Both the position numbers and the translations under genes were made by a program. Below, in pieces: positions 1 through 64,000 of a DNA stretch of 64,000 nt. Origin of the DNA: an uncultured Actinomycetes bacterium (GTDB taxonomy: Bacteria; Actinomycetota; UBA4738; HRBIN12); the NCBI GenBank assembly GCA_963792215.1, contig CAWBVL010000001.1, positions 385,646 to 449,645 of the forward strand. Direction: 5' to 3'. Position 1 is the first letter of the stretch; each line of letters starts with the position of its first letter. Under the pieces are notes generated by a model. The model had not been told where the DNA came from. It saw nothing but the letters and a program-made list of their open reading frames with translations, and did not search any database.

Positions 1-9412: not shown

Positions 9413-11188
9413 GTGGCCCGCATCCGCCAAGAAGACGTCGAGGCAGTCAAGGAACGAACGGACATCGTCCAGCTCGTCGGCCAGTACCTCACGCTCAAGA
9501 AGTCCGGCCACGACTCGCTGACCGGCCTCTGCCCGTTCCACCAGGAGAAGACCGGCTCGTTCAGCGTCTCGCCGGCCAAGCAGGTCTTCTATTGCTTCGG
9601 CTGCGGCAAGGGCGGTGACGCGATCACGTTCCTGCGCGAGCTCGAGCACCTCTCGTATGTAGAGGCGATCGAGCGGTTGGCCTCGGTCGCCGGCGTCACG
9701 CTCCGCTACGAGGGCGACTCGGCGACCGAGCGGCGGGCGTCCGAGCGCCGCAAGGCTCTCTTCCGCGCGAACGAACAGGCCGCCTCGCTGTTCTCGACGA
9801 TGCTGACGTCGGGCAAGGAGGCCACCGACGCTCGCGCGTACGTCACCGAACGCGGCATCACGCCCGAGTCGATCGAGACATTCGAGATCGGCTACGCGCC
9901 GGGCTACTCGGACTTCCTGCTGCGGCGGCTGGCCGGCAACCGCGACCTCTCGTCCGAGGTCCTGCTCGAGGCCGGCCTGGCCAGTCGCGGCGAGGACGGG
10001 ACCGTTCGCGACCGGTTCCGCGGGCGGCTGACGTTCCCGATCCAAGATCTCCAAGGTCGCCATATCGGCTTCGGCGCCCGGGTGCTGCCCTCCGACGCCC
10101 GGGCAGGCGAGCAGGCGAAGTACCTCAACACTGCCGAGACGCCGATCTACCGCAAGCACGAGGTGCTGTACAACATGCACCGGGCTCGGCAGGCGGTCGC
10201 CAAGACCGGCGACGTGTTCGTCGTGGAGGGGTACACCGACGTGATCGGGCTGGCCCAAGCCGGGATCACCAACGTAGTCGCGACCTGCGGCACGGCGCTT
10301 GGGGAGCGCCACTTCGAGCAGCTCTCCCGGTTCGCGACGCGGGCGATCCTCTCGTTCGATTCGGACGAGGCCGGCGCCCGGGCGGCCGAGCGGGCGTTCG
10401 GGTTCCAGGAGCGGTACCCGATCACCGCGGTTGTGCTGATCATGCCCGACGGCCTCGACCCGGCCGACTTCGTGGCCAAGCACGGCGCAGACGCCGTGGG
10501 CGCCGCAGCTTCCTCGGCCCGTCCGCTGGTCGAGTACATGGTCCGGCGAACCGTCGAGCGGCACGACCTCGGCACGATCGAGGGCCGCTCCGCCGCGGTT
10601 GCCGACGCCCTGCCGATCCTCGAGCGCCTCAACGATCCGATCCGTCGGTCCGAATACGAGGGGCTGCTCGCCGATCTGGCGGGCGTCTCGCACGCGAGCG
10701 TTGCGCAATCGCTCGCGCGCAACCTCAGCGGCAAACCTGCCGAGGTCGCGTCGACGATGAAGCGCGGCACCGCCCGCGAGCGGCTCGAGCGTGAGGTGGT
10801 CAAGCTCATCGCGCGTGGCGACCTCGGTCCCGACCTCGCCGCGACCATCGACGAGTCCGATCTTTCGACGCCGAAGCAACGCGCGTTGTTCGCAGCGCTC
10901 CGCGATGTCAGATGGGACTCGGGCGCGATCGTCGGCGGCGAAGACGGCGATCTGTCCGCGAAGGTTGCCGCCTTGATCGTTGAGCCCCTCGAGGGGGAGC
11001 CCACGCCCGCGTACGCGGAGGCCGTGGTCGATCGGCTGCGTACCTTCGTACTCAAGGCGCAAAGCGACGAAGTGCGCGGCAAGCTCCAGCGGATGAACCC
11101 GACGACCGATGCTGACTACGACGAGCTCTTCCGGAGACTGGTGGAGATCGACGGCGAGCTGCGTCGAATGAAGGAGCGGTCACCATGA
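9413..11188 (+). CDS. dnaG: DNA primase.
   Basis: GTG 9413 follows GGGGGA. Zinc ribbon CPFHQEKTGSFSVSPAKQVFYCFGCGKGGD. Toprim motif VVEGYTDVI...SFDSDEAG. Confidence 0.9.
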   Translation: MARIRQEDVEAVKERTDIVQLVGQYLTLKKSGHDSLTGLCPFHQEKTGSFSVSPAKQVFYCFGCGKGGDAITFLRELEHLSYVEAIERLASVAGVTLRYEGDSATERRASERRKALFRANEQAASLFSTMLTSGKEATDARAYVTERGITPESIETFEIGYAPGYSDFLLRRLAGNRDLSSEVLLEAGLASRGEDGTVRDRFRGRLTFPIQDLQGRHIGFGARVLPSDARAGEQAKYLNTAETPIYRKHEVLYNMHRARQAVAKTGDVFVVEGYTDVIGLAQAGITNVVATCGTALGERHFEQLSRFATRAILSFDSDEAGARAAERAFGFQERYPITAVVLIMPDGLDPADFVAKHGADAVGAAASSARPLVEYMVRRTVERHDLGTIEGRSAAVADALPILERLNDPIRRSEYEGLLADLAGVSHASVAQSLARNLSGKPAEVASTMKRGTARERLEREVVKLIARGDLGPDLAATIDESDLSTPKQRALFAALRDVRWDSGAIVGGEDGDLSAKVAALIVEPLEGEPTPAYAEAVVDRLRTFVLKAQSDEVRGKLQRMNPTTDADYDELFRRLVEIDGELRRMKERSP

Positions 11189-11240
11189 GCCTGCTTCCGT
11201 ACACTTACTCGGTCGTGATTGATACCCCCCAGGGCCGACC

Positions 11241-12554
11241 ATGAGCGTTCCCGCCCGCGAAGCCGAGCCGCTCAGCCTCGACGAGGTCAAGGAGCAGCTG
11301 GTCGCAAAGGGCCGCGAGCGTGGCTTCGTCACCTCCGAAGACCTCCTCGAAGCCGTTCCCGTCGACGATTTCACGCAGGAGCAGGTCGAGGAGTTCCTCA
11401 CGCAGGTGCAGGAACATCTGACCGCCGAAGGCGTCGAGGTCATCGAGGTCCCGGGCGACGATACCGATGCCGCCACGCAGGTTCGCATCGAGGTCGATCT
11501 GCTGCGCGCGCCGACCAACGACCCGGTGCGCATGTACCTCAAGGAGATCGGCAAGGTCCCGCTGCTCAACGCCGCGCAAGAGGTCGACCTCGCGCGGCGC
11601 ATCGAGGCGGGGGAGCTGTCGACCGCCTTGCAGCATCAGACCGCCGAGGACGGCAAGCCCGAGCCCAAAGCGTTGAAGTTCATGGTCGAGAAGGTCTGGG
11701 AGATCCGCGATCACCAGCTCAACGCCTTCGGCAAGGTCGAGGGGATCGGGCGCGACAAGATCGCGAAGAGCTACCGCCCGAAAACCGAGCCTGAGCTGAA
11801 CGATTTCTGCCGGCGCGTGGAGCGGGACGGCCAGCTCGCCAAGCGCAAGCTGATCGAGGCCAACCTCCGGCTGGTCGTGTCGATCGCCAAGCGCTACGTC
11901 GGGCGCGGCATGCTCTTCCTCGATCTGATCCAGGAGGGCAACCTCGGCCTGATCCGCGCGGTCGAGAAGTTCGACTACGACAAGGGCTTCAAGTTCTCGA
12001 CGTACGCGACGTGGTGGATCCGGCAGGCGATCACGCGCGCGATCGCCGACCAGGCGCGCACGATCCGCATCCCCGTGCACATGGTCGAGACGATCAACAA
12101 GCTCGTCCGCGTGCAGCGGCAACTGCTGCAGGACCTCGGCCGAGAGCCCACGCCGGAAGAGATCGGCAAGGTGATGGGGATCAGCGCCGAGAAGGTGCGC
12201 GAGATCCAGAAGGTGTCGCAAGAACCGGTCTCGCTCCACACGCCGATCGGCGAGGAAGAGGACTCCCAGCTCGGCGACTTCATCGAGGATGCCGACGCCG
12301 TCGTGCCCGTCGACGCCGCGAGCTTCATCCTGCTCCAGGAACAGCTCGAGGGCGTCCTGCATACGCTGTCGGAGCGCGAGAAGAAAGTGATCCAGCTCCG
12401 GTTCGGGCTCGTCGACGGTCACCCCCGCACCCTCGAAGAGGTCGGCAAGGAGTTCGGCGTCACCCGCGAGCGGATCCGCCAGATCGAATCGAAGACGCTG
12501 TCCAAGCTGCGTCACCCGAGTCGGTCGCAGAAGCTCCGCGATTACCTCGAATAG
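11241..12554 (+). CDS. rpoD: Principal (group 1) RNA polymerase sigma factor.
   Basis: Motifs:
- [10 protein letters not shown]
- [18 protein letters not shown]
- [21 protein letters not shown]
- [30 protein letters not shown]
- [24 protein letters not shown]. Confidence 0.92.
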
Positions 12555-12681
12555 GGGACAGCGCCGTTCCTCCTTTCGGGGGAATCGGTGAGTGGCCCTT
12601 TCGAACTAGTGCATGAATCCTCAACATCACGCCCGCATGCGTCGATGGGCTTCCAACCGCCGAGAGGAACGGAACGAACAT

Positions 12682-13155
12682 ATGCGGGCACTGCGGGTAC
12701 GGGAGGACGACGGCTTCACGCTCATCGAGCTGATGGTCGTCGTGTTGATCATCGGGATCTTGGTGGCGATCGCGTTGCCGACGTTCCTCGGAGCGCGCAA
12801 CCGAGCGCAGGACCGCGCCGCACAGTCGGCCTTGCGGGTGGCGTTGACGTCGGGACGCGTCGTCTTCACCGACTACGACGGCTACGGGCCCGCGACGATC
12901 CCTGAGTTCCAAGCGGTCGATCAGAGCGTGCAGTGGGTGTCCGCGTCGCTGTCCAGCACGACCCCGACCACGGTCAGCGGGGACACGACCGGCGGCGTCC
13001 TCACCATCGCCTCGTTCTCGAAGTCCGGGAACTGCTTCTTCCTGCTGGACGATCCGCCGCACGACATCAGGTACGGCGAGATCACCAACGCCACGTGGGT
13101 GGACTGCAACGCGGCCAACCGCGGCACGGTACCTTCCTGGGCGCCCTCATGGTAG
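12682..13155 (+). CDS. Type IV pilin / pseudopilin with a prepilin N-terminal methylation motif.
   Basis: DDGFTLIELMVVVLIIGILVAIALPTF matches the class III signal (G|FTLIE). I chose ATG 12682 over upstream in-frame starts. Confidence 0.75.
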   Translation: MRALRVREDDGFTLIELMVVVLIIGILVAIALPTFLGARNRAQDRAAQSALRVALTSGRVVFTDYDGYGPATIPEFQAVDQSVQWVSASLSSTTPTTVSGDTTGGVLTIASFSKSGNCFFLLDDPPHDIRYGEITNATWVDCNAANRGTVPSWAPSW

Positions 13156-13156
13156 G

Positions 13157-13423
13157 TCAGCTCCAGGCGGCTTCGTCGTAGCCCTGCTCGGCGAGCCGGT
13201 CACGGATCGCCACGCGCGCGCGCCGGATCGCGTCGAGGCTCCGGACGGTCGCACGATCTGAGAAGGCCGACGTCCGGCCGGAGAAAGCCCGCATCATCGG
13301 GTTGGCCGAGCGCGTCTGTTGGGGGCCGTGGACGATCGCCTCGTCGTCTGCCGACAGCTTCTTCGCGATCATCAGCCCCGTCACGACACCGGCGCCGAAC
13401 AGGAACAGCGTGCGCAGCTTCAT
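13157..13423 (-). CDS. Small membrane-anchored protein (88 aa).
   Basis: Begins MKLRTLFLFGAGVVTGLMIAKKL. GGGAGGGAG lies upstream of the ATG (cat 13421-13423). Confidence 0.5.
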   Translation of the reverse strand: MKLRTLFLFGAGVVTGLMIAKKLSADDEAIVHGPQQTRSANPMMRAFSGRTSAFSDRATVRSLDAIRRARVAIRDRLAEQGYDEAAWS

Positions 13424-13528
13424 CGAGGCTCCCTCCCGGTCGATAGGGAAGCGTACCGCGAGGCGCCAGGAGGGCCCTGCCGGAAAGGCCACTGCCGGGG
13501 AGGGCCAGGTAGACTCGCCGCGTCCCGT

Positions 13529-13601
13529 TCCGGGGTAGCTCAATCGGCAGAGCGGCGGACTGTTAATCCGTAGGTTGAGAGTTCAAGTCTCTCCCCCGGA
13601 G
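13529..13601 (+). tRNA. tRNA-Asn (GTT).
   Basis: I folded the cloverleaf by hand: acceptor tccgggg/ccccgga, anticodon loop CTGTTAA, T-arm gagag-ttcaagt-ctctc. CCA is not encoded. Confidence 0.85.
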
Positions 13602-13734
13602 CTCCTCTCGGAGGGTCTATCGCCGAGCGCGACGGATGTGACCTCGATCTTTGCGTATCCGCAGCTCGGCCGACGGTCAGCTCAGTGACGAGTCGCTCCT
13701 CATCGTCTTCGCGTCGTGCAGGGTATCGCGAGGT

Positions 13735-14772
13735 CTAGTGGCAATCGGTGGTTCCGGAGTCGGAGAAGGACTGACCTGCTTCCGAGATGAACTGCCAGTC
13801 GTAACTGGTGGGATGCAGCGTCAGCGCGAGCACACCATAAGCCGAGGAGTTCTGGACCTCGCTGTTGGGCTGTGTCGTTGAGAACTTGCCGTGGCTCTTT
13901 CCTCCCGTGCCGACCACGAACTCGCGGATGCCGTCGGCCGCTGCCTGTTGCGAAGGCGTCTGCGGGGCGAACCGTTCGTAGACATGTTGGTTCCCGCCGA
14001 GCACGACGTCGGCGCCTGCCGCATAGAGGGCGTCCCAGAACTTCGCCACGTGAGTCGTCCCGCCGCTGACGCTTGACACGAACCGCGGGTGATGCCAAAA
14101 CGCCAGCGTGCACAGCGCCGGATGTGCGGCGAGATCCGCCTGGAGGAATCGATACTGCGCGGACCGTGCGCTGCATCCGCCGACTTGCCTGCAGACAGAA
14201 TTCAGCGCGATGATGTGCCAGCTCCCGACATCGAAGCTGTAGTACCCCTCCGAGGGATCGCCGGCCGCTGAACCGAAATACGAGAAATAGCCTTCGCCTG
14301 GCGTCGTCGAACAATCGGTGCCCCCATGGGTCAGGTATTCCTGGTCTCCAGGGACAGGAGATGTGATTGCCTTCAGGGCTTGCGCTCCCCACGTGGGGCC
14401 GTAGGACGCGTCGAATGCGTCCAAGCCCCCGCATTCGTATTGCGTGTCCCCAACCGCCAAGATCCGTTGCAGGTCCGTCGAGGCCAAGAGATCTTCGAGG
14501 ATCGCGCTGGTTGCCTGCATGTGGCATTTCGTTGCCGTGCCGGCCCCGCCATGGAAGGCCGACGCGCTCGGGTCGCACGCGATATCCCCGGCCGCGGCGA
14601 TCACCGGATCGCCGCTCGTATCGGCCGCCGCGGGGGAGGGAACGGCAGCTTGCACGATCGGCGCAAGGAGCAACGCCGCAACGATCACCGCAGCGAACGA
14701 TCGCTTCTCGCGTCGGGCCGCGCGTGCCGGCCACAGTTGCCTTGCGTAGCTGCGGGGAGGGGTCGCGTTCAT
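13735..14772 (-). CDS. Secreted calcineurin-like metallophosphoesterase.
   Basis: Signal peptide. Motifs AAGDIACD, AVGDTQYE, PGDQEY, WHHP and GGNQHVYERF. Confidence 0.8.
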   Translation of the reverse strand: MNATPPRSYARQLWPARAARREKRSFAAVIVAALLLAPIVQAAVPSPAAADTSGDPVIAAAGDIACDPSASAFHGGAGTATKCHMQATSAILEDLLASTDLQRILAVGDTQYECGGLDAFDASYGPTWGAQALKAITSPVPGDQEYLTHGGTDCSTTPGEGYFSYFGSAAGDPSEGYYSFDVGSWHIIALNSVCRQVGGCSARSAQYRFLQADLAAHPALCTLAFWHHPRFVSSVSGGTTHVAKFWDALYAAGADVVLGGNQHVYERFAPQTPSQQAAADGIREFVVGTGGKSHGKFSTTQPNSEVQNSSAYGVLALTLHPTSYDWQFISEAGQSFSDSGTTDCH

Positions 14773-14926
14773 CGGTCAGATGGTTTGTCGGGAGGGGGCA
14801 CCGTATACCCCCCGATACCTTCCAGTCACCCGTCGAACGGACCATCGGCGCCGGCACCGAGGTGCGCCTGCGGAGCTGCTCCAGACCGGGGCGTTCGCCC
14901 TGGCGGAGCCTTCTTCACGCGGATGG

Positions 14927-15071
14927 GCACGCCGGATCCGAACAGTCAGGTCCGTAACAACACCACCTACGGGATCATGAATCTGACGCTCCGGTCGACG
15001 AGCTACGACTGGCGGTTCATCCCGGTGCCAGGGTCGACGTTCACGGACTCGGTACCACGGCCTGCCACTGA
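14927..15071 (+). pseudogene. 3'-terminal remnant (about 48 aa) of a second metallophosphoesterase, on the opposite strand to its intact paralogue.
   Basis: GTPDPNSQVRNNTTYGIMNLTLRSTSYDWRFIPVPGSTFTDS aligns with TTQPNSEVQNSSAYGVLALTLHPTSYDWQFISEAGQSFSDS of 13735..14772. Restoring one G near 15050 gives ...DSGTTACH*, compared with ...DSGTTDCH* in the paralogue. Confidence 0.55.
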
Positions 15072-15169
15072 CCTGCGGCGTCGGCGACGGACCTAGGTCT
15101 TCGGACGTGGTCCTCATCGCCCTTGGGAGCTACACGACACGAGGCACGGGGGGTACCCTCCGTACGAAC

Positions 15170-16105
15170 ATGACGCCCCCGGAGAGGACGCCGCCATCCG
15201 ATCGCACGGAAGATCTGCGTGCGCGTCTGCGTCCGCGCGCGCTCGAGGGCGGCGCGGTCGGGCCGAGCGAGCGGTTCGCGCTCGAGCGGATCCAAGCGTT
15301 GGAGGTGCAGGTCGCCGCCGCGCATGAGCGCGAGCGGTCGCTGACCGAGCTCGCCGTTCGCGACGGCAACAAGATCGCCGAGCTCGAGGGCACCGTCGAG
15401 GACCTATCCGATCTTGCCGCGCGCGCGCAGTCCTCCGAGCGGTCGCTGTTCGAGGCCGAGGGCCGCGCCGAGACCGCGGTCCGGCGTGCCGAACTGATGG
15501 AAGGCGAGCTCATGTCCACGCGCGGCGAGGTCGATCGCCTGCGTACCCAGGTGCTCGAGCTCGAAGCGAGCCTGCGCCGGGCGCTCGCCGAGGTCGGGGC
15601 CGCGGCTGCGGCGCAACCGGCCGACGCGGGTACGGAGCAGACCGCACGTATGGAGGAATCGGCGCGGCGCTCGGTGGAGCTCGCCGACCGTTTGCGCATC
15701 AAGGTCGTGGACCTCGAATCGAGCCTGCGGACCGTCGTGAGCGAGATGAACGAGGCCGCCGCCACGCAGATCCGGGCCGAGGAAGCAGAAGCAGCGCTGA
15801 AGGCCGCCGAGGAGGCGCGCGCCGCCACGATGGCCGACGACGACCGGGCCGCCGAAGCGGAGGGCCGGCTGGGAGAGCTCGAGGAGCGACTGGCCGCCCT
15901 GGACACCCGCATCGCCGCGCTCAGCACCTCGTTGCGGCCCGGCCGCGATGACGACACCGTCGTCGACATCCGTGAGGCGGAAGGCGAGGCCGAGGACAGC
16001 GATGAGGCCGAGGACGAAGGGCTCCGATTCCCGGACGCTCCGGGGTCGCAGGAGGGCGCGATCACGCCGCCCGCCTCCCGCTGGTCCGACTGGCGCTCGA
16101 CGTAG
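15170..16105 (+). CDS. Coiled-coil protein with an acidic C-terminus.
   Basis: Long heptad-like Ala/Glu/Arg/Leu sequence (LEVQVAAAHERERSLTEL..., VLELEASLRRALAEV...). The start is uncertain (15107 or 15170). Confidence 0.55.
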   Translation: MTPPERTPPSDRTEDLRARLRPRALEGGAVGPSERFALERIQALEVQVAAAHERERSLTELAVRDGNKIAELEGTVEDLSDLAARAQSSERSLFEAEGRAETAVRRAELMEGELMSTRGEVDRLRTQVLELEASLRRALAEVGAAAAAQPADAGTEQTARMEESARRSVELADRLRIKVVDLESSLRTVVSEMNEAAATQIRAEEAEAALKAAEEARAATMADDDRAAEAEGRLGELEERLAALDTRIAALSTSLRPGRDDDTVVDIREAEGEAEDSDEAEDEGLRFPDAPGSQEGAITPPASRWSDWRST

Positions 16106-16158
16106 CGCGTCCCGCTCCGCCTCTATCCTGGCTCCTTCTGCGACCGGAAGGATCCACC

Positions 16159-17133
16159 GTGACCGATCGATCGACCGGCGTGCTGGTGATGGCGTACGGC
16201 ACCGCCAGCGGACCCGACGACATCGAGCGCTACTACACCGACATCCGCGGCGGCCGGACGCCGTCTCCCGAGCATCTCGAGCAGCTCCGCGGCCGCTACG
16301 CCGCGATCGGGAACAGCTTCCCGCTGCTCAACACGACGACGGCCCAGGCGAACGGCATCGTCGAGCGGCTGAACGCCAGCGGTGGTGGCATCCTCCGCGC
16401 GTATCTCGGGATGAAGCACTCGTCACCGACGATCGCCGACGCGGTTGAGCAGATGGCGGCCGACGGCGTGGATCGCGCGATCGGCATCGTGATGGCGCCC
16501 CATTGGTCGGGGATGTCTGTCGAGACCTATGTGGATCGTGCCAAGGCGGCGATCGGCGAGCGCGGTCTGGACCTACCTATCACGTTCGTGCGCGCGTTCC
16601 ACGATCACCCGATGTTCATCGGGTGGGTGGCCGACCACCTGCGCACAACGCTCGACACGCTCGACGACCGGGCGCGCGAGAAGGTCACCGTGCTCTTCAC
16701 CGCCCACTCGCTCCCGACGCGCACGCTTCCCGACGGCACGCAGCGATGCAAGACCTGTGATTGCGAGCCGTCGTGCCGATACCGCGACGGCCTGCAGGAG
16801 ACCGGCGACCTCGTCGCGAAGGAGGTCGGCCTCGACGATCATCGGATCGCGTGGCAGTCGGTCGGTCGTACCGCCGACCCGTGGTGGGGGCCCGGCATCA
16901 ACGAGGTGATTTCCGAGCTCACGGCCGAGGGGCGCACGGCGTGCGTCGTGTGCTGCGTCGGGTTCGTCGCCGACCATCTCGAGACGCTGTACGACCTCGA
17001 CATCGAGGCGACCGCGGAGGCGAAACAGGCGGGTCTCGCGTTCGCGCGCACGCCGATGCCGAACGCGGACCCGGCGTTCTGCGACATGCTCGCGGAGGTC
17101 GTCCGCGAGCACCTCGCGGAGGTCCCGGCGTGA
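16159..17133 (+). CDS. hemH: Ferrochelatase (actinobacterial coproporphyrin ferrochelatase type).
   Basis: GTG follows GGAAGGA. VLVMAYGTASGPDDIERYYTDIRGGR and FTAHSLP motifs. Cys-rich insert CKTCDCEPSC...CVVCCVGFVADHLETLYDLD. Confidence 0.88.
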   Translation: MTDRSTGVLVMAYGTASGPDDIERYYTDIRGGRTPSPEHLEQLRGRYAAIGNSFPLLNTTTAQANGIVERLNASGGGILRAYLGMKHSSPTIADAVEQMAADGVDRAIGIVMAPHWSGMSVETYVDRAKAAIGERGLDLPITFVRAFHDHPMFIGWVADHLRTTLDTLDDRAREKVTVLFTAHSLPTRTLPDGTQRCKTCDCEPSCRYRDGLQETGDLVAKEVGLDDHRIAWQSVGRTADPWWGPGINEVISELTAEGRTACVVCCVGFVADHLETLYDLDIEATAEAKQAGLAFARTPMPNADPAFCDMLAEVVREHLAEVPA

Positions 17134-17915
17134 AGCTCATCACGTGGAACGTGAACTCGGTGAGGCAGCGCCTCGCGCGGCTGCTCGCAGCCCTGGAGCG
17201 ACACGAGCCCGACGTCGTCTGCCTTCAGGAGACCAAGGTCGAGGACGCCGACTTCCCGACGATGGAGGTCTCGGCGGCCGGCTACGAGATCGCGACGCTC
17301 GGTCAGCGCGCGTACAACGGCGTGGCGATCCTGTCTCGCGTCGGCCTCGACAACGTGTCGACCGGTTTCGCCGGCGACCCGGTGCCGGAGCAGTCCCGCG
17401 TCGTGACCGCGACGGCCGGCGGCGTCGATATCGTCTGCGTGTACGTCGTCAACGGGAAGGTGGTCGGCGACCCGGCGTACGAGACCAAGCTCGCGTGGCT
17501 CGAGGCGTTGCGGACGTGGCTCGAAATCACGCGCGACCCGCAGCAGCCGTTGATCGTCGCGGGCGACTTCAACATCGCGCCGGATGATCGCGACGTCTGG
17601 GACCCGGTGCTGTGGGCGGGCCAGAACCTCGCGAGCGAACCCGAGCGCGAGCGTCTATGCGCGCTGATGGACTGGGGCCTGACCGATCTGGGTCGCGCCT
17701 CTGCCGGTGACGTGCAGGGCCCGTTCGCCTACTGGGACTACCAGGCGGGCGCGTTCCATAAGGGCTGGGGGCTCCGGATCGACCTGGCGCTCGGAACCGC
17801 GCCGATCGCCGCGCGGCTGAAGGAGGTCGTCGTCGAGCGGGACGAGCGCAAGCCGACGTTCGGTGAAGGCAAGCCGAGCGATCACGCGCCGGTGATCGTC
17901 ACGCTGTCGGGATGA
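17130..17915 (+). CDS. xthA: Exodeoxyribonuclease III.
   Basis: GTGA overlap with hemH. Motifs KLITWNVNSVRQR, DVVCLQETK, YNGVAILSR, AGDFNIAP, WDYQ and SDHAPV. Confidence 0.88.
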   Translation: MKLITWNVNSVRQRLARLLAALERHEPDVVCLQETKVEDADFPTMEVSAAGYEIATLGQRAYNGVAILSRVGLDNVSTGFAGDPVPEQSRVVTATAGGVDIVCVYVVNGKVVGDPAYETKLAWLEALRTWLEITRDPQQPLIVAGDFNIAPDDRDVWDPVLWAGQNLASEPERERLCALMDWGLTDLGRASAGDVQGPFAYWDYQAGAFHKGWGLRIDLALGTAPIAARLKEVVVERDERKPTFGEGKPSDHAPVIVTLSG

Positions 17916-18747
17916 GCGACCTGCTGGTCGACGCGACCTGGCTCGCGTCACACCGCGACGAGGTGGTGGTCGCGGACGTCCGTTGGTCCGCGACCGGCGG
18001 AACCGCGGAGGCCGAGCGGGCATTCGAGGCGGGACACATCCCCGGGGCGGCGTTCTTCGATGTGGATCGCGACCTCGCGGCTGTGCCGTTCGTCGAGGGG
18101 CCGGGCAGGCATCCGCTGCCCGATCCCGAGCGGTTCGCCACGGCGCTCGCCTCAAGGGGGATCGGCGCGAACGACCTGGTGGTCGCGTACGACGACGGCG
18201 GGGGCGGGGTAGCCGCCCGGCTATGGTGGCTGCTCGACGCCGTGGGCAGGCCGTGTGCGCTCCTCGACGGTGGCCTCCCCGCGTGGCCGGATCCGCTCGA
18301 ACGAGGCCCGGCCACACCGCGACGGGCCGCGGCGATCGATATCCGGCCGTGGCCCAAGGATCGGCTCGTCGACGCCGGCGGTGTGGCCGACGCGCTCGCC
18401 GCCGGCGACGTCGTGCTCGATGCGCGGGTCGGCGAGCGGTATCGCGGCGAGACCGAGCCCATCGATCCGGTCGCCGGGCACATCCCCGGTGCGCGCTCTG
18501 CGCCCTTCCCCGATATCCTCGGCCCCGACGGCAAGTCCCGCTCGCCACAGGAACTCCGGGGTCTGTTCGAGGCCACGGGCGTGACCGGCGCGACCGTGCC
18601 AATCGTCTACTGCGGGAGCGGCGTGACCGCGTCGCTCGACGTGTTCGCGCTCAAGCTCGCCGGTCTCGGCGACGCGCGTCTGTATGAGGGCTCGTGGTCG
18701 GATTGGGTGCACGATCCGTCGGGACCGGTCGCGACGGGAGCGGATCC

Positions 18748-18751
<4 letters not shown>
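17912..18751 (+). CDS. sseA: Tandem-rhodanese sulfurtransferase (3-mercaptopyruvate/thiosulfate type).
   Basis: ATGA overlap with xth[11 protein letters not shown]; active-site loop YCGSGVTAS. Confidence 0.85.
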
Positions 18752-20139
<1,388 letters not shown>

Positions 20140-20188
20140 GGCCCCATCGTAGCTGGGGCTAGAGGGCCCAGCCGGTACGCTTCGTCGC

Positions 20189-20572
20189 ATGGAGATCGCA
20201 CGAGGGGCCGACGCGTCCTATGAGCATGGCGATACGGGCAGGTTCACGGGCGAGGTGTCGCTCCGCGCCACGGTCGTTGCCGACGACGGCACGAACGTGG
20301 GGATCGTGACCTTCGCGGCGGGCGCGCGGACCCACTGGCACCAGCACTCCGGCGGGCAGTTCCTATACGCGGTCGCCGGCCGGGGTCGTGTCAGGAGCCG
20401 CGGTGAAGCGGGCCACATCCTGGAGGCCGGCGACGTCATCCACGTCACGCCGGGGGAGTGGCATTTCCACGGCGGCACACCGGATTCGCCGCTCGTGCAC
20501 GTCGCGGTGAACGGTGGGAACCCCGAATGGGGCGACCCGGTCACCGACGACGAGTACTACGAGGGCTTCTAG
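20189..20572 (+). CDS. Cupin-domain protein.
   Basis: [18 protein letters not shown]...[15 protein letters not shown], the two-motif cupin pattern. Confidence 0.7.
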
Positions 20573-20848
20573 CCGACTTCCGTATCGCGCGACCCGGGGT
20601 AGGTTCGGGAGCCGGAGCGAAGCAGTGCGTTCGCCCCAACCCGACCTGCAATGCGATCCCAAGAGCTTCAAGCCGCCACCGGCCTGGCAAGCGTCGTGGC
20701 AACCGACGGCCGCTGCGTGGGGTATGGCCGCTGTGCGCAAGGATCGATCGTGTGCCGTTGGCTCCTCGTCAGTGTTGTCGTCCTATGGCTGGGCCTATCG
20801 CCGGCTCCACGGGTGGTAGAAGCTTGCGCGGATGCTCATCCCCTTCAG

Positions 20849-22222
20849 CTATGGCACGTCATTTATACGACCGCACGTGACCGACCCGTTGATACAGCGA
20901 TCCACGAGGGCCTGGAGGCCATCCTGCTGCCACGTATTCCAGAAGTCCGCGTGCATCATCGAGGTAGGTCCGCTGGACAGGGTATATCCGGTGGCGTCGT
21001 TGATGGGATACACGACGTTCAACAGGATCGCGGGGACCGGCACGCCCATGCAGTCGCGGCCTCTGTCGAATGTCATGTGCGACATATGGTCGGGGCTATC
21101 GAGGTTCACCCCGTCCCAGCAGCTCGGGAAGTAGACCCGGACGCGAACAGGCTTGGAGCCGCAGTTTCGCGGCTCGGCCGTCCCTTCACCGCCTGCGCCG
21201 CAGAACCACGAGGCCGTGTGGGAGATCATCCGGAAGTCGGGCGGGAACGCCGTGACGCTCGTTGCCCCGCCGTCGCGGTAGTAGACCTTCACCACACCTG
21301 TAGACACGACGTTGCCTTGCGGGTCGAGCAGCGTCGGTACCCAATACCCCGCGGTATCGGCACGTGAGTCGCACGTCGTTGTGCCAGCAATCATCGAGTC
21401 ATAGGTCGAGTGTGCGTTGGTCGTCGTGTTGCCGAAGAACTCGTGCTGGTGCATCGAGACTTGCCCCGGCGAAACGATGGGGTCAACCTCCGCGAAGTGA
21501 GAGACGGCGCAGTGGGTGAGGAATCCGCGTCCGTCCGTAGTTGCCGACGGCGTCGGGTCGGGGGTCGGGGTCGACGACGGAGAGATGCTCGGATCGGACG
21601 ACGGAGAGATGCTCGGATCCGACGACACCGTGGGGGTCGGTGTGTTCGACGCGTTGTGTCCGTGGATCCTTATCTTGGGTGCGGATCCCGACTCGCCACT
21701 GGCGATCGCGGTTCGACCGCTGTGGGAAACGAGGACCAACGACAGCGTGGATGCGGAACCTTTGACGAAGCGAGTGACGTCGAGCCCCACTGTCGGTGCC
21801 CGGCTCCGACCGATCGACCCGATAGTTCGCCATCCCTCCGGCGCGTTGGTGCGCGTGATGCCGTGCTCGTCCCACCCCGGACTCGTCCTCAGCACGTTCA
21901 TCCGAGATGTCGGTCCCTTCGTATCGAGCACGAGGGTCGCCTGATCGATGACGAGGCCGGTCGCGGGGATGGCGAACGACATGTAGACACGGGAGTTGCC
22001 GCTGTACGCATCGACGACGAGTCGTGGTCGATCCCCGAAGTTGTGATGCGGGTAGCGGCTGAACACGGTCGCGTCGTCGCGAACCTCGACGACGTAGACG
22101 CGGTTCTGCGCGATGGACTTGGACGGCGCCACGAGCCCGATGACGATTCCGATGCTCGCGAGCATCAGCAGGGCCAGGACCCAGGCGGAGGTACGGCGGT
22201 ACCACGCCTGCGTGTGCTGCAT
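20849..22222 (-). CDS. Membrane-anchored protein with an N-terminal DNRLRE-like domain, a Ser/Pro linker and a C-terminal DUF1996-like domain.
   Basis: ATG 22222 follows GAGGGGGAAG. One TM helix. The C-terminal part (HCAVSHF...DPIVSPG...HQHEFFGN...YWVPTL...PSCWDG) resembles DUF1996 from memory. This family assignment is my least certain. Confidence 0.6.
   Translation of the reverse strand: MQHTQAWYRRTSAWVLALLMLASIGIVIGLVAPSKSIAQNRVYVVEVRDDATVFSRYPHHNFGDRPRLVVDAYSGNSRVYMSFAIPATGLVIDQATLVLDTKGPTSRMNVLRTSPGWDEHGITRTNAPEGWRTIGSIGRSRAPTVGLDVTRFVKGSASTLSLVLVSHSGRTAIASGESGSAPKIRIHGHNASNTPTPTVSSDPSISPSSDPSISPSSTPTPDPTPSATTDGRGFLTHCAVSHFAEVDPIVSPGQVSMHQHEFFGNTTTNAHSTYDSMIAGTTTCDSRADTAGYWVPTLLDPQGNVVSTGVVKVYYRDGGATSVTAFPPDFRMISHTASWFCGAGGEGTAEPRNCGSKPVRVRVYFPSCWDGVNLDSPDHMSHMTFDRGRDCMGVPVPAILLNVVYPINDATGYTLSSGPTSMMHADFWNTWQQDGLQALVDRCINGSVTCGRINDVP
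21573..21626. repeat. 24-nt tandem repeat (2.25 copies) encoding the SDPSISPS linker.
   Basis: gacgacggagagatgctcggatc[g/c] occurs at 21573-21596 and 21597-21620, followed by a partial third copy. Confidence 0.8.
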
Positions 22223-22961
22223 CGACTTCCCCCTCGTTCCCTCGCACCAGACCGCGGTTGCCGGTAGGCTCCGACGCGGCACTCCTGGGTGCGTCTCCGA
22301 ATCCGTTATCGGCCGGAGGGGGATCGCCCTTGACAGGGAGAGGCCGGAAGCTGCCCTCCGGCCGGGCTTCATGTTCCCGGATAGCGCGTAGGCCACATGG
22401 GACGCCTAGCGACCGTCTCTAGGGCCCGCGGACGCTCATGTCCCTGGACGACACCTGAGGTCACCGAGCTGCGCATCTCCGTTCCGGAGACGGGCCGCCG
22501 AATAGAGAATTCGATATCAGGGGCGACAAGGTGAGCAACACCGAAACAGCGATCTCTCGTCAGCATCAGCACGTCCTGCCGGGGATGGGGAAGACGGGAG
22601 CCGAGACGTTCGCCAGGGCGATTAGATGGCCTCGGAGGCGGAGGTGGCAGAGCTTGGACCTCAAACACGGACGAGGCTGGATGGAGCTACTTCACGCGGG
22701 GCTCGCACCGTGTCCTGATCCGCGCGACTCCTGCGAAGGTCGAGAGGTGGGATCGGGAGCGAGGCGGTGGGTCGTCGCGCTCTGGTGACCCGAGGCGGTC
22801 TTGCTCAGACTTCGACTTCGATGCGGTTACTCCCGAGGAGGCGCACCAGCTCACGTCGGCTCCGGGCCGCAAGGCCAGTTGGTAGCACCGCGGTAGCACG
22901 GACGCTCGGTTCTGGTGTCGACGGCCCGCGTACACTCCCTCAACCAGCAACGAAGCAACTC

Positions 22962-23035
<74 letters not shown>

Positions 23036-23192
23036 CGTTCGGTTGCCGAGTGACGCGAATCACATGACCGGGGTGACACGAAGCACCATTCGCCGGTGAC
23101 CCTCGCTACCGGGTTCGCGAACGGTGGGCGGCATGATGCGGGCGTGAACCGGGTTCATGCGAAAACCCGACAGAGGGAAAGGAGCGTCTAGG

Positions 23193-23333
23193 GTGACCGA
23201 GAAGAAGATCCAGCCGAAGCACCCCGCGACCGAGAAGTCGTCGGAGGGCTCCCGCGAGGCCAAGAAGACGAGCGTGAAGGCCGTCCAACCGAAGAGGATC
23301 GCGCCCAAGAAGATGGCCCCGAAGAAGTACTGA
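23193..23333 (+). CDS. Small lysine-rich basic protein (46 aa). It is too short to appear in the ORF track.
   Basis: GTG 23193 lies 8 nt after GGGAAAGGAG. Sequence VTEKKIQPKHPATEKSSEGSREAKKTSVKAVQPKRIAPKKMAPKKY*. A stem-loop plus T-tract follows it. Confidence 0.55.
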   Translation: MTEKKIQPKHPATEKSSEGSREAKKTSVKAVQPKRIAPKKMAPKKY

Positions 23334-23353
23334 TCTCAGATCGGGTGGTTCAG

Positions 23354-23386
23354 AAGCCCGGGTCTTCGGCCCGGGCTTTCTGTTCT
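23354..23386 (+). terminator. Intrinsic terminator-like hairpin.
   Basis: aagcccggg-tcttcgg-cccgggctt followed by tctgttct. Confidence 0.55.
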
Positions 23387-23647
23387 CCGGATCCCTGCGC
23401 ATCCGGTCGTGTCCGCACTGGATCCCGCCGTGCACGACCTGCGCACAAGCCATACGATGCCCACTGGTGAGTGCTCCACCTCGCCGGTGACCGATGCCGC
23501 CGACGAGGGCTCGAGCGCCCGCCTGCCCCTCGAGGGCGCCGCTGTGCGGGACGCGGTCTGGTTGTTTGAGGTTGCACCAGGCTGGGCACCAAGAGAACGA
23601 TCCGGGGAGGGTTCTTCGCAGCGGAAGCTGCAGGAAGTGGGTATGCC

Positions 23648-23878
23648 ATGAGGATCGATTGGCCGTTCGCGTTCATGCTGCTGGCTTGCTGCACGCTGTG
23701 GTGTCTCGCAGGGTTCACGCTGTGCTGGGGAACGCACCGCCAGCGTGGCATCGAGGTTGACCGCCCTGTGACCGATAATCTCCCGCTACTTCCTTCGCCG
23801 ATCGTCGTTCCCGACTATGTGCCGGACGACTGGGGGATCGATGAACCCTCGGTCGGCAGGAGCGTGGGGGCCGACTAG
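23648..23878 (+). CDS. Small Cys/Trp-rich membrane protein.
   Basis: MRIDWPFAFMLLACCTLWCLAGFTLCWG forms one TM helix. The local GC is lower. The RBS is weak. Confidence 0.35.
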   Translation: MRIDWPFAFMLLACCTLWCLAGFTLCWGTHRQRGIEVDRPVTDNLPLLPSPIVVPDYVPDDWGIDEPSVGRSVGAD

Positions 23879-24090
23879 CTAGATATGCGGCTTTCGGAGG
23901 AGCAGTCGGCCGACGTATAGGTCGCGTACGACGGGTCGCCCTGCCGGTGGTAGATCGTCACCGAGCTGTTGCCGCCCCACCGTGTACACGCCCCGAACTC
24001 CGGGCGTTGGTTCCCTCGGTACCAGATGAACGCGACGGCGACCGCCACGATCACGACCGCGATGACGATGCCCCTCGATGACGTGTTCAT
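23875..24090 (-). CDS. Small membrane-anchored protein (71 aa).
   Basis: GGAGGA lies upstream. TM helix IVIAVVIVAVAVAFIW. Confidence 0.5.
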   Translation of the reverse strand: MNTSSRGIVIAVVIVAVAVAFIWYRGNQRPEFGACTRWGGNSSVTIYHRQGDPSYATYTSADCSSESRISS

Positions 24091-24131
24091 GTCCGGGATC
24101 CTCCAACGCGGAGTCTAGTCGCAGCTCGTCG

Positions 24132-24367
24132 TCAGAAGCCCTTGATCCCGGCGTCGTTGACGAGGAACCAGTTGTCCGTGCAGACCCATCGATCTCGAGG
24201 ACCGAGAAGGGGTAGTAGCCGTACCCGAAGGCCTCATCGCAGTGCTGGCGATCGGAATCGTCGGGCGGGACTGATGCGAAGCGAACGGCGTTGAACGCCC
24301 AGAAGATCGGAGGAGCGATGATCACGAGGAGGCAAGCGGACATCACCGCGAGCGGCCGTCGGATCAT
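24132..24367 (-). pseudogene. Small membrane protein with an apparent frameshift near 24190-24200.
   Basis: MIRRPLAVMSACLLVIIAPPIFWAF...GYGYYPFSVLEI is followed in the adjacent frame by RWVCTDNWFLVNDAGIKGF*, which stops about 40 nt before the next gene's RBS. The unshifted frame would run through the whole downstream gene. The length is 236 nt. Confidence 0.45.
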
Positions 24368-24656
24368 GCTCGGACGGTAGCCGGGCGGCGGAGCCGGATG
24401 CGTGGAACGGAGCGGCGGTCACGATCGCGGCGGCGAGTCCCGCGTTGACGAACCACCGTCATGGAGGCTGGTTCCGGAAGGACAGGTGGTCTCCCCGGAG
24501 ACACGCCGTTCCAGGGGCCGCGCGCTGAGCGTCCTCGTGACCGTGAACGCCGCCCCTTTCCTCGGTGGCCGCCGCTACCCTCGATCGCGTAGTCACACCG
24601 GGTGGGGAAGTTGGTCCGGGGTGGTCGCCCACAGAATCGACCCCCTGCAGGCCGAT

Positions 24657-24854
24657 ATGTTGGGCATGGTCGAGACGGTTTGCGTGAACAACGGTCCCGG
24701 GATCACGGAGGGTGCCGCTGTGACGATCGCTCGCTCGCGTCTTCAGATCCGTGGCCTCGCACCCGCCGAAGGCCTCCGTCCGCGCGTCGAGCGGGTCGCG
24801 CTCACCAACGAGGCCGTCACGTTCTGGCAGGTCTCGTTCCTCGTCGAGCGCTGA
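24657..24854 (+). CDS. Hypothetical small protein. The start is uncertain (the ORF is open from 24402).
   Basis: Strong GC3 bias in this frame. I recognise no family. Confidence 0.3.
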   Translation: MLGMVETVCVNNGPGITEGAAVTIARSRLQIRGLAPAEGLRPRVERVALTNEAVTFWQVSFLVER

Positions 24855-24860
24855 TCCTGC

Positions 24861-25769
24861 CTAGGCGAGCAGCTCGGCGACCTCGGCCAGCTCTTCACCG
24901 GTCAATCGCCACGTCGACGCCTCGGCGTTGCTCTGGATCTGCTCCGGTTTGGTCGCGCCGGTGATCACCGAGGCCACGGGGTTCAGTGATGCGAGCCACC
25001 CGATCGCGAGCTCCAGCAGCGAGCGATCCTTCTGCGCCGCGAACGCGCTGAGCGCCTCCACACGGTCGAACTCGTCGTCAGATGGCGTCTCGTTGTAGGC
25101 GGCGAGCCTGGTGCCGGCCGCGGGCTTCTCGCCGCGCTCGTACTTCCCGGTGAGCACGCCGCTCGCGAGCGGGAAGTAGGGGATGTACGCGAGGCCAAGG
25201 GCGGTGGCGCCCGCCAGGCCATCCGTCAGATCGCTCGTGTCGAGCAGGTTGAGCTCGTTCTGGACGCTCACGAACCGTGCGGGGCCGTCGGTGAACGCGT
25301 TCGCGGCCTCGGTCTGCTGCTCGGCAGAGAAGTTGGAGCACCCGATCTCGCGCACCAGACCCTCACGGACCAGTTCGTCCAGCGTGGCGAGCGTGTCGGC
25401 GATCGGCACCTTCGGGTCGGGCTGGTGCAGTTGATACAGGTCGATGTGGTCGGTCTGTAATCGGTTGAGGCTGTCGTGCACCGCCTGCCGGATGTATGCC
25501 GGCGCGGCGCCGGTCTTGTCGGGCGCCACGTCCATCCCGAACTTCGTCGCGAGCACGATGCGGTCACGTCGCCCTTGCAGGATCCGGCCGAGGAACGTCT
25601 CGGACAGGGTGCCGCCGTAGATGTCGGCCGTGTCGAACAGCGTGACGCCGGCGTCGATCGCGGCGTCCACCACGCGTTCTGTGCCAGCTTCGTCGACGCG
25701 CCGGCCGAAGTTGTTGCATCCGAGTCCGAGGACGCTGACCTCGAGCGAGCCGATCTTCCGGGTCTCCAT
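24861..25769 (-). CDS. Aldo/keto reductase.
   Basis: METRKIGSLEVSVLGLGCNNFG, LFDTADIYG, DLYQLHQPD and REIGCSNF motifs. ATG 25769 lies inside a long artefactual ORF. Confidence 0.88.
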   Translation of the reverse strand: METRKIGSLEVSVLGLGCNNFGRRVDEAGTERVVDAAIDAGVTLFDTADIYGGTLSETFLGRILQGRRDRIVLATKFGMDVAPDKTGAAPAYIRQAVHDSLNRLQTDHIDLYQLHQPDPKVPIADTLATLDELVREGLVREIGCSNFSAEQQTEAANAFTDGPARFVSVQNELNLLDTSDLTDGLAGATALGLAYIPYFPLASGVLTGKYERGEKPAAGTRLAAYNETPSDDEFDRVEALSAFAAQKDRSLLELAIGWLASLNPVASVITGATKPEQIQSNAEASTWRLTGEELAEVAELLA

Positions 25770-25795
25770 CGGCCCGATGCTAATCGCGAACGTGT

Positions 25796-26806
25796 TCAGG
25801 CGTGGTCCTGGATCGTGTTCTGGCAGGCCGTCGCGCCCCCGCCTTCGACGGCGTCGAGCCACCCTTGCAGGTAGGGGTCGATGATCGATGCGAGCGTGCC
25901 TTGCCGTCCCACGTCGGGGTGGATCCCGTCGCTCGAGAGCGCGTCGAGCGGGACGAGGTTGTTCCAGTCGAGGACGGCACCGTTGGACAGTCGACCCATC
26001 GCGTCGAAGATCGCCTGGTTGACCGCCGGGACCTGTGGCTCGGGGCCGTGGGCGGTGAGCCAGACGAGCATCCGTGCGCCGCCCTGCGCCGCGATGATCC
26101 GCTGCGCGTTGGCGGCGGTGTAGGAGGCGTCGGCGTCGTTGACACCGATCTCGATCAGGACCACGTCGGCCGCCGGGGAGGGGAGCGACTCGGCGACGCC
26201 GGCGGCGCCGTCGGAGCCACGGCCGATCAATGCGTCGATCGACACGGTCCAGTCGGGCAGGCCGGCGACGACCTCGGTCTGGCCGCCGTCGAGGATCGAG
26301 TCGCCGATCATCTGCACGGTCGGCGGACTGGAGAGCTTGGCTCGAACGGGCAACGAGAGCCACCGTTGGGTGACGCCGTCGGATCGCACCCAGAGGAACG
26401 ATGGATCGCTCGGATCGAGTAGCACCTCGCCGAACGGTGTCACGCCCTCCGACGATGCCGATTGCGGCGGCGCCGCGACCTTCACCGCGTACTGGCCGCC
26501 GAGGAATCTGCGCGTCCCCTCCCCGACATCGACCGCGGCGACCGCCGGCATCGCGGGGTCGCAGCGGTAGATCATCTCTCTGCTGAGCGGCCAACACGAG
26601 CCGTCCGCACGGTGCACCACCGAGACGGAGATCGGGGACGGCAGATCCGGGGTGACGCACGGATCGCGTTGGACCGCCGCGACCGTCGACGGGACGGGCG
26701 TCAAGCTCGGCGCCGGCTCGCTCCTCGTGGCCGCATAGTGGTCGCACGCTGCAAGGAGCATCAGCGCCAGGACCAGCATCGGGAGGCGAGAACGTCGGGC
26801 GGTCAT
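25796..26806 (-). CDS. SGNH/GDSL-like hydrolase lipoprotein.
   Basis: Lipobox LLAAC. QMIGDSILDG (block I), IEIGVNDA (block III) and SSDGIHP (block V). Confidence 0.7.
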   Translation of the reverse strand: MTARRSRLPMLVLALMLLAACDHYAATRSEPAPSLTPVPSTVAAVQRDPCVTPDLPSPISVSVVHRADGSCWPLSREMIYRCDPAMPAVAAVDVGEGTRRFLGGQYAVKVAAPPQSASSEGVTPFGEVLLDPSDPSFLWVRSDGVTQRWLSLPVRAKLSSPPTVQMIGDSILDGGQTEVVAGLPDWTVSIDALIGRGSDGAAGVAESLPSPAADVVLIEIGVNDADASYTAANAQRIIAAQGGARMLVWLTAHGPEPQVPAVNQAIFDAMGRLSNGAVLDWNNLVPLDALSSDGIHPDVGRQGTLASIIDPYLQGWLDAVEGGGATACQNTIQDHA

Positions 26807-26848
26807 GCGACCAGCGCATCCTAGCCTGGTCCGCTCCAACGGCAGGCC

Positions 26849-27658
26849 CTAGAAGTCGACGTCCGCTGTGCCGGTTTCGTTGCAATTCGCGGTGCTGGCC
26901 GCGTTGCCCGCGAGATCCGTGATGGTCGCGCTCGCGTTGTAGCGCATCGTGCCCGTGCCGGCGGCGGTCGTGATCGATGTTGATGTGGTCGTCCCGAGGG
27001 TGACCGTGAGCACGTTCCCGGCCAACACGATGGAGGATCCGGTGAACGACGACGTCTTGGTCGCATAGTCGGTCCTGTTGAGCATGATGGTCCCGACCGG
27101 CAGCTGCGCGGAGTTCCCGCTGTTCCAGATCTGGACGCGGTCGCCGCCACCCTTCGAGATCAGACGGACCGTGACGGTGGTCGCGCTGCCGTTCCATCCG
27201 GCGAGGATCGAGATCGGCTCGAGGGGTTCGCTGAACGTGTAGACGATCTTGTCGCCGGTCTCCGCGCGCCCGGCCGTTCCGACGTTCGTCGTCTGGATGT
27301 CCGTCGCGGTCGGCGCGATGTTGTCGACCGTCGCGCTGTACGAGGAGGTCGTGCCCGTGTTGCCGACGGCGTCGATCGCCCATACGGTGTACGTCTTCGA
27401 TCCGGCGGTCAGCGGGTTGCTGGCCGTGAGCGCGTTGCTGCGCCAGCCGTACGCGACGCCGCCGACGACGTACGTGCCGGCAGTGAGCGAGACGTTGGTC
27501 GATCCGGTGGTGACGGCGCTGACGTTCGCGCGAACCTGCGCGACACCGGACGATGGCGACCCGGGATCCGTGGCGTTCGCGTACACGTAGTACTGGCCGC
27601 CCTGACGGATCGAGCCCACGGTTCCCCCGGCGGACTTCGCGGTCACACTCGCCGTCAC
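26849..27658 (-). CDS. Thr/Ser/Gly-rich Ig-like repeat protein with no recognisable signal peptide.
   Basis: Beta-rich repeats (TYTVWAIDAVGNTG..., VDNIAPTATDIQTT...). GTG 27658 lies 28 nt after the MOSC stop. Confidence 0.45.
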   Translation of the reverse strand: MTASVTAKSAGGTVGSIRQGGQYYVYANATDPGSPSSGVAQVRANVSAVTTGSTNVSLTAGTYVVGGVAYGWRSNALTASNPLTAGSKTYTVWAIDAVGNTGTTSSYSATVDNIAPTATDIQTTNVGTAGRAETGDKIVYTFSEPLEPISILAGWNGSATTVTVRLISKGGGDRVQIWNSGNSAQLPVGTIMLNRTDYATKTSSFTGSSIVLAGNVLTVTLGTTTSTSITTAAGTGTMRYNASATITDLAGNAASTANCNETGTADVDF

Positions 27659-27686
27659 GGTCGGCGGTTTGGTCGGGGACAGCGCG

Positions 27687-28454
27687 CTACACGCCGGGGG
27701 GAGTGACCGTGTCGCCGACCGCGACCGTTCCGGGTTGCTCGACGGTCGCGTACACGCCGAACGGCACCTGCCGCGTCGCCATGAGCGGGCGGAACGTCGC
27801 GATCTGCTTGAGGGTGTTCCAGTCCTGGATGCCCGTTATTGGGTTCTGTGTCGTGACGGCGCAACGTGGGATCTGGCCGTCGATCCGCAGGACCGCGGCG
27901 CCCACCTGCACCTGTTTCCCATCCCACGTTTCCTCTTCGAACGGCTCGGCGTCGTCGAGCTCGAGGTTGATGCGGAAGCGGAGCGAGTCGAGGTCGCCCT
28001 CGTAGCCGCCATGGCGGCCGAGCGCGTCGACCGAGGCGAACGACACCAACGTCAGGGGCATCTCGTCTGGACCGTCGCCGTCGCGCTCGGTCCTGAAGAG
28101 TTGAACCTTCGCGCCGACGTAATCCGAGAACGCCAGTGAGAGGTCGCCGCGCACCGGCCGGCCGGGCACAGCGCGGCCGTCGAAGTCGGTCGACTCGAGC
28201 TCGCCGAGATCGTCGGTCGGCGCCTCGACGACAGAGCCGTCCGGGAATCGGCATCGCAGGGTGCCGTCCTCGACCTCGGAGGTCACCAACACGAGCGGGC
28301 CGTACCCTAAGCCGCTGAACAGACGTCCTCGTTCGTCGGCGAGATAGAACCGCCGATTCCCTGCTATGCCGATCGAGTCCAGGGCTGCAGAGTCTGGATG
28401 CTGCAGCGCAGTCCCTTTGACCGGCGTGACGTTGATGCGCCCGAGGGTGACCAC
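27687..28454 (-). CDS. MOSC-domain protein (YcbX-like).
   Basis: INVTPVKG N-terminal beta-barrel region and conserved-Cys region GQIPRCAVTTQNPITG. Confidence 0.8.
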   Translation of the reverse strand: MVTLGRINVTPVKGTALQHPDSAALDSIGIAGNRRFYLADERGRLFSGLGYGPLVLVTSEVEDGTLRCRFPDGSVVEAPTDDLGELESTDFDGRAVPGRPVRGDLSLAFSDYVGAKVQLFRTERDGDGPDEMPLTLVSFASVDALGRHGGYEGDLDSLRFRINLELDDAEPFEEETWDGKQVQVGAAVLRIDGQIPRCAVTTQNPITGIQDWNTLKQIATFRPLMATRQVPFGVYATVEQPGTVAVGDTVTPPGV

Positions 28455-28576
28455 GGCCCGAGGATAATCCGGAAGTCGGATCGACCGAAGCAGGCCTTCC
28501 GGCCTATGATCGTCGTTGCGCTTCCGCCGCAGCGGTACCTACGCGGGCGGACCCGTTCGAACAGAGGGGGATCGAG

Positions 28577-28927
28577 ATGGCGTCACGAGGCTATGACCGC
28601 GATGGCTCGCAGCACGACGCCGTCGTGTCGAATCTGATGGACCTTCAGGCCCGCCTCCGCGGCGACCCCGCCTCCCTGGTCCTGCCGCGCGAGGGGCGCC
28701 GCGACGACGCCACGACCGTGCGCCACGACGACGTGAGCGTGGCGGTTGGTGACGACGGGCTCGACCCGGAGCGCCGGATCGAAGCTCTGAAGCGGCGTCT
28801 GGAGTACCTCGAGCTCGAGATCGACGCGTACGAGCACGTCGCCGCCGAGGCGCAGGACGCTCCGCCCCCGCGGAGCCCATCAAAACAGATGTCGGCGAGC
28901 TCCAGCACGTCGTCGAGGAACGGCTGA
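28577..28927 (+). CDS. Hypothetical protein. The C-terminus is ambiguous.
   Basis: ORF with a RRLEYLELEIDAYEH helix. An adjacent frame gives an equally plausible acidic tail ending at 28977. Confidence 0.3.
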   Translation: MASRGYDRDGSQHDAVVSNLMDLQARLRGDPASLVLPREGRRDDATTVRHDDVSVAVGDDGLDPERRIEALKRRLEYLELEIDAYEHVAAEAQDAPPPRSPSKQMSASSSTSSRNG

Positions 28928-29016
28928 TGGCGCCCGAAGAGGACGACGTCGCCGCCGAGGAGCCGCCCGCTCTGTAGCCGCAGGTCGTGCCACGGGTGCG
29001 TGGTACGGTCGCCCGC

Positions 29017-29496
29017 ATGTCTCCCGAACTACACGCCGACGTTGCCTGGCTGAGGTTCTTGCTGGGGACCTGGCGGGGCGAAGGCAGCGGGAGCTATCCG
29101 ACGATCGACCCGTTCGCGTACCGCGAGACGCTCACCTTCGATCACGTCGGCGACGCGTGGCTCTCCTATATCCAGGAGAGCTGGAGCCTCGATGACGAGC
29201 CGCTGCATTTCGAGCGCGGGTTCCTCCGGCCCGGCGCCACGGCGGGTGAGGTGGAGCTGGTGCTCGCTCATCCGATCGGGGTGACCGAGGTGGCGCACGG
29301 CAGCGTCGACGGCGGAGACATCCGTTTGCGTGGCGAGGAGCTCGCCATCGGCCGGGCGGCCACAGGCCTGGACGTTCGGGGTCTCGAGCGGCGGTATCAG
29401 GTCGACGGCGACTCGCTCTCCTACGAGATCGACATGGCCACCGGCACCACGCCGATGACGCTGCACCTCACCGCGGATCTTCGGAGGGAGGCGTGA
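29017..29496 (+). CDS. Nitrobindin-like (DUF1794) heme-binding beta-barrel protein.
   Basis: LLGTWRGEGSGSYPTIDPFAYRETLTF...SW...PLHFERGF is characteristic of this family. Confidence 0.78.
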   Translation: MSPELHADVAWLRFLLGTWRGEGSGSYPTIDPFAYRETLTFDHVGDAWLSYIQESWSLDDEPLHFERGFLRPGATAGEVELVLAHPIGVTEVAHGSVDGGDIRLRGEELAIGRAATGLDVRGLERRYQVDGDSLSYEIDMATGTTPMTLHLTADLRREA

Positions 29497-31798
29497 CGCG
29501 CGGCGTGTTCGGGTTCACCCGCCTCTGGCTCGCCACGTGCGTGGTCGGCCTGGTGGCCGGAGCCGGGCTGGTGCTCGCGCATCACACGGAGGTGGGGCAC
29601 CTCGATGGGCGATCACCACGGTGATCGGCGGGATCCCGGTGACGATCGACGTGATCCGTTCGATCTCGCGGCGCGAAGCCGGGGTCGACCTGATCGCGAT
29701 CATCGCGATCTTCGGATGCCTCGCGCTGCACGAGTACGCGGCCGGCGCGGTGATCGCCGTGATGCTGGCGAGCGGTCAGGCGCTAGAGGACTACGCAGAC
29801 CGGCGGGCGCACCGCGAGCTGTCGGATCTGCTCGCGCGAGCGCCTCGGCAGGTTCACCGCTACGAGAGCGGTGGCCTCGAGACGCGCGACATCGACGAGG
29901 TCGTGCTCGGCGACCGTCTCTTCGTTAAGTCCGGTGAGGTCGTGCCGGTCGACGGTGTGCTCGAGAGCGACGCGGTGTTGGACGAATCGGCGCTGTCAGG
30001 CGAGAGCCGGCCGGTCGAACGTCCGCGGGGCGACCTCGTGCGGTCGGGCGCGGTGAACGCCGGGCAGGCGTTCGACCTGCACGCCACGGCGACGGCCGCC
30101 GACAGCACGTACGCGGGGATCGTTCGGTTGGTGGAGGCCGCGCAGTCCGAGCGCGCGCCGGCGGTGCGGCTCGCCGACCGGTACGCGTTGTGGTTCATCC
30201 CGATCACGCTCGCGGTCGCGGCCGCCGCGTGGATCTTCTCGGGGGACCCTGTGCGGGCGCTGTCGGTGTTGGTCGTGGCGACGCCGTGTCCGTTGATCCT
30301 CGCCGTGCCGATCGCGATCGTCGCGGGGATCTCCCGAGCCGCGAAGCGCGGGATCATCGTCAAGGGCGGCGGTGCGCTCGAGACCGTGGCCCGCTCGTCG
30401 ATCCTGCTGTTCGACAAGACCGGCACGCTGACATCGGGGATCCCGCGCGTTGCCGACGTCGAGGCCTTCGGCACGATCAACCCGGACGAGGTGCTGCGGT
30501 TGGCCGCCTCTTTGGATCAGGTGTCGCCGCACGTACTCGCGAGCGCGATCGTGCGCGCCGCGCGCGAACACGCGGGTGAGCTCACGTTCCCCGAGGCGGT
30601 CGATGAGCAGTACGGGTCGGGGATCTCGGGACTGGTCGAGGGGCACCGTGTCGTGCTCGGCCAGGCGTCGTACGTGACGGGCGGCGCGGCGCTGCCGGCT
30701 CGTGCGCGAGACGTGCGCCGCCGCACCATGCTCGACGGCTCCTCCTGTGTGTTCGTTGGGGTCAGCGGCGAGGTGGTCGGCGCGCTTGTGATCGACGATC
30801 CGATCCGGCCCGACACGCCGCGGGTGATCCGCGCGCTCCGCCGAGCCGGGATCAAGCGCGTCGTGATGGTCACCGGCGACCATCCTGACGTCGCGGAGTC
30901 GGTCGGCGCGGCGCTCGGTGTCGACCGCATCCTGTCGGAGCGCGACCCGGCCGAGAAGGTCGAGTCCGTCGAGGCGGAGCGCGCCGACGGCGTCGTGATG
31001 ATGGTGGGCGACGGGCTGAACGACGCGCCGGCGCTGGCTGCGGCCGACGTCGGCGTTGCGATGGGCGCGCGCGGGGCGACGGCCTCGTCGGAGGCCGCGG
31101 ACGTCGTGCTCACGGTCGACCGGCTCGACCGGCTGGTCGACGCGATGATGATCTCGCAGCGCTCACGCACGATCGCCGTGCAAAGCGTGCTGCTGGGCAT
31201 GGGCCTGGCGTTCTTCCTGATGGGGCTTGGCGCGTTCGGCCTCTTCACTCCGGCCGTCGGAGCGTTATTCCAAGAGGCCGTGGACGTGGCATCGATCCTG
31301 AACGCTCTCCGTGCGCTCGGGTCGGGCTCGAAGGCCCAGGCCGGCGGTCCCGGAACCGACGTCGCGGAGCGGTTCCGTCGCGAGCACGTCGAGTTCGCGC
31401 CCGAGGTGCAGCGGATCCGAACGGTCGCCGACCGGCTCGACACCTACGAGCCGGCCGAGCTTCGCGCCGAGCTCGAGGCCGTGCGCACGTTCTTGTGCGA
31501 GCGCCTCCCGCAGCACGAAGAAGAGGAGGAGGCCGCCGTCTACCCGGTGGTCGCGAAGCTGCTCGGCGGCGAGGACCCGATGTCGAGCATGCAGCGAGCC
31601 CATGTCGAGATCGAGCACCTGATCCGCGTGTATCGCCAGCTGGTTGACGACCTGCCCGCCGAGGGTCCCGACCGTGACGACCTGGTCGACCTCCGCCGCG
31701 TGCTCTACGGCTTGCACGCGATCCTGCGTCTGCATTTCGCGCAGGAGGAGGAGGCCTACGCCTGGTTGTCGGCCGACGAGCCCGTCTCGGTCGGCTGA
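29493..31798 (+). pseudogene. P1B-5-type P-type ATPase with a C-terminal hemerythrin (HHE) domain and an apparent N-terminal frameshift near 29600.
   Basis: GTGA overlap with the nitrobindin stop. The first TM helix (VTRGVFGFTRLWLATCVVGLVAGAGLVLAHH) is in frame 0 and the rest in frame 2. TPCP in the TM region, DKTGTLT, MVTGDH and GDGLNDAPAL motifs. The C-terminus has His/Glu motifs (REHVEF, HEEEEE, HVEIEH, HFAQEEE). Confidence 0.82.
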
Positions 31799-34111
31799 TC
31801 GTCCCGCTCGATCGCGGCGAGGTCGATCCGACGCTCCGCCGGCTCCGACGCGATGGTGACGTGGAACGACGCGCCGCCGCCCACGCGATCCTCGACCCAG
31901 GCACGTCCGTCGTGCATCTCCGCGAACCGCGCGACCAGCGCGAGCCCGACCCCCGAGCCGGTCGCCGACGCCGAGCCCTGGCGGAAGGCCTCGAAGATCC
32001 GCTCCTTGTCGGCGTCGGGTACACCGGGTCCGTCGTCCTCCACGACCAGCTCGAGCCCGTCGTCCCATGGCGACATCCGCACCCAGATCCGCGCGGTGGC
32101 CGGCGTGTGCTTCGCGGTGTTGCCGAGGAGGTTCTCGACGATGCGTTCGAGCATCCCCGGGTCGGCGCGGACGTTCGACGGGACGATCTCGAGCGAGAGC
32201 TTGCGGTCCGACACGAGTTCGTTCGTCGCCACGATCTCGCGGAGGAGCGCGCCGACGTCGACCGAGGCGTAGTTCGGCTCCGCCACGCCGCGCGCGAGCC
32301 GTTCGAAGTCCAGGAAGTCACCGACCATCCGGTCCAGCCGCCGCGCGTTCTGCGCGATCCGATGCGCGAGGTCACGCGCCTCGCGCGGCTCGAGCGTCAG
32401 GTCCTCGCGCTCCAGTGTGACGGCCAGACCGAGGATGGCCGCGAGCGGCGTCCGCAGGTCGTGCGACACCGCGTGCAGGAACGTCGTCTTGACCTCGTCC
32501 TCGGTCCGGAGGCGGTCCGCCTCGAGCCGCTCTAGCTCCAGCGCGCGCTCGAGCTCGAGCGTCCGGCGCTGGTCGGTCATGTCGAGCAGCAGTCCCTGCC
32601 AGTACACGAGGTTCCCGGCGTCGTCGTAGACCGGCCGCGATTGATCGTGGATCCAGACCTCCCGGCCGTCCTTCGCGATCAAGCGGTAGCTGGAGGCGTA
32701 GGGGTCGGTGCCGGCCGGCGTCGGGCGCTCGCGGTCCTCGGGGTGCACGATCTCGCGCCACAGGTCGGGGTTCGCGTACCACTCGTCGGGCGTGTAGCCG
32801 AGGATCGGCTCGGTCTGCGGGCTGATGTACACCGTGCCGTGGCGATCGACCGGGTCGATGTACGCGATCGCCGGGAGCTGCTCGACGAGCGCGCGATACC
32901 GCGCCTCCGCCTCGGCCAGCCCCGCTTCGGCCTCGCGGCGCTGCGTGATGTCCATCATCACGCCCTGCCAGAACGCCGGCTCGCCGGCTTCGTCGCGCAC
33001 GAGCGTGGCCTCGTCGCGGAACCAAACCACGCGCCCGTCGCGGGCGATCATCCGGTACTCGATCACGAACGGCTCGCCGGTGACCTCGGTCCGACGGTTC
33101 TCCGCGTCGACGGCGGCCCGATCGTCGGGGTGGATGGCCTGCATCCAGACGTCCGAGTCGGCGACCCACTCGGCGGGCGTTGATCCCGAGGAGCGACTCG
33201 ACCCGCGAGTTGATGTACACGATCTCCAGGTCGTCGCCGCGTACGGCCTCGCGGTAGACGATCGCCGGGATCTGCTCGATCAGCGCGCGGTACTGATCCT
33301 GCGAGTCCGCGAGCTGTTCGCGCGTCGCGTGCTGCTCGGTCACGTCGAACATCACGCCCTGCCAGTACCGGGGGATGCCTGCCGAGTCGCGCACCACGAT
33401 GGCCTCGTCGCGGAACCACTTGATCGAACCGTCGCGGGCGAACATCCGATACTCGGCCAGGAAGGGGCGACCGGTCCGCTCCACCGCTTCGTAGATCGCC
33501 CGCACGCGGTCGCGATCCTCGGGGTGGAACTGCCTCGACCAGGCGATCGGGTCGGCGAGCCATTCCTCCTGTGTGAACCCCAGCAGGTCCTCGACCTGGG
33601 GACTCACGTAGAGCATCCGGCCGATCTGATCGGTGGTCGGCATGTCCTCGATGTAGACGATCGCCGTCAGGTGCTCCACCACGCTGCGGAAGCGGTCCTC
33701 GTCGGGGCCGTGTTCCGCCGACACGGGTGGCGCGCCCACCATCAGGCCTTCGATCGAGCCGACCGACGCGCCGCCGTCGATCGTCGCGTGACCGATGTCG
33801 CGGATCGTTCGCCACGACCCGTCGGCCGCACGGAGGCGATAGGTGATGTCGAAGGAACCCCCGGCGGTCTCGAGCCGCGACCACAGCTCCTCCATGCGGG
33901 CGCGATCTTCGGGGTGCAGGCGGCGAACGCGGAACTCCGGGTCGTCGAGCCAGTCCTCGGGCGCATAGCCGAGCAGCCGGCGGATGGCGTCGGATACAAA
34001 CGTGCACCCGCCGGTGGCAGCGTCGAGCACCCAGACGATCCCGTCCAGGTCGCGCAGCAATCGCTGCAGGTCCGGTTCAGAGCCCGGTGTGTCGAGTGGC
34101 GGATGCGGCAT
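31756..34111 (-). pseudogene. Cytoplasmic multi-PAS sensor histidine kinase with an apparent frameshift near 33180.
   Basis: ORF 32372..34111 reads three PAS units and then junk after ...SRVESLLGI. ORF 31756..33144 continues PAEWVADSDVWMQAIHPDD, then another PAS unit, the H-box FLHAVSHDLRTPL and the N/G boxes (LLGNTAKHT, DDGPGV, GSGVGL). Confidence 0.85.
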
Positions 34112-34178
34112 CAGGCGTCCTATGCGAGTTTCGCAGCACTACCGGGCTCGGCGCCAGCCGCGCAGGGTGGAGGCGGTA

Positions 34179-35741
34179 TCAGCCTGCCGCCGCGGAGCCG
34201 TCGGCGCGGGGGTCGGAGCCGGCGAGTAGCCGTCCGCCTTCGCGCCGGATCAAGTGCGCATGGCCGAACGAGTCGGCTTCGGTGACGCCGAACCCGCCGG
34301 TTTCCCGGAGGGATCGCAAGGCGGGTTCGGGGACGCCGTCCTCGGCGCCGACCGTCGTGCCGCTGCCGGCTTCGTCACCGAGCACGACCCATCGCGGTGC
34401 CGCGACCGCATCCGCGGGGTGGGCGCCGCCGACGAACGTCTTCGTGATCGGTGTGCAGGTTGATCTGCGGCTGGCGGTAGCCGCCCATCGTGCCGGGGAC
34501 GCCGACGAGCCCGTCGTCGTCGTGCACGAGCACGGGCATCAACGTGTGGAACGGGCGCACACCGGGGGCGAACCGGTTGGGGTGGCGCTCCTCGAGGGTG
34601 AAGCAGGTTCCGCGGTTCTGGGCGACGATCCCGGTCGTCGGTTCGCAGATCCCGGAACCGAACCCCCAGAACAGGCTCTGGATCAGTGAGACCGCGTTGC
34701 CCTGACCGTCTGCCGTGACCAGCGCGATCGTGTCGCCGTCTGCATGGGCGTGCGCGGGGGCGGCTGACACCTCCTCGCCGAGCGCCGCGAGATGCCCGTC
34801 CTCGAGCAGCGTCGAGGGATGGACCAGCATCCGATCGGGGTCGGCGAGGTGGCGGTCGCGGTCGGCGTTGGCCGCGTCGATCACCCGGGCGATACGGCCG
34901 GCGTCCGGCCCGTCGAGATCCGGGTCGATCCCGAGCCGGTCCAGCAGGGCGAACATCTGCAGGAGCGTGAAGCCCTGCGAGTTGGGCGGGACGACGCTCA
35001 CGTGCAGGTCGCGGAAGCGCGACCGCATCGCGGCGAGCACGCTCGCTCGGTGCGCGGCGAGGTCCTCGATCGTGATCGGCGTGCCGGCCGCGCGCAGCCC
35101 GGCGGCGTAGGCGCCGCCGACCGCGCCGCCGTAGAGGACCTCGGGTCCGCCGGTCGCGATCGCCTCGAGCGTGCGGGCCAGCGCCGGCTGGCGCACGATG
35201 TCGCCGAGCGCTGCCGGCTTGCCTTCGGTGAAGTAGATCGACGCCAGGCCGGGGTCGGAGCCGAACTGCGCAGCGTCTTCCTCGAGCTCGCCTCGGAGCG
35301 ACCGGCTCACGGCGACGCCATCGGAGGCGAGCTCGGTGGGCTTTGTGAACGCGTCGGCCCAGGGCAGGACCGCGCCGGTGGTGTGCAGCGCGCGCCATCC
35401 CGCGACCGCGCCGGGGACCGTGATCGGAACCGGCCCGCGGATCGGCATCTCGCGGAACCCGTCGAGCGCCGAGGGGTCCGCGGCGGCGGGCGACCGGCCG
35501 CTCGAGTTGATGGCGAGCACCTCGCCGTCGGAGCGCTGGACCAATGCGAAGAGATCGCCTCCGACACCACACATGTGCGGATACGCGACCGCGAGCGTGG
35601 TCGCGGCGTGCAGGGCGGCGTCCATCGCCGTGCCGCCGCGCTCGAACGCCTCCGCGCCGGCCGCAGTCGCCGCGGTGTGCGGCGTGGCGATCGCCCAGCC
35701 GTGACCGTCGGCCCGGATAGCTCACCGGCCCAGTCTCGCAT
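34179..35741 (-). pseudogene. ggt: Gamma-glutamyltransferase-family protein with at least two apparent frameshifts (about 35700 and about 34450).
   Basis: MRDWAGELSGPTVTAG shifts to WAIATPHTAATAAGAEAFERGGTAMDAAL... Then GDTIALVTADGQGNAVSLIQS...GFGSG...GGYRQPQINLHT shifts to ITKTFVGGAHPADAVAAPRW...DPRADGSAAAG*. Confidence 0.82.
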
Positions 35742-35776
35742 CTCGTGGACAAGCGGCGTCGCTAGGATGCCGGGCA

Positions 35777-36767
35777 TGATCCGACGAGGGCGGCGTCGCT
35801 GTCGTCCTGCTCGCATGCGTCGTGGCCGGTGGCCGCGTTCGCGCAAGCCGCGACGCGGGGCGCGCGCGCGACCAGGTCGTGCTCTCCGGCGAGGTCACCG
35901 TCGCTCGCGGAACCGTCGTGCGCGAGGTCGTGGTGTTCTCGGGGAGCGCCACGATCGAAGGGGTCGCGAAGGCGAGTCGTGGTTCTCCGAGGGCCGATAA
36001 CGGTCGCTGGGCAAGTGGGCGGCGACGTGATCGCGTTGCACGGGCCCATCCATCTGTTGAAGACCGCGCAGGTCGGCGGGGATGTTCGCGCGGGCGGTGT
36101 GGTGGCGGTCGCCCAGGGGGCACAGGTCGGCGGTCAGATCCAGCGCGACGTCGGGTTCACCTTGTCCGGACCCGTTGGCGTACTCGGCGCGTTGTTGGTG
36201 AGCGCGGCGATAGGTGTCTCGATCCTCGTGGGCGGGTTGCTCATCCTTCTGCTGGCCCCCCGGGGTGCCGACCGAACGGCCGAGGCCGCCCGCTCCGCAC
36301 CCCTGTTCGCCGCCGGGTGGGGCCTGTTGGCCGCGATCGTCGTGCCGGTCGCAGCACTGGCGCTCGCGGCCACTATCCTCGGGCTGCCGCTCGCCTTGGC
36401 CGTCTTGCTCGGGCTGGGCTTGCTGTGGTTCGTCGGCATCGCGATGGCCACGTTCGTGATCGGCCGGCTGTTGGTTCGACCGCCCCGCTCGCGAGTTGGC
36501 GCGATGTTCGCCGGCTGGGGGATCAGCGCGGCGATCGGGCTGGTGCCGTTCCTCAACGTGGTGTGGTGGACGCTCGGCGCGGCGTTCGGGATCGGGGCGA
36601 TCTTGGTGGCGACGTGGCGGACGCGGTCCGGCCGCGAGCCGCCGCCGCGGATGGATCGAGGCGGCCGTCACCGAGCCGATCGCCGGGTGCCCGACGTGCC
36701 CGTCGAGTTGCCCGACGTCGTCGCGGCCGAGGAAGCCGCGGGCGACTCGCCGGTCGCCGAGGGCTGA
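35777..36767 (+). pseudogene. Bactofilin-like repeat domain fused to a multi-TM region, with at least two apparent frameshifts (about 35795 and about 35975).
   Basis: MIRRGRR shifts to VAVVLLACVVAGG...VVLSGEVTVARGTVVREVVVFSGSATIEGV, which shifts to VVVLRGPITVAGQVGGDVIALHGPIHLLKTAQVGGDV..., followed by four hydrophobic helices. Confidence 0.5.
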
Positions 36768-36768
36768 C

Positions 36769-37473
36769 GTGCCGACGTTCCTGTTCCTCGGCTCGGGCGA
36801 GTTCGAGCCCTGGAGCACCGAGGTGGAAACGACCGCGCTGGCCGGCGCGGCCGGCGATGGGAGCGTCGCGATCTTGCCCACCGCGAGTGCCGCCGAGGGC
36901 GACCACATCTTCGAGCGCTGGGGACAGATGGGGCTCGAGCACTACCGGGACGACGGCGTGCCGGCGGCCGTCGTGCCGATCAAGACGCGCGAGGATGCGC
37001 ATCGCGACGAGCTCGTGGCGTCCGTCGAGGCGGCCTCGATGATCTACTTCTCGGGCGGGAAGCCAACACGGCTTGCCGAGGTGCTGCGCGACTCGCCGTT
37101 GCTCGGCGCGATCTCCCGTGCGCTCGACCGCGGTGCGGTCTATGCGGGATGCAGCGCGGGCGCGATGGTCGCGAGCCGCGTCCGTGATGCAGGCGGTCGT
37201 CGGGGGACGTCGTGGCTCTTCGGATTGGGTTTGGTGCCGAACGTCTCGTTCGGCGTGCACTGGGATCGCGCGGCCCGCATCCCCGGCGCACAGTGGTGGA
37301 TGACGTCGCGACTGCCCGACGACTCGTGGTTCGTCGGCATCGATGAACGAACGGCGATCCTCGGCGACGGCGTCCACTGGACGGTGCACGGCCTCGGAGG
37401 CGTCGCGGTGCGCGGACCCGGCGACGATGCGACCTATCGAGCGGGGGACTCGTTCGAAACGCCCTCGGCGTAG
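36769..37473 (+). CDS. Peptidase S51 / cyanophycinase-like (class I glutamine amidotransferase fold) protein.
   Basis: FLFLGSGEF..., MIYFSGGKPTRL and YAGCSAGAM (nucleophile elbow). GTG 36769 lies directly after the upstream stop. Confidence 0.65.
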   Translation: MPTFLFLGSGEFEPWSTEVETTALAGAAGDGSVAILPTASAAEGDHIFERWGQMGLEHYRDDGVPAAVVPIKTREDAHRDELVASVEAASMIYFSGGKPTRLAEVLRDSPLLGAISRALDRGAVYAGCSAGAMVASRVRDAGGRRGTSWLFGLGLVPNVSFGVHWDRAARIPGAQWWMTSRLPDDSWFVGIDERTAILGDGVHWTVHGLGGVAVRGPGDDATYRAGDSFETPSA

Positions 37474-37477
37474 AACG

Positions 37478-39202
37478 TCACGCCAGCAGGTAGCGACGGT
37501 TGAGCGGAAGGACGCTCGTCGGCTCGACGGCGAGTGTTCGACCTCCCAGCGTCACGGTTCCGTCCGCGGCCGACACCTCGAGGTCGGAGGGCGCTGCGCG
37601 GTTCGCGACGAGATCCGCCCGTGTCAGGCCGCGCGTTCCTTGCACCGCGACAACCCTGCGTTGGGTCGTCGAGGCGAAGCCGGCATCGAGTGCGGCCCGG
37701 GACACGAACGTCGTCGACAACCGTGCGGGGGCGTCGCCGGTTCCTCCCCAATCGGCGCCGTAGCGGGTCGGCTCCGCGCCATGCACGCTCGCGTTCCCTT
37801 CGCCGATCGCGGTCCACGCGACGACGCCAGCCTTGAGCACCATCAACGGCTTGACGCCGAAGCGGGTGGGTTCCCACAGGACGACGTCGGCCATCCTGCC
37901 GGGCGCGAGTGAGCCGACCTCACCGGCGATGCCGTGCACGATCGCCGGCTCAACGGTGCACTTCGCGAGATAGCGAAGCACCCGCTCGTTGTCGTCGGGC
38001 TCGCCGTCGTCCGCACCGACCGCCGGCCGCAGCCGTCGCACCGGCTCGGGCTGGTTGAAGGACCCGCCGGCCGCCCACGCCTTCATCACATGCGCTAGCT
38101 GGATCGTGCGTCGGAGCGTCTCGCCGATCCGCCCCATCCCCTGGGAGTCGGAGTTCACGATCTGGATCGCGCCGAGCTCGTGCAACGGCCCCTCGGCCGC
38201 CATCGTCGTGGGATGCACGAGCTCGCGCGCGGCGGTGATGTCGTCCGGCAGGAACGGATTCCCTTCATGGGCGATGAGCTTCATGTCGAGCTGTTCGCTC
38301 GCGGTCGCCGGCCCGTAGGGGAGGGTCGGCGTCGTCGAGGAGCACACCACGTTGGGCTCTCGCGAGAGCCCGATCGCGTCGGGGATATGACCGCCGCCGG
38401 ACCCCTCGACGTGATACGCGTGAACCGTCCGGCCGGCGATCGCTGCGACGGTGCCCTCGAGCTCCGTCGATTCGTTGAGGCTGTCGGTGTGCAGGCACAC
38501 CGCGATGTCATGCGCGTCGGCGGCGCGGAGCGTCGCATCGATGATGTCGGGATACGCGCCCCAGTCCTCGTGGATCTTCAGGCCGCACGCACCGGCTTCG
38601 ATCGCGGGGTCGAGGCCGCCGGCGACGTCGGTTCGAGCGCTCGGCTGAAGGCCGATATTCACAGGGATACGTTCGAACGCCGCGAACGTCGCGAGCATCC
38701 GGTCGGGCGGTTCCTCGAACCCCGCCGTGATCAAGGTCGTGACGCCGGCGGACAGGGCGACGGGCACGACCCGGGGCGACAAGAGATGGACATGTGAGTC
38801 GACGACCGCAGGCGTCGCGATCAGCCCGTGGCAGGGGATCGGCCACGTGTTCGGCCCGATCGTGAGGTCGACGCCGTCGGTGATGTCGGGGTTTCCCGCG
38901 CGGCCGATGCCGGCGATGCGGCCATCCTTGATCCCGAGGTCGCATTTCACGACGCCGAGCAGGGGATCGACCACCAACACCGACCCGATCACGGTGTCGA
39001 GCTCCGACGCGGTGGTCGCGGCGTCGTGCTGCGTCATCCGGGAGCGCCAGTTCTTCGCGTAGCCCCACAGCGCCTGGTCGCCCGGTTCGGTCAGGTCCTC
39101 CTCGATCCGGATCCACAGGTCGGTGTCGGCGAGCCGCACGCGGTCACCGGCGGTCGGTCCGTGGCGCAGCGCGTGCTCGGCGCGCGAGATCCGCTCAGGC
39201 AT
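37478..39202 (-). CDS. ureC: Urease alpha subunit.
   Basis: All metal and active-site motifs are present: DSHVHLL, GLKIHEDWG, CLHTDSLNE, HAYHVEGSGGGH and NSDSQGMGRIGE. Confidence 0.9.
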   Translation of the reverse strand: MPERISRAEHALRHGPTAGDRVRLADTDLWIRIEEDLTEPGDQALWGYAKNWRSRMTQHDAATTASELDTVIGSVLVVDPLLGVVKCDLGIKDGRIAGIGRAGNPDITDGVDLTIGPNTWPIPCHGLIATPAVVDSHVHLLSPRVVPVALSAGVTTLITAGFEEPPDRMLATFAAFERIPVNIGLQPSARTDVAGGLDPAIEAGACGLKIHEDWGAYPDIIDATLRAADAHDIAVCLHTDSLNESTELEGTVAAIAGRTVHAYHVEGSGGGHIPDAIGLSREPNVVCSSTTPTLPYGPATASEQLDMKLIAHEGNPFLPDDITAARELVHPTTMAAEGPLHELGAIQIVNSDSQGMGRIGETLRRTIQLAHVMKAWAAGGSFNQPEPVRRLRPAVGADDGEPDDNERVLRYLAKCTVEPAIVHGIAGEVGSLAPGRMADVVLWEPTRFGVKPLMVLKAGVVAWTAIGEGNASVHGAEPTRYGADWGGTGDAPARLSTTFVSRAALDAGFASTTQRRVVAVQGTRGLTRADLVANRAAPSDLEVSAADGTVTLGGRTLAVEPTSVLPLNRRYLLA

Positions 39203-39767
39203 CGCGGATGCCTCCGAGCGCGACGAGCGTGACCTCGTGGGTTTCGCCCGGCGCCCATCGGAGCGAGTCGCCCGCGGGCAGATCCAGCCGGAACCCGCGC
39301 GCGACCCCGCGGTCGAACGACAGGTTGGGGTTCGCGTCCCAGAACGGGAAGTGGCTCGACACGCGGATGGGCCGCGCGCCGATGTTGGTGACGGAGAGCG
39401 TCCGCCGCTCGCGGCCGGGCACCAGCCCGACGTCGCCATCTCCGAACCGCACGGTCGGTTCGCCTTCCCCGAACGGGGACCGCAGCACGATCAGTCGCGA
39501 GCCCTCGTCGAGCAGAACCTCGAGCCGGATCTCACGGATCAGCGCCGGGACGCCGTCGAGGAGCGGCGTGGATGCCGCAACCGACGTGCCGGCCTCGCGC
39601 ACCTCTTCCCACGAACCGCCGGCGCGGGCCGCGAGGTGCATCTCATCGCACACCAACGCGACGGCCTCGGGAACGTTCAGCGCCAGCCCTCGATCGAGGG
39701 TCGCCCGAGCGAGCTGCGCCGCAGTGAAGACGCGAAGGCGCTCCTCTTCGGTCGGGTTCAGCTGCAT
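39195..39767 (-). CDS. ureAB: Fused urease gamma-beta subunit.
   Basis: MQLNPTEEERLRVFTAAQLA (gamma part) followed by RSPFGEGEPTVRFGDGD...VSSHFPFWDANP (beta part). It overlaps the ureC start by 8 nt. Confidence 0.85.
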   Translation of the reverse strand: MQLNPTEEERLRVFTAAQLARATLDRGLALNVPEAVALVCDEMHLAARAGGSWEEVREAGTSVAASTPLLDGVPALIREIRLEVLLDEGSRLIVLRSPFGEGEPTVRFGDGDVGLVPGRERRTLSVTNIGARPIRVSSHFPFWDANPNLSFDRGVARGFRLDLPAGDSLRWAPGETHEVTLVALGGIRDA

Positions 39768-39843
39768 CGCCCGGAGCATAGGTGGGAACCGTGGCGGTCG
39801 CTCGTGACGTCCAACGGCGATCACGGACCGGAAGGAGCTTCCG

Positions 39844-40926
39844 ATGCGCCGTCACATCGCTCGCGCGGCCGCCGCGGCCGCCATCGCCGCCGCCCTCGTG
39901 TTCGGCTCGGCGATCTCCGCCCTCGCGTGCGGTGGGCTCGTCGCGCCGAACGGCACGATCAGCCTGACCCGCACCACCACCCTCGCCGTGTATCACAACG
40001 GCATCGAGCACTACCTGACGTCGTTCGACTTCAGCGGCAAGGTCGGCGGGTCGCTCGGATCGATCACGCCGTTGCCGGGTGTGCCGACGAAGGTGATCAA
40101 GGGCGGCGACTGGACGTTGCAACGCCTCGAGCTCGAGGTGAACCCGCCCACGTTGGAGCGAGCCGACTTCGCAGCGGAGGCGACACCCGCGGCCGGCGCC
40201 GCGACGGTTCTCCTCCGAACGCAGGTGGACGCGCTGAACATCACGGTCCTCAAGGGCGGCGCGACCGCGGTCGGAGATTGGGCGCGCGAGCATGGCTTCT
40301 TCCTCCCGCCGGACGCGCCCGCGGTGCTCGACTTCTACGCCCAGCGGAGTCCCATCTTCATGGCGACGAAGTTCAACCAGAAGCGCGCCGCCGCGCAGGG
40401 CATCACCGACGGCCAGAGCATCCCGGTGCACGTCGTGATCCCGACGCCGAACCCGTGGGTGCCGCTGCGCATCCTGACGCTCGGCCAGCAGCCACAGTCT
40501 GTGGTCCAAGCCGACGTGTTCCTGCTGACCGACCGCGATCCGGCGATGCTGCCGCAGGCCATCGCCCCCAACGGGAGTTCCGATCAGCAGGGAACCATCC
40601 TCGAGAAGAGCGGCTGGGCGTCGAATAGCTTGATGAGCGACCTGCGCTCGGATCAACGGTCGAGGTGGATCCCCAACCAGCCGATGTGGCTCAGCTATCT
40701 GAAGATCAACGAGTCCGCCGCCGACCTGACCAACGACCTCGCGATCGACGCGAGTGGCTACGGCCATCCGGACCCGGTCGCGGCCGGCTTCGCGTTCCCG
40801 GCACTGCCGGTGCCGTCGGACGGCGCGATGGGCGCGCGGACGATCATGTGGCTCGGCACGGGCGTCGCGATCGTGGCGCTGTTCGCGCGGCGCCGCATCG
40901 GCGCCTGGGCGGTGCGATCCCGATGA
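39844..40926 (+). CDS. DUF2330-family secreted/membrane protein.
   Basis: The signal peptide ends ...ALACGGLVAP. C-terminal TM helix. The family assignment is from memory. Confidence 0.6.
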   Translation: MRRHIARAAAAAAIAAALVFGSAISALACGGLVAPNGTISLTRTTTLAVYHNGIEHYLTSFDFSGKVGGSLGSITPLPGVPTKVIKGGDWTLQRLELEVNPPTLERADFAAEATPAAGAATVLLRTQVDALNITVLKGGATAVGDWAREHGFFLPPDAPAVLDFYAQRSPIFMATKFNQKRAAAQGITDGQSIPVHVVIPTPNPWVPLRILTLGQQPQSVVQADVFLLTDRDPAMLPQAIAPNGSSDQQGTILEKSGWASNSLMSDLRSDQRSRWIPNQPMWLSYLKINESAADLTNDLAIDASGYGHPDPVAAGFAFPALPVPSDGAMGARTIMWLGTGVAIVALFARRRIGAWAVRSR

Positions 40927-41354
40927 GGCTGAAGCGACGGGGCGCGGCGGCGGCCGCACTGGTAGCGGTCGCCGCCGCCGTGGTGGTGCTCGCGGTCACC
41001 GCGGCCGCCTCGCCGCCATCGGAGCGCACCGTCTACGTCACGATCCACTTCTCGCACTTCGACCTGGCGTCGCTGCAGGTCTCGCCCGGCCAGACCGTTC
41101 GGTTCGTCGTCACGAACACGGACCCGATCGACCACGAATTCTTGGTCGGCGACGCGCAGATGCAGCAGATCCATGAGTTGGGGACCGAGGCGTCGCACGG
41201 CGCGCGGCCCGGCGAGATCTCGGTGCCGGCGGGCGCGACGGTCGAAACGACGTTCACCTTCCCCGACCAGCTCGCGCCCGGGTGGGAGTTCGCGTGCCAC
41301 CTGCCCGGCCACTACGCGTACGGGATGCACGGTCCGATCACGATGACGACGTGA
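40923..41354 (+). CDS. Cupredoxin-like (type-1 copper site) membrane-anchored protein.
   Basis: ATGA overlap with the upstream gene. H ligand (DPIDHEF) plus CHLPGHYAYGM. Confidence 0.7.
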   Translation: MRLKRRGAAAAALVAVAAAVVVLAVTAAASPPSERTVYVTIHFSHFDLASLQVSPGQTVRFVVTNTDPIDHEFLVGDAQMQQIHELGTEASHGARPGEISVPAGATVETTFTFPDQLAPGWEFACHLPGHYAYGMHGPITMTT

Positions 41355-41398
41355 TCTTTGGCTGAACCGCCGGCCGTGACCTGCTAGCGTCCGCCGCC

Positions 41399-43009
41399 GT
41401 GAGCGAGCGCGCGGACCTGATCGTCACCGGCGACGTCTACACCGTCGACGCCGCGCGCAGCTGGGCGAAGGCGGTCGCGATCCGGGGCGACCGGATCGTC
41501 GCGGTCGGCAGCGAGGCCGATGTGCGCGAGCGCGTCGGCTCGGCCCAGGTGGTGAGGGGCGCATGCGTGATGCCGGGGTTCCAGGATGCGCACATCCATG
41601 CTGCGTTCGCCGGACGGATCCGCCGTCATTGCAACCTCGACGACCTGCACAGCGTCGCCGGCTACCTCGACCGGATCGCCGCGCACGCATCGGCACATCC
41701 GGACGACGCGTGGATCGTGGGCGGCGGCTGGTACACGCCGCTGTTCGGCGGCGCCGGTCCCCATCGCGAGCAGCTCGACGCGGTGGTGCCCGACCGGCCG
41801 GTCTACCTGATGAACACCGACACGCACGCGGCGTGGGTGAACACGAAGGCGCTCGAGCTCGCCGGCATCACCGCCCACACGCCGGACCCGTGGGACGGGT
41901 ACTTCGTGCGCGACGCCGACGGTCCGACGGGTTGCTTGCAAGAGGGGACCGCGTACACCTTCTGGTCCGACCACGTGCCCGCGGACTCGACCGAGGACTG
42001 GATGGCGTCGATCCGCGTGGCGCAGGACTACCTGCACGCGCTTGGCATCACCGCGTGGCAGGACGCGTGGGTGCGCCCCGACCTGCTCGCTGGGTACCGC
42101 GCGCTCGACGACGCCGGCGAGCTCACCGCACGCATCGTCACGGCGTTGTGGTGGGACCGCCATCGGGGCATGGAGCAGATCGACGAGCTGGTCGAACAGC
42201 GCGACTGGGGCACCAAAGGCCACGTCGACGCCGGCACGATCAAGATCATGTTGGACGGCTGCCCCGAGAGCGCGACCGGCTCGATGCTCACGCCCTACGA
42301 AGGTCAGTTCGGCGAGGAGCACGGCCTCGGCATCCAGTTCGTCGAAGAGGGCGCGCTCCGCGAGGCGGTGACCCACCTAGACGGGCTCGGGTTCCAGATC
42401 CACCAGCACGCGCTCGGCGACCGCGCGTTTCGGTCGGCGCTCGACGCCGTCGAAGCAGCCCGTGCAGCGAACGGATGGAACGACGCCCGGCACCACATCG
42501 CGCATCTGCAGCTGCCCGACCCGACCGACACGCCGCGCCTGCGCACGCTCGGCGTGGCCGCGAACATCCAGCCGCTCTGGGCCTGTCCAGATCCGATGAT
42601 CGAGACGCTCACCCGCCCCCGGGTCGGCGACCGCGCCGAGCGTCTCTATCCGATCGGCGACGTCGTGCGCAGCGGCGCCGTGCTGGCGCTCGGCAGCGAC
42701 TGGCCGATCAGCACTCCCAACGTCTTCGAGGGGATGCAGGTGGCCGTCACGCGCCAGGTGATCGGCGACGGTCCCGACGCGCCGGTGCTCGACATGACCC
42801 AGCGGATCACGCTCGCCGAGGCATTGGCCGGATTCACCCGGGGGAGCGCGTACGTGAACCACGACGACGAGGCGGGGACCCTCGCCGAGGGCATGCGGGC
42901 CGACCTAGCCATCCTCGATCGGAACCCGTTCGCCGGATCGATCTACGAGATCGCCGACACGAAGGTCACAGCGACGATCGCGGCCGGGTGCCTCGTCTAC
43001 GGCGGCTGA
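41399..43009 (+). CDS. Amidohydrolase-3 (YtcJ-like) metal-dependent hydrolase.
   Basis: GFQDAHIHA... near the N-terminus and HALGDRA, HHIAHLQ, GSDWP. Confidence 0.8.
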   Translation: MSERADLIVTGDVYTVDAARSWAKAVAIRGDRIVAVGSEADVRERVGSAQVVRGACVMPGFQDAHIHAAFAGRIRRHCNLDDLHSVAGYLDRIAAHASAHPDDAWIVGGGWYTPLFGGAGPHREQLDAVVPDRPVYLMNTDTHAAWVNTKALELAGITAHTPDPWDGYFVRDADGPTGCLQEGTAYTFWSDHVPADSTEDWMASIRVAQDYLHALGITAWQDAWVRPDLLAGYRALDDAGELTARIVTALWWDRHRGMEQIDELVEQRDWGTKGHVDAGTIKIMLDGCPESATGSMLTPYEGQFGEEHGLGIQFVEEGALREAVTHLDGLGFQIHQHALGDRAFRSALDAVEAARAANGWNDARHHIAHLQLPDPTDTPRLRTLGVAANIQPLWACPDPMIETLTRPRVGDRAERLYPIGDVVRSGAVLALGSDWPISTPNVFEGMQVAVTRQVIGDGPDAPVLDMTQRITLAEALAGFTRGSAYVNHDDEAGTLAEGMRADLAILDRNPFAGSIYEIADTKVTATIAAGCLVYGG

Positions 43010-43021
43010 TACCAGCGTCCG

Positions 43022-45112
43022 TTACGGCCGCGTGACGGTGATCGTCGTGCCGTCGCTGTCGGCGTCGGGGTCGTGGTTCGCCGAGGACTGGTAGCTGTCG
43101 CCGCTCGACTGCAGGTTGGTCACGCCGAACTGCATGCTCGTCTTCTTCCGTGCGAACTGATGCATCACCGAGCACTTGCCGTTCTGATTCGTCACGCAGC
43201 TCGCGCCGACGCTCCCGGTCCAGATGCCACTGACGGTGACGCCCGCGACGTTCGCGTGCAGCGCGTCGTGCACCGTCACCGTGACCTTGGCGCGCCACTT
43301 CGTAGTCGACACAGTGGTGCCGGATCCGTCCAGGTCGCCGACGTGAAGCGCCAGGCCGGTTGCGCCACCGACGGGCCCTGTGAACAGGTCGATCGAGAAC
43401 GAGCCGCCGCTTCCGTCGCCGTCCGCCGCGGGGTAGACGCGGATCGTGTACGTCCCCGCCTTCTTCGGCCGGAAGTGCAGGGTCTCCTGCCGGCCGTAGG
43501 TGCAGTCGTCGGCGTTCCCGGCCGGGCACGTGCTGGTGTCGACCGCGAACCCAGTCGGCCCGTCGAGCTCCGCCTCGAGATCCGGCAGCCACGCGTACTG
43601 GAAACAGCCGAGCGGAGGGAGATCGATCTGGCAGACCAACGACCCGTTGGTCGTGACCGTCGCAGCGATCGGCGCGCCGAGGTCGCCAGTCCCGAGCGTG
43701 AACGTCTTGGACCAGCTCCCGCCGTTCGGCACGCTGCCGGTCCAGTACTTGTGCGTGGGGAACGGCGTCGAACCCGACGATCCGTCCGCTTCGGCGACGG
43801 CGCCGTACGCGTCGATCAGGCCGGCGCCCCAGTCATTGTCCTTACCCGCCGGCCCGGCGTCCAGCGCGGTTCCTTCGATCGCGGACCGGACATCCGATTG
43901 TTGCCAGTTCGGCTGCAGGTGCCGAAGCAGCAGCGCGACCCCCGCGACGTACGGGGTCGCCATCGACGTGCCGCTCTCCACGACGTAGGTCGACACCGAC
44001 CCGTTCTGCGCGCCGCCGATCGTGACGCCCGGCGCGACGATGTCGGGCTTGGTCCGGTTATCGACCGTCGGTCCGCGGCTGGAGAACGCTGCGAGGTACA
44101 CGCCGTCCGACGCGTACGGGTAGCTGCTCGGCGCGGACCATTCGGCCGCAGCGCCGACCGTGATCGCCGTCTTCGCGGAGCCGGGCGCGGTGATCGAGCC
44201 GGGGACGTCGCCGCTGTTGCCGGCGGCCGCGACGACGATCTTCCCGCCCGCCACCGCCGCGTCGACGGCTTGCGAGATCGCGTCCAACCCGTCCGACGGC
44301 AGATCGGAGCCAAGGCTCAGCGAGATCACGTCGACCGCCGCCCGCGCCGCACACCACTGGATGCCCTGGACTTCGAGTGAGTCGTCGCCGTTGCCGGTGT
44401 TGTCGATGACCTTCACCGCCGAGAGCGCCGCGTCGGGCGCGACGCCCTTCATCGTGTCGGCGATGGGGCCGGGACCGACGCCGTCGCCGACCGCGACCGA
44501 TGCCACGAACGTGCCGTGCCCGTTGTCGTCGTACGGGTTCGCCTTGCCGTTGACCAGGTCGAGCCAGCCGATCGGCGCCTTCGAGTCGAGCTGCTCGTGC
44601 CCGAGATCGACGCCGCTGTCGGGGATGCAGATCTGCGTACCGGCGCCGGTCACGCCGAACGCCGCCCGAGCGCCGGTCACGCCGAAGTCATTATTGGCGG
44701 CATCGTCGAAGGCGTGCACCGCGACGTTCGGCTCGACCCTGATGATGCCGGCGTGATGCGCGACCGCGTTGATCTGCCCGTCGGTGAGGTGCGCGACGAA
44801 CCCGTCGATCAGGCTGAAGGTGGTCGAGACGTGCCTCAGGCCGACCGAGCCCCGGGCGTTCGCCATCGCGGCCCGATCGGAGAAGGTGACCACGACGTCA
44901 TGGCGCGACGGACCGTTCCCGCGCGCCAGCTTCTGATCGAGCACGTCGGCGATGTCGTTCCCGTTCGTGTCGGCGAGCGTGGAAGGCGGAGGCCCGGGCG
45001 TCTTCACGGGCGGCGCCTGCGGCGAGCGCGCCAACGCGGAATGCGTCGTCAGGGCAGAGGTGATCAGGCCGACCGATGCCAGCGCCAAGACTGCGCGAGA
45101 ACGGATCGTCAC
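43022..45112 (-). CDS. Secreted subtilisin-like (S8) serine protease with C-terminal beta-rich domains.
   Basis: Catalytic triad contexts IPDSGVD, DNGHGTFVA and GTSMATPYVAG. Signal peptide. The start could be GTG 45112 or the longest ORF at 45163. Confidence 0.85.
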   Translation of the reverse strand: MTIRSRAVLALASVGLITSALTTHSALARSPQAPPVKTPGPPPSTLADTNGNDIADVLDQKLARGNGPSRHDVVVTFSDRAAMANARGSVGLRHVSTTFSLIDGFVAHLTDGQINAVAHHAGIIRVEPNVAVHAFDDAANNDFGVTGARAAFGVTGAGTQICIPDSGVDLGHEQLDSKAPIGWLDLVNGKANPYDDNGHGTFVASVAVGDGVGPGPIADTMKGVAPDAALSAVKVIDNTGNGDDSLEVQGIQWCAARAAVDVISLSLGSDLPSDGLDAISQAVDAAVAGGKIVVAAAGNSGDVPGSITAPGSAKTAITVGAAAEWSAPSSYPYASDGVYLAAFSSRGPTVDNRTKPDIVAPGVTIGGAQNGSVSTYVVESGTSMATPYVAGVALLLRHLQPNWQQSDVRSAIEGTALDAGPAGKDNDWGAGLIDAYGAVAEADGSSGSTPFPTHKYWTGSVPNGGSWSKTFTLGTGDLGAPIAATVTTNGSLVCQIDLPPLGCFQYAWLPDLEAELDGPTGFAVDTSTCPAGNADDCTYGRQETLHFRPKKAGTYTIRVYPAADGDGSGGSFSIDLFTGPVGGATGLALHVGDLDGSGTTVSTTKWRAKVTVTVHDALHANVAGVTVSGIWTGSVGASCVTNQNGKCSVMHQFARKKTSMQFGVTNLQSSGDSYQSSANHDPDADSDGTTITVTRP

Positions 45113-45238
45113 CCCGTCTACCCCTCGAGATCGAGAACTGCCCGGGGGAGTGTGGCACGACACAACCCGGTTTCCGATAGGCCGATCGGCTGCGAGTGGC
45201 CGTGCCCGTCGGTGTGGGCCGGATGGCCGACCTGGGTG

Positions 45239-45658
45239 TCAGGCCATCCAGGCGTCGATGCGCTGTTCGACCTCGCGCAAACGGATCACCAGCTGCTTCA
45301 TCATCGAGACCGCAACGGCCGGGTGCTCTAAGAGGAATGACTGGAACGCCTCGGCGCGGAGCATGACCGCCTCGACATCGGACTCGGCCTTGACGGTCGC
45401 CATCCGAGGGCCTGGGGCCAGGAGAGCCATCTCACCGAAGAAGTCGCCCGGCTTGAGGATGTGGAACCGACCACCCACGTCGACCCGCGCCTCGCCCGAA
45501 GAGATCACGAACATCGCGTCCCCCTGGTCGCCCTGGTTGAAGATCGCGGTGCCCGCGGCGTAGGAGCCGCGCTCGCCGGCGCCGAGGATCTGGTCGGCAT
45601 CTTCGGGGGAGAGCCCCTTGAACAAGCCGGTCGTGAGGGTCGGTGTCGGGTCGCTCAT
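45239..45658 (-). CDS. Stand-alone cyclic-nucleotide-binding domain protein.
   Basis: GGAGGA RBS. FGEMALL...RMATVKA cNMP phosphate-binding cassette. No HTH domain. Confidence 0.78.
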   Translation of the reverse strand: MSDPTPTLTTGLFKGLSPEDADQILGAGERGSYAAGTAIFNQGDQGDAMFVISSGEARVDVGGRFHILKPGDFFGEMALLAPGPRMATVKAESDVEAVMLRAEAFQSFLLEHPAVAVSMMKQLVIRLREVEQRIDAWMA

Positions 45659-45730
45659 CGTTCCTCCGGGTCTGAGGTTGGTCAGTCTACGTGGGGGAAC
45701 GCGTCGGCATGCCCCTGTATCCTTGGCCGC

Positions 45731-46003
45731 GTGAGGCCGCTCGACGGACCCCACGCACCGGTGGATCGACCGGCATGCTGGCGATGCGGCCGCCCGACCT
45801 ACGACCCCGACAAGCGTTCGGTGCCGTGGGCGCGAGCGGTGGCCGGCGGGCGGCAGGTATTGATCTGCCCGTCGTGTCAGGCGGACGCCGGCTGGGCCGA
45901 CGGGCTCGACCGGTGCGCTTCGTGCGGCGGCACGCGGTTGTCGATCCAGCTCGGCGATGTGGTCTGCCGAGCGTGCGGACACACCGCGAAAGCGGGCGCT
46001 TAG
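45731..46003 (+). CDS. Cys-rich zinc-ribbon protein. Its last 10 nt overlap tRNA-Val.
   Basis: CWRCG...CPSC...CASCG...CRAC gives four CxxC pairs. GTG start. Confidence 0.4.
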   Translation: MRPLDGPHAPVDRPACWRCGRPTYDPDKRSVPWARAVAGGRQVLICPSCQADAGWADGLDRCASCGGTRLSIQLGDVVCRACGHTAKAGA

Positions 46004-46066
46004 CTCAGCTGGAAGAGCGTCGCCCTTACAAGGCGAAGGTCGGGGGTTCGAGCCCCTCAGCGCCCA
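45994..46066 (+). tRNA. tRNA-Val (TAC).
   Basis: Acceptor gggcgct/agcgccc, D-arm gctc-agctggaa-gagc, anticodon stem-loop tcgcc-CTTACAA-ggcga, T-loop ttcgagc. Confidence 0.88.
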
Positions 46067-46186
46067 CTATTGAGGGACCAGGAGAGCCGTCCTGGCAGAG
46101 CGACGCTCGGGTTCCGCAGCTGCTGCTATGAGTGTTGCACCGACGGCATCGCGACGAGGTTTCGCCGTTAAGCGTAGGGTCTTGGC

Positions 46187-47632
46187 ATGCGGGCCGCTGC
46201 CCTCAGCCGCCGCTCTGTTATCGGGAGGCGCCTGGCACTCGTGCTGATCACTGCGCTTCTGGTTGGCGTGCCGCTATCGATCACGACCTCCGCTGAAGCG
46301 CGGCCAGCTATCGACCTTCAGCTGGTGAGCCAAGATCCGTTCCACAACCGGGGGTACGAGCATCGGAGCGAGGTCGAGCCTGACGTCGTCGCGCACGGCC
46401 GGACGGTTGTCGCGACGTATCAGGTCGGCCGAGCCGCTGAAGGGGGATCGGTCGCGATCGGTGTGGCGACATCCACGGACGACGGTCGCTCGTGGTCGGA
46501 CCGCATCCTGCCTGGCGCCTCGGCCGCGACGGGCGGACGGTACGAACGCGCGAGCGATCCGAGCGTCTCGTACGGCGCGCAGGGCCAGGGCTGGCTCGTC
46601 GGCTTCCTCGGCCTGACACTCACCGGGCGGTTCCAGATCCCGAGCCACACCGCCGTCTTGGTCGCGCGCTCGCAGGACGGTAGCTCGTTCGCTCGTCCCC
46701 TCGTCGTCGCGAGCGCGCCGCACGGTGTCGTTTTCGACAAGCCGTGGGTGACTTGCGACGATCACCCCTCCAGCCCCTACTTCGGCCGATGCTATGCCCT
46801 ATGGGACGAACTCGGTCTCCGTCGAGGCCCATATGACGTCGTGTTGGCGTCCACGTCTCCCGATGGTGGCCGCCATTGGAGCCCTCCAGTGCGAACCGCC
46901 GACCGAGCGCAAGGCTTCGGCGTCATCCCGCTGGTCCGATCGGATGGCACTGTCACGGTCGTCTACCGCAACATCCAGCACCCGCTGCAGCCGATGATCG
47001 CAGCGTTTGCATCGTCGAACGGCGGTCGCTCTTGGGGAGACTCGTCGGCGATATCGACGGTTCGTCGATCTCCTCGAGAGCTGCCGGTTCGCGACCCAGG
47101 GTTCCCGTCCGCCGCGATCGGACCACGTGATTCCTTGTATGTCGCTTGGTCCGATTGCCGTTTCGAGCGATCGTGTGCCGTCGATGACCTCGTCGTGTCC
47201 ACTTCGAGCGACGGCAAGACATGGACACCTCCCGAGGTTGCGGTGCGCGCAGACCCTGTGACTGCGACCTCGCTCGTGACGCCGGGCCTCGCCGTTGATC
47301 CTCGTGGCAGGCAGTCCCGAGCGGCGATCGTCTTCTATGCCGTCGGCGGTCAAAGATGCTCGAAGTTCGGCCCTCCGTCCGTGTGTTCGGTATCCGTCGG
47401 CTATGCGTCGTCGCGACGAGGCCGCTGGGGCGCTCCCATCGCGCTCGGGTGGCGCATGCGACCGAGCTGGTTCCCGTGCACACCTGCGGGATGCATGTGG
47501 GGCGACTACGTCGCCGCTACGTTCTTGCGCGATGGCCGCGTGGCGACGATGCTGCCTTTGGCGAAGCGTCCCGCTCACGAACTGGACGTCGCGATGTACG
47601 CGCCAACGGGAGGTCTGTCCATTCGACCGTAG
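46187..47632 (+). CDS. Secreted BNR/Asp-box repeat (sialidase-fold) protein.
   Basis: Signal peptide. Asp-boxes STDDGRSW, SQDGSSF, SPDGGRHW, SSNGGRSW and SSDGKTW. Confidence 0.75.
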   Translation: MRAAALSRRSVIGRRLALVLITALLVGVPLSITTSAEARPAIDLQLVSQDPFHNRGYEHRSEVEPDVVAHGRTVVATYQVGRAAEGGSVAIGVATSTDDGRSWSDRILPGASAATGGRYERASDPSVSYGAQGQGWLVGFLGLTLTGRFQIPSHTAVLVARSQDGSSFARPLVVASAPHGVVFDKPWVTCDDHPSSPYFGRCYALWDELGLRRGPYDVVLASTSPDGGRHWSPPVRTADRAQGFGVIPLVRSDGTVTVVYRNIQHPLQPMIAAFASSNGGRSWGDSSAISTVRRSPRELPVRDPGFPSAAIGPRDSLYVAWSDCRFERSCAVDDLVVSTSSDGKTWTPPEVAVRADPVTATSLVTPGLAVDPRGRQSRAAIVFYAVGGQRCSKFGPPSVCSVSVGYASSRRGRWGAPIALGWRMRPSWFPCTPAGCMWGDYVAATFLRDGRVATMLPLAKRPAHELDVAMYAPTGGLSIRP

Positions 47633-47744
47633 TAGGGTATGCGCCCCGCTGAACGGACCTACGTTCCCGGACAGGGCGGAGTGTTGCGCCTCAGGAGGGC
47701 GACGCTCACAGCGTCGTTTTCGATCGCCTCGATGTCAATGACGG

Positions 47745-48233
47745 CTAAGCGATGATGGTCAGTCGAGCCCTTTGGCAATCGTTGGTGGGATCACCGTCGC
47801 CCCCCTGACCGTTCGAGGAACAGAACGTGATCCGGACGTGCTGACCTGGCTGACCGACGGCGTACGCCGTCACGCGCACGATGGCGTAGTCACCCTCTGG
47901 CACATCCGACCATTCACACGAAGGCGTGTCGGGGGAGACGTTGTTGAAGTCCCCACTCTCTGAGTTCGGGATGATGCAGACCTCGCTCTTGATGTAGAGA
48001 CGGCGGCTATCGCTATAGGTAACGAACAGGTCAGAGGCCGTGCCCGGGCCAACGTTCTTGGCGAATGCCCGGAACGTCACGGGATACTGATCCTTCACGG
48101 TCGTGGAGGGGTGACCGTCGACCAGCGAACGCACTCGATAGACAGTGAGGTCTGGGCTGGATGCTTGTGCCGACGGTACGGCAAGTGCCAACAAAAGCAC
48201 CGCACCGATCGTGGCCTTCCCCAAGCTCTTCAT
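47745..48233 (-). CDS. Secreted beta-sandwich (CARDB-like?) protein.
   Basis: GGAGGGG RBS. Signal peptide MKSLGKATIGAVLLLALAVPSAQA. Confidence 0.55.
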   Translation of the reverse strand: MKSLGKATIGAVLLLALAVPSAQASSPDLTVYRVRSLVDGHPSTTVKDQYPVTFRAFAKNVGPGTASDLFVTYSDSRRLYIKSEVCIIPNSESGDFNNVSPDTPSCEWSDVPEGDYAIVRVTAYAVGQPGQHVRITFCSSNGQGGDGDPTNDCQRARLTIIA

Positions 48234-48320
48234 GCGAAACCCCTCCATCCTTAGGCTCAACCGTTCGGCCTTCTTGTGGATCTTGATCCTCTTCGCGCTT
48301 GCTGTCGAACGACGCGATGC

Positions 48321-48547
48321 CTAGTTCGGAGCGAAGGTGATCTGTCCCGTCCACGTGCCGACCAGGCCCGCGGCGAGCTGCGCCTCGTTGATGACACCGC
48401 CGCCATAGGCGTTCGCGTACGCCCCTGTTCCTGACGTGATGGCCTTCGTCACGCCCGTCGGCACCGAGGATGCCACTGCCTGCCTGGGAACCACAGCCAC
48501 GAAGCGACGACACACACCGTCGCCAAGAGCAGGAATCGTCTACGCAT
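48321..48547 (-). pseudogene. Small secreted protein with an apparent frameshift near 48500.
   Basis: The signal peptide MRRRFLLLATVCVVAS is in one frame. The mature part (VAVVPRQAVASSVPTGVTKAITSGTGAYANAYGGGVINEAQL...) is in the next. The length is 227 nt. Confidence 0.45.
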
Positions 48548-48552
48548 CTCGC

Positions 48553-48741
48553 TCAGGTCGCCCTTGTCCTGGGTGGCTCCGCGGCCAGGTTCGCGTACGC
48601 CTCCGAGAGGTGAAGGATCAGCCGCGCCTGCTCATCGTCCTTCACGTCTGAGACGAGCTTGGCGATCTTGTCGGCGATGGCCTCGCGAGCCGCCGCCGCG
48701 CTCCGGGCCGCTCCGGACTGTTCGTGCTGTGTTTCCGTCAT
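48553..48741 (-). CDS. Small helical hypothetical protein (62 aa).
   Basis: GGGGAGG RBS. It ends 6 nt upstream of the next gene. Confidence 0.45.
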   Translation of the reverse strand: MTETQHEQSGAARSAAAAREAIADKIAKLVSDVKDDEQARLILHLSEAYANLAAEPPRTRAT

Positions 48742-49038
48742 GAGGTCTCAACCTCCCCTGCGTGATAGTAGGCATGCCTCCTTCGACTGTGCGTCAAGAC
48801 ATCGGCCATCCGTGTAGCACCACGATACGGTCGAGTTTCTGAGTCACGCGCCCGGCCCCCTTGTTCCAGTTCGGGGAGGCGCGAACGCTTACACCTTGCG
48901 CAGCGAGGGCGGAGCGGACTCGGCGGCCCCCGACGTCGGTGAGTTGTCGATCGGTTGTCGCGAGTCTCCCCAATGTCGGTCATGGTTCCTTCGAGAGAGC
49001 CCTCGCCATTATCCTGCTCTGACTGAGGGAGGAGTGGC

Positions 49039-50034
49039 ATGGCGAAGAAAGGCATCCTCGAGCGACTAGCTGCTGGTCCGGTGGTCGGCGACGGCGGGTA
49101 CCTCTTGGAACTCGAGAAGCGGGGGTACGTCCAGGCGGGACCGTTCACCCCGGAGGTCTCGATCAGGCATCCCGAGGCGCTCCTCCAACTGCATCGGGAG
49201 TTCCTCCGCGCGGGCGCTGAAGTCATGCAAGCGCTCACGTTCTACGCCAGTGAGGAGAAGCTCGCGACCGTCGGGCTCGGCGACAAGGTCGATGAGATCA
49301 ATAAGGCTGCCACGGCGATCGCACGCGAGGCCGCGAACGAGGGCGATGCGCTCGTCGCCGGCAATCTCACGCTGACGTGGTCCTACGATCCAGCCGCCCC
49401 GGGCTCGGCCGACGTCGTGCGGCGGCAGTTCGATCGGCAGCTGCAGGACCAGATGGAGCTCGGCATCGACTTCGTGATCTGCGAGACCTACAGCTTTATC
49501 GGTGAGGCGTTGATCGCAACGGAGCAAGCGAAGCAGACCGGCTTGCCGGTCATGACGACGATGTCGTTCACGAAACTGCCCCACGCCGAGGAGGGCGACT
49601 CCGCGGCCGAATGCGCGAAGAAGCTCGTCGATGCGGGCGCCGACGTCGTTGGTGTCAACTGTCTGCGGAGCCCGGAAGCCATGCTCCCGCTGGTACGCGA
49701 GATGCGCGAGGCTGTGTCCGGCTACGTCGCGGCGCAGCCCGTTGCCTACCATGTCCCGGCCGAGAGTCCGGACTTCACGTCGCTGCCGCAGTTCCCCTAC
49801 GAGCTCGACAGACTGCAGCTGACGCGAAGGGATTTCGCCGAGTACGCGAAACAGGCGCTCGACATGGGCGTGAACTACATCGGATCCTGTTGCGGCGCGG
49901 TCGCCGAGCACGTCCGCGCGATGGCGAAAGTCATCGGCAAGCTACCGGCGGAGGAGCGCGCGTGGAAATCACCCACCGGCAAGCCGATGTCGGGCTACGA
50001 GTACTACGAACACGACGAGAAGGAGCCTGTCTAG
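49039..50034 (+). CDS. Homocysteine S-methyltransferase (BHMT-like) family protein.
   Basis: GAGGGAGGAG RBS. GDGGYLLELEKRGY...TF and VGVNC...GSCCG zinc-site cysteines. Confidence 0.82.
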   Translation: MAKKGILERLAAGPVVGDGGYLLELEKRGYVQAGPFTPEVSIRHPEALLQLHREFLRAGAEVMQALTFYASEEKLATVGLGDKVDEINKAATAIAREAANEGDALVAGNLTLTWSYDPAAPGSADVVRRQFDRQLQDQMELGIDFVICETYSFIGEALIATEQAKQTGLPVMTTMSFTKLPHAEEGDSAAECAKKLVDAGADVVGVNCLRSPEAMLPLVREMREAVSGYVAAQPVAYHVPAESPDFTSLPQFPYELDRLQLTRRDFAEYAKQALDMGVNYIGSCCGAVAEHVRAMAKVIGKLPAEERAWKSPTGKPMSGYEYYEHDEKEPV

Positions 50035-50081
50035 CAGCGTCTGTGCCTCGGTGAAACGGGGTTCTGGGGGCAGGAACGTAA

Positions 50082-50165
50082 GGGCACTCCGAACCAGCGG
50101 CTCAGGTCTCTCCTTACGTTGCCTTTACAAGGCGAAGGCCGGGGGTTCGAGCTCCTCAGCGCCCA
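50082..50165 (+). pseudogene. Degenerate tRNA-Val copy A. The 3' half is well conserved. A possible full-length pseudo-tRNA has a disrupted, expanded D-arm.
   Basis: cgttgcctttacaaggcgaaggccgggggttcgagctcctcagcgcccac differs from the tRNA 3' segment at about 4 of 50 positions. The upstream gggcact could pair 6/7 with agcgccc. The copy is 84 nt against 73 nt for the tRNA. Confidence 0.6.
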
Positions 50166-50282
50166 CCCGGTGCGAGTGGGTCGGCAGGCAGCATCTCGAG
50201 ATAGCGCTGCTCGACGGTTGGACCTGGGTGCGACGGGTAGAGATGGTCGCGAACATCGACCGAGCCGCGAGAGGTTCTTCAC

Positions 50283-51521
50283 TTGCCACCCATCAAGGAT
50301 CCGCCGCCCCTCGGGGCCGAACCCGATTCGTGGGAACGCCGGTGGCCCCCAGTGACGTATTGGGCAAAGGTCGTCGTGACGGTGGTCGCCACCGTCTGGG
50401 TGATGTTCGCGATCAGGACGGTCGCGGCCATCCTGCTGCTGGTCGCCATCTCGCTCGTCTTGGCCGTCGGAGCCGAGCCCGCGGTTGCCTGGCTCACGCG
50501 GAAGGGTCTTCGGCGCGGCACCGCCGTGTTCGTGATCCTCGCGACCGTACTCCTGGTGTTTGGGCTCTTCCTTGCGCTCATAGTCCCGACCGCGGCTCGA
50601 CATATCGGGACGCTGTCGACCGATCTTCCCGCCTACCTCAGCCAACTGCAGGCCCGCGGGGGATGGGCGGGGTCCTTCCTGGCGCGGACGCAGGCTGTCG
50701 CCAAGGTCCAGGCATTCCTGGATTCGCCGCCCGCACAGATCGGAAGCTCGATGAGCACCTTGCTCGGCGTCGCCGGGAAGGTCGGAACGGCCCTCGTCGC
50801 GCTCGGAACGACCGCGGTTCTGACCGTGTACTTCATGCTGTCGCTTCCCGGTCTGCGCTCGCGTGCCCCCATCCTGTTCCGCCCCGAGATCCGGGACCGC
50901 ATGGAACCGGTGATCGAACAGTCCATCTCCCGGATCGGCGCGTACGTCGCCGGCAACGGCGTGACGTCGATCGCCTGCGCGATGGTCACTGCTGTGGCAT
51001 TGCTGGTGCTCAACGTCCCCTTCGCGATCCCGCTGGCGATCTGGGCCGGGTTCGCGGATCTGATCCCTGTGGTCGGGTCCTACGCTGGGGCGATCCCGGC
51101 GGTCGTCGTCGCCTTCTTCGTCTCACCGCTCGCCGGCCTTGCGGTAGCCGTGTTCTTCGTTGTCTATCAGCAGTTCGAGAACTACGTGCTGGTGCCCCGT
51201 GTGATGCACGGGGCCGTGGATCTGTCGCCCGCGTCGGTGATCGTGGCGACACTCATCGGCGCCTCGCTGGCCGGCTTCGTCGGGGCCTTGCTCGCGCTGC
51301 CGGTTGCGGCGACGATCAAGGTGCTCGTCATCGAGATCTGGCTGCAGGATCGGGTCGAGGAAGGCGACGACCTAGCGCGGCACCATCTGCGACGGGTACG
51401 CCGCCGAGCCCGTGCCGAACGCGCCGCGGCAGGAGGGCGTGCGCGGTGGTTGGATCGACTCCTGCCGACCAGGACGACGGAGCCGGCGTCGTCCAAACAC
51501 GCGGACCGCTCCTCGCTGTAG
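50283..51521 (+). CDS. AI-2E family (PerM/UPF0118) transporter.
   Basis: Eight-TM-like profile. ...FADLIPVVGSYAGAIPAVVVAFF...YQQFENYVLVPRVMH. The start is uncertain (TTG 50283). Confidence 0.78.
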   Translation: MPPIKDPPPLGAEPDSWERRWPPVTYWAKVVVTVVATVWVMFAIRTVAAILLLVAISLVLAVGAEPAVAWLTRKGLRRGTAVFVILATVLLVFGLFLALIVPTAARHIGTLSTDLPAYLSQLQARGGWAGSFLARTQAVAKVQAFLDSPPAQIGSSMSTLLGVAGKVGTALVALGTTAVLTVYFMLSLPGLRSRAPILFRPEIRDRMEPVIEQSISRIGAYVAGNGVTSIACAMVTAVALLVLNVPFAIPLAIWAGFADLIPVVGSYAGAIPAVVVAFFVSPLAGLAVAVFFVVYQQFENYVLVPRVMHGAVDLSPASVIVATLIGASLAGFVGALLALPVAATIKVLVIEIWLQDRVEEGDDLARHHLRRVRRRARAERAAAGGRARWLDRLLPTRTTEPASSKHADRSSL

Positions 51522-51631
51522 TTCCAACAGTCGGCTCTGACCTGGGGCCACGATCGCGTCAGGTGTGGGTACCGGCCGCCTCGTCGTCTGCCAGAGCCGT
51601 GGCCACGCACGTCTGAAATGAGCGCCGACTT

Positions 51632-52135
51632 TCAGGCAGCGCTAGCGCCGAGCGCGAGACCTCGGTCGATCTCGTCGCTCCGAAGGCGTAGAAGTTCTCG
51701 TTCCTCGGCCTCCGCCTGAGCGGCGAGGCGGTCTGCATCGACGACGGCGAGCCTCGCGTCGTAGGAAGCAGCACGCGCCATCGTTCCCCACAGCAGCCTC
51801 TTGCCCCATACACCGATAGCGAGCGCTTCGAGATCTTCGAGGAGGGTCGGGGCGTTGCCGATCGGCGCTGCATCGCGCAGCCACGTGAGCATCCCGCCCA
51901 CCACACCGACGCTTCGCGTCAGCACGCTCTCGCCCTGGCCCACGATCTCCAGTGCAGTGCGGATGGCCGCCTGCCCTTCCTCTATCTCGGTCCGGAGTGT
52001 GCGCATGTACAACCCCACCTCATCCTCGCCGTGCTGCTCGACGAGGCGGCTGGTGATCATCAGGGCAGCCTCTGAGCCGCCGAGATGATCGTTCAGGTAG
52101 GCGGCGAAGCTCTTCGCATCCATGCCGGCCGACAT
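51632..52135 (-). CDS. Hypothetical helical protein.
   Basis: This is the coding-looking C-terminal 167 aa of ORF 51632..52834. The upstream part of that ORF is antisense to the PP2C gene. Confidence 0.45.
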   Translation of the reverse strand: MSAGMDAKSFAAYLNDHLGGSEAALMITSRLVEQHGEDEVGLYMRTLRTEIEEGQAAIRTALEIVGQGESVLTRSVGVVGGMLTWLRDAAPIGNAPTLLEDLEALAIGVWGKRLLWGTMARAASYDARLAVVDADRLAAQAEAEERELLRLRSDEIDRGLALGASAA

Positions 52136-52342
52136 ACCCAGAAGCCGCAGTCTCACGCGGAGTTGGCGTGGATCGTCAGCCGGCGGACGCCGTGTGTCCT
52201 GCCGGCGTTGCTGATCGCCTTGGTCAGTTGGCCGAACACGGTGCCGAGAGGGGCCGCCAGTGGCGGCGTTGCCTTTCACGGTCTCGATCCCGTGTTCAGG
52301 AGCGTGTTGCCTTGGCGGAGCTCCATCACTCAGAGTGGCGGA

Positions 52343-53947
52343 GTGACGACCTTCGCCCCGATCGACGACCTCGAACGCCTCAAGCGCCTGCAGCGCGTGA
52401 GCGATGCCGCGCTCGCCCTCCTGTCGGTGGAAGACCTGCTCGACGAGCTCCTCCTGCGGGTTCGCGACATCCTCGGCGCGGACACGGCCGCCGTTCTTTT
52501 GTTGGACACCGAGAAGAACGAGCTCGTGGCCCGCGCGGCGAAAGGGATCGAAGAGGAGGTGGAGCGCGGAGTCAGGATCCCGGTTGGAAAGGGGTTCGCC
52601 GGTCGGATCGCGGCCGAGCGACATCCGGTAGCGCTTACGACCGTCGACCACACGACGGTCCTGAACCCGATCCTCGTCCAGAAGGGCATCCGTTCGCTCC
52701 TGGGGGTTCCGTTGATCGCGCATGGAGACGTCGTTGGGGTGCTCCACGTCGGGACGACTACTCCGCGCGTCTTCCAGCAGGATGAGGTCGAACTCCTCCA
52801 ACTCGTCGCAGATCGTGTCGCGCTCGCCCTCCAAGTACGTCTCGTGGAAAGCGCTCGCGTTGTCATCGATGCGTTCCAGCGCACATTCCTCCCCGACTCA
52901 TTGCCGTACGTACCAGGGCTCCGGGTGACGACGAAGTACTTGCCAGCGTCTTCCGACGTCGGCATCGGTGGCGACTGGTTCGATTCATTCCCGCTTCCCT
53001 CAGGTGACCTCGTCCTAGCGATCGGCGACGTGGCAGGCCATGGACTGCCGGCCGCCTCGCTGATGGGGAAGATGCGCAATGCGCTCCGCGCGTACGCATT
53101 ATTGGGCGGGACCGTCAGCGAGATCGCCGAGCGCTTGGGTCGGTATCACCGGCACTTCGGTGACGGAGAGCTGGTCACGCTGCTGGTCGGGGTGCTGACC
53201 AAAGACCTCTCGACCTTCCGGTTCGTGCTAGCCGGGCATTGCCCGCCGCTCGTGCTCAGCGAGAGGGGTGCCGCGTTCGCAACGATCTCCGAACACGTCC
53301 CTCCGCTCGGCGTGGACCGATCCAAACCCTTCATCGAGCACGAGCTACGGATCGACCGCGGGAGCATGCTCTTGCTGTACACCGACGGGCTTGTGGAACG
53401 TAGGGGCGAGTCGCTCGACGTTGGTCTCGAGCGGCTTCGGCGTACGGCCGAGCGATCGCTACCAGTACACGACGCCCCGGAGGCCATCGCCGCGCTGCTC
53501 GAGGAACAACTCGAGGGAGGCCGTCCTGCTGATGACGTGGCGGTGTTGCTCCTCCAACGGCAAGCCATCCCATCACTCGAGTTGGAGTTCGCCGTGCCGG
53601 CACGCGCGAGGTCGCTTGTGGATATCCGACGAGCCGTCGGCCGTTGGCTCGACGATATCGGTGTCCCCCCTGTGACGGCGATGGAGATCGTTACCGCTGT
53701 CTCGGAGGCTTCGACGAACGCCATCGAACACGCCTACGGGCCGGCCGGCGGCACCATCAGCATCGCCGGAGATACCAAGGACGAGGTCGTCGAGATGAGG
53801 GTCCGCGATACGGGAGGATGGCGAGGCAGCTCCCGCGGGGGTCGCGGCAACGGCCTTCGCCTTATCCGTGGACTTATGGACGAGGTCACCGTGGAGCCAA
53901 CGGATCAAGGCACCACGGTGCGGATGCGACGGAAGGCTGGATCTTGA
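52343..53947 (+). CDS. GAF, PP2C (SpoIIE) phosphatase and HATPase_c (RsbW-like) fusion protein.
   Basis: GAF region (LLDTEKNELVARAAKG...GKGFAGRIA). PP2C region (GGDWFD...IGDVAGHG...LYTDGLVE). C-terminal anti-sigma kinase-like region (EASTNAIEHAY...VRDTG). The start is uncertain (GTG 52343). Confidence 0.78.
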   Translation: MTTFAPIDDLERLKRLQRVSDAALALLSVEDLLDELLLRVRDILGADTAAVLLLDTEKNELVARAAKGIEEEVERGVRIPVGKGFAGRIAAERHPVALTTVDHTTVLNPILVQKGIRSLLGVPLIAHGDVVGVLHVGTTTPRVFQQDEVELLQLVADRVALALQVRLVESARVVIDAFQRTFLPDSLPYVPGLRVTTKYLPASSDVGIGGDWFDSFPLPSGDLVLAIGDVAGHGLPAASLMGKMRNALRAYALLGGTVSEIAERLGRYHRHFGDGELVTLLVGVLTKDLSTFRFVLAGHCPPLVLSERGAAFATISEHVPPLGVDRSKPFIEHELRIDRGSMLLLYTDGLVERRGESLDVGLERLRRTAERSLPVHDAPEAIAALLEEQLEGGRPADDVAVLLLQRQAIPSLELEFAVPARARSLVDIRRAVGRWLDDIGVPPVTAMEIVTAVSEASTNAIEHAYGPAGGTISIAGDTKDEVVEMRVRDTGGWRGSSRGGRGNGLRLIRGLMDEVTVEPTDQGTTVRMRRKAGS

Positions 53948-54336
53948 CCTCCGAGCTCGCTGACCTCGCGCTCGACCGCATGGACGGGCTGGTCGTCGTG
54001 ACGGTGGCCGGCGAGATCGACATGTCGAACGCGGTCCGGGTTCGGGAACGGATCGCCGGGTTCGTGACCCCCGAGGACTGGGCCGTCGTTCTGGATCTGT
54101 CCGAACTGACGTTCATCGACAGCGTGGGTCTACACGGCGTTTCGCTGCTCGCGGAACTGCTCGAAGAACGACGGCAGGGGCTGTTCCTATGCGTGCCACC
54201 AGGCGGAAGCATCGCGCGAACGGTTGAGCTCGTCGGACTGCACTCGGTGTCGATCCACGCTGACCGGGACCTGGCCCTCGCGGCCGCGAGGGCGGATCAA
54301 CCGACGAGTCGGCCGTACCCGTCAGAAGGCGCCTGA
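53944..54336 (+). CDS. STAS-domain anti-sigma-factor antagonist.
   Basis: TTGA overlap with the upstream gene. VVTVAGEIDMSNA...LDLSELTFIDSVGL. Confidence 0.78.
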   Translation: MTSELADLALDRMDGLVVVTVAGEIDMSNAVRVRERIAGFVTPEDWAVVLDLSELTFIDSVGLHGVSLLAELLEERRQGLFLCVPPGGSIARTVELVGLHSVSIHADRDLALAAARADQPTSRPYPSEGA

Positions 54337-54419
54337 TTGCGTGACCTCCACCACGCAGGTGGCGGTGCTACTCGACTTAAGGCGTGACACCATTTTGGTC
54401 CGATCCACCGCGCCGAAGG

Positions 54420-54644
54420 TCATGCGCGGGTGCCTTCGTCTCCGTTCGGTGGTGTCGGAGGGAACTCTGCCGGTGCCGGCTTGCCCGGCAGGTCGGGGGC
54501 GGGTTCCCCCGGAAGCGGGTCGTTCCCTGGGGCCGGACGTGGCCGAGGTTGCCCGTCGGGCTCCTCGGGTGGCACCGGCTCGATCGGCGGATCTTCCGGC
54601 ACGGGCTTGATCGGCGGGTCTTCGTTGGGCGCGTCCTCGCGCAT
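54420..54644 (-). CDS. Proline-rich acidic small protein.
   Basis: GAGGAGAG RBS. PEDPPIKPVPEDPPIEPVPPEEP repeats. The low-complexity sequence makes this uncertain. Confidence 0.3.
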   Translation of the reverse strand: MREDAPNEDPPIKPVPEDPPIEPVPPEEPDGQPRPRPAPGNDPLPGEPAPDLPGKPAPAEFPPTPPNGDEGTRA

Positions 54645-54901
54645 GCTTCACACTCTCCTCGTCGGTGGGGCGGGAGGTACCCCCAGGCCACGTCGCCAAA
54701 CAGCGGATCGGATGTGTGCCGGTCCCTTCATCGTGGGAGGTTCCCGCGCGGGCGAAGAAGCCGTCTCCTGCTGTGTCGACCTCCTAGCCGCGGTGAGCGG
54801 CCGAGCATCGCACGGACGACAGGTGGGTCGGAGATCATCCTCGCGGGGTCGACCCGCCGACCTTGAGGGCGTCTCGAGGGTCGGGGCCGGTGCCCGGATC
54901 C

Positions 54902-55762
54902 TCAGGCGCGGCGACGGCCGCCGATGCGCGGCGAGCCGAATCGCATCACCCGTCCGCCGAAGGCGATCGCGCAGACCGCTACCCATGTCCATCCGAGGAT
55001 CAACCCGCCGATCACGTCGGACACCCAGTGGACGCCGAGGAACACGCGTGAGCACGCCACGGCGACCGCGATCGCGACGGCTGATCCCGCGAGGATCCTT
55101 CGGCCGCGGGGACCCCAGTCGCGACCGACGACGAGCGCGACGGCGATGAACGTCGCGGCGGCCGCGGTGGTGTGTCCGCTCGGGAACGACGGCCCACTGA
55201 AGCCGGCTAGGGGATGGAGGTCGGGTCGCGCCCGCTGCACGACGTCTTTGATGAGGTTCGAGAGCAGCAACTGCCCCCCGATGACGAGCGCGAGGAATAC
55301 CGGGATGGCAGGGTTCCGCCACCGCCAGTACGCATAGACGGCCGCGAGGACACCCACGACCACGACCCCGACGGTGGAACCGAACCAGGTGACGAGGTCG
55401 AAGACGGAGATCGACATCGCCGTCATCCGCGTGTTTGACCACTGTCCCACAGCTCGATCCACCTGCACCAGACCGGTCTGGGTACGCACCATGTAGACCA
55501 AGATCCCGAGAGCGATCCCTGCACCGATGACGGCCACGAGGCACACGGTGAGCGCTAACCCGGTCGCGACCCCGCGCCGGAACCGAGCCCGGAGGAAGAT
55601 CCGGACCGACCGGCGCCGGCCCAGCTCATCACCGATCGCGCCGGTCGCGACCAACGCCGGATCCGCACGCGGCGTCGCACCGAACAGCAGTGCGGCGAGG
55701 AGCCCAGCAGCGGTGGCTACCGCCGCAACGACTCCGACCACTTCCATCAGGTCTCCGATCAC
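54902..55762 (-). CDS. PAP2-family membrane phosphatase.
   Basis: KDVVQRARP, PSGHT and SRVFLGVHWVSDV motifs. Confidence 0.8.
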   Translation of the reverse strand: MIGDLMEVVGVVAAVATAAGLLAALLFGATPRADPALVATGAIGDELGRRRSVRIFLRARFRRGVATGLALTVCLVAVIGAGIALGILVYMVRTQTGLVQVDRAVGQWSNTRMTAMSISVFDLVTWFGSTVGVVVVGVLAAVYAYWRWRNPAIPVFLALVIGGQLLLSNLIKDVVQRARPDLHPLAGFSGPSFPSGHTTAAAATFIAVALVVGRDWGPRGRRILAGSAVAIAVAVACSRVFLGVHWVSDVIGGLILGWTWVAVCAIAFGGRVMRFGSPRIGGRRRA

Positions 55763-55835
55763 GAGGTACGACGTCCATCCACGAGGTAGGACGTCGCACG
55801 TTTACCCCGGGCCTCAGATTGGAAAACCAAGCCTC

Positions 55836-56666
55836 ATGGATGACACAGCGAACCGGATGGCGTATCGAGGCACCCACGAGGGGAACGGTGACGTATCGAT
55901 CTTCGATCCCCGTGTGGACGGTCCGGCAACAACCGTGGCGCACGCGTTCCGCGGACCCGTCCGCGCCTGGGCGGCGTCGACCTTCGCCGCCTGGGCGGTC
56001 GTGGCCGCGGCCCTTATCGGGCTGGGGTGGGTCTTGGTCCATGAGATCCTTCCGGATGGTGTGGCCGCCTGGGATCGCTCGGTCGCGACCTGGTTCGTCG
56101 CGCAGCGCACCGACACGCTCAACACCGTCACGGCCTTCGGGTCCATGCTCGGGTCGACGTTCGTCGTCATCGGGATCGCCGTGGTGGTGGGGATCGTCCT
56201 CGCGATCCGTCACCATTGGCGCGAGGTCGGTTTCCTGGCGGCAGCCCTGTTGATCGAGGTCGGTGCCTTCCTCGCGACGGCGTTCGTGATCAACCGGCCG
56301 CGGCCCGCTGTGCCCCAGCTCGATGTTGCACCCCCGACATCGTCGTTCCCATCGGGGCATACCGCAGCGGCATTGGTCCTCTACGTTGGCATCGCGATCA
56401 TCGTGTGGACGCTCACCGACAACCGGGCGCTGCGCATCCTCTTCTGGACACTCGCGGTCTTGGTTCCGATCTTCGTTGCGCTGTCCCGGTTGTACCGAGG
56501 GATGCATCACGCGACCGATGTCATGGCATCCGTGCTCCTCGCGATCGCGAGCCTCACCTGTGCGGTGATGGTCACACGGGTCACATCCGCCGTCTCGGAT
56601 GCGAGCCGCGGGGAGCCGGCGAAGGCAGAGAGGTCGACGTCCGCGCGCCATGAGGTCTCGGCATGA
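55836..56666 (+). CDS. PAP2-family membrane phosphatase (second copy, divergent from the first).
   Basis: NRPRP, PSGHT and SRLYRGMHHATDV motifs. Confidence 0.8.
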   Translation: MDDTANRMAYRGTHEGNGDVSIFDPRVDGPATTVAHAFRGPVRAWAASTFAAWAVVAAALIGLGWVLVHEILPDGVAAWDRSVATWFVAQRTDTLNTVTAFGSMLGSTFVVIGIAVVVGIVLAIRHHWREVGFLAAALLIEVGAFLATAFVINRPRPAVPQLDVAPPTSSFPSGHTAAALVLYVGIAIIVWTLTDNRALRILFWTLAVLVPIFVALSRLYRGMHHATDVMASVLLAIASLTCAVMVTRVTSAVSDASRGEPAKAERSTSARHEVSA

Positions 56667-57553
56667 CCTCGGTCGCGGTGATCGCACATAGCGCTAAGAC
56701 GTTCGATGGAGGGCTGCCCGCTCTCCGTCGAGCGCTGGCCGGATACGGGTTCGTCGATCCGCCATGGATCGAGGTCGCGAAGGCGAAGAAGATCCCCAAG
56801 CAGGCCCGCCGACTCCTCGACGAGGGCGCGGATGTCTTGTTCGTGTGGGGTGGCGATGGCACGGTGCAACGTGCGCTCGATGCGGTGGCCGGTAGCGGCA
56901 TCCAGGTCGCGATCTTGCCCGCGGGAACGGCGAACCTCTTCGCCACCAATCTGGGGATACCCCGGGACCTGGAAGGAGCCGTGCGTGTCGGACTGCACGG
57001 CGCCCGGCGAACGATCGACCTCGGGAAGACCAACGGTGAGCACTTCGGTGTCATGTCCGGCGTGGGCCTGGACGCGTTCATGATCCGGGACGCGGACGTC
57101 GGGGGCTTGAAGGACCGGATGGGGTCGCTCGCCTACGTTTTCACCGGCGCCAAGAACCTCTCGCGCGACCCGGTGAAGATGCGCATCGAGGTGGACGGCG
57201 CGACGTGGTTCGATGATCTCGCGAGCTGTGCGCTGATCGGGAACCTCGGGGAGGTCGTCGGCGGGATCAGCGCGTTCCCGGATGCACGGCCGGACGACGG
57301 TGTGCTCGACATCGGTGTGATCACCGCCGACAGCGGCCTCGACTGGTTACGAACCCTATCCCGTTCCATCGTCGGCGACCCGTCGAGATCGCCGTTCATC
57401 CGCATGACGACCGGGAGATCGTTCGATATCCGGACGAGCGCGCCACTGCTCTACGAACTGGATGGCAGCGAGCGCAGCACGACGACCCATATCAAGACCA
57501 AAGTGAAGCCTCAGGCGATCACCGTGTGTGTGCCGGAGATGGAGGGATCGTGA
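56663..57553 (+). CDS. Diacylglycerol/lipid kinase (DAGK catalytic domain, YegS/LCB5-like).
   Basis: ATGA overlap. VWGGDGTV and PAGTANLFA motifs. Confidence 0.83.
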   Translation: MTSVAVIAHSAKTFDGGLPALRRALAGYGFVDPPWIEVAKAKKIPKQARRLLDEGADVLFVWGGDGTVQRALDAVAGSGIQVAILPAGTANLFATNLGIPRDLEGAVRVGLHGARRTIDLGKTNGEHFGVMSGVGLDAFMIRDADVGGLKDRMGSLAYVFTGAKNLSRDPVKMRIEVDGATWFDDLASCALIGNLGEVVGGISAFPDARPDDGVLDIGVITADSGLDWLRTLSRSIVGDPSRSPFIRMTTGRSFDIRTSAPLLYELDGSERSTTTHIKTKVKPQAITVCVPEMEGS

Positions 57554-58503
57554 GCACTGCGAACGTAGTCCCCGAGACCTACGGGCTGACTGGCGACGAC
57601 GCGAAGGAGACGCTCGAGCACGTCGGGCGGTGGCAGCTCATGCGAGATGCCTTCCAGCGACTGCGGTGGGCCGATGGATTCAGTCATGCGCGCTCGATGG
57701 CTTATGCGACGACATTGATCTTCGTTCAAGGAGTTATCGCGCTCGTCGGCCTGGCGAGCATGCTGGGGACGGGCGGCGCTCGAGACCTGATCGTCAACAC
57801 GCTGCGGTCGGTCGCACCGGGGCCGACGGGGCAGGTGCTGACGGAGGCCGCGGGTCAGGCGCAGCAGGCTGGCTCCCAGCACCCGGTGGCGCTGATCGCG
57901 GGATGCATCGGTGCGCTGGTGACCGGCGCAGTGCTGATGGGCCAGATCGAGCGCGCCTTGAACAGGCTCTACGGCGTCGAACAGGATCGCCCCGCGTTGC
58001 ATAAATACGGGAGGGCGGTCGTCCTGGCGTTGACCGCCGGCGGCGCGCTGGCGGTAGCCATCGTCGCCCTCGCGGTCGGCCGGAACATCGGCTCTGCCAT
58101 CCACACCTCGGCCGTCGCCACGGCCTGGAACCTGCTGCGTTGGCCGCTTGCGTTGGGTCTGCTGGGTGTCGGCACCGCGCTGCTCTTCCGACACGCGCCG
58201 AGACGGCACCAACCAGCGTGGTCATGGCTCGCGTTCGGCGCGGCGATCGCCGTCGTGCTGCTGCTCGTCGTCACGGCGGGGCTCGATCTGCTCTTCCAGC
58301 TCAGCTCGACCTTCGGCACGACATATGGTCCACTGGCCGGTATCGTCGCGCTGATGTTCTGGGCGTTCGCGGCCTCGATCTCGTTCCTGTACGGCGCGGC
58401 GCTCGCCGCGCAGCTCGAGGCCGTCCGGGCAGGCGCCGCGTCCCCGCAGGACCTGCGGAAAGCTGACGTGGCGACGAGTGAGCCGGCGACGATGATCCGG
58501 TGA
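57550..58503 (+). CDS. YihY/BrkB-family membrane protein.
   Basis: GTGA overlap. SMAYATTLIFVQ...YGPLAGIVALMFW...SFLYGAA profile. Confidence 0.75.
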   Translation: MSTANVVPETYGLTGDDAKETLEHVGRWQLMRDAFQRLRWADGFSHARSMAYATTLIFVQGVIALVGLASMLGTGGARDLIVNTLRSVAPGPTGQVLTEAAGQAQQAGSQHPVALIAGCIGALVTGAVLMGQIERALNRLYGVEQDRPALHKYGRAVVLALTAGGALAVAIVALAVGRNIGSAIHTSAVATAWNLLRWPLALGLLGVGTALLFRHAPRRHQPAWSWLAFGAAIAVVLLLVVTAGLDLLFQLSSTFGTTYGPLAGIVALMFWAFAASISFLYGAALAAQLEAVRAGAASPQDLRKADVATSEPATMIR

Positions 58504-59669
58504 TGGGTGGGGCCGATCGCACGCTCGCCGTGCGGCGGATGCTCGAGGGCATCATCGGTGTGCCGTTCACGGAGGGGAACACCGTCTCGATCCTCCGCAA
58601 CGGAGACGAGATCTTCCCGGATATGTTGGAGGGGATCGGGACCGCCGAGCACACGATCGATTTCTTGACGTTCGTCTATTGGAGCGGCGAGATCGGGACT
58701 CGGTTCGCCGAGACGCTCTCGGAACGAGCGCGGGCGGGTGTGCGCGTGCGCCTGCTGCTCGACAGCTGGGGGGCACATCCGATCGATCGGTCCTTGGTCG
58801 ACGAGATGCAAACCGCGGGCGTACACCTCGAGTGGTTCCGGCCCCTGCGGAAGTTCGAGCCGCACAAGATGGACCACCGCACGCATCGCAAGGTTGTGAT
58901 CGTCGACGAATCGATCGGGTTCACGGGCGGCGTTGGTATCGCCGACGAGTGGCAGGGCGACGCACGCGACGAATCGGAGTGGCGCGACACCCACTTCCGC
59001 GTACAAGGCCCGTGTGTCGACGGGCTTCGCGCGGCGTTCCTCGACAACTGGCTCGAATGCGACACCACCATGTACGAAGCGGGAGTGGATCGGTTCCCAC
59101 GTCAGGAGCAGGCGGGCGACTCGGTGATCCAATGCGTTCGAGGAGCGTCAGAAGCGGGGATGAGCGACATCTCGACCGCCTTCAACGCGCTGCTCCTGCT
59201 CGCTGAGGAACGTGTCCGGATCGCCACCGCGTACTTCGTTCCCGACGAAGAGATGACGCAGCGGTTATGTGAGACCGCGGACCGCGGCGTCTCCGTAGAG
59301 GTCCTCTTGCCTGGCCCGAACGCCGACAAGCGATTCGTGCAGCTCGCCGGCGAGGCCGAGTTCGCGGAGCTGCTTGATCACGGCATCCAGATCGCGTACT
59401 TCCAGCCGTCGATGCTGCACGCCAAGATCATGACCGTCGACGGCATCCTCGCGATGGTGGGCTCTGCCAACCTCAACGTGCGTTCCACGGAGCGCGACGA
59501 GGAGATCAACCTGATCATCCTGAACGGCGGGGTTACCGCCACGCTCGACGCACACTTCGACGAAGATCTCCGGCGGAGCGAATGGGTAACACGCGACGAG
59601 TGGGAGGATCGATCCATCACCCAACGCGTCAAAGAAGGCCTCACGCGACCGCTCCAGGATCACGTCTGA
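58500..59669 (+). CDS. Phospholipase D / cardiolipin synthase-like protein with two HKD motifs.
   Basis: GTGA overlap. HRKVVIVDESIGFTGGVGI and HAKIMTVDGILAMVGSANLN. Confidence 0.83.
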   Translation: MMGGADRTLAVRRMLEGIIGVPFTEGNTVSILRNGDEIFPDMLEGIGTAEHTIDFLTFVYWSGEIGTRFAETLSERARAGVRVRLLLDSWGAHPIDRSLVDEMQTAGVHLEWFRPLRKFEPHKMDHRTHRKVVIVDESIGFTGGVGIADEWQGDARDESEWRDTHFRVQGPCVDGLRAAFLDNWLECDTTMYEAGVDRFPRQEQAGDSVIQCVRGASEAGMSDISTAFNALLLLAEERVRIATAYFVPDEEMTQRLCETADRGVSVEVLLPGPNADKRFVQLAGEAEFAELLDHGIQIAYFQPSMLHAKIMTVDGILAMVGSANLNVRSTERDEEINLIILNGGVTATLDAHFDEDLRRSEWVTRDEWEDRSITQRVKEGLTRPLQDHV

Positions 59670-59740
59670 CCAGCACTTTCGTTCCCCCCTTATCAGGCGA
59701 AAGTCGGGGGTTCGAGCCCCGCAGCCCCCACGAGCAGATC
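59665..59740 (+). repeat. tRNA-Val-derived repeat B.
   Basis: tctgaccagcactttcgttccccccttatcaggcgaaagtcgggggttcgagccccgcagcccccacgagcaga. It starts inside the cls stop codon. Confidence 0.75.
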
Positions 59741-60001
59741 GCGCCGCCGTGCGTGTTCAGAGCTGTGCGTGTTCAGACTCGAATCGAGGGGTTTGCCTCC
59801 GGATAGCGGCGCTCCAAGCGCCTTTCGTGGACGGCGGAGACCTCATGGCGGAGGAACCCGTACTCCGCGATGACGCTCAACGCACCGGATTGACCAGTGA
59901 GGAAACCAGGTCTAGCCTCGCCGAGGAGCAACAACGGGCTTCGGGCGTGCCGGTGTGGCGAGCCCGATCGGTGGTCTGGTCGGATCCGGGGGAGGATCGG
60001 C

Positions 60002-60499
60002 ATGAGACTCACCAAACTTGCACCCGCGGTAGTGCTTACTTGTATCGCGCTGTTGGCACCACCAGCGGCGGCGAACACGAGGGTCACGACTGTCGATCAC
60101 GTCAATGACACGTTCGTCGATTCGGAGATATGCAGCTTCGACATCACGTTCCACGTCTACGGATCGCTCAAGTTCGCGGACTTCTACGACAACAGCGGGT
60201 CCCTTTACAAGACGATCGGAAGGGCCGGTCCTGGGCCGTTCAGGGTCACAGTGACTGCTGGGCGGACCACACTCACGCAGCAGAACAGCAGCTTCACAGA
60301 GATCACCACCTACAACGCGGACGGGTCGGTGAGGACACTGACGGACAACGGGCCGTTCAACAAGTTCACGGCCCCCGGGGGAGGCATCGTGTGGTTGGAC
60401 ACGGGCCATCTCGTCGTCGACGGGGACTTCAACGTTCTCTTCGTGGCCGGGCCCCGCCAGAATGGTGAGTTCGACGCTTTCTGCGCTGCGTTCACATAG
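60002..60499 (+). CDS. Small secreted protein (165 aa), function unknown.
   Basis: GGGGGAGGA RBS. Signal peptide MRLTKLAPAVVLTCIALLAPPAAA. Confidence 0.55.
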   Translation: MRLTKLAPAVVLTCIALLAPPAAANTRVTTVDHVNDTFVDSEICSFDITFHVYGSLKFADFYDNSGSLYKTIGRAGPGPFRVTVTAGRTTLTQQNSSFTEITTYNADGSVRTLTDNGPFNKFTAPGGGIVWLDTGHLVVDGDFNVLFVAGPRQNGEFDAFCAAFT

Positions 60500-60617
60500 G
60501 CACCACGCGCTCTTGTAGTCGACGAGGTGACCTGCGGCCGGAATCAGCGCATCGCGCCCCCTGCCTGCAACGCCGCGGACCGGGTGGTGCTGCACGGCAC
60601 ACAGAAGGACTCATGTC

Positions 60618-60690
60618 TCTGACCAGCACTTTCGTTCCGCCCTTACAAGACGAAGGTCGGGGGTTCGAGCCCCTCAGCGCCCACAGCAGA
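60618..60690 (+). repeat. tRNA-Val-derived repeat C. It is the copy closest to the tRNA.
   Basis: tctgaccagcactttcgttccgcccttacaagacgaaggtcgggggttcgagcccctcagcgcccacagcaga. The 47-nt tRNA-homologous part has 1 mismatch. Confidence 0.8.
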
Positions 60691-60765
60691 ACCGAGGCTC
60701 ACGTTGCGCGGACTATTCGTCGTCGCGCTTCGGTCATCCTTGTGCCCCAGAGGAGGTCCACGCCA

Positions 60766-61716
60766 TCAGTGAGTCGGTACGCCGGGGTGCTTCCAGCGCA
60801 GATATATGCGCATGTCGATCGTGCGCGATGGGCCCGCCCCGTCGGCATCGACCGCATACCAGCGGAGACCTGCCGGGCCGTGGGTCGCGTACGCGATCGA
60901 CTTCCCGTTCGGAGACCACACGAACCTCCTCTGCGGCTCGTAGTTGTTGAGGAGGACTCGGACGTCAGTGCCATCCGCGTTGATGACATAGAGGCGTCCG
61001 CCCCCAGGCTCCAGATCGTTCATGACGGCGATGTGCGCACCGTCCGGCGACCACTCGATCTCGTCCACCGAGTCGAGGTCCTTTCCCGGCAGATGCACCA
61101 GCATTGAACGCTTGCCGCTTTGCACGATCTCTGAATAGATCGTGCCTCCGCGCGCGCCGAACACGAGGCGCGACCCGTTCGGAGACCTCGCGGGAGCCGA
61201 GGTGACATCGCCGTTCACCCCATTGAGGTTCAACCCACTCAGGGCCGGCCCACCGAGGACACTCCGCCCCCCGGGCGAGGTGTCAGCCCGATCCTGCGGG
61301 TTCGCCGTCTGTGCCACGCTCTGCGGGTTCGCCTTCGGCGTAACATCCTGCGCTCGGAGGCGACCGAACGGCCCACCCGTTGTTGCGATCCAGAACGCCG
61401 CCGCCGTCACAGCGCCGACGATCACCCACGTGCGTCGGCTCACTGCCCCGAGTACGACCGGCGCGCTGTTGTCCTCTTCTTGAGACACCTCAACGGGAGT
61501 GTTGGATGCGCGGTCGTCTGCCGAGGGAGGCACGCGGGAACTCGGAGTGACCCCGAGCGGTTTCGTGGGCTCCCGGAGTCGGTACAGGGGCGCCTTGCAC
61601 CGAGGACACGAATCCGAGTCGGTCTCGCCGATCCAGTCACACCGAAGGCAGATGGCATCGTCGCCGACTCGCGACTCTTGAGGGGGAGGGTCGCTACCTG
61701 ACACAGTCTCCAGCAT
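60766..61716 (-). CDS. Zinc-ribbon, TM helix and TolB-like (PD40) propeller protein.
   Basis: CLRCDW...CPRC, TM helix WVIVGAVTAAAFWIA, and repeats WSPDGAHIAV and WSPNGKSIAY. Confidence 0.6.
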   Translation of the reverse strand: MLETVSGSDPPPQESRVGDDAICLRCDWIGETDSDSCPRCKAPLYRLREPTKPLGVTPSSRVPPSADDRASNTPVEVSQEEDNSAPVVLGAVSRRTWVIVGAVTAAAFWIATTGGPFGRLRAQDVTPKANPQSVAQTANPQDRADTSPGGRSVLGGPALSGLNLNGVNGDVTSAPARSPNGSRLVFGARGGTIYSEIVQSGKRSMLVHLPGKDLDSVDEIEWSPDGAHIAVMNDLEPGGGRLYVINADGTDVRVLLNNYEPQRRFVWSPNGKSIAYATHGPAGLRWYAVDADGAGPSRTIDMRIYLRWKHPGVPTH

Positions 61717-61796
61717 CCGCTGATCTTGGCACGATCGGTCTTGTCTGGGATCTTGGACCTCCTCAGCGGATCGAAGCTCGGTGCAGGTTCGCCGAG

Positions 61797-61840
61797 CTTC
61801 TACAAGGCGAAGGGCGGGGTCGAGCCCCTCAGTGCCCCCC
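61797..61840 (+). repeat. tRNA-Val-derived repeat D (the most decayed).
   Basis: tctacaaggcgaagggcggggtcgagcccctcagtgcccccc aligns with ttacaaggcgaaggtcgggggttcgagcccctcagcgcccac with two 1-nt gaps and a few mismatches. Confidence 0.6.
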
Positions 61841-61880
61841 AAGCCGATCGCTTCGCCGGCCTCAGCATGGGTCTTTGACA

Positions 61881-63386
61881 TCAAGGCATGCGAAGTACAT
61901 CGGCGATTCGTTCCGCGATGGCGATGACAGGCAGCTGCGTGTTCGCGCGAGGGATGGTCGGCATGATCGACGCATCGGCGACGTAGACGTTCTCCGATCC
62001 GTGGAGTCTTCCATTCGCGTCGACGACCGACTCGATGTCGCTCGGTGGGCCCATCTTGCACGTTCCCACCGGGTGCCAGTACCCGCCGACGGAAGTCTTG
62101 ATGTAATCGTCGAGTTCGGTCTCATCGGTCTCTGTTCCCGGCGCGAGCTCCTCAGCAAGGAGATCCCGCATCGACCCGGTCCCCGCCAGCCTGCGAGCAA
62201 GCCTGATCCCGGCCGTCAATGTCGATCGGTCCTCGCCCGCCGCATCCGACGCGAACCCGTGATCGACGAGCGGAAGGTCTTCGGCGTCGGCTGAGGCGAG
62301 CCGCACTCGGCCGCGCGACTTGGGCTTCATCGCGTGGACGTAGAGGTGAGCAAGGGGACCCGCAGGCACGTGATCGCGGGCATCCGTGAGAGGTCGGCGC
62401 ACACGCATCATCAGGTGGAGGTCCCAGGTGTTCGGGGGACAGGTATCGCTTCGGGCCTTGATCAATGTCTGCGCACGCGCCGGTCGGCGGGCGAGATGTT
62501 CTTCAGTCAGTTCGAGCAGCTCTGGTGTCGGTTGGTAGACGAGCTCAACCCTCGGATGGTCGATGAGGTTCCGGCCGACACCTCGGAGCTCCGCTCGGAC
62601 GTCGATCGAGAGCCGTTCGAGCTCCTCAGGCGGCCCGATCCCGCTGCGGAGAAGGATCGAGGGGGAACCGTACGCACCGGCTGCGAGGACGACGACATCA
62701 GCGGTGATCTCTCGCTCGCTCCCAGCGATGCGAAGGGACACTCCGGTGGCCATCCGATCGGCGAAGCGCAGGCGGTCGACGAGGGCGTTCGGGATGATCG
62801 TGAGGTTCGGGCGCGCTCGAGCGGGATCGAGGTAGGCGAAGGCCGCGTTCCAGCGAACGTCGCCGACGGCGTTGACCATGATCGGCGCAGCGCCTTCAAC
62901 GGCCGACGGATCGTCGAAGTCATCGAGCACCGGGATGCCGATCTCTGCTGCCGCATCCAGGCTCGCGCGCATGAAGGGCTCGAGATCGTCCACCTTTGAT
63001 GGGCGCACGCGGAGCTTCTCGAAGGCGCGACGCCGGTAGGGCTCGATCGCTGCAGACGTCCAGCCTTCGTTCCCCGCATCCTTCCACTCGTCGAAGTCGG
63101 CGCTCGTTCCCCAGGCGACGAAGCAGCCGTTGTGCGCGGAGCATCCGCCGACGACCCTTGCGCGCCAGTATGGCCACCCACCGGCGAGGCCCCAATCGTG
63201 CGAGGTCGCGAGCTCGTTCGCGTACAGCAGGTCGGCCGGCCAACGACCGTCCGCGTACGCGCCATAGTCCGGTCCGGCTTCGACGAGACAGACTGAGCGA
63301 TCCGCGTCCTCGCTCAGGCGCGAAGCCAAGACGCAACCGGCCGATCCGGCCCCGAGCACCAGGACGCCGTACGAGGTGCGACCCAA
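61881..63386 (-). CDS. GMC-family FAD-dependent oxidoreductase.
   Basis: VLVLGAGSAGCVLASRLSED Rossmann motif. C-terminal GGYWHPVGTCKMG...GSENVYVADASIMP. Confidence 0.85.
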   Translation of the reverse strand: MGRTSYGVLVLGAGSAGCVLASRLSEDADRSVCLVEAGPDYGAYADGRWPADLLYANELATSHDWGLAGGWPYWRARVVGGCSAHNGCFVAWGTSADFDEWKDAGNEGWTSAAIEPYRRRAFEKLRVRPSKVDDLEPFMRASLDAAAEIGIPVLDDFDDPSAVEGAAPIMVNAVGDVRWNAAFAYLDPARARPNLTIIPNALVDRLRFADRMATGVSLRIAGSEREITADVVVLAAGAYGSPSILLRSGIGPPEELERLSIDVRAELRGVGRNLIDHPRVELVYQPTPELLELTEEHLARRPARAQTLIKARSDTCPPNTWDLHLMMRVRRPLTDARDHVPAGPLAHLYVHAMKPKSRGRVRLASADAEDLPLVDHGFASDAAGEDRSTLTAGIRLARRLAGTGSMRDLLAEELAPGTETDETELDDYIKTSVGGYWHPVGTCKMGPPSDIESVVDANGRLHGSENVYVADASIMPTIPRANTQLPVIAIAERIADVLRMP

Positions 63387-63389
63387 CGG

Positions 63390-64000
63390 CTACGGCCCCT
63401 GTCTCGATGGTCGCGCATCGCTGACCGCGTACAGATGCCATCGGTCAGGGACGCCCTTGAGCTCGTAGGACCCACGATCCTCGAACGATAAGCCGGACCC
63501 GACGACGAGATCCTTGACCGTGCTGGACACCAGCACCTCGCTCGCTCCCGCGAGGGCTGCCACTCGCGCTCCGATGTGTACCGCGATCCCAGCGACATCG
63601 CCGGCGACATGCTCGATCTCACCGGTATGACACCCAGCTCGGATCTCGATGCCGAGGCTTCGGACCACGTCCGTTATCGCTCTCGCACAACCCACCGCGC
63701 GGGCCGGTCCGTCGAACGTGGCCAAGAACCCGTCTCCGGTGGTCTTCACCTCGACCCCGCGGAATCGGGCGAGTTCGGTGCGGACGAGCTGGTCGTGCGT
63801 CTGCAGTAGCTGCTTCCAGCGGGAGTCTCCGAGCTCGGCGGCGCGCTTCGTCGAATCGACGATGTCCGTGAACAAGATCGTCGCGAGAACGCGGTGCAAC
63901 TCCGGGCCGCGCCGGATGCCCGTGAGCCCTTCCTCGATCTCATCGAGGACGGCATCCTGGTCGCCAACCCACGGGAGATGGTCTTCGCCGTCGAGGAGGA
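63390..64000 (-). CDS. Class III adenylate/guanylate cyclase domain protein. The N-terminus lies outside the window.
   Basis: [18 protein letters not shown]...[11 protein letters not shown]...RAGCHTGE. The frame stays open upstream to the window edge. Confidence 0.8.

Follow-up and report, generated by a model that had tools for sequence, protein, structure and literature searches.

A tRNA-Val gene followed by four copies of its 3' end in an uncultured actinomycete: a probable tandem array of integrase-less, CIME-like cassettes

The window analysed here, a stretch of 64,000 nt from an uncultured soil actinobacterium, contains an intact tRNA-Val gene that is followed on the same strand by four copies (A–D) of its last ~48 nt. 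Each copy is preceded by the remains of an arm, and accessory genes fill the blocks between the copies. The features of the locus are as follows (domains from Pfam, E-values from nhmmer, differences counted against tRNA-Val):

45239–45658, minus strand: cyclic-nucleotide-binding protein of 139 aa (cNMP_binding), conserved left flank
45994–46067, plus strand: intact tRNA-Val(UAC) (ARAGORN call, tac; Rfam tRNA, 70.2 bits)
46068–50070: block 1, 4.0 kb, 64.7% GC; BNR protein (plus), DUF11-like protein and two small ORFs (minus), homocysteine S-methyltransferase (plus)
50071–50166, plus strand: unit A; decayed proximal arm (50071–50118) and displaced tRNA fragment (50119–50166) with 4 differences
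50167–59663: block 2, 9.5 kb, 66.6% GC; AI-2E transporter, GAF-SpoIIE-HATPase, STAS, two PAP2, DAGK, BrkB and PLD proteins
59664–59731, plus strand: unit B; proximal arm CTGACCAGCACTTTCGTTC and fragment with 7 differences (E=7.3e-13)
59732–60599: block 3, 0.87 kb, 62.8% GC; a lone secreted protein of 165 aa (60002–60499, plus)
60600–60684, plus strand: unit C, the best kept; ~40 nt of arm and fragment with 1–2 differences (E=1.6e-22)
60685–61781: block 4, 1.1 kb, 65.3% GC; zinc-ribbon/PD40 beta-propeller protein (minus, 60766 to ~61716)
61782–61840, plus strand: unit D, the most decayed; short arm (GGTGCAGGTTCG) and fragment with a 2-nt deletion in the T loop (E=7.2e-09)
61841–64000: sequence beyond D, 66.1% GC; GMC oxidoreductase (minus) and adenylate cyclase (minus, cut by the window end)

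The repeats are not random. A search with a T-arm 19-mer, allowing up to 3 mismatches, gave five matches in the window versus 0.12 expected, namely tRNA-Val itself, copies A, B and C, and an unrelated tRNA-Met; copy D, which has a 2-nt deletion within this 19-mer, was found via alignment and nhmmer. ARAGORN and Rfam both call the tRNA, and the four copies have its orientation and lie where the first-pass annotation had placed them. Compared with the last 48 nt of tRNA-Val, copy C has 2 differences, A has 4, B has 7 and D has 10 (the 2-nt gap counted), i.e. C is the best conserved copy, as had been claimed. Over the 47 nt of the earlier reading, C has 1 difference. All copies begin at the anticodon stem and none keeps the 5' half; the differences from the tRNA cluster where the identity block begins on its left, in the anticodon stem's 5' strand.

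The repeat extends beyond the ~47 nt originally described. Copies A, B and C share 20–60 nt of upstream sequence (...GGCAC.C.GAA..GGCTCAG.TCTCTGACCAGCACTTTCGTTC), and each fragment closes a ~155-nt unit in which a ~105-nt arm precedes the tRNA part. At least 6 genomes have this site in conserved form, and the 11 full units, found on at least 6 contigs, have one layout: two GCGTAACA boxes, three or four GGTACTSA boxes with a spacing of 10 nt, then a spacer, CTCTGACCTGCAGGTTCG and the tRNA part. The boxes are conserved and the spacers variable, as expected of protein-binding sites, and the arm looks like an attP arm with putative arm-type integrase sites. Its repeats point to a lambda-type integrase rather than to XerCD. 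A lambda-type system usually requires sites to the left and right of its core; here no conserved arm was found on the opposite side, where only the short motifs CGATCYA and CTGCAGG recur.

An HMM built from foreign copies only recovers all four units of the window, at 50071–50166 (A, E=3.9e-14, model positions 48–152), 59664–59731 (B), 60600–60684 (C) and 61782–61837 (D), and an arm-only model also matches unit C (60599–60636, E=0.011). The arms in the window are degraded versions of the full arm, and the four copies are probably no longer recombination substrates. The PLD stop codon falls within the arm of unit B. Copy D is flanked on one side by the stop codon of the GMC oxidoreductase gene (61881) and on the other by the probable start of the zinc-ribbon/PD40 gene (~61716, minus strand).

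It is instructive to compare the locus with its counterparts in related genomes. The cNMP-binding gene served as an anchor, as its orthologues (139 aa, 63–96% identity) adjoin tRNA-Val in loci L001, L093–L101 and L105; the upstream flank is syntenic with the window at 73–77% nucleotide identity in L093 and L094 (blastn, two relatives compared), and the remaining loci were located via the conserved flank gene. In L001 the cNMP gene, tRNA-Val and a luciferase-like monooxygenase gene are contiguous. In L093 the same monooxygenase gene lies 3.54 kb from tRNA-Val, with an insertion at the anticodon stem that is bounded by the regenerated tRNA and by a displaced tRNA fragment still joined to the monooxygenase gene. 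Fragment and gene of L093 (6060–5079) align in one piece, at 82% identity, with the tRNA 3' part and gene of L001 (9957–8990). This comparison shows directly an insertion into the tRNA that is bounded by direct repeats, and it identifies the copies as scars of integration into the tRNA 3' end, the att scars that the first-pass annotation had suspected. The intact tRNA-Val at 45994–46067 acts as attL, the target gene having been regenerated.

The content of the site differs in each of eight related loci. This is the result that the first-pass annotation had named as favouring integration, and the opposite of its first refuting case, in which relatives would carry the same 15.8 kb with the same repeats. 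There are four fragments at tRNA-Val in L093, two in L097, one in L100 and three in L101, with unrelated cargo, and none in the available 4–10 kb of L001, L095/L096 and L105. The 3' half of tRNA-Val(UAC) is an integration hot spot with variable cargo.

Could the copies have arisen without integration, e.g. as leftover tandem tRNA-Val duplicates, as a dispersed repeat or as a structured RNA resembling the tRNA 3' half? Tandem tRNA genes are common in bacteria, and four contigs (L084, L087–L089) carry units with no tRNA gene on the contig. However, every copy starts at the same point in the anticodon stem with no trace of the 5' half, and the arm is unrelated to the 5' half of the tRNA. The units show no covariation, and Rfam matched only the true tRNA-Val in the window's array and, in the related contigs, gave one sub-threshold partial tRNA match, to a unit core at a contig end. 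HMM searches found no further copy in the 64-kb window or in ~1.4 Mb of related loci, these arrays aside, and no match to the arm-only model that was unlinked to a tRNA-Val fragment. Taken together with the insertion seen between L001 and L093, this makes an origin without integration highly improbable and close to refuted.

The blocks carry accessory cargo, as the earlier reading had listed, and their GC content is 63–67% versus 70% in the upstream core. Block 1 has no similarity to the sequence at the equivalent position in any relative compared. The secreted protein of block 3 has a homologue in L092 that is the last gene of a three-gene ECF sigma-PD40 operon. GC stays low beyond D (66.1%); the island probably extends past this copy, with its outer boundary outside the window, and no match in the 64 kb was found for the ancestral neighbour gene of L001 and L093. 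Att-bounded blocks are very small overall (0.4–9.5 kb, often one gene), and by a hand tally over window and relatives 24 genes are oriented with the tRNA and 10 against it (binomial p=0.024), a modest bias.

The blocks lack any sign of an integrase. Pfam searches of the block ORFs, together with a six-frame scan of the unannotated stretches, found no integrase, excisionase, replication or transfer domain in the window's blocks, in agreement with the initial impression that the 15.8-kb region is without a recombinase. The ORFs of 1–10,000 and 13,600–29,500, other than those at 18748–20572 and 29459–31798, gave no such domain either; 10,000–13,600 matches dnaG and rpoD of L091, and 32,300–43,009 matches core genes of L093 without a recombinase domain. 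Neither an integrase nor a detectable remnant was found in ~17 complete att-bounded blocks from 7 arrays or contigs. No helper element or free attP with such arms was found, the search of IMG/VR being empty, and in phage and plasmid collections the tRNA part alone was matched, the arm nowhere. An integrase might still lie close by, beyond the outer end of the window's array or past the 10-kb limits of the relatives. An exception is the inner 3.54-kb insert of L093, which is complete between the tRNA and the ancestral neighbour and has no integrase; a fourth, shorter fragment lies beyond the monooxygenase gene, so this island too ends outside the sequence covered.

The absence of integrases might reflect plain decay, i.e. 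each block would be the remnant of a full integrative element (AICE, prophage or island) whose own integrase and mobility genes were deleted, with no recombinase acting in trans. Decayed elements are the common case in tandem arrays (PMC5704250, PMC9513070). The degraded arms and cores of the window fit this explanation, as do the lone gene of block 3, whose counterpart elsewhere closes a three-gene operon, and a unit of L093 that is cut in the T loop and adjoins pseudogene-like sequence; deletion thus does occur in these arrays. L101 is the main difficulty. It contains three cassettes of 1.5, 2.1 and 3.7 kb with leaders of 70–120 nt, all five genes co-oriented with the tRNA and no integrase; the arms are complete, and the cores are perfect or one base off (1 mismatch in 141 nt). 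Decay would here demand three recent clean deletions in cassettes whose intact genes fit tightly. Integrase genes normally adjoin attP, and each deletion would have had to take the integrase yet spare the adjoining 105-nt arm; none of the ~17 blocks shows an integrase or a detectable remnant of one. We consider decay an unlikely general explanation, though one that may hold for the degraded copies of the window.

Another explanation is a dedicated capture system comparable to integrons, in which the cassette (1–8 genes plus one ~155-nt site) is the normal mobile form and a host recombinase, encoded at a fixed locus elsewhere in the genome, inserts and excises it at tRNA-Val. Parallels are IntI with attC cassettes and XerCD with IMEX elements at dif. 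The compact cassettes with short leaders, the orientation bias, the conservation of the site in at least six genomes and the absence of a recombinase from all cassettes, the L093 insert included, would all fit. However, no candidate recombinase was found, the genes adjoining the array (for the cNMP-binding protein and a small zinc-ribbon protein) do not encode one, the site has no attC-like conserved hairpin, the bias is modest, and three relatives have no array at all. A dedicated system of this kind seems to us quite improbable.

We favour, with a probability of about 0.6, tandem accretion of integrase-less, CIME-like cassettes at a tRNA-Val hot spot, with the integrase encoded elsewhere. 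A circular DNA with an attP, i.e. a tRNA copy that starts at the anticodon stem and includes the 3' end, behind a ~105-nt arm, would recombine with tRNA-Val; we infer a lambda-type tyrosine integrase and a crossover within the anticodon loop or next to it. With every integration the tRNA would be rebuilt from the incoming copy and the old 48-nt 3' end displaced outward, preceded by the arm of the incoming DNA, and the window's blocks, at least four in number, would have accumulated through repeated events at the tRNA or at internal copies. The integrase would act in trans, supplied by a helper element formerly in tandem and since departed, or by a gene at another genomic position. We think this likelier than separate deletion of an integrase from every block, because three recent, independent and clean deletions in L101 are improbable. 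The first-pass annotation had listed old stripped-down integrations, recombination among att scars and a recombinase encoded elsewhere; the evidence leans to the last, combined with accretion, L101 being the main reason. The good preservation of copy C, which had seemed at odds with sequential decay, does not conflict with accretion: age need not grow with distance from the tRNA, since incoming DNA may use any internal att site and composite arrays may move as a whole.

At first sight the array resembles several known systems. In elements of the pSAM2/SLP1 type and at phage L5-type att sites the identity segment also begins in the anticodon region and reaches the 3' end of the tRNA, and direct-repeat arm-type sites lie beside the core. 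By this description our site is alike in both respects; unlike pSAM2 and SLP1, it has no int, xis, rep or tra genes, and its arm is unmatched in plasmid and phage collections. IMEX elements at dif (CTX, TLC, VGJ) are likewise integrase-less, stacked at one site and dependent on a recombinase encoded elsewhere, as we propose here, but they use XerCD at dif, not a tRNA target. Integron arrays share the compact cassettes, each ending in its own recombination site and stacked at one chromosomal site, the recombinase outside the cassettes and the orientation bias; here, however, there is no IntI, attI or Pc beside the array, and the site copies a tRNA 3' half instead of forming a folded attC palindrome.

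Prochlorococcus islands, the tycheposon islands, also adjoin tRNA genes and contain dispersed tRNAs, both full-length and partial, with older insertions pushed outward by newer ones and most of the DNA without hallmark element genes; integrase-bearing tycheposons are found there and none here, the phylum is another, and our att unit is distinguished by its long arm of 2+4 direct repeats (10.1101/2020.12.28.424599).

Accretion and CIMEs are established, with tandem arrays described for ICESt1/CIME in Streptococcus thermophilus and for AICE/DAICE accretion at tRNA-Arg in Streptomyces (PMC5704250, PMC9513070). Our array is similar in that several tandem blocks occupy one att site, direct repeats of the target 3' end separate them, att sites are kept while integration and transfer genes are absent, and content varies between strains. 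It differs in that 0 of ~17 blocks has an integrase, with no helper in view, and in the very small size of the blocks, many of them with a complete arm. The blocks are CIME-like in that they consist of cargo alone, flanked by att sites and devoid of genes for recombination or transfer; their mobilisation is putative. On this reading the locus belongs to a known type of structure, here unusually compact and integron-like.

ARAGORN calls a tRNA-Val (anticodon tac) at 45994-46067 on the plus strand, and Rfam agrees at 70.2 bits; in the whole window Rfam gave no match except this true tRNA-Val. The first-pass annotation had described the gene as intact and followed by four copies of its 3' end, and this description is borne out by ARAGORN, Rfam, a 19-mer scan, alignment and nhmmer. 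The 19-mer of the T arm (up to 3 mismatches) has 5 matches in the window versus 0.12 expected by chance, i.e. the tRNA-Val, copies A, B and C, and an unrelated tRNA-Met, while copy D has a 2-nt deletion inside the 19-mer and was picked up by alignment and nhmmer. All four copies are on the strand of the tRNA, and each begins in the anticodon stem, on its 5' side. As in an accretion array, the target tRNA is intact and its 3' fragments are displaced in direct orientation. The features are listed below, where a unit is an arm plus a tRNA copy and the mismatched positions are counted against the last 48 nt of the tRNA.

45994-46067, plus strand: intact tRNA-Val(UAC)
50071-50166, plus strand: unit A, 4 mismatched positions
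59664-59731, plus strand: unit B, 7 mismatched positions
60002-60499: 165-aa secreted protein, cargo of block 3 (between B and C)
60600-60684, plus strand: unit C, 2 mismatched positions
61782-61840, plus strand: unit D, 10 mismatched positions, in the gap between a zinc-ribbon/PD40 gene and a GMC oxidoreductase gene

Copy C is the best kept of the four, as had been pointed out from the sequence. The tRNA-Asn and tRNA-Met of the window were checked for comparable fragment arrays and none were found. ARAGORN also calls a 'tRNA-???' with a 4-base anticodon at 51034-51110 (plus strand), inside the AI-2E transporter gene; this is probably a false call, since Rfam has no match there at E<=1.

The host is an uncultured soil actinomycetotal bacterium of about 70% GC. 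The cargo proposed for the blocks in the first-pass annotation was confirmed by Pfam, and comprises a BNR protein, a homocysteine S-methyltransferase, an AI-2E transporter, a GAF-SpoIIE-HATPase protein, a STAS protein, two PAP2 proteins, a DAGK, a BrkB, a PLD and, on the minus strand, the zinc-ribbon/PD40 protein. The composition of the blocks differs from the core (62.8-66.6% GC vs 70.2% in the 20 kb upstream), and the island probably extends past the end of the window, since the GC of the 2.2 kb beyond D is still 66.1%.

A few details of this region deserve mention. The PLD gene runs into unit B: its stop codon (59664-59669; CTGACC) is part of the conserved proximal arm, so that the cargo gene abuts the att arm without a spacer. 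Right after unit B, and after no other unit, there is a direct repeat (59749-59777, plus strand; GTGCGTGTTCAGA, a 3-nt gap, and GTGCGTGTTCAGA again), which could bind a protein on the far side of the core. Elsewhere the block-3 secreted protein is encoded by the last gene of an ECF sigma/PD40-propeller/secreted-protein operon (contig L092, 7539-9689). ECF sigma and PD40 genes are found again next to att units of other contigs, so this module is a frequent cargo; L087, L088, L089 and L105 are the further contigs concerned. Finally, a 3.7-kb short-read contig from a public run (L081, Logan ERR11594401) is identical to window 60858-64000 (100% identity) plus 560 bp; it breaks 174 nt after unit C, and contig L094 breaks exactly within the tRNA-Val gene. 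Assemblies seem to fragment at the tRNA-Val locus, as expected for repeats or strain heterogeneity.

Upstream of the tRNA-derived fragment, pairwise alignment shows a further 20-60 nt common to A, B and C. A metagenome scan with the proximal arm and T loop retrieved four soil contigs (L084, L087, L088 and L089) with the same junction and a far longer conserved arm. With the units of further loci added, 11 full units could be aligned over about 155 nt.

Layout of the unit, read from the outside in
1. Two GCGTAACA(C/A) boxes, 13 nt apart
2. Three or four GGTACTSA boxes with 10-nt spacing
3. A variable spacer of about 20 nt
4. CTCTGACCTGCAGGTTCG, or the variant CTCTGACCAGCACTTTCG
5. The tRNA part, 48 nt

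The spacers vary and the boxes are conserved, and downstream of the core there is no conservation save short recurring motifs. An HMM built from the arm only was run on the window and on about 1.4 Mb of fetched DNA, and each of its matches is joined to a tRNA-Val fragment. The window's own A-D cover just the proximal 10-57 arm positions of the model and are decayed members of this family. We take the phased direct repeats of the arm to resemble the arm-type sites of lambda-family integrases such as those of L5, pSAM2 and lambda. The idea that the unit is a structured RNA was dropped: Rfam gave no family match on the units, only a sub-threshold partial tRNA match on one unit core at the end of contig L084, and the consensus fold of the 11 units contains no covariation (covariation term +0.15).

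The same locus was identified in relatives by the 139-aa cNMP-binding protein gene beside tRNA-Val, and each locus was read over 10 kb at most; the closest relative by this flank gene (P0096) is 96% identical. In the GTDB MAG locus L001 the cNMP gene is followed by tRNA-Val and then by a luciferase-like monooxygenase gene; repeats are absent and the site is empty. L093, an 878-kb ENA contig whose core genes are syntenic upstream and share about 77% nucleotide identity with the window, has fragments after the tRNA at 7708-7650 (cut in the T loop), 7257-7215, 6060-6012 and 3831-3792. Its segment 6060-5079, which consists of the tRNA 3' part and the monooxygenase gene, aligns in one piece with L001 9957-8990 at 82% identity. 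In L093, therefore, 3.54 kb entered the tRNA at its anticodon stem; the gene was rebuilt, and the old 3' end is still joined to its old neighbour gene. Integration of the integrase type into a tRNA gene leaves just this signature. A fourth, shorter fragment is found beyond the ancestral neighbour gene, so the outer limit of the L093 island is out of view. The presence/absence difference with its boundary at a repeat is thus one between L001 and L093. Other relatives carry arrays of their own.

Arrays in three further relatives
L097: 2 units; 8.3-kb RHS toxin block and DUF2652 block
L100: 1 unit; 2.6-kb block
L101: 3 units; FAD oxidoreductase block (1.5 kb), amidase block (2.1 kb), block with guanylate cyclase and two more genes (3.7 kb)

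In L095/L096 and L105 there are no units within 4-9 kb. The first-pass annotation had suggested that the copies stem from integration, and the empty site of L001 against the filled site of L093 supports this. It had also named two cases that would speak against that view. The first, relatives with identical, fixed content, fails because different arrays have no cargo in common and the cargo differs in every relative compared; for the second, a dispersed element, no support was found.

The flanks show further variation. On the opposite side of the tRNA a second presence/absence difference concerns an S8 subtilase gene (window 43022-45163, minus strand), positioned between the cNMP-binding and amidohydrolase genes. 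It is present in the window, L094, L097, L100 and L105 and missing from L093, and in L001 the gap between its neighbours is about 900 bp, too short to hold the gene. A small zinc-ribbon ORF (window ~45760-46003, plus strand; C-terminus ...CPSCQADAGWADGLDRCASCGGTRLSIQLGDVVCRACGHTAKAGA*) ends 10 nt inside the tRNA-Val gene; its reading frame, in translation, is also found in L100, and the DNA is conserved upstream of the tRNA in L001, L093, L095, L097, L101 and L105. Downstream of tRNA-Asn there are about 16 kb in the 3.13-Mb contig L091 (433-16945) vs 3.5 kb in the window (13529-17123), and the extra DNA includes a homologue of the block-3 secreted-protein gene (83% nucleotide identity). No tRNA-Asn fragments were found in the window or L091, and this flank looks like another variable tRNA-side region, one without att scars.

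The absence of mobility genes, which had been noted by eye, holds for Pfam searches of the region's ORFs and of the six-frame translation of its unannotated stretches: neither contains recombinase, excisionase, replication or transfer domains, and a site-specific integrase gene, as expected of an island, is lacking from both. The same domains are absent from the ORFs of 1-10,000 and 13,600-29,500 (those at 18748-20572 and 29459-31798 left out); positions 10,000-13,600 match dnaG and rpoD, and 32,300-43,009 matches core genes of the relative L093 without a recombinase domain. By our own count there are about 17 complete att-bounded blocks (4 in the window, 3-4 in L093, 2 in L097, 1 in L100, 3 in L101, 2 in L089 and 1 in L084), and none contains an integrase or integrase remnant by Pfam, including precomputed matches, or by PHROGs for unannotated proteins. 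This includes the 3.54-kb insert of L093, between the rebuilt tRNA and the ancestral neighbour gene. The unannotated proteins (320 aa in L093, 311 aa in L100, 358 and 156 aa in L101, and the window ORFs) had no integrase-like match in Pfam or PHROGs; among eight of them PHROGs gave one weak match, in L101, and the family matched has no assigned function. All array proteins were also compared with one another for a common recombinase that might have escaped recognition; the only recurrent items were ECF sigma families, PD40 families and translated units.

A helper element with the same att specificity was likewise sought in IMG/VR and in phage and plasmid collections, and none was found. No IMG/VR contig carries the core or arm of the unit: neither of two versions of the tRNA core had a match, the two matches to the proximal arm fell inside genes by chance, and the single match to the distal arm was also due to chance. 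In the phage and plasmid collections, too, the arm was without a match, and blastn of the full unit aligned the tRNA part alone. Three phased GGTACTSA boxes occur in 4 IMG/VR contigs, and it is plausible that these matches arose by chance among tandem 10-mers. The two high-GC contigs among the four, L106 (2041-2066) and L108 (4284-4309), have GGTACTGA repeats, 3-4 in phase; those of L106 are flanked by a primase/helicase gene and the terminase genes, and those of L108 are beside an AAA-ATPase gene, about 1.2 kb upstream of the terminase genes. Motif and phasing are like those of the arm boxes, yet we judge these repeats probably unrelated, as they lie near replication and terminase genes and have no tRNA part.

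It is useful to compare the locus with known systems. An AICE of the pSAM2 type has int, xis, a replication gene and an FtsK-like tra gene, none of which was found here, and a prophage or satellite would have phage structural, packaging and replication genes, whose Pfam domains are absent. Integrons have intI with attI and Pc beside the array, whereas the flank here encodes only the cNMP-binding and zinc-ribbon proteins; attC is an imperfect hairpin, whereas the consensus fold of the 11 units has no arm hairpin. The structure does fit accretion arrays with CIMEs, every block being bounded by tRNA or fragment copies and devoid of int, xis, relaxase and Tra domains. It also fits the Prochlorococcus islands beside tRNAs, which have scattered partial tRNAs (10.1101/2020.12.28.424599). 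The type of structure is therefore of a known kind, and it is the rather integron-like form that is new. It is unusual that so many arrays are entirely free of integrases, that the cassettes are so small and compact, and that a long arm is conserved.

How could such arrays arise? Differences between fragments and tRNA cluster in the first six positions, i.e. the 5' strand of the anticodon stem. This is expected if crossover takes place at the anticodon loop, because the left part then comes from the incoming imperfect copy and the right part from the chromosome. We infer that circular DNA with an attP (arm plus core) would have integrated at the tRNA or at internal copies, every integration adding one block and one displaced fragment. 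That C looks younger than A and B would be accounted for if DNA also went in at internal copies, or if composite arrays were transferred.

For this window a serious rival is plain decay, in which the blocks are decay products of integrative elements, since decay is seen both in L093 (a truncated unit and pseudogene-like sequence) and in the window's own degraded units. Decay has a harder case in L101, where the arms are complete, the core shows 1 mismatch in 141 nt over three cassettes, core-to-next-gene leaders are 70-120 nt and 5 of 5 genes point the same way as the tRNA. Decay would there require three separate integrase deletions, all of them recent and clean, which seems unlikely, and we therefore prefer an integrase acting in trans as the agent of delivery or mobilisation. 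Its source may be a recombinase encoded elsewhere, or a helper element that integrates in tandem and then leaves, as in the ICE/CIME accretion model (PMC5704250, PMC9513070).

Taking this one step further, we speculate, with a probability of roughly one in five, that soil Actinomycetota of this lineage capture cassettes at tRNA-Val(UAC) by a system not described before. Small cassettes with 1-8 genes and no integrase, each with one ~155-nt site (two GCGTAACA boxes, 3-4 GGTACTSA boxes and the last 48 nt of the tRNA), would be inserted, stacked and exchanged by a recombinase encoded elsewhere; functionally the system would be integron- or IMEX-like, on a tRNA target and with a lambda-type arm. 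The genes are co-oriented with the tRNA 24:10 in our own tally (p=0.024), which is consistent with cassette capture, but the array proteins searched contain no recombinase candidate.

At this tRNA-Val hot spot the window has an old array that has decayed, while in related genomes the hot spot holds fresh integrase-free cassettes with a distinctive att unit. Islands beside tRNA genes are a main route of accessory-gene gain in bacteria, and the arrival and spread of island DNA without mobility genes is often hard to explain. This uncultured soil lineage shows the process unusually cleanly: the site is seen empty, newly filled, and with old arrays in decay, and the conserved, readily recognised attachment unit can serve as a probe in searches. 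If the blocks are no more than decay products, accretion at this locus is of the ordinary sort, though well documented. If the cassettes travel without an integrase of their own, the cassette principle of integrons and dif-exploiting elements would extend to tRNA targets, and there would be a handle for finding the recombinase.
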